Shown: piece after piece, positions 1 to 64,000 of the stretch
Numbering within the stretch: the first letter of the stretch is position 1
Layout: each line of letters begins with the position of its first letter
DNA from: Eledone cirrhosa
Taxonomy: Eukaryota
Length of the DNA stretch: 64,000 bases
NCBI GenBank assembly: GCA_964016885.1
Contig: OZ024741.1
Location: 401,512,001 to 401,576,000 of the forward strand
Reading direction: 5' to 3'
The notes under the pieces: model-generated
Database searches by the model: none
Told to the model about the DNA's origin: nothing
What the model saw: only the letters and a program-made list of their open reading frames with translations
Program-made: the position numbers and the translations under genes

Positions 1-1202
1 AGAAGTACTCATTACTCCCCCCCCCCCCTTCCTAGTCTGTCATGGCTTACTAGCTCTATACGGACGTCTCTTGTCTCTCAACAGTAAGAAGTACTCATTA
101 CTCCCCCCCCTCCCTAGTCTGTCATGGCTTACTAGCTCTATACAGACGTCTATTGTGTGTCAACAGTAAGAAGTACTCAATACTCCCCCCCTCCCTAGTC
201 TGTCATGGCTTACTAGCTCTATACAGACGTCTATTGTGTGTCAACAGTAAGAAGTACTCAATACTCCCCCCCCCTCCCTAGTCTGTCATGGCTTACTAGC
301 TCTATACAGACGTCTATTGTGTCTCAACAGTAAGAAGTACTCATTACTCCCCCCCCCTTCCTAGTCTGTCATGGCTTACTAGCTCTATACGGACGTCTAT
401 TGTGTCTCAACAGTAAGAAGTACTCAATACTTCCCCCCCAGTCTGTCATGGCTTACTAGCTCTATACAGACGTCTATTGTGTGTCAACAGTAAGAAGTAC
501 TCAATACTCCCCCCCCCTAGTCTGCCATGACTTACTAGCTCTATACGGACGTCTCTTGTCTCTCAACAGTAAGAAGTACTCATTACTCCCCCCCTCCCTA
601 GTCTGCCATGGCTTACTAGCTCTATACGGACGTCTATTGTGTCTCAACAGTAAGAAGTACTCAATACTCTCCCCCCCCCCCCGCAGTCTGTCATGACTTA
701 CTAGCTCTATACAGACGTCTATTGTGTGTCAACAGTAAGAAGTACTCATTACTCTCCCCCCCCCCCCCGCAGTCTGTCATGACTTACTAGCTCTATACGG
801 ACGTCTATTGTGTCTCAACAGTAAGAAGTACTCAATACTCCCCCCCCCCCTCCCTAGTCTGCCATGACTTACTAGCTCTATACAGACGTCTATTGTCTCT
901 CAACAGTAAGAAGTACTCAATACCCCCCCCCCCCCAGGTCTGTCATGACTTACTAGCTCTATACAGACGTCTATTGTGTCTCAACAGTAAGAAGTACTCA
1001 ATACTCCCCCCCCCCCCCTAGTCTGTCATGGCTTACAGACGTCTATTGTCTCTCAACAGTAAGAAGTACTCAATAGTCCCCCCCCCCTAGTCTGTCATGG
1101 CTTACTAGCTCTATACAGACGTCTCTTGTTTCTCAACTGCAAGAAGTACTCAATCCTCCCCCCCCCCCTAGTCTGTCATGGCTGACTAGCTCTATACGGA
1201 CA
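1..1202. repeat. Minisatellite, ~80-bp unit with variable poly-C run, ~14-15 copies
   Basis: agtctgtcatggcttactagctctatacagacgtctattgtgtctcaacagtaagaagtactcaatact(c)n repeated. Confidence 0.95.
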
Positions 1203-1539
1203 CTTAAATATATTTTTATTTCTTTCTATCTTGTTTATGTTATTCTGTTTGTATTTTAGATAAATGACCAACTTATTAAATTAAACTTTAACCGTATTGA
1301 ATCTATCTATTTGTATGTCATTCTCAATATGTATTAGATATATTGTATTATTATATATATTGTATTATATATATTATATATAACATATATAATATATATA
1401 TATGCTAGCATGGAATATATATATATATGGAATATATATATATGTTAGCATGGAATATATATATATGCTAGCATGGAAGAAAGGACGTAAAATGGTGATG
1501 ATGATGATGATGGAAATGGCCAGTATTCTCATAAACCTA

Positions 1540-3039
1540 CAAAGGAAAGGGGATGCTCTGGAGAGGAGCAATTATAGGGGTATAAAACTGATGGATCAGG
1601 TTATGAAAGTGGCAGATAGGATATTAGCACAACTTATTAGAGAAAGGGTCAAACTAGATGAGATGCAGTTTGGTTTTGTGCCTGGGAAAAGTACAACAGA
1701 TGCCCTCTTCTTGGTGAGACAATTACAAGAGAGGTTCTTAGAGAAGAATAAGCCACTATACTTAGCCTTTGTTGACCTAGAGAAGGCCTTTGATAGGGTA
1801 CCCCGATCTGTCATCTGGTGGTCCCTAAGGAAACTAGGTGTTGAGGAATGGCTTGTGAGGACAGTGCAAACTTTGTACAGAGGTTTTGTCAATAAAGTCA
1901 GGGTAGGAATGGAGTTTAGTGAGGAATTCCAGATACAAGTAGGAGTACATCAAGGTTTGGTCCTCAGCCCGCTCTTGTTCATTATAGTCCTCCAAGCCAT
2001 AACAGAGAAGTTTAAGACTGGCTGTCCATGGGAACTTCTCTATGCTGACGATCTGATTCTTATAACAGAATCAGTAGAGGAGCTACAGAATAAATTCTGG
2101 CTATGGAAACAGCAGTTGGAAGCAAGAGGACTGAGAGTGAACCGAGCTAAGACAAAAGTGTTCATGAGTAGAAAAGAGGACAAAACTCTGATTCCGTCAG
2201 GGAAATGGCCATGTTCGATATGCAGAAAAGGAACTGGCATAAATTCTATAAAATGCACATAATGCAGATCTTGGGTACACAAGAGATGTAATGGGATAGC
2301 AGGCAAACTAACAGGTAGGGAGAAATACGTATTCAGTAGATGTACAGGGAAATTAGACAGTAGAAGTCGCATTGATAGACACATTTTTCAAATGCAGGCG
2401 GGTGCTATAGAAGTGGTGGATAGCTTCCGGTACCTAGGAGATCAGATTAGCATGAGAGGGGGGTGTTCCGAGGCCATAGTATATAGAATAAGGATGGGTT
2501 GGAAGAAGTTTAGGGAGCTGCTTCCTCTGCTGACAAAGAAGGGTTTCTCACTGCATACGAAAGGCCAGTTATATGATGTCTGTGTGAGGTGCGCGATGCT
2601 GCATGGTAGTGAGACATGGGCAGCAACTGCAGAGGATATGCGACGGCTGAAGAGAAATGAAGCAAGCATGCTCCGTTGGATATGCAATGTCAATGTGCGT
2701 GAATGACCCAGCATGGATGTGTTGAGAGAGAAACTGTGTCTGAGAAAGATAGAATGTAGTGTGCGAGAGAGGAGACTGAAGTGGTATGGACATGTGAAGC
2801 ACATGGAGGTTGATCGATGGGTGAAGAAGTGCCAGGAAATGCCAGATGAAGGAAGACGTGGTAGAGGTAGGCCACGAAAAACATGGGTGGAGGTGGTGAG
2901 AACAGACCTCAGATCGCTGAAGCTCACAGTGGAGATGACGAAGGACCGTGACAAGTGGAGAGATGCTGTGCTGAATAAGACCCGTCCCACCCATGCAATC
3001 AGGGAAAAGAGGACGTAAAATGATAATGATGATGATGAT
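1540..3039 (+). mobile_element. 5'-truncated degenerate RTE-clade LINE (RT + C-terminus, stops, (GAT)n tail)
   Basis: [44 protein letters not shown]; internal stops at 2260 and 2704. Confidence 0.92.
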
Positions 3040-3360
3040 ATATTATATATAATATATATTATATTACATATAATATATATTATATATAATATATACTGTA
3101 TATAAAATATATTGTATACATAATATATATTATATACATATATATATTATATACATAATATATATTATATATTATATACATAATATATATATAATATATT
3201 ATATATATTGTATATAATATAATTAATATATATTATATATTATATAATATATATTGCATATGATATATGATATATATATAATATCTAATATAATTAATAT
3301 ATATTATATATTATATAATATATATTGTATATAATATATGATATATATAATATTATATAT
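3040..3360. repeat. Degenerate (TA)n low-complexity tract
   Basis: Direct reading. Confidence 0.9.
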
Positions 3361-3365
3361 TACAG

Positions 3366-3800
3366 ACGTGGGGTGGATTGGCAGTATCGGTAGAGGGTCG
3401 GACACCATGCTTTGACGCATAGAGTTACGGCTCTTTATGATCTGAGTTCAAATCCCGCCGACGAGGTTAACTTTGCCTTTCATCCTTATGGGGTCGATAA
3501 AATAAAGTACCAGTCACGCACTGGGTCGATTTAATCGACTTCCCCCCCCCCCTCCAAATTACTGGCCTTGTGCCTATATAAGAAACCATTATATATTACA
3601 GATGTATTAGGGTGGTGGATTGGCAGTATCGGTAGAGAGTCGGACACCATGCTTTGAAGCATAGAGTTACGTCCCTTTATGATCTGAGTTCAAATCCTGC
3701 CGAGCTTAACTTTGCCTTTCATCCTTACGGAGTCGATAAAATAAAGTACCAGTAATGTACTGGGTAATTGCTGGCCTTGTGCCTAAAATAGAAACAATTA
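3366..3800 (+). mobile_element. Two tandem tRNA-derived SINEs with Deu/Nin-like core
   Basis: A-box-like tggcagtatcggtag, B-box gagttcaaatcc, core gcctttcatcctta.ggggtcgataaaataaagtaccagt. Further copies near 5565-5880, 15733-15920, 18835-19305, 44313-44530, 46857-47075 (+). Confidence 0.8.
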
Positions 3801-3810
3801 TATATTACAG

Positions 3811-3974
3811 TACTTGCACAGGAGGAATCTTGAAATGTAGAAATGATAGCTGCAGCTGTCCAGAAGGCCAGTTCCATTGTAGAAATAATGAATGTATTGA
3901 ATCAATAAAGACCTGTGATAAACACGAAGACTGTAAAGATGGCTCAGATGAATCATTAGATATATGTGGTGAAG
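3811..3974 (+). CDS. Exon: end of Cys-rich (VWC/TIL-like) segment + LDL-receptor class A repeat
   Basis: tatattacag| [54 protein letters not shown] |gttagc. Classic C..F.C....CI.....CD...DC.DGSDE. An in-phase alternative donor after 3968 is possible. Confidence 0.9.
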
Positions 3975-6900
3975 GTTAGCACCAGAATATCTTTTTCTTC
4001 TTTTTCTTCTCCCACTTATTCCTGAGAAGGTTGTTGGGGCAAAGTCCTCAAATACTCCTCCAACAGGTCCTGTCAGAAAAAAACATCTCCAACTGACTCT
4101 GCTGTATCCCTAAGTGTGACCAGCCAAACTCATGGATGTTATCCAACCATCTTGCTCTGGATCTATCACTGGGTCTCATGCCAGTTGGTTTTGCCCATAA
4201 AATCTGTTCAGTGATTCTTTCCTGAGACATTCTAACCACATATCCATAGTATCGGAGCTGTGCTCCCTCAATTCAGAGAAGTAATGGCTCTACCTTGAGT
4301 GACTCTCTGATCTTTGAGCTCCAAATCCAGTGATTCTTTCCTGAGACATTTTAACCACATACCCATAATATCGGAGTGGTAGCGGTTTGGATAAGGGCAA
4401 ACGTTAGCTATTTTCTTAATTAATATAATTAAATTAAATTTATACAATTAAATTTTTCTCAAAGTGTATTAATGTTCTCATGTAGTTTTACCTTTATATT
4501 AGTTACAATTGTTTTTGATAGGTGTGCTGCTTAGTGGTTAGAGAATTGGATTCTCAGTCATGTGGTTGTGAGTTTCATTCCCTGACAAAGTGATGCATTG
4601 TGTTCTTGAGCAAGACATTTTATTACATGTTGCTCTTTCTGCCAGGAGCTGCAACTGGTAGATAGAATCAGCAATGGAAAGACCAATGGAAATATTGTTT
4701 CCTTTGTCTGATTTGATGAGTTCTACCTCCCTCGGTTAGTGAGTGAGGTCAGATCTTGAGGAAGTGTTGTTTCTGAGGAAGACAGTGATCAATCTTGAAT
4801 ATCGCTACTAAAAATAGGTGGTGATGTAACTCCTACCAGCCCTCTGAAATTATCGTAAAACAATGAAGTACTCTTAACAACCTACATCTAACTTTTGTTT
4901 TATTTTGATTGTTCAAAATATACATACTTTATAAATATACTTTGTATAAAAATATAAACACATATGATATATACAAAGCATATAAATAAATTTACAGTAG
5001 AATAATATAACAAATATGTTTTAAATATATACATAAATAACATTACAAATGCTTAAATAACATTATAAGTTGATCACGATTCTTTCAGAAAGATATATTC
5101 TTTTAATGTTGCAATATTAAAGAAAATGTAAAGGAAGGGGTGAACACCCGAGCCAACACCAGATCAAAAGAAAAGACAGCAGCATTGCGAGGAGTACTGG
5201 GCAACCTCTCTAATGTATAAATATAATTTAAATGCATTAAAATTGACACTTTACTTCATGTTGCTCAACTCCCCTTAATGTAGAACCAATTATAATTTTG
5301 TGATAGAAATGTGTGTCATCTCTATATCTTTATCAATTTCTTTTCATTCTGTTAACCATTATTCTTTTGTTTCTGTTTAAAATTTTAGAATCGATTTCAG
5401 CAAATGCACCAAATGTTAAGAAACCTAAAGGTTTGTGTAAAATATTTCTGTAAATTTTAAAAAAATAAAAAACGAAGGTAAAAAACTACTTTAAAGTTAG
5501 TAAATTTTTGTTCCTTTTAAAATTGATTATATAAGTATTTCAGTCATCATCATTATTATTATGGTTAGGTTCAAATCCTGCTGAGGTTAGTTTTGCCTTT
5601 CATCTTTACGGGGTCTATAATATAAAGCACCAGTAATGCACAGGGGTCCATTTAATCGACTTTTCCTCACCCAAAATTGTTGGCCTTGTGCCTAAATTAG
5701 AAACCCTTATTATTATTACGTCCTTTTACGTTCTGAGTTCAAATCCTGCCAAGGCTAGCTTTGCCTTTTATCCTTATGTGACTGATAAAACAAAGTACCA
5801 GTAACACGCTGAGGACCATTTAATCAACTTTACCCTTTACTTCAAATTGTTGGCTTTCTGTCAAAATATACAAACAATTACTATTCAATTTATTTTATTC
5901 ATTATTCAAAGTAATTTGATTAAGTAGCTTAATTCAATTTTTTAGAAATATTTAATAATAATAATAATAAAATTATTGTGTACAGTGCTCAGGTGCACTA
6001 CAGCTCATCAAATGTGCATGTATAGTACATAGAATAATATACAAATGTCAGGGAAGTGAATAGTGTATATACATGTGGGTGTGTGTATGGAGGGGGAATA
6101 TTAGGTGTAGTGTTGGCGAAAATCTATGAAAATATGTTTAAAGTGTCAAAAAATATTGTATTGTTTTTCATTTTGTTTACAGAGAACATTAGAACAGAGT
6201 GAGAATTAAAACATTTAAAAATCGCTGTCAAAATCTTTATGAAAATCTATTGATGAATTTTGGACTAAAAATTTTAGTATACTGAATGTACAATACATGT
6301 TTCTAATACTTCATCAGAGGTTTATGGGTCATTGATGATGTCAAAAGTAAAATTTTAGAAATTGTAGTCCTATACGAGCGAGACATGGTCACCCGACCAA
6401 TCTTGCCTCAAGTGGACAATTCCCGCCTAATCCATGCTAGTGTAGAAGATAGACGTTAAGCGATGATGATGATAATGATGATGTAGGTTTGAATAACAGA
6501 AAAAACATTTGCTTTAATTTCAGAGTCCCCTATATGCAAGTTCGTAAATATTATGAAAGATCCCAATATAGTTGCAACAAGTGCAATCCAAGCTTCAAGT
6601 TATAACATTGATAACAATGCTAATGATATTCGTCCTGGTGAACTGTTGTGGTATTCTGCTGATGAAGATAATTTCCCTAACATTATTATTGACATGTCAA
6701 ATATTGTTTCTCCAATGGAAAAGGTTTCTTTATTTCGACCTCACAATATTAAATCATTTGAGATTCTTTTAATGAAAGGAAATAAAGTGTTGAAAACATA
6801 CAAGGTAATTATTATTTATTTAGAATGTACATTTATACATACAGACACATATACACATGCATAGCTGATGATGATGGCTGCAACTCGATTTTGAGTAATG

Positions 6901-9900
6901 CCATCACTTGATACTTAAGCATGAGCATCACTAACATGGCTTTTTAGTCCTGCTAGGGACTTCCCTATGGCCAGCAATACCAAGCATCACAACAAATGTC
7001 ACATATCAAGCGATGCCTGTGGTTGAAGCTTTTTTAAGTGAAGAAAGGCTTTGCACGGGGCCAATCCCACTCTCTGAACAGCAAATCTATTTGGCCAAAA
7101 AGTAGAACTGGTCTACATCATTGGATACAAATGAAATCACAGGGTTTATATCAGCGTGGCCTTCTCCTAGAGAGATGTCTTAATGAAGACTAAGAGTCTC
7201 TCACTCCACAAAAAATCTTTATTGGATGGCCGTTGACTCACTTAAGTTCCTCCGCCCTTTGGCAGGTATTATTTTTCATCCCGTAGGGTGTCCAAAATCA
7301 CACTCCTCACCAAGCAAGTTTAGTCGCCAATGACCCGACCATACACATGTTGTACTGGGTTACATGTTACCAGTAGTACTGAAGAGCAACCTGACATACA
7401 TATATACACACATTCATACATGCATATTTGAAATGCCATAAATATTTTGTTAAATAATTTTTTAAATAACATATTTCTATATTTTATACCAAATAATGGT
7501 TTCTGATTTAGGCTCAATGACAATAATTACCTGAAAAGGATTTGACATATGGTAAATTATTTAACCCTTTATCGTTTAAACTGCCGTATCCGGCCAGAAT
7601 TCTCACCTCTTTCTGTTCAAACCAACTGTAACTGGCCACTCATATTGACATTAAGGTATTGTTCTCAAAATAAATAACATCATCAAAACCTGGTAGATTC
7701 CATATTATGTGAGATAAAGCCTTTACCCTGAAAATATTATAGTAGAGTAATGTAAATGCTAAAGGGTTAAATAACATTTATTTGACTTGATATTTTATAA
7801 CTTTTAGGCTAAATCAAGTGAAGAAGTGAATCTTTATGACAAAAGAGCAACACACATACAGTTGAAATTATTTCCACTTGATATAAAACAGTGCATTGCT
7901 ACAGAAGTCTCGATATTTGCTTGTATCAGTGAAAGTAAGTCGATATTTTATTACATTTAGTTATTGTAATGGAAGTAGTGTGTTGTTTTCTTTTCTGATA
8001 ATTCTTTCATTCTTTTGCTGGATTGGGTAGGTACCTTCTTTTGTATATCTATCTTTCTGTCTGTGTGTATATATATAGCTTTCTGTCTGTCTGTCTGTCT
8101 TATCTGTCTATCTGTCTATCAATTTATTTAACTATTTCTTCATATTTCTATATGTCTGTCTTTCTATCTGTCTGTCTATCTATCTGTCTATCTGTCTGTC
8201 TATCTGTCTGTCTATCTGTCTGTCTATCTGTCTCTGCGAGGAGCCGATTTCGGCCACTGAGATAGAGGACGTGCTGAGCCAATGCGGCAAACGCAAATCC
8301 CCGGGTCTCGATGGTCTTCCATACGAATTATATCTAGCTATGCCGGACTTGTTCCCCGATCTCCTCGAGGCGGTCTACTGCAACTGGCAACAGAACGGGA
8401 GAATTCCCTGTATTGTGACCAAGGGTGTAGTCACGCTAGTGAGGAAGGACGAGAACAAGGGGGACGATATAAATAACTTCAGGCCCATAACTCTGCTAAA
8501 TACAGAGTTACAGATTTTGGCCAAGGTGCTAGCAAAGAGGTTGGCGCTTGTCGTGGGCAACCTGGTAGGAGATGCGCAGACATGTGCTATCCCGTCCAGG
8601 TCCATCCATGACAACCTCCACCTCATGCGATACATCATAGAGAGGGTTGGGAACGAACCCGGCTTTGGTGGGGCTCTGATCAACTTGGATCAATCTACGG
8701 CGTTCGATAGGGTCGACCATGGTTACCTGGATGCGGTGCTAGCGGCGGCAGGTTTCGGACCCGTTTTCAGGGGCTGGATCACTGCTATGCACAGCAGCCG
8801 CATCTGCTCTAGGGTCAAGGTGAACAGCTACCTCTCGGAGCCGTTCAAAATCGCGCGGTCCATCCGACAAGGGTGCCCTCTCTCCTCCCTTCTGTATATG
8901 TTGACTCTCGAGCCACTACTGCGGAAGTTGGAGTTGTTGCAGGGATTGCGGAAAGCGGTGTCGGCCTACGCCGATGACGTGACAGTAATGGTGTCGACGG
9001 CCTCCGAAATCGAGGCGGTCGGCACCTTACTGGAGGAGTACGAAAGGTTCACAGGGGCTAAGCTGAACCAGCACAAGTCGATCGGTTTGCAACTCGGCAC
9101 GTGGAGGGGCAGACCGATGCCCTCCGATGGCGTCGTCGGACGCTGGACAGAGGGCCTGGTGAAGTTGCTCGGGGTCTGGTTCGGACCGGACCTCCAGGTC
9201 GAGAAAAACTGGGCGGAGGTTACGAACAGGGTGTTTGCACTGACCCAGAAGTGGGCCAGTTGCAAACTATCCCTGAAAGGTCGGGCGGAGGTGGCGAACA
9301 CCTACATAGCGTCCGTCATCTACTACCGCCTGACCGTAGTGCCCTGCCCAAGGGAAACCCTCGCCAAGATGGAGCGCGCGCTCCTTTGGAAGAGGCGGGC
9401 TCCTATGGTGAGGAGATCCATCTGCTGTCAACACCCTTCGAAAGGAGGGCTGAGGATGCCGTGGCTAATGATGCGTAAACACGCATTAAGGCTACGGCAC
9501 CTCTACGTATTCCTCACCGGACAACCGGTGTGGGCCTCGTTTGTGAGACGAACCTTTCCCAGACTCGTCTCACTCACCGAGCTGCAATCCTGGGTCAAGC
9601 AAAGACCGAGAAAACTGGGCGCCTGGCACACTGAGTGTGCCCAGGCGCTCACCGCCCTCTGGCAGGCGGATCCGGTTATCAGTGGCGACTCCACCGCAAC
9701 ATTCTATAGAGGGCTGGTACACAGCAGGTGCGACGACGCCCTCGGAGAAGCCCTAGACATGGAGGAGGACGAACTGGCCAGCCTGTTCGGTAGGACATTC
9801 AGCCCGGGACCTATGGACAACTTCCAGAAGTCCCTGGCCTGGCAGTGCTACCGAGGGGCTCTACCCGTTCGAGAAAAGCTCTACAGACACGGGCGCCCGG

Positions 9901-12900
9901 GTAGGGACCCCGCCAAAAAGATCTGTCCCAGATGCGTGAGCGACGAGGAAACCGTTGCACACGCATTGGTACACTGCTCGGGCGTAGCCGATCTGTGGGG
10001 CTATGTCGAACAACTGCTGTCAAGGGTGGGACCGATCCGGTTGCCACCGAGTCTATTGTAATGATCAAGCCGCCTCCCCCCTTCAAAGATGAAGGAGAGG
10101 CGGTGTTTCTGTGCGTAATAGCCATGGCGAAAGAGGTTGTATGGTGGACGCGTCTGAAAAGACTGAGGTCAGGCACCTTTCTCTCTGGCCAACAACTGGT
10201 CCGTTTCGTCCGATATCATTTCGGAAGAAGGATCAGGATGGAGAGAGAGGTGCTCCACCCCAGTCGTTTTTATGAAAGGTGGGTGTACAACAACAATCTA
10301 ATAAAAACACAAGGGCCTAACTTCACCCAGGCAGGGGATTTCCCCCACCTCAAAATGATTAAGGCCCCACAGGACACCTATAAAACTTTAAAAAACAATT
10401 TTAAAGAGGACGTGGGTCCCCCCTGCGTCGGGCCCATTAACCGCGTCCTCCTAAAAAACTACCTCACCCCCTCCCCAAACACCCACACAACTCCAAGCTC
10501 CCCAACCACACAACACACTGATGCCCCCACACTTCCACAAACCACCACCCCACCCAACAACCCATCCCCCACCCTAATGGAAATTGTGCAGCCCGATACC
10601 CGGGACGCAGAGAGGTAAGTGCCTTTTCTCTTCACCACCAACATGGCTATGCTAAGAGTAGGCTGTTTAAATGCGCGTGGCCTGGGCTCAACTTGGAAGC
10701 AAGCAATGTTTCTAAATGACCTCAGGTCACAATGTATAGATGTGATGGTTATTTGCGAGGCCCGGATCAGCAACGTGCGACAGCTGGCCCCCACCTTTGA
10801 TGACTTTGAGATGCACGCATCTCTCTGTCAGCCCGGAGGTGGGGGTGGAGTTGTCGTTCTGCTGCAAAAACATCTGGGTCTCGCAACACAGATGGTACAT
10901 TTGGACCCGGAGGGTCGACTAGTGGTTCTGGACCTTGGCAGTGGTAAAGGCGGAGCGTTTAGGTTGGTAGCCACCTACGGCCCTTTCGGGTCAATGCGGC
11001 CGGACTTCTTCCATCGTCTGGAGACTTTTCTAGAGACGTCCCACTCCTTGCTATTAGTGGGGGACTGGAATGGTATCCTAGATGCACGCTGGGACTACGT
11101 AGGGGCCTGCCCCGATAGAGAGGGGTGTAATAGCCTCAAAGGGTTAATCGGTCAATTTGACCTGGCCGATAGATATCGACTAGATTTTCCGACTGCGCCA
11201 ACCTGGACTTGGGCAAATCGTAGCGGATCATCTAGGTCGTACCTAGATAGGTTCTTAGTTAGAATTAAGGATAAGGACTTTTTAAGTTGTCCAAAAATGC
11301 GCATGGTTGGCTATTCAGACCACAAATTAGTGACCTGCATGGTCAACCTTGACAGAACTCATAGACAGGGCCCCGGTTACTGGAAGCTCAACTTGTCCTT
11401 GCCGGCAAGTAGAGCCTACAGGAATCGGATTAGTACGTTAGTTAAGGAACGGTTGACTGGAGCGATCGTCAACAGCAGGTGGTGGGTATCTCTAAAGAGA
11501 GAGATTAGAGTAGTCTCGATAGAATTTAGTAAGGTTCTAGCTGCGGATAGGAATAGGAAGGAAAGGGAGCTAATAGATAGAGTAGAAGAGGCAATTAGAA
11601 GCGGCGATGTGGCCAGAGTGCTAGCGTCGAGAACGGCTTTGAGCCAGTTTTTCGACGCGAAGCACGAAGGCTGAGTTGTCCGAAGTAAAATACGTGCTCT
11701 AGGGAACGAGGGGACCAAAGCTGTTAGCTGGGCCCGCGTGACAGAGGCCAACAGTGGAACTAAATCCACCATCCGGTCTTTGCGAGACCTGGATGCACGG
11801 GCGATTCTTGAGCCTAAGCAGATGTGTGAGGCCTTTCAAAGGCACTTTGCCCGACTGTTCGGGAGGGGCGGGGAGCCGGTTGGGAACGTGGACTTCGGTC
11901 CATACCTCGACGGCCTGCCGCGCCTCTCAGACAGGGAGGCGAAGTCCTGCGAGGAGCCGATTTCGGCCGCTGAGATAGAGGACGTGCTGAGCCAATGCGG
12001 CAAACGCAAATCCCCGGGTCTCGATGGTCTTCCTTACGAATTATATCTAGCTATGCCGGACTTGTTCCCCGATCTCCTCGAGGCGGTCTACTGCAACTGG
12101 CAACAGAACGGGAGAATTCCCTGTACTGTGACCAAGGGCGTAGTCACGCTAGTGAGGAAGGACGAGAACAAGGGGGACGAAATAAGTAACTTCAGGCCCA
12201 TAACTCTGCTAAATACAGAGTTACAGATTTTGGCCAAGGTGCTAGCAAAGAGGTTGGCGCTTGTCGTGGGCAACCTGGTGGGAGATGCGCAGACATGCGC
12301 TATCCCGTCCAGGTCCATCCATGACAACCTCCACCTCATGCGATACATCATAGAGAGGGTTGGGAACGAACCCGGCTTTGGTGGGGCTCTGATCAACTTG
12401 GATCAATCTAAGGCGTTCGATAGGGTCGACCATGGTTACCTGGATGCGGTGCTAGCGGCGGCAGGCTTCGGACCTGTTTTCAGGGGCTGGATCACTGCTA
12501 TGCACAGCAGCCGCATCTGCTCTAGGGTCAAGGTGAACGGCTACCTCTCGGAGCCGTTCAAAATCGCACGGTCCATCCGACAAGGGTGCCCTCTCTCCTC
12601 CCTTCTGTATGTGTTGACTCTCGAGCCACTACTGCGGAAGTTGAAGTTGTTGCAGGGCATCCCTTTGGAACCGGGATTGCGGAAAGCGGTGTCGGCCTAC
12701 GCCGATGACGTGACAGTAATGGTGTCGACGGCCTCCGAAATCGAGGCGGTCGGCACCTTACTGGAGGAGTACGAAAAGTTCACAGGGGCTAAGCTGAACC
12801 GGGACAAGTCGATCGGTTTGCAACTCGGCACGTGGAGGGGCAGACCGATGCCCTCCGATGGCGTCGTCGGACGCTGGACGGAGGACCCGGTGAAGTTGCT

Positions 12901-15900
12901 CGGGGTCTGGTTCGGACCGGACCTCCAGGTCGAGAAAAACTGGGCGGAGGTTACGAACAGGGTGTTTGCACTGACCCAGAAGTGGGCCAGTTGCAAACTA
13001 TCCCTGAAAGGTCGGGCGGAGGTGGCGAACACCTACATAGCGTCCGTCATCTGCTACCGCCTGACCGTAGTGCCCTGCCCAAGGGAAACCCTCACCAAGA
13101 TGGAGCGCGCGCTCTTCCAATTCCTTTGGAAGAGGCGGGCTCCTATGGTGAGGAGATCCATCTGCTGTCAACACCCTTCGAAAGGAGGGCTGGGGATGCC
13201 GTGGCTAATGATGCGTAAACACGCATTAAGGCTACGGCACCTCTACGTATTCCTCACCGGACAACCGGTGTGGGCCTCGTTTGTGAGACGAACCTTTTCC
13301 AGACTCGTCTCACTCACCGAGCTGCAATCCTGGGTCAAGCAAAGACCGAGAAAACTGGGCGCCTGGCACACTGAGTGTGCCCAGGCGCTCACCACCCTCT
13401 GGCAGGCGGATCCGGTTATCAGTGGAGACTCCACCGCAACATTCTATAGAGGGCTGGTACGCAGCAGGTGCGACGACGCCCTCGGAGAAGCCCTAGACAT
13501 GGAGGAGGACGAACTGGCCGGCCTGTTCGGTAGGACATTCAGCCCGGGACCTATGGACAACTTCCAGAAGTCCCTGGCCTGGCAGTGCTACCGAGGAGCT
13601 TTACCCGTTCAAGAAAGGCTCTACAGACACGGGCGCCCGGGTAGGGACCCCGCCAAAAAGATCTGTCCCAGATGCGTGAGCGACGAGGAAACAGTTGCAC
13701 ACGCATTGGTACACTGCTCGGGCGTAGCCGATTTGTGGGGCTATGTCGAACAACTGCTGTCAAGGGTGGGACCGATCCGGTTGACCACCGAGTCTATTGT
13801 AATGATCAAGCCGCCTCCCCCCTTCAAAGATGAAGCAGAGGCGGTGTTTCTGTGCGTAATAGCCATGGCGAAAGAGGTTGTATGGTGGACGCGTCTGAAA
13901 GGACTGAGGTCAGGCACCTTTCTCTCTGGCCAACAACTGGTCCGTTTCGTCCGATATCATTTCGGAAGAAGGATCAGGATGGAGAGAGAGGTGCTGCACC
14001 CCAGTCGTTTTTATGAAAAGTGGGTGAAAGTGGCGAGAATGGCCCGTGTGAATGGGCCTTCTCTTTACATGAGCCTGTAGGTGGAAAAGAGGAAGGAACG
14101 AGGGAGCACCCCCTCTCTGTGCTCCTGAGGAAAAGGGTTGCACACTTTTTTCGGGGGTGTGTGCGACCCCCCAAGGCGCCTCCTCTCTATTGAGGATTTT
14201 GTTATAATTCTATTTTTTGTTATATCTTATTTTATTTTTATATTTTGTTATTGCCTCCTCCCTATTGAGGACGCCTTTTTGTGTAAACTCCCCCCATTGT
14301 ACTTGTCCCACTTTTGATGCCCTAGTGCCAAATAAAAGAAACATATCTGTCTGTCTATCTGTCTGTCTATCTGTCTGTCTATCTGTCTGTCTATCTGTCT
14401 GTCTATCTGTCTGTCTATCTGTCTATCTATCTGTCTGTCTATCTGTCTGTCTATCTGTTTGTCTATCTGTCTGTCTATCTGTCTATCTATCTGTCTGTCT
14501 GTCTGTCTGTCTATCTAACTATCCTGTGTCTGTCTGTGTCTGTCTATCTATCTATCTAACAACAACTGATTCTTTTTTTCAAATACCACTTTGGAAGAAG
14601 AATCAGGATGGAGAGAGAGGTGCTGTACCCCAGCAAGTTTTATGAAAGGTGGGTGAAAGTGGCGAGAATGGCCCGAGTGAATGGGCCTTCTCTCTATATC
14701 AGCCTGTAGGTTGAGGAAAAGAAGGAGGAGAGGAAAGGAGTACAAGCTCTTCGTACTCCTGGAGATGAGGGTTGCACATTTTTTTCGGGGGTCTGTGTTA
14801 CCCATATAAACTGTCTCCCTCTATTGGGGAAAATCGACTAACTTTTAAATTCCATCTGTGATAACATTTTACACGTTTTTATTGTATGTAAACTTCCCCC
14901 TTTGTATTTGTCCCCTTCTTTTGTGCCCCTGTGGCTAATAAAGAAATATATCTAACTATATATGTCTATCTATCTAACTATCTGTGTCTATCTATCTCTG
15001 TCTGTCTGTCTGTCTATGAACCCTATTATCTCTTTATATATGTGTGTCTGGTTTTAGAATAGATGCACCATATCCTTGAATGTGGTAAGAAGTGATTAAA
15101 AGGGTTGATGTCAGGAAAGATCTGTGCAACTCATGCCAGCATGGAAAATTTGACATTACAATGATGATGATGATGATAACAACTGTTAAGTTTCCCAATT
15201 CTAGCTTCTGCTTCTGTCTTTGACAATTCACTTGAAGAATTAGAGGAAGATTTCCAAAGAGAATTTGACAGTTAAAAATAGAGATGATAACAGACTGGTG
15301 ATAAAGAGAGATGATAACTGACCCCTTATGGATATCTAGGGGAACATTATCTTCATTATACTCATTTCTTTATCCCACATTTCTGATAGTACCCCTATAT
15401 TTTCTTCATTAATATCATTTCTTTGGCCCATGTTTTTAACAACACCCCTATATTTTTCTCATTTCTTTACCTCAGGTTTCTGACAACACTTCTATATTTT
15501 CTTCATTAAACTCCTTACTTTGTCCCATGTTTCTGACCCCCCCCCCCCCCTGCACTATACATGGCTTACATTACAGGATTTTAAGGAGTAATTAATAATG
15601 TTTACATTTACTTTCAATATTTTATAGCCACAACACCTGAGGCAACCATAACACCTGCTGCTACACTTCTATCAACCAGTTAGTAGATTTACTTATTTAA
15701 ATTGTTAAATATATGATTTTATTATATCTAAAAGGTGGTGAATTGGCAGTATCGGTAGAGGGTCGGACGCCATGCTTTCTAGCATAGTTACCTCCCTTTA
15801 CGGTCTGAGTTCAAATCCCGTCAAGGTTAACTTTGCCTTTCATCCTCATGGGGTCAATAAAATAAAGTACCAGTAATGTACTGGGTAATTGCTGGCCCTG

Positions 15901-16301
15901 TGCCAATAGTAGAAAAAATTATATCTAAAAGGGTAAAAGGTAAAGATCCTTTGGTCCTGAATTATCATGGGTGTTGCATCTAGGTTTCCTTCTGAGGTAC
16001 AAGTATGAACCCACCAACAACGTATCTAACATCATGTGTAAGCATTAACGTGACTGGTTAAGACACATCACATGATTACCCAATGAGAAATATGTTAATC
16101 AGGTCCTGCATTGGTACTCCTCCATGGTGGCACAGAGGACATTGCATGATGAAATGACAGTGGCAGACAATCAACAGAGACCTGAAACCTGTTAACAAAA
16201 GTTGGAACAATATAGTGATAGATACAACTGACTGTGGTCATTGGAGCACTTTGGCTGCCTCATGTGTTTCAAGATGCAGGAGCTTCTAAGTCTAATATAT
16301 G

Positions 16302-16373
<72 letters not shown>

Positions 16374-19300
16374 AAAAAAAAGGAAAAGAATGACTTTACT
16401 TGTAGTTGTAAATAATTTGATTTAATTTTATATTATAAAATTAAATCAAATTATTTACACCTACAAGTAAAGTCATTCTTTTCCATTTTTTCTTTCCAAT
16501 ATTTTCCAATATTTATATATATACACATACATGAAAAGAGGCAAGGACCGTCCCAAGATGAACTGGCAGAGGCAGATAATCAACAGGGACCTGACACCTG
16601 TCAACAAAAGTTGGAATGATATATTGATAGATACAACTGACCGTTATATGTTAATAACAATGATCAAAGATGGAAATATAATAATGAATGGATTAAATAA
16701 TATCTAAACATAGGGCTGAGCTGAGCTACATGTCTTATGATGTAAATACTGCTACACTCCAACTATGTCTACATGGATTGCCAGCTACCAATGCCTACAG
16801 ACACAATAGCAGATTGACCAGTATAGAAAATAGAACATACCTTGAGAGCCATATTGTATTCCATGTGATAAATCTTTGTATGTCAGAAATTAGTGTCATC
16901 TTAACCCTTTAGTATTTACATTACTCTATATTTACTATTGAATTTTCATGGTAAAGGCTTTACCTCACATAATATCTCACATACCATTTACATTACTCTA
17001 TATATACTATTGTATTTTCACAGTAAAGGCTTTACCTCACATAATATCTCACATAATATTGAATCTATGAGATTTTGATGTTATTTATTTTGAGAACAAT
17101 ACCTTAACATCAGTATAAGCAGCCAGTTAAGGCCAGTTTGAACAGAAAGGGATGAGAGAATTCTGGCCGGATATAGCCGGTTTAAATGCTAAAGGGTTAA
17201 CTGAGAGAGTTGTATGTCAGCCAGAATCTAAAAACAGTGAAGGGGTGTGGCCTAGAGGTAATGGTGATGGGCTTACAATCATAATGTTGTGGGTTCAATT
17301 CCTTGACCGGGTTGTGAGTTGTGTTCTTGAACAATAAGCTTCATTTAATGCTACTCCAGTAACTTGGCTGAAAATGTGTACCAGCAGTAGCTGGGATTTA
17401 ACCCTGCGATGGGCTAGTGTCCTGTCCAGGGGAAGTCTTGCACTCCCAGTTGCTTAATGCCACAGAAACCAGGATAAGCACTGGCCTGATGAGCCTCCAT
17501 GTTCAAGACAGACTTTAGACTTTTTTTATACACATCATGTATGGTATGGACATGTGATGTGCATGGAGGATGACGGCTGAGTAAAGAAGTGCCAAGAAAT
17601 GCCAGTAGAAGGAAGGCGCAGTAGAGGAAGACCACGAAATGCATAGGCGGAGGTGGTGTGAGCCGACCTCAGATCACTGAAGCTCACAGAGAAGAGGACG
17701 AAGGACTGTGACAAGTGGAGAGATGCTATGCTGAATAGGACCCGTTCCACCCTTGCAAGCAGGGAAAAGCGGACATAAAATGATGATGATGATCATCATC
17801 ATACATCAATTAGCTGTGAATATGTTTGGGTTTATTCATATAACCTAAACCCAACAACTAGTAGATATGAATTGCAGTGTTTATTTATGGCTCTGAAAGT
17901 ATAAAGTATATTTCAATAGTTTATTTAACATTTCTAACAAAGAGTTTCATATCTTCTCTTCTGTAGAATCTTGGTGTGTATTTAATGATGGTTTAACAGA
18001 TCAGACTTTAGTAAGGAACTGGGACATTACATTGTCAAGCAATGAAGAAAATAAAAATGATATTAGGCCAGGAGGAAAAGGTTGGAAACCAGCAGAAGAT
18101 GATAAGAAACCTTTTGTTACCATTTTTGTTGGTGATTCTTTGAGGTATGGTGCATCAATGCATCTGGGCAAAGCTAAAGATATCAAAAGTTTTGATGTTA
18201 TTCTATCTGGAGGTGAAGACAATAAGAAATATATGGTAAGTTATCTGAAATTGTGACTATCTTTATTTTCCCAATAGTAGAAAATAGGATTTTACTAAAC
18301 TTTGTTACATATCATCATCATCATTATCATTTTACATCCATTTTTCCACACTTGCATGGGTTGGACAGGTATTTTCAGTACAGTATCTCTCTATTTGTTA
18401 CATTCCTGTTATCTCCATGAGCTTTACATGAGCTCTAATGATCTGAGATCACACTTGATTAAGTTTTTGACATTATTATTTAAATCAACTCAGCTAACTA
18501 TATTAATTAGTGTATATTTTACTATCATTTAATCAATTAAAACATTGTCATGAATCTTGGGTAATCTATCTTTATTTTCCCAGACCTCATTTGCTTACCG
18601 AGTTAGGTGGAACTCCTCAAATAATTGAAATAACCTTAGTTAGTACAACTATAATCTTATTTTTCTTATTGTAGATGTCAATTTGGATATCAAGCAGAAG
18701 TTTAACCTTTTCATTACCGTATTTCTTATGAAAGACATTGCCCATGTCTTTCACATAATTTGGAAAATATTCAAGAGTTTGGATGGATTTCATAAAATAT
18801 CTAAATTTTTCATTATTTACAATTATTTAGAAAGAGTGGTGGATTGGTAGAATCGGTAGAGCATCTAACAACATGCATTTCAGCATAGAGTTATGGCCCT
18901 TTACATTCTGAATTCAAATCCCACCGAAGTTAGCTTTGCTTTCATCCTTACGGAGTCAATAAAATAAAGTACCAGTAATGCACTGGGATCAATTTAATTG
19001 ACTTGCCCCTCCGTCCAAATTGTTGGTCTTGTACCTAAATTGGAACCATTATTGGTGGAATGGCAGTATTGGTAGAGTGTCACACACCATGCTTTGACAC
19101 ATAGAGTTACGGCCCTTGCCATTCTGAGTTGGCAGCATCAGTAGAGGGTCGGACATGCTTTCCAGCATAGTTACGTCCCTTTACGATCTGAGTTCAAATC
19201 CCGCCGAGGTTAACTTTGCTTTTCATCCTGACAGGGTTGATAAAATAAAGTACAAGTCATGTACTGGGTAATTGCTGGCCTTGTGCCAAAAGTAGAAACA

Positions 19301-22300
19301 ATTATTACTGACAAAAGGTCTTATATAAGATTATTATGAGAGGTCTTGAGATAAATATAAACACTTCAAATAAACATAGAACCAGAGGTGGCTTTAGGTT
19401 GTTTGATATCACAAGGATTAAATCATGTTTCAGAATTTCTGTTGTTGAATTTAGTGAAAGAGATTAACAAAATATTATTATTATAGATATGCCTTTATTA
19501 AGTTCTCCATGTATATCAGTTGTGAGATTATATAAAATTAACTAAACTGATTAAATTTAGTGTTCAATTTACTATGAATTAATAAAATAAAACATAACCA
19601 TGAATCTTGGATAATAAATGAAAGAATACACAGCAAGTACAATGGTCTTTGGAGGAATGTTACTCAATAAAGTGTGTAGCTCAGAGATGAGAGTCACTCC
19701 ATCTGGAGCTGCTACTTTCCAAATTGAGAGATCACAGCTCCGATAGTATTGATATGTGGTTAGAATGTCTCAGGAAAAAAATCACTGGAAATATTTTCTG
19801 GACAAAACCAAGCAACAGGAGACCCAGAGGTAGACCAATAACAATTTGGTGGGTTGGATAACATCCATGAGCTCAGCTGGTCTCGCTTGGAGATTTAGCT
19901 GGATCAATTGGAGATGGTTGCTTCTGACAAGACCCACTGGAAGACCTGCTTGAGGACTCTCCCCACACGGCTCTCCCAGGAACAAGTAGGTGAAGAAGTA
20001 CTAGAAAACATGGTTTAATCGTTTCTGTTGTTGAAAGAAGGAAATATTGATAATTATAATAAAGATATTTTTATTAAGGTATCCATGAAATATAATAATA
20101 GTTTCATATTTTTATTTCTCTACCAGGACAACTTAAAAGACAGTGTTGTTAACATTCCATTTGGTACATCATCAACAATTGTAAAGATTTATTTCAAAGG
20201 TGTCTCAGCACATTGTGATATAACTGTCACAGTTTCTATAAATGGATGTTTTGAATCACAGAGTAAGTATTTCAGTTTTGTTGTCATATTTCAGACATTG
20301 TTGTCATTATATAGTCATATAATTGGTTGTATATATTGTATCTGGTGATATATATATGTATATATTGTCATAGAAGCTATAAATGGATTGTACATTAAAT
20401 TGATGAGTAAAAAGGAATTTATTGAAAGAGAATGATGTAGGAATAGAAACTCTATATATTAAAAAAGATATAGAAATATAATATGGCAAACTTATATTTA
20501 TATAATTATTGACTCTACAATTAACTCTAAATATATTTATAGGAATATATTCAAGGTCAATATTTTACCAATTTCAAATTCTATATAAATGAGGTACTAA
20601 AATATTTTCGTTTTGGAGATTAATATTGCATCGGTTTTACTTTGTTGGTAAATATTACACCTGTTTCTTTTTGCCGTTAAATAATACACAGGTTCCACTT
20701 TGGAAGTGAAATTTGTTTTTCCTCTGTTTTTAATGAATATGGCCTTCAAAACTCTCAGATAATGGAAAAAGAATTTCCGCAATGGTGATGTGAAAGAAAA
20801 ACTATACTTTAGACAACACTTTAAAACATTTAAAATATCAAAATATAATTTCCATAAATATGTTCTCCACTCCTTTCCAAACCACAGTCTCTAAACATAA
20901 TGTATTGATTATCATTTTTCCCGGCATCGAAGATGCTACTTCTTTTCTGAACTAAGTCTCTCAAAAGTCTACCGTGGGTCCTGGAGGTGAAAGGTTATTT
21001 ATTATTTTTTTGGTTGTCAAAATTAGGGTGTATCCTCGAGGACGAAGCATCTTCGGCACCGGGAAATACAGTAGCTAACTTGATATATACACAAGGCTTG
21101 GATTGTTGTCCCCATTTCTCAGACATATAATAGTGGGTCGGCTTATAATCTAATTGGTTTGTATAGAGAATAAATTCCAAACCTGGAAGCAGGGACTTAG
21201 AGAATAAATTCCAAACCTGGAAGCAGGGACTAGAGAGAAAGGGCCTCAAAGTCAACATGACAAAGACTAAGGTCCTTATAAGTAGACGAGAAAACAGAAC
21301 CCAGATCCCCTCAGGGAAATGGCCTTGCTCAGTATGTAGGAAAGGTGTAGGTAGGAACTCCATTCTTTGCCCCAAATGCAAACAATGGGTACACAAGAGA
21401 TGTAGCGGGATCTCAGGAAGCTTAATTAAGAATGTAGGATTCACATGCAGCAGCTGTGCTGAAACAGCAAGCAAACAGCCACAGGAAACAAGTACCACCA
21501 ATCTCTGGGTGGGCCCTGTAGAAACAGTAGACAGCTTCTGCTACCTAGGTGACCGAATTAGCAACGGAGGTGGGTGCTCAGAAAGTACAATAACTAGGGT
21601 AAGAACGGGATGGAAGAAGTTTAGGGAACTACTACCACTGCTAGCTGCAAAAGGCTTCTCCCTCAGAATGAAAGGCAGACTGTATGATGCGTGTATCCGA
21701 ACAGCGATGTTGCATGGTAGTGAGACCTGGGCGCTGAAGGTGGAAGACTTACGTAGATTAGAGAGAAACGAAGCCTGCATGCTCCGATGGATGTGTAACA
21801 GTAATATACGTGAACGACAAAGCATAAATGAATTGAGAGAGAGACTGAGCATAAGAGGAATCAAATGCTGCGTGCAGGAGAGGCGGTTACGCTGGTATGG
21901 ACATGTGATGCGTATGAAGGATGACAGCTGCATAAAAAGGTGCAGAGCACTAGAAGTTGACGGAAACCGCGGAGTGGGGAGACCCAAGATGACTTGGGAT
22001 GAGGTGATAAAAGCCGACCTTACCCAACTACACCTCTCAAAGTCAATGACACACGACCGTGACTTCTGGCGTCACGCAGTAATACAGGGTACCCGACCTC
22101 CCATGGGTACATGCTGAAGCATATAAACAATATGCCCCCCCCCCCCCACCGCAAGGTGGTCGTGGAGGTGCCACGGCAAAAAAGCACCCAGCCCACACTG
22201 TAAAGTGGACGTGTAGGCGCCACGAAAAAGCACCCAGCACTCACTGTAAATGAGGTTGGTGTTAGGAAGGGCATCCAGCTGTAGAAATCAAGCCAGATCA

Positions 22301-25300
22301 GTTCCTGTATGAGCAAGGCATGGTCAGCCGACCAGACACTGCCCACAACAGGACAACCCGTCTAACCCATGCTAGCGTGGAAGAACGGACGTAAAACGGT
22401 GATGATGATGATGATGATGATGATAAATATATTCTTTATCTGAATGAATAATTATACTTTAAAATATTTTCATTTAAAAGTGTTTCACTAAATATTATGT
22501 TTTTACAAGTATATGTGACAACTCATTAAAAGTTTTATTTTAACAAACTAAGTGGAGGCACATGGCTTAGTGGTTAAAGCATTGGCCCTGCAATCGAAAG
22601 GTTGTGAGTTCAATTCTCAGACCGGGTGATGTGTTGTTTCCTTGAGCAAGACACTTTATTTCACATTGCTCCAGTTTACTCAGCTGTAGAAATGAGATGA
22701 TAGGGACTAGGGACCCTATCATTCCACTGTAAAGTGGTCATGGAGGTGCCATGGCAAAAAAACACTCAGCACTCACTGTAAATGAGGTTGGTGTTAGGAA
22801 GGGCATCCAGCTGTAGAAATGAAGCCAGAATCAGTCCCGTCCTACCCTTGCAAGCAGGGAAAAGGTGGACGTAAAAATGATGATGATGAAAAAATGAAAT
22901 GATGATAAGTATATGATTTTATTACATCCAATGTGTATCATTATATTAGAATTTATCCTGATACAATCTGAACTAATATTTTGAAATCATTTAATTTTAG
23001 GCACAACAACACAACCAACAACGCAAACAGGTATGATGTATATATGTCATCAATGCTAGACTTACCTATAAGCAAAGTAAACTACACCTCTCAGATGACT
23101 CATTATTTTAAATATATTTTTACTTTATTATCAGTTTTTAATCTTTAACAGTAAATCATTGTTAGATATATATTTATATATCTATATCTAGGGCAGGTAA
23201 ACTTCCTGAGATCCATGGACAAGTCCTCTACAGTGGTTTCTGTCCCTCATTATTGCTGCCATGTTCTGTGTCTCCAAAAGACCAGTGTCTGTCGTTAGGG
23301 CATCAACATATGTCAACCTTGATCTCCCTCTTCCAGTGTGTCCATGCAGTGGCTCCCACAGGAGCACTGAGTGCAGTGTCAACTCTGGATGTCGGTGAGC
23401 ATATCCAGTCAACCTCAGTGCTACTTTATTATTTACTCTTTATCATTAACATTGATATAAAAAATAATAAAATCGTATATAATTATTTTAAATTTTTTAC
23501 CCAGTTATTTTTAGAGAAGGTCCTCAAATTTCATATAGCTTAGGGCCTAATCAGGTGAAAGTCCCACCCTGTATGTCAATAAGTTAATATATAATTACAT
23601 AATTCTATTATTTCTATAATTCTACCATTTCTAAAGAGTTTCATATCTTCTCTTCTGTAGAATCTTGGTGTGTATTTAATGATGGTTTAACAGATCAGAC
23701 TTTAGTAAGGAACTGGGACATTACATTGTCAAGCAATGAAGAAAATAAAAATGATATTAGGCCAGGAGGAAAAGGTTGGAAACCAGCAGAAGATGATAAG
23801 AAACCTTTTGTTACCATTTTTGTTGGGGATTCTTTGAGGTATGGTGCATCAATACATCTGGGCAAAGCTAAAGATATCAAAAGTTTTGATGTTATTCTAT
23901 CTGGAGGTGAAGACAATAAGAAATATATGGTAAGTTATCTGAAATCGTGACTATCTTTATTTTCTCAGCAGTAAAATATATGATTTTAATAAATTTTCTC
24001 ATATATCATCATCATCATCATTTTACGTCAGTTTTTCCACACTTGCATAGTTTGGACAGGTATTTTCAGTACAGTATCTCTCCATTAGTTGCATTTCTGT
24101 CACCTCTTCCGTGAGCTTTATTGATCTGAGATCACACTTGGTTAAGTTTGTGACATTATTATTTAAATTAACTCAGCTGACTATATTAATTATGTATATT
24201 TAACTATCATTTAATAAATTAAAACATGGTCATGAATATTGGGTAATGACCAAAAGAATATGATTGAAAATATAAGAGGACAAAATGGCCCTCTTTTGAG
24301 GAGTTATTGGTGTCATGTTACTCAATAGATGAGTGCTTCTGACAGGACCCACTGGAAAGCCTGCTTGAGGAGTCTGCCCACATGACACTCCAAGAAGTGG
24401 GTGGGCAAAGAAGAAAAAGAAAAAAACATGCTTTATTTGTTTCTGTTGTTTAATTTATTTAAAGAAGGAAATATTGATAATTATAATAGAGATAAGTTTA
24501 AGTTATTCATGAAATATAATAATAGTTTCATATTTTTATATCTCTACCAGGACAACTTAAAAGACAGTGTTGTTAACATTCCATTTGGTACATCATCAAC
24601 AATTGTAAAGATTTCTTTCAAAGGTGTCTCAGCACATTGTGATATAACTGTCACAGTTTCTATAAATGGATGTTTTGAATCACAGAGTAAGTATTTCAAT
24701 GAGTATTTCTCATCCTTGTTAACTTCATTTCTTGTAAGTAGCCATAGACCTACTAATGGAACATATCAAATCTTCCAAATGTAGCAGTTACAGTTCAAAT
24801 TACTTTCTTTAGCATCTACATTACTCTATATTTACTGTTATATTTTCACAGTAAAGACTCTACTTCACATAATTATCTCACATAAAATAGAATCTATGAG
24901 ATTTTGATATTATATATTGTGAGATCAATACTTTAACATGAGTATGAGTGGCCAGTTATGGCCAGTTTGGACATAAAGAGGTGAGAGATTTCTGGCCGGA
25001 TATGGGCAATTTAAATGCTAAAGGGTTAATTTCTTGTGTGCTTGCAATCTTTCCATTTGAAATTTCAAATTCTTGCTATAACTAAACAATAAACCAGATA
25101 ATTTTGGAAGTATATCAATGATTTTCTGTAAATGTGGTTTCAATTCTTCCATTTAATATAACCCTCATTATCGTAACTTCTCTCTTTTTCTCTCACAGCA
25201 ACAACTCCAGCACTAACAACAACAATGTTACCAACTACCACAGCTCTCCCAACAAGTATGTATAAACAATTATTATTCAATAAAGGGTGGTGGGTTGGCA

Positions 25301-28300
25301 GTAATTGATAGAGGGTTTTATCCTTGCAAGGTTCAATAAAATAAAATACCAGTAACGAGCTGGAGTGAATTTAATCAATTTTCCCCTCCTCCAAAATTAT
25401 TATTATTTTCATACCTTTGATGACATCAAATTTTGGGGTAAAAATTGCATCTTACACAATTAAAAAATACAATACTCTTTAAAAAAACGTTTTGATTTTG
25501 ATTTTGATTAAATGTTATATTTTTTTTCTTATTTTTTGTATTAAATTGCTATATTTTCCATACATCTTTACTATGTTTTTGTTGTCTTTGCATGAATAAC
25601 AGGTTACTGAAAAATTTAAATTAGAAACCATTATTCAATATATAATAAAGTCATTAAATATTGTTTAATAAACTTTATAGGAAATGTAATAGGTTCAGAT
25701 AGAGAAAAATAGCTGTAAATACAGTCGGTTGCTATAAATAGCTCAGAAAATTTAAACTGTAAAATGTAGGAAGTTTCTAAGCTCAATGGCTAGAGCACTC
25801 AGTTGGTATCTGAGATATATAAGGTCCAATTTCTCGTAGCGTCTGCTGGCAACGTTTTTCCTATGTATAGGTTGTCTTTCCCCAACTTTCTAAGCTATTT
25901 ATAGCAAACAACTTTATTTAAACTTATTTATTTGCATCTGAACATACTTTGTTTTCTATAAACTTAATAATCTCTCAGTACTTTGAATGTTCAAAGTTTT
26001 CATACAATAGTTTTATATATTTTATATATGATTAAGATGTACAAGATATATTAGAAAAGAATAATTATATATTTGCTCACAATGATATAATATGTAATTT
26101 TCGTTTCTTTTATTTCATTTCAGCCACAATTATTCCAACAACATCACCACAACCAACAACACAAACAGGTATGATGTATATATGTCATCAATGCTAGACT
26201 TACCTATAAGCAAAATAAACTACACCTCTCAGAGGACTCATTATTTTAAATATATTTTTACTTTATTATCAGTTTTTAATCTTTAACAGTAAATCATTGT
26301 TAGATATATATTTATATATCTATATCTAGGGCAGGTAAACTTCCTGAGATCCATGGACAAGTCCTCTACAGTGGTTTCTGTCCCTCATTATTGCTGCCAT
26401 GTTCTGTGTCTCCAAAAGACCAGTGTCTGTCGTTAGGGCATCAACATATGTCAACCTTGATCTCCCTCTTCCAGTGTGTCCATGCAGGGGCTCCCACAGG
26501 AGCACTGAGTGCAGTGTCAACTCTGGATGTCGGTGAGCATATCCAGTCAACCTCAGTGCTACTTTATTATTTACTCTTTATCATTAACATTGATATAAAA
26601 AATAATAAAATCGTATATAATTATTTTAAATTTTTTACCCAGTTATTTTTAGAGAAGGTCCTCAAATTTCATATAGCTTAGGGCCTAATCAGGTGAAAGT
26701 CCCACCCTGTATGTCAATAAGTTAATATATAATTACATAATTCTATTATTTCTATAATTCTACCATTTCTAAAGAGTTTCATATCTTCTCTTCTGTAGAA
26801 TCTTGGTGTGTATTTAATGATGGTTTAACAGATCAGACTTTAGTAAGGAACTGGGACATTACATTGTCAAGCAATGAAGAAAATAAAAATGATATTAGGC
26901 CAGGAGGAAAAGGTTGGAAACCAGCAGAAGATGATAAGAAACCTTTTGTTACCATTTTTGTTGGGGATTCTTTGAGGTATGGTGCATCAATACATCTGGG
27001 CAAAGCTAAAGATATCAAAAGTTTTGATGTTATTCTATCTGGAGGTGAAGACAATAAGAAATATATGGTAAGTTATCTGAAATCGTGACTATCTTTATTT
27101 TCTCAGCAGTAAAATATATGATTTTAATAAATTTTCTCATATATCATCATCATCATCATTTTACGTCAGTTTTTCCACACTTGCATAGTTTGGACAGGTA
27201 TTTTCAGTACAGTATCTCTCCATTAGTTGCATTTCTGTCACCTCTTCCGTGAGCTTTATTGATCTGAGATCACACTTGGTTAAGTTTGTGACATTATTAT
27301 TTAAATTAACTCAGCTGACTATATTAATTATGTATATTTAACTATCATTTAATAAATTAAAACATGGTCATGAATATTGGGTAATGACCAAAAGAATATG
27401 ATTGAAAATATAAGAGGACAAAATGGCCCTCTTTTGAGGAGTTATTGGTGTAATGTTACTCAATAGATGAGTGCTTCTGACAGGACCCACTGGAAAGCCT
27501 GCTTGAGGAGTCTGCCCACATGACACTCCAAGAAGTAGGTGGGCAAAGAAGAAAAAGAAAAAAACATGCTTTATTTGTTTCTGTTGTTTAATTTATTTAA
27601 AGAAGGAAATATTGATAATTATAATAGAGATAAGTTTAAGTTATTCATGAAATATAATAATAGTTTCATATTTTTATATCTCTACCAGGACAACTTAAAA
27701 GACAGTGTTGTTAACATTCCATTTGGTACGTCATCAACAATTGTAAAGATTTCTTTCAAAGGTGTCTCAGCACATTGTGATATAACTGTCACAGTTTCTA
27801 TAAATGGATGTTTTGAATCACAGAGTAAGTATTTCAATGAGTATTTCTCATCCTTGTTAACTTCATTTCTTGTAAGTAGCCATAGACCTACTAATGGAAC
27901 ATATCAAATCTTCCAAATGTAGCAGTTACAGTTCAAATTACTTTCTTTAGCATCTACATTACTCTATATTTACTGTTATATTTTCACAGTAAAGACTCTA
28001 CTTCACATAATTATCTCACATAAAATAGAATCTATGAGATTTTGATATTATATATTGTGAGATCAATACTTTAACATGAGTATGAGTGGCCAGTTATGGC
28101 CAGTTTGGACATAAAGAGGTGAGAGATTTCTGGCCGGATATGGGCAATTTAAATGCTAAAGGGTTAATTTCTTGTGTGCTTGCAATCTTTCCATTTGAAA
28201 TTTCAAATTCTTGCTATAACTAAACAATAAACCAGATAATTTTGGAAGTATATCAATGATTTTCTGTAAATGTGGTTTCAATTCTTCCATTTAATATAAC

Positions 28301-31300
28301 CCTCATTATCGTAACTTCTCTCTTTTTCTCTCACAGCAACAACTCCAGCACTAACAACAACAATGTTACCAACTACCACAGCTCTCCCAACAAGTATGTA
28401 TAAACAATTATTATTCAATAAAGGGTGGTGGGTTGGCAGTAATTGATAGAGGGTTTTATCCTTGCAAGGTTCAATAAAATAAAATACCAGTAACGAGCTG
28501 GAGTGAATTTAATCAATTTTCCCCTCCTCCAAAATTATTATTATTTTCATACCTTTGATGACATCAAATTTTGGGGTAAAAATTGCATCTTACACAATTA
28601 AAAAATACAATACTCTTTAAAAAAACGTTTTGATTTTGATTTTGATTAAATGTTATATTTTTTTTCTTATTTTTTGTATTAAATTGCTATATTTTCCATA
28701 CATCTTTACTATGTTTTTGTTGTCTTTGCATGAATAACAGGTTACTGAAAAATTTAAATTAGAAACCATTATTCAATATATAATAAAGTCATTAAATATT
28801 GTTTAATAAACTTTATAGGAAATGTAATAGGTTCAGATAGAGAAAAATAGCTGTAAATACAGTCGGTTGCTATAAATAGCTCAGAAAATTTAAACTGTAA
28901 AATGTAGGAAGTTTCTAAGCTCAATGGCTAGAGCACTCAGTTGGTATCTGAGATATATAAGGTCCAATTTCTCGTAGCGTCTGCTGGCAACGTTTTTCCT
29001 ATGTATAGGTTGTCTTTCCCCAACTTTCTAAGCTATTTATAGCAAACAACTTTATTTAAACTTATTTATTTGCATCTGAACATACTTTGTTTTCTATAAA
29101 CTTAATAATCTCTCAGTACTTTGAATGTTCAAAGTTTTCATACAATAGTTTTATATATTTTATATATGATTAAGATGTACAAGATATATTAGAAAAGAAT
29201 AATTATATATTTGCTCACAATGATATAATATGTAATTTTCGTTTCTTTTATTTTATTTCAGCCACAATTATTCCAACAACATCACCACAACCAACAACAC
29301 AAACAGGTATGATGTATATATGTCATCAATGCTAGACTTACCTATAAGCAAAATAAACTACACCTCTCAGAGGACTCATTATTTTAAATATATTTTTACT
29401 TTATTATCAGTTTTTAATCTTTAACAGTAAATCATTGTTAGATATATATTTGTGTCGACAAATGCCCAAAACTCCGAGTTGGTACCATCAATGTAGGCTC
29501 AATGAAAGGAAGAGCAGGAGAAATCGTAGAAATGCTAGAGCGAAAGGAAGTTGATGTATGCTGTGTGCAAGAGACTAGATGGAGAGGAGGGTCTGCTAGA
29601 GTCCTTGTAGGAAAAAGCCAGTGCTACAAATTTTTCTGGGTGGGAAATGACGATGGGATGGGTGGTGTAGGTATACTATTAGCTGACAAGTGGGTAGATA
29701 AAGTAATCTCAGTGTACAGGGTAAATGCAAGAATCATTAAACTCAGACTAGTCCTGAATAAGACAATTACCACAATAATATCAGCTTACGCACCCCAATC
29801 GGGGCTGCCAGACGAACTTAAGGATAGGTTTTACGAGTCCCTAATACACACTACTGCTCTAACAGACGACAAGGACTTCCTAATCATTGCAGGAGATTTT
29901 AACGGACACATAGGTAAACACTGCGACGGCTTCAATAGAGTACATGGAGGCCATGGAGTTGGCACAAGGAATGAGGAAGGATTCAGACTTCTAGAATTCT
30001 GCGACGCCAATGACATGTCGATATGTAACACAAACTTTAAAAAACCCGACAACCACCTGATCACCTATAGATCAGGGGAGCACTCTAGTCAGTTAGATTT
30101 TATCCTCATCAGAGGACGTGACAGATGGACGGTCGTAAACACAAAAGCCTTCCCTAGTGAGGAATGTACATCCCAACATAGCTTAGTTGTCAGCGACCTC
30201 ACGGTCAGAACTAGACGAGCCCTGAAACAGAGGCCAACCTGGAGAAGAAAGATCTGGAAGCTAAAAGTCCCCTCAACCAGTAACAGATTTAAAGATATTT
30301 TACTCAACGCCTACGACAGTAAAGAAGAACAGATAGAGACATTTAACGTAGAAGAGAACTGGGAGTTCCTAAAAAATAACTTACTAGAGGCGACGGATGA
30401 GGTTTGTGGCTGGAGTAAGACCTCAAGCAGGAGGAGAGTGACTTGGTGGTGGAACAATAAGGTAGATGAAGCAGTCAAGGCCAAGAGACAGGCATGGAAA
30501 GAATGGAAGAACGGGGGGAGCAGGGTACATTACATAGAGACCAAGAGGGAAGCTAGGCGACAAGTATACTTAGCTAGGAGGGAAGCAGAGGATAGAAAAT
30601 TCAAGCATGTTTTACAACGTGAGGACCAGAAACAGGAGGTATTCAAGATTGCGAGGCAGTGTGTCAGAGATAGTTGTGATGTCATTGGAGAGAAGTGTAT
30701 CCGGAATGATAAAGGTGAGCTTGCCCTCACAAGTGCTGAGAAGAAAGATGCATGGAAGAGTCATTATGATAGATTACTAAATGAGGAGAATGCATGGGAA
30801 GAAGAGACCCTACCCCACGTAGACCCTATAGAGGGACCAGCAGTACAAGTCAGCGGCAGCGTAGTAAGTAAGGCAATCAGAGATATGAAGATAGGGAAGG
30901 CAACCGGTCCATCGGGTATAGCTGCCGAGATGCTGAAGGCATCTGGGTCTGTAGGTCACACTATAACCACACGTATCGTTAACCAGGTAATACTAGAGGG
31001 GGCCATACCAAAAGATTGGTGCAGTAGCATCATTGTCAACTGCTACAAAGGTAAAGGCGATGCACTAGATAGAGGAAACTATAGAGGTATAAAGTTGATG
31101 GACCAGGTCATGAAAGTAACAGAAAGAGTTATAGCACAGCTGATTAGGGACCGGGTGAATATAGACGAGATGCAATTTGGGTTTGTTCCAGGGAAAGGCA
31201 CCACTGATGCGCTCTTCCTTGTGAGGCAATTACAGGAAAAGTACCTAGCTAAAAGTAAGCCACTCTACTTGGCATTTGTCGACCTTGAGAAAGCCTTTGA

Positions 31301-34300
31301 CAGAGTTCCACGTGCAGTAATCTGGTGGGCTCTTAGAAAACTAGGAGTAGATGAATGGCTTGTGAAAGCGGTACAAGCCATGTATAGGGGAGCAGTCAGC
31401 AAAGTTAGGATTGGCAATGAGTATAGCGAGGAATTTAGCGTACAGGTTGGGGTCCACCAGGGCTCTGTTCTTAGCCCTCTCCTGTTCATCATAGTCCTGC
31501 AGGCAATAACGGAGGAGTTTAAGACCGGATGCCCATGGGAACTCCTGTATGCTGATGACCTCGCACTCATAGCTGAATCTATGGTAGAACTAGAGAATAA
31601 ATTCCAAACCTGGAAGCAGGGACTAGAGAGAAAGGGCCTCAAAGTCAACATGACAAAGACTAAGGTCCTTATAAGTAGACGAGAAAACAGAACCCAGATC
31701 CCCTCAGGGAAATGGCCTTGCTCAGTATGTAGGAAAGGTGTAGGTAGGAACTCCATTCTTTGCCCCAAATGCAAACAATGGGTACACAAGAGATGTAGCG
31801 GGATCTCAGGAAGCTTAATTAAGAATGTAGGATTCACATGCAGCAGCTGTGCTGAAACAGCAAGCAAACAGCCACAGGAAACAAGTACCACCAATCTCTG
31901 GGAGGGCCCTGTAGAAACAGTAGACAGCTTCTGCTACCTAGGTGACCGAATTAGCAACGGAGGTGGGTGCTCAGAAAGTACAATAACTAGGGTAAGAACG
32001 GGATGGAAGAAGTTTAGGGAACTACTACCACTGCTAGCTGCAAAAGGCTTCTCCCTCAGAATGAAAGGCAGACTGTATGATGCGTGTATCCGAACAGCGA
32101 TGTTGCATGGTAGTGAGACCTGGGCGCTGAAGGTGGAAGACTTACGTAGATTAGAGAGAAACGAAGCCTGCATGCTCCGATGGATGTGTAACAGTAATAT
32201 ACGTGAACGACAAAGCATAAATGAATTGAGAGAGAGACTGAGCATAAGAGGAATCAAATGCTGCGTGCAGGAGAGGCGGTTACGCTGGTATGGACATGTG
32301 ATGCGTATGAAGGATGACAGCTGCATAAAAAGGTGCAGAGCACTAGAAGTTGATGGAAACCGCGGAGTGGGGAGACCCAAGATGACTTGGGATGAGGTGA
32401 TAAAAGCCGACCTTACCCAACTACACCTCTCAAAGTCAATGACACACGACCGTGACTTCTGGCGTCACGCAGTAATACAGGGTACCCGACCTCCCATGGG
32501 TACATGCTGAAGCATATAAACAATATGCCCCCCCCCCCCACCGCAAGGTGGTCGTGGAGGTGCCACGGCAAAAAAGCACCCAGCCCACACTGTAAAGTGG
32601 ACGTGTAGGTGCCACGAAAAAGCACCCAGCACTCACTGTAAATGAGGTTGGTGTTAGGAAGGGCATCCAGCTGTAGAAATCAAGCCAGATCAGTTCCTGT
32701 ATGAGCAAGGCATGGTCAGCCGACCAGACACTGCCCACAACAGGACAACCCGTCTAACCCATGCTAGCGTGGAAGAACGGACGTAAAACGGTGATGATGA
32801 TGATGATGATGATATCTATATCTAGGGCAGGTAAACTTCCTGAGATCCATGGACAAGTCCTCTACAGTGGTTTCTGTCCCTCATTATTGCTGCCATGTTC
32901 TGTGTCTCCAAAAGACCAGTGTCTGTCGTTAGGGCATCAACATATGTCAACCTTGATCTCCCTCTTCCAGTGTGTCCATGCAGGGGCTCCCACAGGAGCA
33001 CTGAGTGCAGTGTCAACTCTGGATGTCGGTGAGCATATCCAGTCAACCTCAGTGCTACTTTATTATTTACTCTTTATCATTAACATTGATATAAAAAATA
33101 ATAAAATCGTATATAATTATTTTAAATTTTTTACCCAGTTATTTTTAGAGAAGGTCCTCAAATTTCATATAGCTTAGGGCCTAATCAGGTGAAAGTCCCA
33201 CCCTGTATGTCAATAAGTTAATATATAATTACATAATTCTATTATTTCTATAATTCTACCATTTCTAAAGAGTTTCATATCTTCTCTTCTGTAGAATCTT
33301 GGTGTGTATTTAATGATGGTTTAACAGATCAGACTGTAGTAAGGAACTGGGACATTACATTGTCAAGCAATGAAGAAAATAAAAATGATATTAGGCCAGG
33401 AGGAAAAGGTTGGAAACCAGCAGAAGATGATAAGAAACCTTTTGTTACCATTTTTGTTGGGGATTCTTTGAGGTATGGTGCATCAATACATCTGGGCAAA
33501 GCTAAAGATATCAAAAGTTTTGATGTTATTCTATCTGGAGGTGAAGACAATAAGAAATATATGGTAAGTTATCTGAAATCGTGACTATCTTTATTTTCTC
33601 AGCAGTAAAATATATGATTTTAATAAATTTTCTCATATATCATCATCATCATCATTTTACGTCAGTTTTTCCACACTTGCATAGTTTGGACAGGTATTTT
33701 CAGTACAGTATCTCTCCATTAGTTGCATTTCTGTCACCTCTTCCGTGAGCTTTATTGATCTGAGATCACACTTGGTTAAGTTTGTGACATTATTATTTAA
33801 ATTAACTCAGCTGACTATATTAATTATGTATATTTAACTATCATTTAATAAATTAAAACATGGTCATGAATATTGGGTAATGACCAAAAGAATATGATTG
33901 AAAATATAAGAGGACAAAATGGCCCTCTTTTGAGGAGTTATTGGTGTAATGTTACTCAATAGATGAGTGCTTCTGACAGGACCCACTGGAAAGCCTGCTT
34001 GAGGAGTCTGCCCACATGACACTCCAAGAAGTGGGTGGGCAAAGAAGAAAAAGAAAAAAACATGCTTTATTTGTTTCTGTTGTTTAATTTATTTAAAGAA
34101 GGAAATATTGATAATTATAATATGATGTTGTTTACTCGAGAGAAGGCTACGTTGGTATGGACACGTGATGCGCATGAAAGTCGATAGCTGTATAACAAAG
34201 TGCAGGGCAATAAAGATAGACGGTAGTCACGGAATAGGCAGACCTAGAAAAACCTGGGACGAGCTGATAAACTCCGACATCACACACTTACACCTCTCCA

Positions 34301-37300
34301 AGACAATGTCACTGGACCGAGACCTTTGGCGGTACTCAGTAACAGAGAAGACCCGCCTTACCTAAATATATAGTAAAACCTACTCCAGCCAGTAGGCATC
34401 TCTAACAAAATACACCCCGTCGCACCACCCCCACCCCCACCCCATCCACACCACCCCGTTCTATGTAAAGTTATGTTGGTGCCGCGCCATCGAGGCCGAA
34501 ACAAATGAGATCGTGTAGGTGTCACGACAAAAAAACACACAGTCCACGCTGTAATGTGGCCGTGTAGGCAACACGGTAAAAACCTCCCAGACCCACACTG
34601 TAAATGTGGTTGGTGTTAGGAAGGGCATCCAACTGTAGAAAACCTGCCAGACAGTCCTATGCGAGCAAGACAATCACTCTTGCCTCAAGTGGGACTACCC
34701 CCGTCCAAACCCATGCAAGCGTGGAACACGGACGTTAAACGTTGATGATGATGATGATGATGATGAATAGAGATAAGTTTAAGTTATTCATGAAATATAA
34801 TAATAGTTTCATATTTTTATATCTCTACCAGGACAACTTAAAAGACAGTGTTGTTAACATTCCATTTGGTACATCATCAACAATTGTAAAGATTTCTTTC
34901 AAAGGTGTCTCAGCACATTGTGATATAACTGTCACAGTTTCTATAAATGGATGTTTTGAATCACAGAGTAAGTATTTCAATGAGTATTTCTCATCCTTGT
35001 TAACTTCATTTCTTGTAAGTAGCCATAGACCTACTAATGGAACATATCAAATCTTCCAAATGTAGCAGTTACAGTTCAAATTACTTTCTTTAGCATCTAC
35101 ATTACTCTATATTTACTGTTATATTTTCACAGTAAAGACTCTACTTCACATAATTATCTCACATAAAATAGAATCTATGAGATTTTGATATTATATATTG
35201 TGAGATCAATACTTTAACATGAGTATGAGTGGCCAGTTATGGCCAGTTTGGACATAAAGAGGTGAGAGATTTCTGGCCGGATATGGGCAATTTAAATGCT
35301 AAAGGGTTAATTTCTTGTGTGCTTGCAATCTTTCCATTTGAAATTTCAAATTCTTGCTATAACTAAACAATAAACCAGATAATTTTGGAAGTATATCAAT
35401 GATTTTCTGTAAATGTGGTTTCAATTCTTCCATTTAATATAACCCTCATTATCGTAACTTCTCTCTTTTTCTCTCACAGCAACAACTCCAGCACTAACAA
35501 CAACAATGTTACCAACTACCACAGCTCTCCCAACAAGTATGTATAAACAATTATTATTCAATAAAGGGTGGTGGGTTGGCAGTAATTGATAGAGGGTTTT
35601 ATCCTTGCAAGGTTCAATAAAATAAAATACCAGTAACGAGCTGGAGTCAATTTAATCAATTTTCCCCTCCTCCAAAATTATTATTATTTTCATACCTTTG
35701 ATGACATCAAATTTTGGGGTAAAAATTGCATCTTACACAATTAAAAAATACAATACTCTTTAAAAAAACGTTTTGATTTTGATTTTGATTAAATGTTATA
35801 TTTTTTTTCTTATTTTTTGTATTAAATTGCTATATTTTCCATACATCTTTACTATGTTTTTGTTGTCTTTGCATGAATAACAGGTTACTGAAAAATTTAA
35901 ATTAGAAACCATTATTCAATATATATTAAAGTCATTAAATATTGTTTAATAAACTTTATAGGAAATGTAATAGGTTCAGATAGAGAAAAATAGCTGTAAA
36001 TACAGTCGGTTGCTATAAATAGCTCAGAAAATTTAAACTGTAAAATGTAGGAAGTTTCTAAGCTCAATGGCTAGAGCACTCAGTTGGTATCTGAGATATA
36101 TAAGGTCCAATTTCTCGTAGCGTCTGCTGGCAACATTTTTCCTATGTATAGGTTGTCTTTCCCCAATTTTCTAAACTATTTATAGCAAACAACTTTATTT
36201 AAACTTATTTATTTGCATCTGAACATACTTTGTTTTCTATAAACTTAATAATCTCTCAGTACTTTGAATGTTCAAAGTTTTCATACAATAGTTTTATATT
36301 TTTTATATATGATTAAGATGTACAAGATATATTAGAAAAGAATAATTATATATTTGCTCACAATGATATAATATGTAATTTTCGTTTATTTTATTTTATT
36401 TCAGCCACAATTATTCCAACAACAACACCACAACCAACAACACAAACAGGTATGATGTATATATGTCATCAATGCTAGACTTACCTATAAGCAAAATAAA
36501 CTACACCTCTCAGGGGACTCATTATTTTAAATATATTTTTACTTTATTATCAGTTTTTAATCTTTAACACTAAATAATAGTTAGTTATATATTTATATAT
36601 CTATATCTAGGGCGGGTAAAATTCCTGAGATCCATGGACCAGTCCTCTACAGCGGTTTCTGTCCCCCATTATTGCTACCATGTTCTGTATCTCCAAGAGA
36701 CCAGTGTCTGTCCTTAGGGCATCATCATATGTCAACCTTGATCTTCCTCTTCCAGTGTGTCCATGCACGGTCTCGCACAGGAGCACTGAGTGCAGTGTCA
36801 ACTCTGGATGTCGGTGAGCATATCCAGTCAACCTCAGTGCTACTTTATTATTTACTCTTTATCATTAACATTGATATAAAAAATAATAAAATCGTATATA
36901 ATTATTTTAAATTTTTTACCCAATTATTTTTAAAGAAGGTCCTCAATTTTCATATAGCTTAGGGCCTAATCAGGTGAAAGTCCCACCCTGTATGTCAATA
37001 AGTTAATATATAATTACATAATTCTATTATTTCTATAATTCTACCATTTCTAAAGAGTTTCATATCTTCTCTTCTGTAGAATCTTGGTGTGTATTTAATG
37101 ATGGTTTAACAGATCAGACTTTAGTAAGGAACTGGGACATTACATTGTCAAGCAATGAAGAAAATAAAAATGATATTAGGCCAGGAGGAAAAGGTTGGAA
37201 ACCAGCAGAAGATGATAAGAAACCTTTTGTTACCATTTTTGTTGGGGATTCTTTGAGGTATGGTGCATCAATACATCTGGGCAAAGCTAAAGATATCAAA

Positions 37301-40300
37301 AGTTTTGATGTTATTCTATCTGGAGGTGAAGACAATAAGAAATATATGGTAAGTTATCTGAAATCGTGACTATCTTTATTTTCTCAGCAGTAAAATATAT
37401 GATTTTAATAAATTTTCTCATATATCATCATCATCATCATTTTACGTCAGTTTTTCCACACTTGCATAGTTTGGACAGGTATTTTCAGTACAGTATCTCT
37501 CCATTAGTTGCATTTCTGTCACCTCTTCCGTGAGCTTTATTGATCTGAGATCACACTTGGTTAAGTTTGTGACATTATTATTTAAATTAACTCAGCTGAC
37601 TATATTAATTATGTATATTTAACTATCATTTAATAAATTAAAACATGGTCATGAATATTGGGTAATGACCAAAAGAATATGATTGAAAATATAAGAGGAC
37701 AAAATGGCCCTCTTTTGAGGAGTTATTGGTGTCATGTTACTCAATAGATGAGTGCTTCTGACAGGACCCACTGGAAAGCCTGCTTGAGGAGTCTGCCCAC
37801 ATGACACTCCAAGAAGTGGGTGGGCAAAGAAGAAAAAGAAAAAAACATGCTTTATTTGTTTCTGTTGTTTAATTTATTTAAAGAAGGAAATATTGATAAT
37901 TATAATATGATGTTGTTTACTCGAGAGAAGGCTACGTTGGTATGGACACGTGATGCGCATGAAAGTCGATAGCTGTATAACAAAGTGCAGGGCAATAAAG
38001 ATAGACGGTAGTCACGGAATAGGCAGACCTAGAAAAACCTGGGACGAGCTGATAAACTCCGACATCACACACTTACACCTCTCCAAGACAATGTCACTGG
38101 ACCGAGACCTTTGGCGGTACTCAGTAACAGAGAAGACCCGCCTTACCTAAATATATAGTAAAACCTACTCCAGCCAGTAGGCATCTCTAACAAAATACAC
38201 CCCGTCGCACCACCCCCACCCCCACCCCATCCACACCACCCCGTTCTATGTAAAGTTATGTTGGTGCCGCGCCATCGAGGCCGAAACAAATGAGATCGTG
38301 TAGGTGTCACGACAAAAAAACACACAGTCCACGCTGTAATGTGGCCGTGTAGGCAACACGGTAAAAACCTCCCAGACCCACACTGTAAATGTGGTTGGTG
38401 TTAGGAAGGGCATCCAACTGTAGAAAACCTGCCAGACAGTCCTATGCGAGCAAGACAATCACTCTTGCCTCAAGTGGGACTACCCCCGTCCAAACCCATG
38501 CAAGCGTGGAACACGGACGTTAAACGTTGATGATGATGATGATGATGATGAATAGAGATAAGTTTAAGTTATTCATGAAATATAATAATAGTTTCATATT
38601 TTTATATCTCTACCAGGACAACTTAAAAGACAGTGTTGTTAACATTCCATTTGGTACATCATCAACAATTGTAAAGATTTCTTTCAAAGGTGTCTCAGCA
38701 CATTGTGATATAACTGTCACAGTTTCTATAAATGGATGTTTTGAATCACAGAGTAAGTATTTCAATGAGTATTTCTCATCCTTGTTAACTTCATTTCTTG
38801 TAAGTAGCCATAGACCTACTAATGGAACATATCAAATCTTCCAAATGTAGCAGTTACAGTTCAAATTACTTTCTTTAGCATCTACATTACTCTATATTTA
38901 CTGTTATATTTTCACAGTAAAGACTCTACTTCACATAATTATCTCACATAAAATAGAATCTATGAGATTTTGATATTATATATTGTGAGATCAATACTTT
39001 AACATGAGTATGAGTGGCCAGTTATGGCCAGTTTGGACATAAAGAGGTGAGAGATTTCTGGCCGGATATGGGCAATTTAAATGCTAAAGGGTTAATTTCT
39101 TGTGTGCTTGCAATCTTTCCATTTGAAATTTCAAATTCTTGCTATAACTAAACAATAAACCAGATAATTTTGGAAGTATATCAATGATTTTCTGTAAATG
39201 TGGTTTCAATTCTTCCATTTAATATAACCCTCATTATCGTAACTTCTCTCTTTTTCTCTCACAGCAACAACTCCAGCACTAACAACAACAATGTTACCAA
39301 CTACCACAGCTCTCCCAACAAGTATGTATAAACAATTATTATTCAATAAAGGGTGGTGGGTTGGCAGTAATTGATAGAGGGTTTTATCCTTGCAAGGTTC
39401 AATAAAATAAAATACCAGTAACGAGCTGGAGTCAATTTAATCAATTTTCCCCTCCTCCAAAATTATTATTATTTTCATACCTTTGATGACATCAAATTTT
39501 GGGGTAAAAATTGCATCTTACACAATTAAAAAATACAATACTCTTTAAAAAAACGTTTTGATTTTGATTTTGATTAAATGTTATATTTTTTTTCTTATTT
39601 TTTGTATTAAATTGCTATATTTTCCATACATCTTTACTATGTTTTTGTTGTCTTTGCATGAATAACAGGTTACTGAAAAATTTAAATTAGAAACCATTAT
39701 TCAATATATATTAAAGTCATTAAATATTGTTTAATAAACTTTATAGGAAATGTAATAGGTTCAGATAGAGAAAAATAGCTGTAAATACAGTCGGTTGCTA
39801 TAAATAGCTCAGAAAATTTAAACTGTAAAATGTAGGAAGTTTCTAAGCTCAATGGCTAGAGCACTCAGTTGGTATCTGAGATATATAAGGTCCAATTTCT
39901 CGTAGCGTCTGCTGGCAACATTTTTCCTATGTATAGGTTGTCTTTCCCCAATTTTCTAAACTATTTATAGCAAACAACTTTATTTAAACTTATTTATTTG
40001 CATCTGAACATACTTTGTTTTCTATAAACTTAATAATCTCTCAGTACTTTGAATGTTCAAAGTTTTCATACAATAGTTTTATATTTTTTATATATGATTA
40101 AGATGTACAAGATATATTAGAAAAGAATAATTATATATTTGCTCACAATGATATAATATGTAATTTTCGTTTATTTTATTTTATTTCAGCCACAATTATT
40201 CCAACAACAACACCACAACCAACAACACAAACAGGTATGATGTATATATGTCATCAATGCTAGACTTACCTATAAGCAAAATAAACTACACCTCTCAGGG

Positions 40301-43300
40301 GACTCATTATTTTAAATATATTTTTACTTTATTATCAGTTTTTAATCTTTAACACTAAATAATAGTTAGTTATATATTTATATATCTATATCTAGGGCGG
40401 GTAAAATTCCTGAGATCCATGGACCAGTCCTCTACAGCGGTTTCTGTCCCCCATTATTGCTACCATGTTCTGTATCTCCAAGAGACCAGTGTCTGTCCTT
40501 AGGGCATCATCATATGTCAACCTTGATCTTCCTCTTCCAGTGTGTCCATGCACGGTCTCGCACAGGAGCACTGAGTGCAGTGTCAACTCTGGATGTCGGT
40601 GAGCATATCCAGTCAACCTCAGTGCTACTTTATTATTTACTCTTTATCATTAACATTGATATAAAAAATAATAAAATCGTATATAATTATTTTAAATTTT
40701 TTACCCAATTATTTTTAAAGAAGGTCCTCAATTTTCATATAGCTTAGGGCCTAATCAGGTGAAAGTCCCACCCTGTATGTCAATAAGTTAATATATAATT
40801 ACATAATTCTATTATTTCTATAATTCTACCATTTCTAAAGAGTTTCATATCTTCTCTTCTGTAGAATCTTGGTGTGTATTTAATGATGGTTTAACAGATC
40901 AGACTTTAGTAAGGAACTGGGACATTACATTGTCAAGCAATGAAGAAAATAAAAATGATATTAGGCCAGGAGGAAAAGGTTGGAAACCAGCAGAAGATGA
41001 TAAGAAACCTTTTGTTACCATTTTTGTTGGGGATTCTTTGAGGTATGGTGCATCAATACATCTGGGCAAAGCTAAAGATATCAAAAGTTTTGATGTTATT
41101 CTATCTGGAGGTGAAGACAATAAGAAATATATGGTAAGTTATCTGAAATTGTGACTATCTTTATTTTCTCAGCTCTGTACGGTGGCTATGGTGAAAGAAG
41201 TTTTATGGTGGACGAGGTTGAGAGGACTGAGGACAGATGCCTTTCTCTCCGGACAACAATTGATTCCCTTCTTTAAGTATCACTTTAGAAGGAGAATCAG
41301 GGTGGAGAGAGAGGCACTGCACCCCAGTAAATTTACTGAAAGGTGGGTGAATGAAGCGAAAATGGCCCGAGTGATTGGACCTTCTCTGTTTATAAGCCTG
41401 TAGGTTGAGGAAGAGAGCAAAAGGAAGAAAGGAGCACTTGCACAACACGCTCCTGGAGTTGAGGGTTGTTCTATCGACGGGGTATTAAACAACCCATTTG
41501 TGGCGTCTCCCCCCTATTGGGGATTTCGATTATTGAAATTGTTTGTTTTTATATTTTTTTACACGACTGTATGTAAAATCCCCGGCATGTCTTTGTATTG
41601 TCCCCTTTTCTTGTTGCGCCCTTGTGGCTAATAAAGAAATCTATCTTTATTTTCTCAGCAAATATATGATTTTAATAAATTTTCTCATATATCATCATCA
41701 TCATCATTTTACGTCAGTTTTTCCACACTTGCGTAGTTTGGACAGGTATTTTCAGTACAGTATCTCTCCATTAGTTGCATTTCTGTCACCTCTTCCGTGA
41801 GCTTTATTGATCTGAGATCACACTTGGTTAAGTTTGTGACATTATTATTTAAATTAACTCAGCTGACTATATTAATTATGTATATTTAACTATCATTTAA
41901 TAAATTAAAACATGGTCATGAATATTGGGTAATGACCAAAAGAATATGATTGAAAATATAAGAGGACAAAATGGCCCTCTTTTGAGGAGTTATTGGTGTA
42001 ATGTTACTCAATAGATGAGTGCTTCTGACAGGACCCACTGGAAAGCCTGCTTGAGGAGTCTGCCCACATGACACTCCAAGAAGTGGGTGGGCAAAGAAGA
42101 AAAAGAAAAAAACATGCTTTATTTGTTTCTGTTGTTTAATTTATTTAAAGAAGGAAATATTGATAATTATAATAGAGATAAGTTTAAGTTATTCATGAAA
42201 TATAATAATAGTTTCATATTTTTATATCTCTACCAGGACAACTTAAAAGACAGTGTTGTTAACATTCCATTTGGTACGTCATCAACAATTGTAAAGATTT
42301 CTTTCAAAGGTGTCTCAGCACATTGTGATATAACTGTCACAGTTTCTATAAATGGATGTTTTGAATCACAGAGTAAGTATTTCAATGAGTATTTCTCATC
42401 CTTGTTAACTTCATTTCTTGTAAGTAGCCATAGACCTACTAATGGAACATATCAAATCTTCCAAATGTAGCAGTTACAGTTCAAATTACTTTCTTTAGCA
42501 TCTACATTACTCTATATTTACTGTTATATTTTCACAGCAAAGACTGTACTTCACATAATTATCTCACATAAAATAGAATCTATGAGATTTTGATATTATA
42601 TATTGTGAGATCAATACCTTAACATGAGTATGAGTGGCCAGTTATAGCCAATTTGGACATAAAGAGGTGAGAGATTTCTGGCCGGATATGGGCAATTTAA
42701 ATGCTAAAGGGTTAATTTCTTGTGTGCTTGCAATCTTTCCATTTGAAATTTCAAATTCTTGCTATAACTAAACAATAAACCAGATAATTTTGGAAGTATA
42801 TCAATGATTTTCTGTAAATGTGGTTTCAATTCTTCCATTTAATATAACCCTCATTATCGTAACTTCTCTCTTTTTCTCTCACAGCAACAACTCCAGCACT
42901 AACAACAACAATGTTACCAACTACCACAGCTCTCCCAACAAGTATGTATAAACAATTATTATTCAATAAAGGGTGGTGGGTTGGCAGTAATTGATAGAGG
43001 GTTTTATCCTTGCAAGGTTCAATAAAATAAAATACCAGTAACGAGCTGGAGTGAATTTAATCAATTTTCCCCTCCTCCAAAATTATTATTATTTTCATAC
43101 CTTTGATGACATCAAATTTTGGGGTAAAAATTGCATCTTACACAATTAAAAAATACAATACTCTTTAAAGAAACATTTTGATTTTGATTTTGATTAAATG
43201 TTATATTTTTTTTCTTATTTTTTGTATTAAATTGCTATATTTTCCATACATCTTTACTATGTTTTTGTTGTCTTTGCATGAATAACAGGTTACTGAAAAA

Positions 43301-46300
43301 TTTAAATTAGAAACCATTATTCAATATATATTAAAGTCATTAAATATTGTTTAATAAACTTTATAGGAAATGTAATAGGTTCAGATAGAGAAAAATAGCT
43401 GTAAATACAGTCGGTTGCTATAAATAGCTCAGAAAATTTAAACTGTAAAATGTAGGAAGTTTCTAAGCTCAATGGCTAGAGCACTCAGTTGGTATCTGAG
43501 ATATATAAGGTCCAATTTCTCGTAGCGTCTGCTGGCAACGTTTTTCCTATGTATAGGTTGTCTTTCCCCAACTTTCTAAGCTATTTATAGCAAACAACTT
43601 TATTTAAACTTATTTATTTGCATCTGAACATACTTTGTTTTCTATAAACTTAATAATCTCTCAGTACTTTGAATGTTCAAAGTTTTCATACAATAGTTTT
43701 ATATATTTTATATATGATTAAGATGTACAAGATATATTAGAAAAGAATAATTATATATTTGCTCACAATGATATAATATGTAATTTTCGTTTCTTTTATT
43801 TTATTTCAGCCACAATTATTCCAACAACAACACCACAACCAACAACACAAACAGGTAACATATTTCTGATTAATAAAATTATCTGACATGTAGGAAATCA
43901 TGATAATAATCATGAAAATATTATTTTTCTATTGTATTTTACTTCTATTATTTTGTAGAATCATGGTGTGTAGCTAATGATGGTTTGGAAGATGTTTCAT
44001 TAATAAGATCCTGGGATATTAAATTGTCAAGCATTGATGAATATCCAGATGTTATTAGACCTGGAAACAAAGGATGGAGTCCTGCTATAGATGATAAGAA
44101 ACTTACAGTAACTATGTTTGTTGGTGACACTTTAAAATATGGTGCATCTATTCATCTCTTACGATCTAAATGTGTTGAGAAGTTTGATGTTATTCTAACT
44201 GGTGAAGAGGTTAAAGGATTTAGGGTAAGTTTCAATGAGTTTTATTCATTAGAAATGTATTATTACATTGAATACTTTATTGAAATTATTCCATTGTCAA
44301 TGTTGGTGTAGGAGTGGGAGATTAGCAGTATCGGTAGAATGTTGGATAACATGCTGTTTGGTATACAGTTATGTCCTTTTACTTAGAGTTCAAATCCCGC
44401 CAAGGTTATCTTTCCTTTTACTCCTTACAGAGTAGACAAAATAAAGTATCAGTAATGCTCTGGGGTCGATAAAGTGTCTTTCCCTTCCTCCCAAATTTGT
44501 TGGCCTTGTGTCTAAATTAGAAACCATTAATATTAGTAGTATTATCTAAATTTAGAGTTCATTAGAATGTATAATATATCTAATGCCATTTATAGTCCTT
44601 TCCTTTACTATACAGCTAAGTCTGCCATTCTTTACCCCTTCCCTTTCATTTTCCCTAATTAATTTTGTTTTTATCTTTTTTTTTTAAATATTTCCACCAT
44701 TGTAATACTTCTGCCTGTAAAATATAGTTGACATAAAATATTTATGTATAACAGATAACAAAATATTTCCACCATTGTAACATTTCTGCCTGTAAAATAT
44801 AGTTGACATAAAATGTTTATGTATAACAGATAAAAAAATATTTCCACCATTGTAACACTTCTGCCTGTAAAATATAGTTGACATAAAATGTTTATGTATA
44901 ACAGATAAACAAATATTTCCACCATTGTAACACTTCTGCCTGTAAAATATAGTTGACATAAAATGTTTATGTATAACAGATAACAAAATATTTCCACCAT
45001 TGTAACACCTCTGCCTGTAAAATATAGTTGACATAAAATGTTTATGTATAACAGATAACAAAATATTTCCACTATTGTAACACTTCTGACTGTAAAATAT
45101 AGTTGACATAAAATGTTTATGTATAACAGATAACAAAATAAAACTACTTAAATGAAAAAAAAAAAATTAATTATTATAGAAAAACATGTTACAAGGCTTT
45201 GTATATAATATTACTGTATGTTCAGAGGTAATTTGTATTGATATCCATATAACATTCTCAGGCTATAATTGAATGTATTTACAGTAAAATGATGAGAGTA
45301 GATCAGAATAGTGTAATATGATTTTCATTGATGCCAATTATCTGTGAAAATAAATTGAAATAAGTTGGGGAAATATATGTTGTGATGTCAGTTATACTGC
45401 ATCTAAAGTCTGTCTCAAGACCAGAGGCTCATCAGACCAGTGCTTATCCTGGTTTCCATGGTATAAAGCAACTGAGTGTACACTACTTCCCCCTAGACAG
45501 GATGCCAGTCCATCATAGAGTTAGGCCCACTCCCCAGTTATTGCTGGTACTCATTGTCAGCTGAGTATACTGGAGCAATGTGAAATGAAATGTTTTGTTC
45601 AAGAACACAATACACAACCCAGTCCAGGAATTGAACCCATGACATTACGATCATAAGTTCAACACCCTTACCACTAGGCCATGTACCACCCAGTCTAGGA
45701 ATCAAACCCATGATATTATGATTGAAAGTCCAACGCCCTTACCATATGGCCACACACATACACAGTTATACTACATATTATGTTGTAATGATATTTTTTA
45801 TGTAATGTTTCTTCATATATAATTTAGTGGTTCATCTTGAATAATTCTAATTAATTATACTATATTTACATAAATTTAGATATCATTTTAAGATATTTCC
45901 ATAACATAAACAGATGAGGTAATGTAAAGATTGTAGAGGCAGACGATCAGTAATTATGTGATATAATGTATTTTGGAACCATTGAATTAATATATTTTAA
46001 CTATTTGATAATTATTAGAAAACATTTTGTTTTGAAAATTATTCTGCATATTTTTCTGAAATGACCAAATCCTTACCTAATGCTGTTTTTCTTTTGTCAT
46101 TCTCGTGTGTACCTAGAATAATCCAAAAAGTGAAATTGTTAAAATACCATTTGGTACAACATCAGATACAGTAAAAATCCACTTTGTTCCTGTTTCACCC
46201 AATTGTAGACTGAGAGTTACAGTATCTTTCATAGGATGTTTTGAATCAGGCAGTAAGTAGGAATTGATTCCATTGATATAGAGTCCATGATTGAAATTGT

Positions 46301-49300
46301 ATATTTCTTTGAAATATTTAAATGTCTGCAGATTTTTAGGTCCCAAAGAATAATAATTATGAATAAAGTGGTAAGAAACTCCAGAAGAGCTGGACAGCAG
46401 AAGATCTTCAGAGAAGAAACCACCCTTAAGCGAGATTCTGGAGTTTCCCAAATTGCACTTTTGGGGTGGGGTTTTTTCTGCTTATGTGGCACTGATGCTG
46501 CACACGCTATCCATATTGAGTCCAGGATGCTCTGGAGTATAGTGTTCACATCTCCAGAGTTATAGAACTCATGCCAGTTTGGGTGCTGTAGCTCAGTACA
46601 GTACAAGTTCCAATCCGCTTTCTTCCAATCAAAGCAAGATTGGAGATGGTTCTGGTTTTTGTTGCTGCCCGCAAGAGCCAGATTGGCAATGATCATAGCA
46701 TGATGATGATAACCATGATGAATTAAGTAAAGTAATATTTAGCAACAATCATGAATTTTTTCTGAATCATTGATCAACTAATGTTTACCATGTTGGATGA
46801 GATTAGATTTGAAATTATTCTTTCATCATCCTCATATCACATGTGTTCCGTGCTGAAGGGCAGTGGATTGGCAGTAATCAGTAGAGCGTTGCAAAACATA
46901 CTTTCTGGCATATAGTTACGTCCCTTTGCATTCTGAGTTCAAATCCTGCAGAGGTTAGCTTTGCTTTTCATCCTTATGGAGTCAATAAAATAAAGTACCA
47001 GTAATGCACTGGAGTCAATTTATTCTGCTTTCACCTCCCCTCAAAATTGTTGGCCTTGTGCATAAATCAGAAATCATATGTGTTCCATGCTATCATGGGT
47101 TGAACATGTTGGCCTTCTCTGTGACAAGATGGGTAAGATAATCATGTCTTGTTCATATACTTATTAATAAAAGTAAATTTTGGAACCAGCTGTATTGTCC
47201 AGAGATGAATGTATGAGGCCAGAGTGCCATACCTTTTGCCCCTAAGTAATAGTGGTGTAGAGCGCTAGGGGACGGCAAGGCACTACAGACATCGTGGTCA
47301 TCCACTGCAGCCAAGGAAGTCCCTGGTTGTGACGGTCCTCCGTACCACCGGATTCTGGCTTCTGCGGCCGACTGAGTGGGACAGTCACTGTGCAGTGGCC
47401 CTCCCACTATAAACCTTTCCCGCACAGGTTTCTTCTTTAGTATGCACTCCCAAAGCCCTGCGGCAATGGGCGAGAGGCGGAGGTAACCTCTGGGAGTTGC
47501 CAGTCTCTAACCCGCACGTGGGCAGCCTGGATGCACAAGTTGTTGCTATCGGATCAACATAGCCACCCTCAGCGAAACCAGACTTACCTAAGAAGGATCA
47601 GTAGCAGAACCAAAAGGAGGCTACACCTTCTTCTGGAAGGGCAATGCAAAGGACGAGGACAGAATCCATGGGGTAGACCTGGCCATCAAGACTTCACTCT
47701 GCAATCTCGAAGCTATGTTACTGAAGAGCCGACTTCAATGGGTGGGACATGTCATCCGGATGGACGATCACAGGCTTCCAAAGCAACTGATGTATGGGAA
47801 ACTCTGTTTGGGGAAACGAAAGCAGGGCAGGCCTCTCAAGAGGTTCAAAGCTTCTGTAAAGTCCAGCATCAACAACACTGGAATCGCCCCAAAACAACTT
47901 GAGTCCCATGCTCAGGACATGACTGAGTGGCGAGCCCTTACCAGATGCGGCAAAGACTCTTTTGAAGAGAAGAGACGGCAGAGGTCACTGAGGCCAGTGA
48001 AAGGAGGAGAAAGGCTTCAACAGCTGCCCCAAGCGACTCCAATCTCTTCCCCTGCCCCCACTGTCCCCGGACCTGCAAGTCAAGGCTTGGCCTCCACAGC
48101 CACCTTCGTGTCCATGGCAGATGGGAACAACAATGAAGATGTCATTGTTTTCGATGGACAACCAAGAATAGGCAGATGTCTCATTTCAGACGCTACAATG
48201 ACTCTTTGCTCCTTACACACTCTGGATGCAGCCATAGCCAAATAGAATAAAATTCTAAAATACCAGGAATTATTGGAAAACTATTTTTCTTCCGCCTGTA
48301 GTGTTCAAGACACTTGGGGGATGAGAAGCTGGGTTGCTGACATTGACATACTTGTCATTGTTGGTATCTCATGTTACCAACACATGAGGTGAGGCCTGTG
48401 AGGGTACTTGGTTATTCAAGAATATTAGCATCACTAAAACACATGGCAAGAAGGAAATTCCAGCACCACTATTATAGCATGTGATTGTGTGTGAATGTTC
48501 TCTTCCATGTTTTTCTCAAATTTTTAAATTATATATCGTGTTTAATTGTATTTTTATTCATATTACAAGAAATAAAGAAAAAATTAATATCTATCCATTA
48601 CTTGAGCTTTACAAACCCCTTAACTTTTAAAATGTAAATACCACCACGTAAATGACATTCTTATAATAAAGTTTTTTTATATATGTATTTACAAAATATA
48701 CAATTTTTATGAATTCAACTAATTAAAAACCTTCAAAGACATACTTGAAATTATTTCTATATTTCGTATATTATTTGGGGTTTTCAATTTTTCCATTTAC
48801 CAAAGCCTTTATAGCAACATATTTTTATTGCTCTCATAGCAACAACCCCAACAGTACCAACAACAATGTTACCAACTACCACACTTCTCCCATCAAGTAT
48901 GTATAATCTATCATTGCTCTCTATATATACTAAAGATAATACAACTTGTATATACTTTATACATTAAGATGTAGAAAATATATTATGATATAACAAAATA
49001 TAACTATTTTCTCTCTCTCTATCATAAAATATGGAATTTTCTTCTATTATCGTTTCAGCCACAACTATTCCAACAACAACACTACAACCAACAACACAAA
49101 CAGGTAACATATTTCTGATTAATAAAATTATCTGACATGTAGGAAATCATGATAATAATCATGAAAATATTGTTTTTCTATTGTGTTTTACTTCTATTAT
49201 TTTGTAGAATCATGGTGTGTAGCTAATGATGGTTTGGAAGATGTTTCATTAATAAGATCCTGGGATATTAAATTGTCAAGCAATGATGAAAATCCAGATG

Positions 49301-52300
49301 TTATTAGACCTGGAAACAAAGGATGGAGACCTGCTATAGATGATAAGAAACTTACAGTAACTATGTTTGTTGGTGACTCTTTAAGATATGGTGCATCTAT
49401 TCATCTCTTACGAACTAAATATGTTGAGAAGTTTGATGTTATTCTCACTGGTGGAGAGGTTAAAAGATTTAAGGTGAGTTTCAATTAATTTAATTTAATA
49501 TCTCATCATAGTAAAGTTTTCATTAAAACAGTTATATGAAGTTGGATATCTTTTAAAATTATTTAATATTTTTGCTTTTAAATCATTTGATGTTTAGGAA
49601 ATCTTAGTACCTAATCTTAGAATTTAAACCAGCCATATCCGGCCAGAGTTCCCTCACCTCTTTCTGTTCAAACTGGTCATAACGAGCTGCTCATACCAAC
49701 ATTAAGGTATTTTTCTCAAAATAAATAATATCAAATTCTCATAGATTCGATATTATGTGAGATAATTAAGTGAAATAAAGCCTTTACTGTGAAAATACAA
49801 CAGTAAATACAGAGTAACGTGAATGCTAAAGGGTTAAATCTAAATATAATGTGACATTGCATTCAAACCTCACTCTCAAAAGAAATCCTTTAAACTTTTG
49901 ACAACTCGAAAATATTCCTTGATTTATGTTAGAGAACAAATGACTTCCCATCATAATTCTATGAATGGAATCTTCATATGTTTTGTTCCTAACACCAGAT
50001 TAGAAATGAGTAAATTAGTTACAATATGAAATTTAAATCACTCTACACATTTTATTATTTTCTAGATTATATAATAACAAAAGACATCTTTTATCAGAAA
50101 TATGATATTGGCTGTCTTAATCGATAGAATAATAATAAATATTGTTGTATGTGGGTTTTATCTTGACTCCAATTTATTGGTATAATTTATAGTCAAGGCA
50201 CAATATTAAGTAGAAATACTTTGTCAATTACTCCATATTTTGTTACTTTTTGCCAGCACCAAATACTAACGTTGGTGGCCTACTCAGCCTGGATGAACTT
50301 CGTGTCTTCATTGCCCTCATAGTGGGAGCCGATGTATGTATGGGTTTGAGGTGTCGTTGTTGTAAATTCCTCGACTCCACAGGCTTCCACGTTGTTTCTT
50401 GCCGCCTGAATGCCGGCCACTTCACACGTCACATGGAGCTAAACCTCATCTTCAAGAAAGCTTTGGTCCAGACAAACATCCCCTTAATTTTGGAACTGTC
50501 TGGATTGTCCAGAATTGATAGGAAAAGACTTGACGGCCTTATCCTATGCCTCTGGTCGGGAGGTAGGTGCCTTGTCTGGGATGTCACAGTTAATGACTCT
50601 TTTGCTTCTTCCCACATCCTGGATGCTGCGCTTAGGATGAGAGCCACAGTATCCACAGCCAAATGGAACAAAATCCTGAAATACTGTGATCAGTTGGCTA
50701 ACTACATCTTCCAACCTGTGGCGTTTGAGATGTTGGGGGAGTTGGACCACTGACTGAAAGATTCTTATCTTCACTGGCGGCTCGCCTAACAGAGGTAACT
50801 GTTGATGCTCATGAGGGCACTTGGTTGTTCCAGCGCATCAGCCTTGCCATCTCCCAAGGTAATTCTGAGAGCGTGCTGGCTTGCCTCAAAAATTATTAGA
50901 GGTTTCCCACTGCTCCTCGTGATAATATCATCTTTTGTTTTGGTAGCGGCTTGGTCGTCCACCCATTTCGCCTGCCTTTTGTTCTATGTGCTCCCAGATT
51001 GTGTTTTTTCTCTTTCCTTTTTGTTTTTCCTTTCGCTTTCCTTTATATTATACTTGTTTGTGATTTCGATCTGTAAGCATTAAAAGTTTTATAATAATAA
51101 TAATGAAATTATTATGTTCAGGTGCACTACAACTCATCAAAGGTGCATGTATAGTTCATAGAATAATATACAAATTTTAAGGAAGTGAATAGTGTATGAG
51201 TCATGATATACATGTGTGCGTGTATATGGAGGGGGAATATTAGGTGTAGTGTTGGTGAATCTCAGGAAGCATGGCGGTTTTAAAGGATGCAGTGTCTCGA
51301 CAGCTAACAACTGATGCAGGTAGTTTGTTCCATGTAGGTTTTAAAGGATGCAGTGTCTCGACAGCTAACAACTGATGCAGGTAGTTTGTTCCATGGAGGT
51401 TTTAAAGGATGCAGTGTCTCGACAGCTAACAACTGATGCAGGTAGTTTGTTCCATGGAGGGTTTAAAGGATGCAGTGTCTCGACAGCTAACAACTGATGC
51501 AGGTAGTTTGTTCCATGGAGGGTTTAAAGGATGCAGTGTCTCGACAGCTAATAACTGATGAAGGTAGTTTGGTAGTTTGTTCCATGGAGCTTTTAAAGGA
51601 TGCAGTGTCTCGACAGCTAACAACTGATGCAGGTAGTTTGTTCCATGGAGGTTTTAAAGGATGCAGTGTCTCGACAGCTAATAACTGATGAAGGTAGTTT
51701 GGTAGTTTGTTCCATGGAGGTTTTAAAGGATGCAGTGTCTCGACAGCTAATAACTGATGCAGGTAGTTTGTTCCATGGAGGTTTTAAAGGATGCAGTGTC
51801 TCGACAGCTAATAACTGATGAAGGTAGTTTGGTAGTTTGTTCCATGGAGGTTTTAAAGGATGCAGTGTCTCGACAGCTAATAACTGATGCAGGTAGTTTA
51901 TTCCATGGAGGTTTTAAAGGATGCAGTGTCTCGACAGCTAATAACTGATGCAGGTAGTTTGTTCCATGGAGGTTTTAATGGATGCAGTGTCTCGACAGCT
52001 AATAACTGATGAAGGTAGTTTGGTAGTTTGTTCCTTGGAGGTTTTAAAGGATGCAGTGTCTCGACAGTTAATAACTGATGAAGGTAGTTTGATAGTTTGT
52101 TCCATGGAGGTTTTAAAGGATGCAGTGTCTCGACAGCTAATAACTGATGCAGGTAGTTTGTTCCATGGAGGTTTTAAAGGATGCAGTGTCTCTACAGCTA
52201 ATAACTGATGTAGGTAGTTTGTTCCATGGAGGTTTTAAAGGATGCAGTGTCTCTACAGCTAACAACTGATGTAGGTAGTTTGTTCCATGGAGGTTTTAAA

Positions 52301-55300
52301 GGATGCAGTGTCTCGACAGCTAACAACTGATGTAGGTAGTTTGTTCCATGGAGGTTTTAAAGGATGCAGTGTCTCTACAGCTAACAACTGATGTAGGTAG
52401 TTTGTTCCATGGAGGTTTTAAAGGATGCAGTGTCTCGACAGCAAAAAGCTGAGGCAGGTAGTTTGTTCCATGGAGGTTTTAAAGGATGCAGTGTCTCGAC
52501 AGTTAATAACTGATGCAGGTAGTTTGTTCCATGGAGGTTTTAAAGGATGCAGTGTCTCGACAGCTGAGAATTGATGCAGGTAGTTTGTTCCATGGAGGTT
52601 TTAAAGGATGCAGTGTCTCGACAGCTAACAACTGATGTAAGTAGTTTGTTTCTTGGAGGGTTTAAAGGATGCAGTGTCTCGACAGCTAATAATTGATGCA
52701 GGTAGTTTGTTCCATGAAGGTTTTAAAGGATGCAGTGTCTCGACAGCTGACAATTGATGCAGGTAATTTGTTTCATGGAGGGTTTAAAGGATGCAGTGTC
52801 TCGACAGCTAACAACTGATGCAGGTAGTTTGTTTCATGGAGGTTTTAAATGATGCAGTGTCTCGACAGCTAACAACTGATGCAGGTAGTTTGTTTCATGG
52901 AGGGCTTATAGGATGCAGTGTCTCGACAGTTAACAACTGATGCAGGTAGTTTGTTTCATGGAGGGTTTATAGGATGCAGTGTTTCGACAGCTAACAACTG
53001 ATGCAGGTAGTTTGTTTCATGGAGGGTTTATAGGATGCAGTGTCTCGACAGCTAACAACTGATGCAGGTACTTTGTTCAATGCTTCAGCAACTCTGAGCA
53101 TGAAAAAAATATTTCCGAAAGTCTGTTATAATTATGTTATAATATTATATTATAATATTTCTATCTTACACTGTGATATCTTTATTTTCTTGTTATTCCC
53201 AGAATAATGCCAAAAATGATTTTGTTGATTCATGTTTCAAACATATTAAGTCTAAATCACTCCAAATATATTATTTTCTAAATTACTTAACAACAGAAGG
53301 GTTTATCTTTCATTAGAAATATGATAATTAGAAGACAATTCGATAATATTAATCAGTAAAGTGACCAGAAATATTGTGCTACTGTTTATCTAGGCAATAT
53401 TTAAATGTTATAATTTCAACATTAGGCTCAATGCTGTGTCAATTACTCTGTATTTTACTGTAATAATATTTTTATCTTACACTGTGATATCTTTATTTGC
53501 ATGATGCACCCAGAATAATGCCAAAAATGATATCGTTAGAATTCCATTTGGTACAACATCAGACACAGTTAAAATCCACTTTATTCCTGAGGCACCTAAT
53601 TGTAAAATGATAATTACAGTATCTTTCATAGGATGTTTTGAATCAGGGTGTAAGTATAAATTAATTATATTGTCAATCATACCTTGGTAATAAATTATAT
53701 ATTTTATACAATATTTAATCAACTGCAGATTATTCAATGCAAGACAATAATAATTGTCATTAATTAAAAATAAGATTTTAATATATAATGTTATATTAAA
53801 TATTTAATCATGATTTTGGATAATACCAAATATATATATATAATCATATACATACTTTTATTTTCACCATTATCCTGGTAATAAATCCTATGAATTTTAT
53901 AAGCCGAAGCTGAAGCATATAGACAATATGCCCTCACATCCTCCCACTGCAAAGTGGTCGTGGAGGTGCCACGGCAAAAAAGCACCCAGCCCACACTGTA
54001 AAGTGGATGTGTAGGCACCACAAAAAAAAGCACCCAGTACTCACTGTAAATGAGGTTGGTGTTAAGAAGGGCATCCAGCTGTAGAAATCAAGCCAGAATT
54101 AGTTCCCATAGGAGAAAGACAAGGTCAGCCAACTGGACCCTGCCCACAACTTGACAACCCATCTAACCCATGCTAACATGGAAGAACAGACGTAAAACTT
54201 TTAATGGAGTATTTTAATATATAAAGATATTATGAATATCTAATTATTATTTTGGATAAAGACAAATTCACCTCGTGGATGAGAATGCGAGCATTCCTCT
54301 TTGTTTCGGCCGCGGATGGCTAACATAACCCCATCTCCCCCCGCGCCCCACCGCTCCCACCCTCCAAACGCAATCCAAAACTTCAGGTTGTAGAAATGCT
54401 TGAACGTAAGGAGGTCGATGTTTGTTGTATTCAAGAGACCAGGTGGAGGGGTGGGTCTGCTAGATTCATTGTGGGTAAAAAACGATGCTATAAGCTTTTC
54501 TGGGTGGGAAATGACAATGGGCTGGGTGGAGTAGGAATCATGGTAGCAGAAAAGTGGGCAGATAAGATAATAGACGTAAATAGAGTGAACGACAGAATAA
54601 TTAAAATAAGACTTGTCCTCAATAGAACTAAGGTGACAGTAATATCTGCGTACACACCCCAATCCGGACTGCCCGGCACTATAAAAGACAGATTCTATGA
54701 GACACTGATGCTCACTACCTCCCAAATAACCGACAGTGACTATATAATTATTGCAGGCGACCTAAATGGTCATGTTGGACAACATTGTGACGGCTACGAC
54801 GAAATCCATGGAGGCTATGGGTTTGGTACTAGAAATGAGGAAGGCTCCAGAATCCTGGAATTCTGTGATGCAAATAACCTAACTATCTGTAACACTAACT
54901 TCAAAAACCGTGACAATCACCTGATCACCTATAGATCGGGGGAACACACAAGCCAGGTAGATTATATCCTTACCAGAAAACGTGACAGAGTGTCTATTGT
55001 AAACACTAAATCCCTCCCCCATGAAGAATGCACCTCCCAACATAGACTGATAATTAGCGACCTAATAGTCAGGACGAGACGTACTAGACAGCAGAAGAGG
55101 ACTATCCTCAGGAGAAAAATATGGAAGCTAAAGGACCCCACAGCCAGAAATAAATTTCAAAGCATGTTACTTGATGCTTTCGACAGTAAGGAAGAGCAAT
55201 TAGAGTCAGATAATATAGAGGAACAGTGGGAATTCCTAAAAACAAACCTGCTGATGGCGGCAGACGAAGTCTGTGGCTGGAGCAGGCCTGTAGGCAGGAG

Positions 55301-58300
55301 GAGAGTAACATGGTGGTGGAACAGTAAGGTGGAGGGGTCAATTAAGGCCAAAAAGCAGGCTTGGAAAGTAGGGCGGGATGGGGGAAGTAGAGAAGACTAT
55401 CAAGTGGCCAGGAGGGAAGCTAGGAGACAGGTGTACTTCGCAAGAAGGGAAGCAGAGGAAATAAAGTTCAAGCAGGTTCTATAATGCGAGGACCAAAAAC
55501 GTGAGGTGTTCAGGATTGCTAGGCAATGTGTCAAGGAAAACCGTGATATTGTCGGGGAGAAGTGTGTACTTAATGATGACGGCGTACTTGCCATCACCGA
55601 CGCTGATAAGAAGGTAGCTTGGAAGTGTCACTACGAAAGGCTACTAAATGAGGAGAATAAATGGGAGAAAGACAGTCTCCCCCACATCGACCCAATAGAG
55701 GGACCAGCAGTGTTAGTCGAGGGTAGTATAATAAGTAAGGCAATCAAAGATATGAAGACGGGTAAGGAGGCTGGGCCTTCGGAAATAGTTGCTGAGATGC
55801 TGAAGGCATCTGGTACGGTGGGACACACCATGGTCACCCGGATAGTTAACCAAGTCGTACAGAATGGGGTTGTTCCGAAGGACTGGCGTAGCAGCATCAT
55901 CGTTAACTGTTATAAGGGTAAAGGAGATGCCCTAGATAGGAGTAACTATAGAGGCATTAAATTAATCGACCAGGTCATGAAGGTCACGGAAAAAGTAATA
56001 GCGCAACTAATCAGAGAGAGAATTGATCTAGATGAAATGCAGTTCGGGTTTGTGTCAGGGAAAAGTACCACAGACGCTCTTTTCATTGTACGACAACTAC
56101 AGGAGAAGTACCTAGCTAAAAGTAAACCCCTATACTTAGCTTTTGTCAACTTGGAGAAAGTATTCGACAGAGTCCCCCGTTCCATTATCTGGTGGGCTCT
56201 TAGAAAACTAGGTGTTGATGAATGGCTTGTGAGAGCTATACAAGCCATGTATAAAGAAACAGTCAGCAAGGTTAGAATTAACAACGAATATAGTGAAGAG
56301 TTTAGCGTAAAAGTTGGTGTTCATCAGGGCTCTGTTCTTAGCCCCCTACTATTTATTATTGCCCTTCAGGCTATAACAGTGGAGTTCAAGACCAGCTGCC
56401 CATGGGAACTCCTATACGCAGATGATCTAACGCTCATAGCTGAATCAATGGCCGAGCTAGAGAAGAAATTCCAAACATGGAAGCACGGCCTAGAATCAAA
56501 AGGCCTTAAAATTAACCTGGCTAAGACTAAAGTTCTAGTTTGTAGGAAAGAAAATAAGGCGCCGGTCCCTTCCGGGAAATGGCCATGCTCAGTGTGTAGG
56601 AAAGGCGTAGGTAGAAACTCCATTTTATGTCCCAAATGCAAAGTATGGGTGCATAAAAGATGTAGTAGGATCATAGTTAAGCTAACTAAGAACATAGATT
56701 TTACATGTGGCCGGTGCTCTGGTGCAATAAGTAGCAGCAAGTGCCCACAAAATACTAGCTCTTTCAATTGCGCAGAGGGTTCTATAGAAATAGTGGACAG
56801 CTTCCATTACCTGGGTGACAAAATCAGCAGTGGGGGAGGGTGCTCTGAAAGTACAGTAGCTTGAGTCAGAACTGGATGGAAAAAGTTCAGAGAGCTTATA
56901 CCACTATTAGCCGCTAAAGGGTTCTCCCTAAAAATGAAAGGCAGGCTGTATGATGCCTGCATACGAACAGCAATGTTGCATGGCAGTGAGACCTGGGCAT
57001 TGTGTGCAGAGGATATACGCAGACTAGAGAGGAACGAAGCTTGCATGCTCAGCATCCACACCGCCCCTTTCAATGTAAAGTTATGTTGGTGCCACAACAT
57101 CCAGGCCGAAACAAATGAGATCGTGTAGGTGTCACGACAAAAAAAACACACAGTCCACGTTGTAATGTGGCCATGTAGGCAACACGGTAAAAACCTCCCA
57201 GCCCCACACTGTAAATGTGGTTGGTGTTAGGAAGGGCATCCAGCTGTAGAAAACCCGCCAGACAGTCCACGCTGTAATGTGGCCGTGTAGGCAACACGGT
57301 AAAAACCTCCCAGCCCCACACTGTAAATGTGGTTGGTGTTAGGAAGGGCATCCAGCTGTAGAAAACCCGCCAGACAGTCCTATGCGAGCAAGACAATCAC
57401 TCTTGCCTCAAGTGGGAAAACCCCCGTCCAAACCCATGCAAGCGTGGAACACGGACGTTAAACGTTGATGATGATGATGATGATGATAATTTCAGATATG
57501 TAAATAATTATATAAATGTTTATTTGAATATAACATCTCATCTTCTTCCTCACAGCAACAACAATGTTACCAACTACCACACTTCTCACATGTATGTAGA
57601 AATAATTATTGCACTCTCTATATATTAATGTCAATATCAATTATTATATATATTTTATATATAAGTGTAAATTAGTATGAAATATATTATGATTAAATAT
57701 ATGTAAAATTATAAACTTTCTCTGATAAAATATATATATAACCTTTATTTTGTTTATATTTCAGCCACAGCTATTCCAACAACAACACAACCAACAACGA
57801 CACTACAACCAATAACGACACAACCAACAACAACGACACAACCAACAACAACGACACAACCAACAACGACACCACAACCAACAACAACACCACAACCAAC
57901 AACAACACCACAACCAACAACGACACTACAACCAACAACAACACCACAGCCAACGACACAACCAACAACAACACCACAACCAACAACAACACCACAACCA
58001 ACAACAACACCACAACCAACAACAACACCACAACCAACAACAACACAACCAACAACGACACCACAAACAACAGCAACACAACCAACAACAAAACAACCAA
58101 CAACAACGACACAACCAACAACGACACCACAACCAACAACAACGACACAACCAACAACGACACAACCAACAACGACACCACAACCAACAACACCACAACC
58201 AACAACAACACCACAACCAACAACGACACAACCAACAACGACAACACAACCAACAACAACACAACCAACAACAACAACACAACCAACAACGACACTACAA

Positions 58301-61300
58301 CCAACAACACAACCAACAACGACAACACAACCAACGACAACACAACCAACAACAAGACCACAACCAACGACACAACCAACAACAACACAACCAACAACAA
58401 CACAACCAACAACAACACAACCAACAACAACACAACCAACAACGACAACACAACCAACAACGACACAGCCAACAACAACACCACAACCAACAACAACGAC
58501 ACAACCAACGACGACAACACAACCAACAACGACACAACCAACAACAACGACACAACCAACAACAACACCACAACCAACAACAACGACACAACCAACAACA
58601 ACACTACAACCAACAACACAAACAGGTAACATATTTCTGATTAATAAAATTATTTAACATGTAGGAAATCATGATAATAATTATGAAAATATTTTTCTAT
58701 TGTGTTTTACTTCGATTATTTTGTAGAATCATGGTGTGTAGCTAATGATGGTTTGGAAGATGTTTCATTAATAAGATCCTGGGATATTAAATTGTCAAGC
58801 AATGAGGAAAATCCAGATGTTATTAGACCTGGAAACAAAGGATGGAGACCTGCTATAGATGATAAGAAACTTACAGTAACTATGTTTGTTGGTGACTCTT
58901 TAAGATATGGTGCATCTATTCATCTCTTACGATTTAAAGGTGTTGAGAAGTTTGATGTTATTCTAACTGGTGAAGAGGTTAAAAGATTTAAGGTAAGTTT
59001 TAATTAATTTAAATTTTTACAAGAATTTTGATATCTTTCAAAATCATTTGATGTTAAGAAATTTTAGTAAGTGACATAACTCTAGATCTAAATATATTTT
59101 GTTTTAAAAGCTTCTTAAAACCTTTTTGATACCAAACCACCTGAAACTGCTCCTGGATCTACTAGAAAAGTATTTATATCAATGTGTTTATATTCATATA
59201 TTCATGTCAAGACATTCTAATATAATTCTGTGTAGAAATCTTTGTTAATTTATGTTTCCAACAACAGATGAATAATGAGAATATTATGTATCTTATTAAA
59301 TCTAAATCACTTTAAACATTTGATAATATTCTAAATTGTTTAATAACATCAGACAATACCTTTTATGAGAAATATGATATTAGCTCTCTTAATCAATAGA
59401 ATAATAATAAATATTGATTTCAATTTATTGGTATACTTTAAACACTAGGCACAATATTTACAATATTTACAGTAATAATTGTTTCTACTTTTGGCACAAG
59501 GCCAGCAATTACCAATACATTACTGGTACTTTATTTTATCGACCCCGTAAGGATGAAAGGCAAAGTTAACCTCGGCGGGATTTGAACTCAGATCATAAAG
59601 GAACGTAACTCTATGCTTCAAAGCATGGTGTCCGACTCTCTACCGATACTGCCAAATGTTTTATCTTACACTATGATATCTTTATTTTTTTATCTTCCCA
59701 GAATAATGCCAAAAATGATATCGTTAGAATTCCATTTGGTACAACATCAGACACAGTTAAAATCCACTTTATTCCGGTTGCACCTAATTGTAAAATGATA
59801 ATTACAGTATCTTTCATAGGATGTTTTGAATCAGGGTGTAAGTATGAAATGATTTTATTGTTAATAATACCCTGGTAATAAATTATATATTCTAATAATT
59901 GTTTCTACTTTTGACACAAGGCCAGCAATTATCCCAGTGTATTACTGGTACTTTATTTTATTGACCCTGTAAGGATGAAAGGCAAAGTTAACATCGGCGG
60001 GATTTGAACTCAGACCATAAAGGGCCGTAACTCTTTGCTACAAAGCATGGTATACGACCCTCTACCGATACTGCCAATCCACCGATGTTTTGTTGTCTGT
60101 AGATTATTACATCCAAAACAATAATAATTATAACAACATTGTCTCTGATTGAAATGAAGCAAGAGTGTAATTGAATACATAATGAGAAAAGTCATCTCTA
60201 GAACAGCCATTAAAACAGCTAAATACTGTCAAAGCTATGATTAGCTTTCTATTTAGGACAGAGACCACAGCTTGAGGTCCTTTATCCCATTATTTTATTT
60301 CCTTTGTTTTCTTTTGTCTTTCTATCTGTGCTGTTTGTTTTATCAGACACACATCATACCAACAGAAAGATTTATATTTCTGTTGCACAATCCAGCGTTT
60401 TAAAATGATACTCTCAATTAAACCGTGCAAAACCATTTTGCTGGTTTGAGAGCTGATGAAGCTGAAGATGTATGTGTAAACTTGTCTTGTACATCACCTT
60501 TCTTTCCTTTTTCCAGTCAATTCTGTACACCAGTGTACTTCTCCTTGTCCTCCTTCACTTTCATTCTTTTCTATATTACATCTACCTGTCACTCACCTTA
60601 TGGATTATCTCTCTATTGACCACTAGCCGCTGGTCTCTGTCCTCTGAGTCATTTTTACCTATCGCTGTCTTTGACAACATCCACTTGTTTAACGGCTGTT
60701 GTAGCAATGGCTTTTGTCATTTTTATATATAATAATTGTTTCTACTTTTGGCACAAGGCCAGCAAATACCCAGTACATTACTGGTACTTTATTTTATCGA
60801 CCCCGTAAGGATGAAAGACAAAGTTAACCTCGGCGGCATATGAACTCAGATCATAATGGGAGGTAACTCTATGCTTCAAAGCATGGCGTCCGACCCTCTA
60901 CCGATACTGCCAATCCACCACCATATATAATAATAATTATGTGTTAGGTAATTCCGAAGTAAAAGCAAAGGAAAAAAGAGTGCTCTATGTATAGAACAGA
61001 GCTATTAAATTAGAAAGTGAACAACACAAAATATAACTACTCCATTACCAAAGGTTTCTGGATCACAGACAATAATAATATAATATACGTCTGGATCAGT
61101 CATGAGACAGAGATATAGATAAAAGATATGAAATGATCTATAACATCTCTGTCTGACGACCGATCCAGATGTATATTATATTATTCTTGTCTGGGATCCA
61201 GAAACCTTTGGTAATGGAGTAGTTATATTTTGTGTTGTTCACTTTCTAATTAAATATAATAATAATTATGTAAATATTTAAGAAGAATTCTAAAAATAAT

Positions 61301-62942
61301 GTTATAATGAAAATTAATTAGAATTTTCTATTGTTATAATATTTTTCTATTAAATACGTAATTTTGTAGCATTTTAGACATTATTGGAATTTAACTCTAT
61401 AATCTATGGTTCTGTTCTTTCAATCTTACTTTACAATTTTTATGATAAAATGTTATCTCCTTCCTCATAGCAACAACACCAGTAGCAACAACAACAATGT
61501 TACCAACTACCACACCTCTTGCAACAAGTATGTATAAACTATCATTATTCAATATATATTAAAGTCAATACAACTTGTATATAAATTATACATGAAGATA
61601 TAGAAAATATATTATGATATAGAAAATACAAATTTTTCTTCTCTGTATGTTAAAATATGGAATTTTATTTTATTTTTATTTCAGCCACAACTATTCCAAC
61701 AACAACACTACAACAGACAACACAAACAGGTAACATATTTCTGATTAATAAAATTATCTGACATGTAAGAAATCATGATAATAATTATGAAAATATTTTT
61801 CCATTGTGTTTTATTTCTAATTATTTTGTAGAATCATGGTGTGTAGCTAATGATGGTTTGGAAGATGTTTCATTAATAAGATCCTGGGATATTAAATTGT
61901 CAAGCAATGAGGAAAATCCAGATGTTATTAGACCTGGAAACAAAGGATGGAGACCTGCTATAGATGATAAGAAACTTACAGTAACTATGTTTGTTGGTGA
62001 CTCTTTAAGATATGGTGCATCTATTCATCTCTTACGATTTAAAGGTGTTGAGAAGTTTGATGTTATTCTAACTGGTGAAGAGGTTAAAAGATTTAAGGTA
62101 AGTTTTAATTAATTTAAATTTTTACAAGAATTTTGATATCTTTCAAAATCATTTGATGTTAAGAAATTTTAGTAAGTGACATAACTCTAGATCTAAATAT
62201 AATTTGTTTTAAAAGCTTCTTAAAACCTTTTTGATACCAAACCACCTGAAACTGCTCCTGGATCTACTAGAAAAGTATTTATATCAATGTGTTTATATTC
62301 ATATATTCATGTCAAGACATTCTAATATAATTCTGTGTAGAAATCTTTGTTAATTTATGTTTCCAACAACAGATGAATAATGAGAATATTATGTATCTTA
62401 TTAAATCTAAATCACTTTAAACATTTGATAATATTCTAAATTGTTTAATAACATCAGACAATACCTTTTATAAGAAATATGATATTAGCTCTCTTAATCA
62501 ATAGAATAATAATAAATATTGATTTCAATTTATTGGTATACTTTAAACACTAGGCACAATATTTACAATATTTACAGTAATAATTGTTTCTACTTTTGGC
62601 ACAAGGCCAGCAATTACCAATACATTACTGGTACTTTATTTTATCGACCCCGTAAGGATGAAAGGCAAAGTTAACCTCGGCGGGATTTGAACTCAGATCA
62701 TAAAGGAACGTAACTCTATGCTTCAAAGCATGGTGTCCGACTCTCTACCGATACTGCCAAATGTTTTATCTTACACTATGATATCTTTATTTTTTTATCT
62801 TCCCAGAATAATGCCAAAAATGATATCGTTAGAATTCCATTTGGTACAACATCAGACACAGTTAAAATCCACTTTATTCCGGTTGCACCTAATTGTAAAA
62901 TGATAATTACAGTATCTTTCATAGGATGTTTTGAATCAGGGT
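3811..62942 (+). CDS. Partial multi-exon gene (42 exons traced, ~2,100 aa in window): mucin/SCO-spondin/hemolectin-like secreted glycoprotein with LDLa + 11 discoidin(F5/8C)-like domains alternating with PTS linkers
   Basis: Every exon is bounded by AG/GT, intron phases are compatible (2,1,1,0,1,1,0,1...), and the joined frame has no stops. The A-B-C-D exon order repeats. Domain family is assigned from motif pattern (N-terminal Cys, SS, GW.P..DD, C-terminal GC), not from an HMM search. Confidence 0.85.
4010..4380 (-). mobile_element. Old LINE (RTE-like) 3' fragment
   Basis: [35 protein letters not shown]; related + strand copy at ~19670-20000. Confidence 0.65.
5389..5430 (+). CDS. Small linker exon ([14 protein letters not shown])
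   Basis: Pyrimidine tract + ttttag| ... aaag|gtttgt, 42 nt, phase 1-1. Alternative in-frame acceptor at 5400/5401. Confidence 0.6.
6524..6804 (+). CDS. Domain 1 exon A (divergent discoidin-like N-half)
   Basis: tttcag| [14 protein letters not shown]...ASSYN...[22 protein letters not shown]...KTYK |gtaatt; homologous to later A exons. Confidence 0.85.
7561..7770. mobile_element. piggyBac-type MITE
   Basis: TTAA|CCCTTTA ... TAAAGGG|TTAA. Family copies at 16901-17200, ~24805-25029 (and in each type-1 unit) and ~49615-49837. Confidence 0.85.
7808..7934 (+). CDS. Domain 1 exon B
   Basis: ttttag| [42 protein letters not shown] |gtaagt; phase 0-1. Confidence 0.8.
8080..8233. repeat. (TCTG/TCTA)n microsatellite
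   Basis: Direct reading; resumes at 14343-14560. Confidence 0.95.
8234..10285 (+). mobile_element. L1/Tx1-like LINE copy 1, truncated at both ends (RT, CCHC finger)
   Basis: [44 protein letters not shown]. Has 18-bp and 9-bp deletions and a frameshift relative to copy 2. Confidence 0.92.
10286..14342 (+). mobile_element. L1/Tx1-like LINE copy 2: probable ORF1 tail, ORF2 (10643-14080, APE-RT-CCHC) with one in-frame TGA at 11672, 3' UTR with AATAAA
   Basis: [33 protein letters not shown]; the 10619 and 11738 ORFs are in the same frame. Confidence 0.93.
14570..14950 (+). mobile_element. 3' fragment of a related Tx1-like subfamily
   Basis: [14 protein letters not shown]...[12 protein letters not shown] + 3' UTR + aataaagaaa. 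Confidence 0.85.
15628..15678 (+). CDS. Thr/Pro linker exon ([17 protein letters not shown])
   Basis: tttatag| 51 nt |gttagt, phase 1-1. Confidence 0.75.
16382..16484. repeat. Near-perfect palindrome (~51-bp arms) between (TA)n tracts
   Basis: ggaaaagaatgactttacttgtag...tttata t tataaa...ctacaagtaaagtcattcttttcc. Confidence 0.9.
16901..17200. mobile_element. piggyBac-type MITE with internal duplication
   Basis: TTAACCCTTTA...TAAAGGGTTAA. Confidence 0.85.
17240..17510 (+). mobile_element. tRNA-derived SINE, second family (CORE/V-like ttcttgagcaagacac motif)
   Basis: tggcctagaggta / gggttcaattcc boxes. Relatives at ~4520-4650, 22552-22700 (+) and ~45400-45750 (-). Confidence 0.7.
17540..17800 (+). 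mobile_element. RTE 3' fragment (same family as 1540-3039)
   Basis: Aligns with 2780-3040. Confidence 0.85.
17967..18235 (+). CDS. Domain 2 exon A (type 1)
   Basis: ctgtag| [12 protein letters not shown]...[17 protein letters not shown]...NKKYM |gtaagt, 269 nt. Confidence 0.9.
20127..20262 (+). CDS. Domain 2 exon B
   Basis: taccag| [13 protein letters not shown]...[18 protein letters not shown] |gtaagt, 136 nt. Confidence 0.9.
21164..22424 (+). mobile_element. 5'-truncated RTE LINE, near-identical to 31591-32811
   Basis: Same 286-aa C-terminus (one aa difference), same 3' UTR and (GAT)n tail. Confidence 0.95.
23001..23030 (+). CDS. Short linker exon D variant ([10 protein letters not shown])
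   Basis: ttttag| 30 nt |gtatga, phase 1-1. Confidence 0.8.
23188..23420 (-). mobile_element. Old LINE C-terminal fragment in D-A intron, copied in every type-1 unit
   Basis: GYAHRHPE...[21 protein letters not shown]; copies at 26326, 32822, 36607, 40392. Confidence 0.7.
23661..23929 (+). CDS. Domain 3 exon A (type 1)
   Basis: Copy of exon A with AG/GT. Confidence 0.9.
24551..24686 (+). CDS. Domain 3 exon B
   Basis: Copy of exon B with AG/GT. Confidence 0.9.
25199..25255 (+). CDS. Unit 3 linker exon C ([19 protein letters not shown])
   Basis: tctcacag| 57 nt |gtatgt. Confidence 0.85.
26124..26168 (+). CDS. Unit 3 linker exon D ([15 protein letters not shown])
   Basis: tttcag| 45 nt |gtatga. 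Confidence 0.85.
26799..27067 (+). CDS. Domain 4 exon A
   Basis: +3138 copy. Confidence 0.9.
27689..27824 (+). CDS. Domain 4 exon B
   Basis: +3138 copy. Confidence 0.9.
28337..28393 (+). CDS. Unit 4 exon C
   Basis: +3138 copy. Confidence 0.85.
29262..29306 (+). CDS. Unit 4 exon D
   Basis: +3138 copy. Confidence 0.85.
29452..32811 (+). mobile_element. RTE-clade LINE, near full length, uninterrupted ORF
   Basis: Absent from sister units, so the empty site is visible; (GAT)n tail. Confidence 0.96.
29502..32510 (+). CDS. RTE ORF: APE endonuclease + reverse transcriptase with inserted Cys/His zinc-finger-like motif (1002 aa)
   Basis: VQETRW, AYAPQ, GDFNGH, QLDFIL, SQHSLV; [22 protein letters not shown]; CSVC...[12 protein letters not shown]...CSSC. 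Confidence 0.93.
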   Translation: MKGRAGEIVEMLERKEVDVCCVQETRWRGGSARVLVGKSQCYKFFWVGNDDGMGGVGILLADKWVDKVISVYRVNARIIKLRLVLNKTITTIISAYAPQSGLPDELKDRFYESLIHTTALTDDKDFLIIAGDFNGHIGKHCDGFNRVHGGHGVGTRNEEGFRLLEFCDANDMSICNTNFKKPDNHLITYRSGEHSSQLDFILIRGRDRWTVVNTKAFPSEECTSQHSLVVSDLTVRTRRALKQRPTWRRKIWKLKVPSTSNRFKDILLNAYDSKEEQIETFNVEENWEFLKNNLLEATDEVCGWSKTSSRRRVTWWWNNKVDEAVKAKRQAWKEWKNGGSRVHYIETKREARRQVYLARREAEDRKFKHVLQREDQKQEVFKIARQCVRDSCDVIGEKCIRNDKGELALTSAEKKDAWKSHYDRLLNEENAWEEETLPHVDPIEGPAVQVSGSVVSKAIRDMKIGKATGPSGIAAEMLKASGSVGHTITTRIVNQVILEGAIPKDWCSSIIVNCYKGKGDALDRGNYRGIKLMDQVMKVTERVIAQLIRDRVNIDEMQFGFVPGKGTTDALFLVRQLQEKYLAKSKPLYLAFVDLEKAFDRVPRAVIWWALRKLGVDEWLVKAVQAMYRGAVSKVRIGNEYSEEFSVQVGVHQGSVLSPLLFIIVLQAITEEFKTGCPWELLYADDLALIAESMVELENKFQTWKQGLERKGLKVNMTKTKVLISRRENRTQIPSGKWPCSVCRKGVGRNSILCPKCKQWVHKRCSGISGSLIKNVGFTCSSCAETASKQPQETSTTNLWEGPVETVDSFCYLGDRISNGGGCSESTITRVRTGWKKFRELLPLLAAKGFSLRMKGRLYDACIRTAMLHGSETWALKVEDLRRLERNEACMLRWMCNSNIRERQSINELRERLSIRGIKCCVQERRLRWYGHVMRMKDDSCIKRCRALEVDGNRGVGRPKMTWDEVIKADLTQLHLSKSMTHDRDFWRHAVIQGTRPPMGTC
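33295..33563 (+). CDS. Domain 5 exon A
   Basis: Copy with one L>V change (actgta). Confidence 0.9.
34123..34765 (+). mobile_element. 5'-truncated RTE (second family), 4-bp AATA duplication
   Basis: [12 protein letters not shown]...GRPRKTW, 3' UTR, (GAT)n; accounts for the 647-bp unit length difference. Confidence 0.9.
34832..34967 (+). CDS. Domain 5 exon B
   Basis: Copy with AG/GT. Confidence 0.9.
35480..35536 (+). CDS. Unit 5 exon C
   Basis: Copy with AG/GT. Confidence 0.85.
36405..36449 (+). CDS. Unit 5 exon D
   Basis: Copy (S>T variant). Confidence 0.85.
37080..37348 (+). CDS. Domain 6 exon A
   Basis: +3785 copy. Confidence 0.9.
37908..38550 (+). mobile_element. Duplicate of the 34123 RTE fragment (copied with unit 6)
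   Basis: Identical junctions. Confidence 0.9.
38617..38752 (+). CDS. Domain 6 exon B
   Basis: +3785 copy. Confidence 0.9.
39265..39321 (+). CDS. Unit 6 exon C
   Basis: +3785 copy. Confidence 0.85.
40190..40234 (+). CDS. Unit 6 exon D
   Basis: +3785 copy. Confidence 0.85.
40865..41133 (+). CDS. Domain 7 exon A
   Basis: Copy with AG/GT. Confidence 0.9.
41174..41640 (+). mobile_element. Tx1-like 3' fragment with 19-bp TSD
   Basis: TSD ctatctttattttctcagc at 41155-41173 and 41641-41659; [12 protein letters not shown]...GPSLFISL*. Confidence 0.92.
42237..42372 (+). CDS. Domain 7 exon B
   Basis: Copy with AG/GT. Confidence 0.9.
42885..42941 (+). CDS. Unit 7 exon C
   Basis: Copy with AG/GT. 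Confidence 0.85.
43810..43854 (+). CDS. Unit 7 exon D
   Basis: tttcag| 45 nt |gtaaca; followed by the short type-2 intron. Confidence 0.85.
43959..44224 (+). CDS. Domain 8 exon A (type 2)
   Basis: ttgtag| [24 protein letters not shown]...[16 protein letters not shown]...VKGFR |gtaagt, 266 nt. Confidence 0.9.
44686..45139. repeat. 75-bp minisatellite x6
   Basis: aaatatttccaccattgtaacacttctgcctgtaaaatatagttgacataaaatgtttatgtataacagataaca. Confidence 0.95.
46117..46252 (+). CDS. Domain 8 exon B (type 2)
   Basis: acctag| [45 protein letters not shown] |gtaagt. Confidence 0.88.
46330..46700 (-). mobile_element. CR1/Jockey-group LINE fragment (EN-RT linker)
   Basis: [20 protein letters not shown]...DVN......I..AC...VP. 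Confidence 0.65.
47180..48165 (+). mobile_element. Internally deleted RTE/BovB-like element (5' UTR + APE stub fused to C-terminus with C2H2 finger)
   Basis: [21 protein letters not shown]...HGV; [23 protein letters not shown]; [21 protein letters not shown]. Confidence 0.8.
48840..48896 (+). CDS. Unit 8 exon C
   Basis: ctcatag| [19 protein letters not shown] |gtatgt. Confidence 0.85.
49059..49103 (+). CDS. Unit 8 exon D
   Basis: tttcag| 45 nt |gtaaca. Confidence 0.85.
49208..49473 (+). CDS. Domain 9 exon A (type 2)
   Basis: ttgtag| 266 nt |gtgagt. Confidence 0.9.
50250..50900 (+). mobile_element. Degenerate RLE-type (CRE-like) non-LTR retrotransposon 3' fragment
   Basis: C.C...LD..G.H..SC, RH..LN, KR.DG, WDVTV.D, K..KY, F.PVAFE..G; related relic at ~48170-48450. 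Confidence 0.75.
51091..53125 (-). mobile_element. CR1-like LINE 3' end containing an internal 61-bp tandem array
   Basis: Minus strand [29 protein letters not shown], 3' UTR and (TTA)n tail; same UTR at 5953-6120. Confidence 0.8.
51275..53080. repeat. 61-bp minisatellite (~29 copies, some 69-bp variants)
   Basis: ggttttaaaggatgcagtgtctcgacagctaacaactgatgcaggtagtttgttccatgga. Confidence 0.97.
53514..53649 (+). CDS. Domain 9 exon B
   Basis: cccag| [13 protein letters not shown]...[18 protein letters not shown] |gtaagt. Confidence 0.88.
53905..54200 (+). mobile_element. RTE 3' UTR fragment (family of 29452-32811)
   Basis: Aligns to 32505-32790; another fragment at ~22720-22890. Confidence 0.85.
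54260..57487 (+). mobile_element. Degenerate near full-length RTE LINE (second family): stops, two internal deletions, duplicated 3' UTR segment
   Basis: APE and RT motifs; stops at 55482 and 56862; ORF end joined to UTR at ~57050; 3' UTR matches the 34123 copy. Confidence 0.92.
57556..57591 (+). CDS. Unit 9 exon C (shortened, 36 nt)
   Basis: ctcacag| [12 protein letters not shown] |gtatgt. Confidence 0.8.
57765..58625 (+). CDS. Unit 9 exon D expanded into 287-codon PTS mucin domain ((T)2-4[P]QP repeats)
   Basis: Same acceptor and donor context as the 45-nt D exons; 861 nt is a multiple of 3; ACA/CCA/CAA codons. Confidence 0.88.
58727..58992 (+). CDS. Domain 10 exon A (type 2)
   Basis: ttgtag| 266 nt |gtaagt. 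Confidence 0.9.
59478..59657 (-). mobile_element. Deu/Nin-like SINE (minus); more at 59897-60083, 60733-60921 and duplicates at 62583-62760, 63004-63188, 63840-64000
   Basis: Reverse complement of the 3610-3800 SINE. Confidence 0.8.
59702..59837 (+). CDS. Domain 10 exon B
   Basis: tcccag| 136 nt |gtaagt. Confidence 0.88.
60180..60722. mobile_element. Degenerate TIR element (~60-bp imperfect inverted ends); duplicate at 63285-63827
   Basis: aatgagaaaagtcatctctagaacagccattaaa...tgtcaaag vs ctttgacaa...tttaacggctgttgtagcaatggcttttgtcatt. Confidence 0.55.
61008..61251. repeat. Foldback element with ~110-bp inverted arms
   Basis: aattagaaagtgaacaacacaaaatataactactccattaccaaaggtttctggatc ... gatccagaaacctttggtaatggagtagttatattttgtgttgttcactttctaatt. 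Confidence 0.9.
61471..61527 (+). CDS. Unit 10 exon C
   Basis: ctcatag| 57 nt |gtatgt. Confidence 0.85.
61685..61729 (+). CDS. Unit 10 exon D
   Basis: tttcag| 45 nt |gtaaca. Confidence 0.85.
61832..62097 (+). CDS. Domain 11 exon A
   Basis: +3105 copy of domain 10 exon A. Confidence 0.9.
62807..62942 (+). CDS. Domain 11 exon B
   Basis: +3105 copy of domain 10 exon B. Confidence 0.88.
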
Positions 62943-64000
62943 GTAAGTATGAAATGATTTTATTGTTAATAATACCCTGGTAATAAATTATATATTCTAA
63001 TACTTGTTTCTACTTTTGACACAAGGCCAGCAATTATCCCAGTGTATTACTGGTACTTTATTTTATTGACCCTGTAAGGATGAAAGGCAAAGTTAACATC
63101 GGCGGGATTTGAGCTCAGACCATAAAGGGCCGTAACTCTTTGCTACAAAGCATGGTATACGACCCTCTACCGATACTGCCAATCCACCGATGTTTTGTTG
63201 TCTGTAGATTATTACATCCAAAACAATAATAATTATAACAACATTGTCTCTGATTGAAATGAAGCAAGAGTGTAATTGAATACATAATGAGAAAAGTCAT
63301 CTCTATAACAGCCATTAAAACAGCTAAATACTGTCAAAGCTATGATTAGCTTTCTATTTAGGACAGAGACCACAGCTTGAGGTCCTTTATCCCATTATTT
63401 TATTTCCTTTGTTTTCTTTTGTCTTTCTATCTGTGCTGTTTGTTTTATCAGACACACATCATACCAACAGAAAGATTTATATTTCTGTTGCACAATCCAG
63501 CGTTTTAAAATGATACTCTCAATTAAACCGTGCAAAACCATTTTGCTGGTTTGAGAGCTGATGAAGCTGAAGATGTATGTGTAAACTTGTCTTGTACATC
63601 ACCTTTCTTTCCTTTTTCCAGTCAATTCTGTACACCAGTGTACTTCTCCTTGTCCTCCTTCACTTTCATTCTTTTCTATATTACATCTACCTGTCACTCA
63701 CCTTATGGATTATCTCTCTATTGACCACTAGCCGCTGGTCTCTGTCCTCTGAGTCATTTTTACCTATCGCTGTCTTTGACAACATCCACTTGTTTAACGG
63801 CTGTTGTAGCAATGGCTTTTGTCATTTTTATATATAATAATTGTTTCTACTTTTGGCACAAGGCCAGCAAATACCCAGTACATTACTGGTACTTTATTTT
63901 ATCGACCCCGTAAGGATGAAAGACAAAGTTAACCTCGGCGGCATATGAACTCAGATCATAATGGGAGGTAACTCTATGCTTCAAAGCATGGCGTCCGACC

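Follow-up and report, generated by a model that had tools for sequence, protein, structure and literature searches.

Close known relatives of the locus analysed here include lophotrochozoan mucin-like proteins, of which the F5_F8 domain is characteristic (Lang et al. 2016, PMC4948705; here and below, papers are cited from excerpts). Like the octopus gene described here, these proteins carry three VWD-C8-TIL assemblies, LDLa and F5/8C-type domains set in Thr/Pro sequence. SCO-spondin-like and mucin-19-like proteins occur in the skin mucus of O. vulgaris (PMC11431876, PMC10138644), and limpet pedal mucus holds SCO-spondin-like pieces (PMC7333891). The layout nearest to that of the octopus gene is found in the flatworm protein Mlig-ap2, where VWD/TIL and LDLa domains are followed by 46 central repeats and then by TSP1/TIL modules; knock-down of Mlig-ap2 abolishes attachment (PMC6410801). 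The ap2 repeats are left unnamed in the excerpts of PMC8621496, PMC6745481 and PMC9229212, a group of papers that calls them of unknown function but likely central to sticking and in one of which no ap2 homologue in NCBI is reported. The excerpted table of PMC7037938 gives no discoidin domain for ap2, and a general sentence in the excerpt of PMC10057474 names ap1, ap2 and recurring adhesive domains including FA58C, without assigning FA58C to the repeats.

The window, a 64,000-nt stretch of the Eledone cirrhosa contig OZ024741.1 (positions 401,512,001-401,576,000; C2 in Table 1), contains the middle exons of a single, very large octopus gene. A first-pass annotation of the window had spliced 42 exons in frame into about 2,100 aa, and our independent rebuild from 3811 to 62942 arrived at the same gene model: all 42 exons have an AG acceptor and a GT donor, and the spliced 6,344 nt encode 2,114 aa with no stop in the chosen frame versus 107 and 209 stops in the other two. 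A and B exons were located by TBLASTN with exon peptides (11 A and 11 B, plus strand) and the Thr/Pro exons by a composition scan. The module proposed earlier (A 266-281 nt, B 127-136 nt) was recovered, with A exons of 281, 269 or 266 nt, B exons of 127 or 136 nt, and Thr/Pro exons of 30-57 nt except one of 861 nt. With phases of 1-0 for A, 0-1 for B and 1-1 for both C and D, the module is phase-symmetric, which allows duplication in frame. What had been described as a Cys-rich stub is really the final part of the module located after TIL3 of a D3 assembly.

Table 1. Features of the window (window positions), VWD exons upstream of it (window-equivalent positions) and further arrays in the same genome (contig positions)
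Feature	Position	Strand	Remarks
End of Cys-rich module after TIL3 of D3 assembly, and single LDLa	3811..3974	+	Pfam PF00057 for LDLa, E 1e-8
42-nt linker exon	5389..5430	+	Deduced solely from splice sites and frame
Unit 1 (divergent domain)	6524..15678	+	A 6524-6804, B 7808-7934, Thr/Pro 15628-15678
Unit 2	17967..23030	+	A 17967-18235, B 20127-20262, Thr/Pro 23001-23030
Unit 3	23661..26168	+	A 23661-23929, B 24551-24686, C 25199-25255, D 26124-26168
Unit 4	26799..29306	+	A 26799-27067, B 27689-27824, C 28337-28393, D 29262-29306
Unit 5	33295..36449	+	A 33295-33563, B 34832-34967, C 35480-35536, D 36405-36449
Unit 6	37080..40234	+	A 37080-37348, B 38617-38752, C 39265-39321, D 40190-40234
Unit 7	40865..43854	+	A 40865-41133, B 42237-42372, C 42885-42941, D 43810-43854
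Unit 8 (second subtype, four Cys)	43959..49103	+	A 43959-44224, B 46117-46252, C 48840-48896, D 49059-49103
Unit 9	49208..58625	+	A 49208-49473, B 53514-53649, C 57556-57591, D 57765-58625 (287-aa Thr/Gln/Pro mucin exon)
Unit 10	58727..61729	+	A 58727-58992, B 59702-59837, C 61471-61527, D 61685-61729
Unit 11	61832..62942	+	A 61832-62097, B 62807-62942
Intron; gene continues beyond window	62943..64000	+	
VWD1 exons	-216565/-152428		With C8 and TIL exons
VWD2 exons	-126160/-32874/-31252		With C8 and TIL exons
VWD3 exons	-14325/-12241		With C8 and TIL exons
Paralog with 56 A exons, loci L061-L074	C10:30,788,497-30,911,586	-	~2 kb period
Array of 33 copies, loci L108-L112	C2:395,775,879-395,818,680	+	1,329-bp unit, copies 98-100% identical
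22 discoidin-like exons, loci L132-L138	C5:67,486,420-67,547,379	-	Downstream of D3 assembly; alternating pairs, 5,777-bp period
Three weak domain matches	C26:13,545,574-13,606,339	-	Downstream of VWD exon

Random AG-started stretches are open by chance in 11% of cases at 269 nt, 17% at 136 nt and 14% at 164 nt, and the chance that LDLa and four independent A+B types would all be open is roughly 1e-8, a figure that is only rough because the exons were picked after inspection. The array exons are under purifying selection, with dN/dS of 0.26-0.79 and below 1 in 17 of 17 unit pairs (with dS close to saturation for the most distant ones), and alignment across subtypes is mostly limited to the exons (755 of 3,437 nt for unit 3 against unit 10). 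Domains 2-7 are 98-100% and domains 9-11 96-100% identical, with about 60% between both groups and 20-28% between domain 1 and the remaining window domains. The A+B junction and the linkers are shared with a separately annotated Octopus bimaculoides protein, A0A0L8GSU4 (P0001), which is also the best database match (61-87% over most A exons). No RNA run was listed as containing the stretch; three sequencing runs (X1-X3, one sample) read through the introns with no GT-AG junction, as DNA would.

The gene extends far to both sides of the window. Upstream, three VWD-C8-TIL assemblies were found in the order D1-D2-D'-D3, with exons that reach at least to window-equivalent -216,565 (VWD1); VWD2 is split by a 93-kb intron (-126,062 to -32,907). 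An EGF-like exon at window-equivalent -228,391 likely belongs to the gene, because homologs begin that way. The homologs P0003 and P0048 start with hydrophobic leaders; a first exon or signal-peptide exon was not found among the upstream exons located to window-equivalent -228,391. Downstream of the array follow a Cys module with a W.E.DG motif, four TSP1, two TIL, VWC-like modules and a cystine-knot-like exon, and the C-terminal exons are 59-89% identical to P0001. The last exon found (window-equivalent ~366,400-366,690) has 11 Cys in what is by eye a CTCK pattern, Pfam being silent on CTCK in P0001. Another intron, of about 65 kb, lies in this C-terminal region. The VWD/C8/TIL exons that the first-pass annotation had anticipated in the flanks are thus present, as is a by-eye candidate for the cystine-knot exon, and its expectation that annotation would fragment the gene was borne out as well: P0001 begins inside the array and has six domains, and the N-terminal piece is a separate record, P0002.

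In the 664 kb of sequence examined, 47 A and 46 B exons make up the array; every one of them is open, and they extend to window-equivalent 255,072. The count of at least 11 discoidin-like domains proposed from the window thus rises to at least 47. Two weak B-like matches (window-equivalent 80448 and 82667) were dropped from the count as non-exons, and one A donor was placed by hand to match the 251-nt form of neighbouring A exons. From LDLa to B47, 173 exons encode 7,830 aa in two open halves of 2,405 and 5,424 aa. Linkers account for 1,503 of these residues and have a median length of 34 aa, with 50% Thr and 16% Pro. The gene covers no less than 595 kb, and the protein is about 9,700-9,900 aa long, the array being measured and the ends estimated from homologs. 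The layout of the protein is therefore three VWD-C8-TIL assemblies, one LDLa, at least 47 beads on Thr/Pro linkers, TSP1/TIL/VWC modules and a cystine-knot-like end; the whole outline of an invertebrate mucin that is left in pieces by annotation thereby becomes visible.

Neighbouring units are 98.5-99.9% identical, introns included, and lie in subtype blocks; unequal crossing-over of the phase-1 module together with its introns is the likely way in which the array expands. A 61-bp satellite array recurs after A13 in 44 copies and ends at an assembly gap of 200 N inside the array. B13 is absent and, because the gap ends the same 61-bp satellite that precedes B9, probably lies within it; the gap could hide further units. 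The exact copy number thus comes from a single assembly that has a gap and units almost indistinguishable from one another, and a real gene whose copy number was inflated or distorted in assembly would account for the gap, the missing B13, the identical protein of domains 3, 4, 6 and 7, units up to 99.9% alike including introns, and the mere six domains of the O. bimaculoides record. We nevertheless regard such an artefact as highly improbable: the 46 complete domains sort into 37 different protein and 38 different DNA sequences, the units have their own insertions, a gap can hide units but not add them, and short-read annotations collapse such arrays (PMC8621496, PMC6745481, PMC9229212).

The first-pass annotation had also expected the domain to escape standard profiles, and it does. 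None of seven A/B exon translations matches any Pfam family, F5/8C is absent from the 14 Pfam families of P0001 at E<=1, and a genome search with PF00754 gave two matches, none of them within the arrays. With a first, small profile (A1) no PDB match was significant, the top one having E 0.46 and a CBM32 chain E 1.1. A family profile (A2) had 39 PDB matches, 38 of which were F5/8C, DDR or CBM32-type chains (best E 4.3e-4), and a control profile (A3), none of whose 49 members pass the Pfam F5/8C cut-off, retrieved F5/8C-family chains in 27 of 29 matches (best E 5.8e-4); both profiles find the neuropilin b domains (F5/8C). ESM Atlas matches of 0.85-0.90 were mostly to F5/8C families, which we treat as a lead only. 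We used a domain of P0001 as a stand-in for structure prediction (61-65% identical to the main A exons of the window), obtained an AlphaFold model with a pLDDT of 95.3, and ranked structural matches to it with VIA-align. The best was a CBM32 domain (Z 12.8, rmsd 2.5, 113 aligned), and neuropilins, DDR1/2, discoidin I and the C domains of factor V/VIII scored Z 11.7-12.6.

The bead is accordingly predicted from profiles and model to be a discoidin/CBM32-type, galactose-binding-domain-like beta-sandwich, in keeping with the discoidin-like fold proposed earlier, which provides a predicted fold for a Pfam-missed domain that fills most of the protein. Because the non-lectin domains DOC and IFT25 tie at Z 12.1-12.2, sugar binding does not follow from the fold, and the only four columns conserved at 90% in the domain family (C4, I21, R34, W40) include none that points to a sugar site. 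At about 133 aa the bead is below the canonical F5/8C length of 150-160 aa. Its charge is near neutral (K+R 15-21, D+E 12-18), and every domain listed has a Cys at both ends. Three Cys are present in 23 of 46 beads and four in the other 23. In one subtype (window 43959-44224, units 14-35) the fourth Cys is near residue 71 and could pair with an otherwise odd Cys near residue 118; other subtypes have three.

We searched 1.84 billion proteins with the profile and obtained 100 matches at E<=0.001. The bead-type domain with Thr/Pro spacers is present in 4-13 copies in proteins of a nemertean (Lineus mucin-2-like XP_064639835.1, 13 domains with three VWD and seven LDLa), a chiton (Liolophura mucin-2-like XP_064614628.1, seven), a flatworm (Macrostomum VWD proteins, six to eight) and a hemichordate (Glandiceps, four, all of which pass Pfam F5_F8_type_C). 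A weak profile match with InlB B-repeats (P0115) was treated as a false positive. With relatives present in four other animal groups, the architecture cannot be called lineage-specific, although it had been supposed to be so; only the recent amplification is. Compared with its lophotrochozoan relatives, the octopus gene has 47 rather than 4-13 copies, its bead is below Pfam detection, the D3 Cys is lost and P0001 has no CysD by Pfam.

Vertebrate gel-forming mucins offer a further comparison. MUC2, MUC5AC, MUC5B and VWF have the same D1-D2-D'-D3 head and a VWC and cystine-knot end (the knot being matched here by Cys pattern), and Thr/Pro spacers in these mucins are likewise broken by small folded domains; the octopus gene differs in having discoidin-like domains instead of CysD, short spacers and neither D4 nor equivalents of Cys1088 and Cys1130. 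MUC2 heads join via these two cysteines, and the double Cys mutant is monomeric but still forms filaments at low pH (PMC7599080). In the octopus D3 assembly the motif GDCEC[FLV]C is replaced by GGGECLC, so that Asp1087-Cys1088 becomes Gly-Gly (position assigned by motif, not by structure), whereas Asp-Cys is kept in 14 of 14 homolog matches and in the paralogs on contigs C10 and C5; the Cys1130 equivalent is absent here, as in other invertebrate rows. Because both equivalents are missing, a covalent head-to-head polymer is not expected. Chains would instead pair tail-to-tail through the cystine knot and heads would pack non-covalently, so that cross-linking would fall to the beads. O-glycosylated linkers would keep the beads apart, and the beads might then provide numerous weak attachment points for other chains, glycans or surfaces. 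CysD domains have this role in vertebrate mucins. The unpaired third Cys in half of the beads could give covalent cross-links instead.

Our preferred and, on balance, probable reading of the gene product is a secreted mucin that builds a gel and carries multivalent discoidin-like beads, and Lang et al. 2016, in reporting F5_F8 in lophotrochozoan mucin-like proteins, mark the architecture as of a known kind. This reading draws on the spliced frame, the D1-D2-D'-D3 head, the C-terminal match to P0001, the profile and model evidence for the bead, the proteins of O. vulgaris skin mucus and the near-identity of neighbouring units. The linker share of the array residues counts against it, as it is low for a mucin, and so do the missing head-to-head cysteines, the absence of a signal-peptide exon among those located and a cystine knot recognised by its Cys pattern. 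One skin-mucus peptide matches the TSP1 of the C10 paralog at 10 of 12 residues (PMC10138644, excerpted supplement), while ten short motifs of the gene or its ortholog and the ortholog accession were not among the rows listed in the excerpted skin-mucus table of the same study.

The domain content is also that of SCO-spondin, which has the same domain kinds in similar order: both share three VWD, LDLa, FA5/8C, TSP1, TIL, VWC and, by Cys pattern, CTCK (PMC8487547), invertebrate mucins group nearest the SCO-spondins (PMC4948705), and one paralog, P0005, is annotated as SCO-spondin. The octopus gene could accordingly encode a fibre protein like SCO-spondin, belonging to the nervous system or to some other internal matrix, but the numbers of domains diverge so widely between octopus and SCO-spondin (LDLa 1 vs 13, TSP1 4 vs 27, F5/8C-like 47 vs 1; PMC8487547) that we consider this exceedingly improbable. 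A clotting or immune lectin of the blood similar to haemolectin, with discoidin domains that bind microbes or cells, appears quite improbable too. Haemolectin has two more VWD after F5_F8, whereas both the genome search and P0001 show none between array and cystine knot; the octopus gene differs from the Drosophila protein in this missing second VWD pair and in its far more numerous discoidin-like domains and spacers. Moreover, copies that are nearly identical confer avidity rather than diverse specificities.

The gel-building reading has its most substantial competitor in a dedicated adhesive, an octopus counterpart of ap2 (for example egg-string cement or sucker secretion) whose beads would bind surfaces. 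Mlig-ap2 and the octopus gene have in common N-terminal VWD/TIL/C8, LDLa, a repeat core and C-terminal TSP1/TIL, and in both the core consists of near-identical repeats in subtype blocks with Thr-rich spacers. By eye, each ap2 repeat in the sequence excerpts consists of a Thr-rich spacer and a Cys-to-Cys block of about 140-150 aa with the L.P.G..G and V.V.AC/VC-type motifs of the bead family, and the first block after LDLa resembles a canonical F5/8C domain at both its start and its end. The ap2 tail, again by eye, runs module-TSP1-TSP1-TIL-E-TSP1-E-TSP1 as in the octopus gene and has a cystine-knot-like end; the W.E.DG module before the TSP1 pair aligns ungapped with 16 of 54 residues identical (hand count). 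From this by-eye evidence we are fairly confident that the ap2 repeats represent the same discoidin-like bead. The ap2 record was not identified among the 100 and 10 database matches, 10 of which were named.

In favour of an adhesive are the match in layout to ap2 with its knock-down phenotype (PMC6410801), the shared repeat motifs and module, the tandem discoidin domains of the echinoderm adhesives Nectin and Sfp1 (PMC10057474, PMC7037938) and the egg cement made by octopus oviducal glands (PMC8976471). Sea urchin Nectin and sea star Sfp1, as excerpted, resemble the octopus gene in their tandem discoidin domains and differ in having four to six canonical domains in another architecture, Nectin without mucin spacers. 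The ap2 repeats are 221-255 aa long and Lys/Arg-rich, with longer basic spacers, versus about 168 aa and near-neutral beads in octopus, and TSP1/TIL modules are more numerous in ap2. RNAi demonstrates that ap2 is an adhesive; for the octopus gene such a role is a proposal. The ap2 comparison, made by eye and without a program score, would establish family membership and not function. Because the family is broad, with mucus members included, and Macrostomum has further paralogs with these domains (P0048), homology does not imply a role as glue, and we consider the adhesive unlikely.

We are equally doubtful of a more comprehensive proposal, in which the ap2 repeats would be degenerate discoidin domains, ap2 a specialised member of the spiralian mucins and the octopus gene a cephalopod ap2-type adhesive, with independent 20-56x amplification of the bead acting as a tunable dial of stickiness. 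If the ap2 repeats are the same bead, mucus and temporary glue fall into one protein family, and a soluble domain of 135-150 aa could be tested for binding to glycans, to itself and to surfaces.

The genome contains further arrays of the bead (Table 1). The C10 paralog has the same D1-D3 head and TSP1/cystine-knot tail, its array is followed by a 1,483-codon Thr/Pro/Lys/Ile frame, and 47 of 55 pattern-recovered copies are identical in protein. About 125 kb beyond it, the D domains of a second paralog begin. The repeated unit on C2 consists of an A exon and one exon that joins B and a Thr-rich spacer; no D-domain exon, and one TSP1 exon only, was found in the 200 kb around it. Further VWD genes lie on C2 at 396.7, 399.9 and 167.4 Mb, and also on C4. 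Because identity between the arrays is only about 27-51%, each appears to have been amplified on its own. That a single genome has four such arrays, with 22-56 copies each, suggests that selection acted on valency more than once. No description of the octopus array was found in the literature covered, most subscription journals being outside that coverage; new are the copy number of 47, the separate arrays of 56, 33 and 22, the lost head-to-head cysteines and the by-eye colinearity with Mlig-ap2.

A transposon origin of the repeat was rejected, as LINEs are confined to introns and the conserved parts are spliced exons. One LINE (8079-14077, plus strand) occupies the B1-C1 intron with endonuclease and reverse-transcriptase frames of 351 and 801 aa, and its 3' 2 kb are duplicated (96.8%). 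RTE-like LINE copies are located in introns at ~29460-32810, 21198-22421, 54324-57400 and 1393-3015; the stretches 21198-22421 and 31591-32813 are 99.7% identical, indicating a very recent insertion or duplication. Intronic satellites have periods of 61 bp (51270-53082, 29 copies), 75 bp (44686-45140, 6 copies) and 81 bp (1-1201, 15 copies). About 310 nt upstream of B9, an orphan B-exon acceptor with the first codons (~53205-53226) is probably the remnant of a partial duplication.

Follow-up and report, generated by a model that had tools for sequence, protein, structure and literature searches.

Coding repeats that span several exons have been described mainly in humans (LPA, DMBT1, NEB), a bias attributable to the collapse of such repeats in short-read assemblies. 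DMBT1 is a mucosal, microbe-binding protein in which exons for globular domains are repeated in tandem alongside short linker exons of Ser/Thr/Pro; both its copy-number variation and its ligands are established. Its SRCR repeat is listed as a coding VNTR in PMC11201333. Human LPA, as described in PMC7613587 and PMC11201333, carries the KIV-2 coding VNTR, in which each unit of 5.5 kb comprises two exons and encodes a kringle domain, with proven polymorphism of 1-40 copies and proven isoform sizes. Repeats that combine exon and intron evolve in concert in Schistosoma SmPoMuc, Coccidioides SOWgp, and spider silk (PMC2576457). In VERL the repeats, each a ZP-N domain, follow one another with no intron between them and bind lysin (PMC2704960), and EBR1 is an ADAMTS protein (PMC8830517). 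In lophotrochozoan mucin-like proteins, the presence of F5/8C domains close to PTS segments is described as typical (PMC4948705).

I describe here a tandem array of a four-exon module within one large gene of the octopus Eledone cirrhosa, found in a stretch of 64,000 nucleotides (the window). The gene probably encodes a secreted SCO-spondin/hemolectin-like mucin, and there is good reason to believe that the array was built by repeated unequal crossing-over and has been kept alike through patchy gene conversion.

A tandem array of four-exon modules

The gene model, based on the sequence and on colinearity with a protein of O. bimaculoides, has 42 exons, all with AG/GT ends, and is open for 2114 codons without a stop (Table 1). 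E1 is the first exon detected in the window, the start of the gene lying upstream. The original prediction had been that the module is frame-neutral, with phase-1 introns at both ends, and the exon phases and the open frame bear this out: type-1 exons A (269 nt, phase 1-0), B (136 nt, 0-1), C (57 nt, 1-1), and D (45 nt, 1-1) together give 507 coding nucleotides, or 169 codons.

Five type-1 units occupy positions 23031-43854, and with insertions removed all five project onto a common 3138-bp core with zero gaps. Pairs of units differ at 7-40 positions (98.7-99.8% identity), no core contains an indel, and runs of exact identity extend up to 518-1854 bp, far above chance expectation. There are 48 variable sites in the core, 45 in its 2631 bp of intron and 3 in its 507 bp of exon. 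Similarity starts within exon D0 (23003) and stops 3 bp past exon D5 (43857), which matches the limits given originally; the near-identity of five units, introns included, is as had been predicted. Also as predicted, a type-2 array begins at about 58.6 kb: 58592-60895 and 61696-64000 differ by 13 mismatches and one gap over 2305 bp (99.4% identity), with a period of 3104-3105 bp, and the pair runs past the window end, which cuts the second copy. Older modules flank the type-1 array, one of type 1 that lacks exon C and two of type 2. The domain of M6 is 84-85% identical to those of M7-M9, and exon D of M7 is an 861-nt Pro/Thr repeat exon of 287 codons. The domain of E3/E4 is only 18-27% identical to those of the array. 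The amplification had been called very recent, which is true only of its last rounds.

Table 1. Exons, modules, repeat units, and retrotransposon insertions in the window
Feature	Position	Strand	Description	Evidence or remark
[quoted passage not shown]
Exon E2	5389-5430	+	Short linker, phase 1-1, acceptor uncertain	Open frame, AG/GT
Exons E3, E4	6524-7934	+	E3 6524-6804, E4 7808-7934; divergent first discoidin-like domain	Phases 1-0/0-1 as in array
Exon E5	15628-15678	+	Thr/Pro linker, phase 1-1	
Module M0 (older type 1)	17967-23030	+	A0 17967-18235, B0 20127-20262, D0 23001-23030	Without exon C
5'-truncated LINE copy	21198-22419	+	Copy of U3 RTE-like LINE	99.7% identical to U3 LINE
Unit U1	23031-26168 (3138 bp)	+	A 23661-23929, B 24551-24686, C 25199-25255, D 26124-26168	D-A intron type a
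Unit U2	26169-29306 (3138 bp)	+	A 26799-27067, B 27689-27824, C 28337-28393, D 29262-29306	D-A intron type a
Unit U3	29307-36449 (7143 bp)	+	A 33295-33563, B 34832-34967, C 35480-35536, D 36405-36449	D-A intron type a
RTE-like LINE, U3 D-A intron	29454-32811 (3358 bp)	+	1022-codon open frame: endonuclease, RT, PHD finger	
647-bp LINE fragment, U3 A-B intron	34119-34765	+	3' fragment of related LINE	
Unit U4	36450-40234 (3785 bp)	+	A 37080-37348, B 38617-38752, C 39265-39321, D 40190-40234	D-A intron type b
647-bp LINE fragment, U4	37904-38550	+		0/647 differences from U3 copy
Unit U5	40235-43854 (3620 bp)	+	A 40865-41133, B 42237-42372, C 42885-42941, D 43810-43854	D-A intron type b
467-bp 3' fragment, U5 A-B intron	41174-41640	+	Related to LINE at 8-14 kb	Flanked by 19-bp direct repeat
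Module M6 (type 2)	43959-49103	+	A 43959-44224, B 46117-46252, C 48840-48896, D 49059-49103	
Module M7 (type 2)	49208-58625	+	A 49208-49473, B 53514-53649, C 57556-57591, D 57765-58625	
Modules M8/M9 (type 2, recent tandem pair)	58592-64000	+	A 58727-58992, B 59702-59837, C 61471-61527, D 61685-61729, A 61832-62097, B 62807-62942	

The type-1 array is not a clean tandem, for retrotransposons have inserted in three of its units (U3, U4, and U5). The LINE in U3 has a (GAT)n tail and no clear target-site duplication. The 647-bp fragment in U4 was duplicated along with its unit. The insert in U5 (net 482 bp) differs from the fragment shared by U3 and U4.

A discoidin domain that Pfam does not see

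Judged by profile comparison and a structure model, each module encodes a divergent discoidin (F5/8 type C) domain with a Thr/Pro linker. The domain lies below Pfam detection, both in the window exons scanned and in the relative from O. bimaculoides. However, a profile built on 41 family rows matches 13/13 PDB sequences from F5/8C-bearing proteins (factor V-like, factor VIII, neuropilin-2) and no other kind of protein, the best at E 4.6e-5 and the others at E 0.17-3.4. The structure model of an O. sinensis relative (pLDDT 86) gives 10 Foldseek matches at E<=0.001, all to discoidin, CBM32, or DOC folds.

The window contains eleven or more discoidin-like domains, along with Pro/Thr/Ser-rich segments (linker exons C, D, and E5 and the long Pro/Thr exon of M7) and, upstream of the array, one LDL-receptor class A domain, which is a mark of SCO-spondin. 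The nearest named relative, O. bimaculoides protein P0001, begins inside a repeat and ends in TSP1, TIL, VWC, and a Cys-rich tail (12 Cys, no Pfam call). This end makes it likely that the gene product is a SCO-spondin/hemolectin-like mucin. An O. vulgaris fragment that clusters with P0001 bears the name SCO-spondin. Within the window there is no TSP1/TIL/VWC or cystine-knot-like end, and VWD has no Pfam match in O. bimaculoides P0001 or P0045. The predicted protein would be a string of beads, each a discoidin-fold domain of 134 residues with three Cys, on short Thr/Pro linkers that are likely O-glycosylated. In extracellular matrix or mucus such a protein would act multivalently, as a binder or a cross-linker.

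Related modules turn up repeatedly in self-similar arrays, in mucin-like proteins of octopus, chiton, and nemertean. A more speculative idea, possible but doubtful, is that the gene is one of a lophotrochozoan family, so far undescribed, of "discoidin-bead" mucins, whose lectin-like module, invisible to Pfam, has been amplified and re-homogenised repeatedly, lineage by lineage. In octopods the array would be polymorphic in copy number, be under selection, and bind glycans or microbes multivalently. It would stand as an invertebrate counterpart to DMBT1 and LPA, with a turnover that could be dated by intronic retrotransposons.

History of the array

When the units are re-registered as V1-V4, V1 and V2 show 5 differences over 3138 bp and V3 and V4 only 2 over 3785 bases (units 3 and 4), while 31-34 differences separate the pairs. 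Divergence is patchy. The two types of D-A intron, a and b, differ at 22 of 434 bp, a patch with 5% divergence; across the core, type a differs from type b at 22-25 sites within positions 1-500 vs 9-14 within 501-3138 (Fisher p about 1e-10 to 1e-13). Sites 1284 and 1562 fit no simple duplication tree, with 10/45 informative site pairs still incompatible in positions 501-3138. At the edge of the array, the exons of M0 differ from those of the array at 3/402 sites (99% identity, dS 0.012), whereas alignable introns are 11-12% diverged. M0 and the array module M1 differ by one synonymous change in 84 sites, whereas 59 of 526 aligned intron bases are mismatched (p 0.0014). Between types synonymous sites can change freely, with dS at 0.78-0.93. 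In both trees repeats group by array, which upholds the concerted evolution originally proposed, and the amplification is real, intragenic, and frame-preserving, with unequal crossing-over as its likely cause. That proposal had overlooked the history recorded by insertions and the fact that homogenisation is patchy and in part confined to exons.

I propose that unequal crossing-over and patchy gene conversion acted together, as the insertions, the near-identity of units 3 and 4, the 5% intron patch, and the exon-only identity of M0 argue. About 28 bases are nearly identical between exons D0 and D1, and exon D is where the repeat both begins and ends; mispairing at this exon is therefore the likely source of the first extra unit. 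An early duplication would have led to the two D-A intron types, the remaining 2.6 kb being overwritten later. Subsequent unequal exchanges would have doubled the pair V1/V2 and, once the 647-bp fragment had inserted, V3/V4. Neither the 3.4-kb LINE nor the U5 insert would have been copied after entering its single unit. Exchange between the array and M0 likely continues only at stretches of high similarity, that is, the exons.

An alternative view is that the units were born and die without conversion, being merely young duplicates, and that purifying selection explains the likeness of the M0 exons. The fall in incompatible site pairs from 186/496 to 10/45 (informative pairs at positions 501-3138) with the correct unit register favors this view, and dN/dS between types (0.32-0.43, from few changes and confounded by conversion) indicates a constrained domain. 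It is too much, however, to ask protein selection to account for a dS of 0.012 beside introns diverged by 11-12%, and a mostly intronic 5% patch goes unexplained in units otherwise about 0.4% apart. I consider this view improbable.

Copy number

Equally in need of consideration is that the assembly placed haplotypes or repeated read paths one after another as U1/U2 and U3/U4, the real array having some three units. The few differences within V1/V2 and V3/V4 could be allelic, run X1 contains only 0.82 of the sampled words, and no contig crosses a whole unit. However, short-read contig depth is 41.8-47.3 on six core pieces vs 7.0 on one single-copy flank piece, a ratio of 6.0-6.8 (6.4-7.9 by a second baseline estimate, 10.8 at the extreme), which suggests about 5-7 copies, on a thin baseline. 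Depth over the units, a check that had been called for, thus gives no sign of fewer than assembled. As for the copy-number-variable alleles that had been predicted, three RAD runs have depth of about 0-1 over unique parts of the unit. Moreover, the cores differ by substitutions and never by an indel, the units contain distinct insertions with clean junctions, and similar arrays are annotated in other species. An artefact of assembly is therefore quite unlikely. The annotated forms in O. bimaculoides have 6, 5, and 3 repeats, and in the 5-repeat form the switch falls inside exon A (by the exon boundary of the window), which plain exon skipping cannot produce.

Two improbable readings: gamete recognition and RNA templates

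The resemblance to VERL and EBR1 that had been remarked upon might be read as function, that is, as a gamete-recognition receptor evolving as they do. EBR1 contains TSP1 domains, as does the O. bimaculoides relative. A homogenised core with divergent edge repeats is likewise a property of VERL (PMC2704960), and dN/dS reaches 0.7-0.8 in recent type-2 pairs, though with few changes and confounded by conversion. Nowhere, however, does it exceed 1, save in one pair with a single change. The repeat is discoidin-like and not the ZP-N of VERL, whose repeats meet at intronless junctions (PMC2704960), and neither the relative nor the scanned window exons have a Pfam match to ZP, CUB, or metalloprotease domains. 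SCO-spondin- and mucin-named proteins, which may or may not include the product of this gene, are reported in octopus skin mucus (PMC11431876). A role as gamete receptor is thus very unlikely; a tie to gamete recognition is unsupported, the resemblance is one of analogy only, and nothing links the array to sperm-egg recognition.

It is scarcely credible that LINE reverse transcriptase copied spliced mRNA and that the cDNA overwrote exons only: near-identical tracts of M0 and M1 do end 11-39 bases from splice sites on all four sides, and young LINEs are present within the gene, but three whole introns are homogenised across U1-U5 and the 104-bp D-A intron of type 2 (4% apart) has the same degree of likeness as the exons on either side (2.6-4.4%), so that exchange at the level of DNA is enough.

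Comparison with known systems

In the octopus locus an invertebrate example is resolved, and it carries markers of its own: an older flanking module, two intron types, and three insertions. With these, unequal crossing-over can be separated from gene conversion, and one can test whether insertions freeze units out of homogenisation. The locus also reveals the recurrent domain missed by Pfam. The surprise is moderate, since the mechanism is already known, and would grow if copy number proved polymorphic and tied to ligand binding or immunity.

The lophotrochozoan SCO-spondin/hemolectin-like gel-forming mucins described in PMC4948705 share with this gene F5/8C domains beside PTS-rich segments and LDLa, and their TSP1, TIL, VWC, and Cys-rich tail are present in its relative. 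They differ in that the discoidin-like domains here are so many, and too divergent for Pfam. The three N-terminal VWD-C8-TIL units of SCO-spondin/hemolectin would lie upstream, outside the window; in the 3+2 layout of hemolectin two such units follow F5/8C (PMC4948705), whereas the O. bimaculoides relative has no VWD after the array.

SmPoMuc has one small exon per unit vs four here, and in SmPoMuc and silk introns are more homogenised than exons, the reverse of the M0 edge (PMC2576457). VERL and EBR1 resemble the array as large extracellular proteins with homogenised interior repeats (>95%) and divergent edge repeats (PMC2704960, PMC8830517), though the octopus unit has four introns and VERL repeats none (PMC2704960). 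DMBT1 shares the pattern of globular-domain and linker exons, with SRCR as its fold.

Human LPA KIV-2 is a much closer parallel than VERL or EBR1. As PMC7613587 and PMC11201333 describe it, it too has frame-neutral, multi-kilobase units of exon plus intron (98-100% identical vs 98.7-99.8% here) and intronic LINE insertions. Its KIV-2A/B subtypes differ at many intronic sites, as do octopus units with intron types a and b, and its degenerate flanking units, with exons identical to the array and nearby intron 70-100% alike, recall M0. What sets the octopus gene apart from LPA is a discoidin-like domain, four exons per unit, two homogenised blocks of one domain, and Thr/Pro linker exons (PMC7613587, PMC11201333).

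Structure of the repeated module

Five almost identical units of a four-exon, frame-neutral module had been noticed within one gene, with a second array of another type near 58.6 kb, and self-comparison of the window bears this out. Near-identical blocks occupy 23003-43857, with another pair starting at 58592. The type-1 units, U1 to U5, are 3138, 3138, 7143, 3785 and 3620 bp long. Once insertions are removed, all five align over a 3138-bp core that has no gaps; it varies at 48 sites, and any two units differ at 7-40. The type-2 pair has 13 differing sites and one gap across 2305 bp.

Motif search, with each boundary checked, gives 42 exons on the + strand, all with AG/GT ends, and a frame open across 2114 codons; the gene extends past both window ends. 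A module consists of exons A (269 nt, phase 1-0), B (136 nt, 0-1), C (57 nt, 1-1) and D (45 nt, 1-1), 507 nt together, and all complete modules in the window have lengths divisible by three. There are eleven related domains. Exons E3 and E4 form the divergent first domain of the gene, M0 is an older type-1 module without exon C, and of two older type-2 modules one ends in a Pro/Thr exon, a classic mucin segment adjoining globular repeats. A partial copy of the exon B acceptor is possibly a decoy splice site.

Features of the window outside the near-identical core
Feature	Position	Size	Remarks
LINE in U3	29454-32811	3358 bp	RTE-like; open 1022-codon frame (endonuclease, RT, PHD)
Truncated copy of U3 LINE	21198-22419		99.7% identical, 10 kb upstream, inside same gene
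Older interrupted relatives of U3 LINE	54390-57050; 1537-2813		+ strand, as gene; 75% and 69% identical
Other LINE family, two copies	8234-14109		96.8% identical; 7.7-kb intron after E4
Longer copy of other LINE	10619-11674; 11675-14080		endonuclease frame; RT frame; stop between
Satellite	1-1201	81-bp units	~15 copies
Satellite	44686-45140	75-bp units	~6 copies
Satellite	51270-53082	61-bp units	~29 copies
Expanded exon D	57765-58625	861 nt	Pro/Thr minisatellite, 15-18-bp units
Partial exon B acceptor copy	53152-53226		includes exon B's first ~20 bases; lies 311 bp upstream of real acceptor

The open frame of the LINE in U3 and its near-identical copy argue that this family was recently active. 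U3 and U4 have an identical 647-bp fragment in common. The insert in U5, a 467-bp fragment flanked by 19-bp direct repeats, is related to the LINE family in the intron after E4.

Copy number

Contigs from one short-read run (X1), perhaps from the same animal as the assembly and containing 0.82 of sampled words, were placed on 22430-26168. Six core pieces have depths of 41.8-47.3 and the single-copy piece, a thin baseline that is short and AT-rich, 7.0, where the window leads one to expect multiplicities of 4.3-5.2 and 1; contig depth carries a warning that it is not to be taken as copy number. A second baseline, the bin before D0 (exon D of M0), gives 6.4-7.9, rising to 10.8 should the contig end early. 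There is no sign here of fewer than five units, and the depths suggest about five to seven. Three RAD runs from other samples left the unique parts of the unit uncovered.

History of the array

The repeat starts within D0 and ends just past D5 (exon D of U5), and these exons have about 28 nearly identical bases in common. I propose them as a likely site of the first mispairing; unequal crossing-over would then have extended the array, and patchy conversion would have overwritten part of it. When the units are re-registered to end with the downstream intron, V1 and V2 differ at 5 sites and V3 and V4 at 2, the pairs differing from each other at 31-34. Of these, 22 fall within a single 434-bp stretch of the D-A intron, reaching beyond the high-copy repeat within it; the remainder of the unit has 9-14 in 2638. 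Overall identity therefore probably understates the age of the array, part of which was overwritten. No simple tree of duplications accommodates two of the sites, which leaves 10 of 45 site pairs in conflict. M0 and U1 differ at 3 of 402 coding bases and 1 of 84 synonymous sites, the adjoining introns by 11-12% (synonymous-site p 0.0014). The two types differ from each other with a dS of 0.78-0.93, so synonymous positions do change. Unequal crossing-over with conversion is the simplest account, both processes being inferred from a single haplotype sequence.

Relatives in other species

A profile search across 1.84 billion representatives found 33 matches at E<=0.001, and a separate search one more. 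The long relatives bear self-similar arrays of their own: 15 repeats, 14 full, in P0050 of O. sinensis (median identity 81%, up to 100%), 7 in P0018 of the nemertean Tubulanus (99%), 7 in P0025 of the chiton Liolophura (89%) and 6 in P0045 of O. bimaculoides (91%). Between these arrays the medians are 10-25%, and among the window's two types and the O. bimaculoides repeats 54-60%. P0050, P0018 and P0025 each have an independent near-identical array built from a distant version of one shared discoidin-like module, and gave no convincing Pfam domain call. One further record set contains a cluster of 8 exon-A-like products.

In trees of the repeats a single branch separates each array from the rest, which shows that arrays have been homogenised repeatedly. 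To that extent the original suggestion of concerted evolution is supported. Its species-level form is not to be read from these trees, because the gene's own two types are as far apart as the species are.

For O. bimaculoides, three versions of one protein are annotated that vary in their number of whole repeats (P0045 6, P0001 5, P0044 3). The five-repeat form switches inside a 22-residue identical stretch within exon A, and so resembles the product of mis-joining or of a deletion allele rather than of skipping.

Comparison with known systems

No paper on the octopus array or its domain family was found in the literature searched, which covers few subscription papers. The suggested likeness to VERL extends to the homogenised core; VERL repeats are ZP-N and lack introns (PMC2704960, PMC8830517). 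SmPoMuc, SOWgp and spider silk are described as exon-intron repeats evolving in concert (PMC2576457). The match to LPA KIV-2 is nearly point for point. In that system the units span introns, subtypes are told apart by numerous intronic sites, and units at the flanks have exons identical to those of the array (PMC7613587, PMC11201333); the octopus array likewise has exon-plus-intron units, intronic subtypes and, in M0, a flanking module with near-identical exons. It is a real and well-marked finding, of a kind already described elsewhere.
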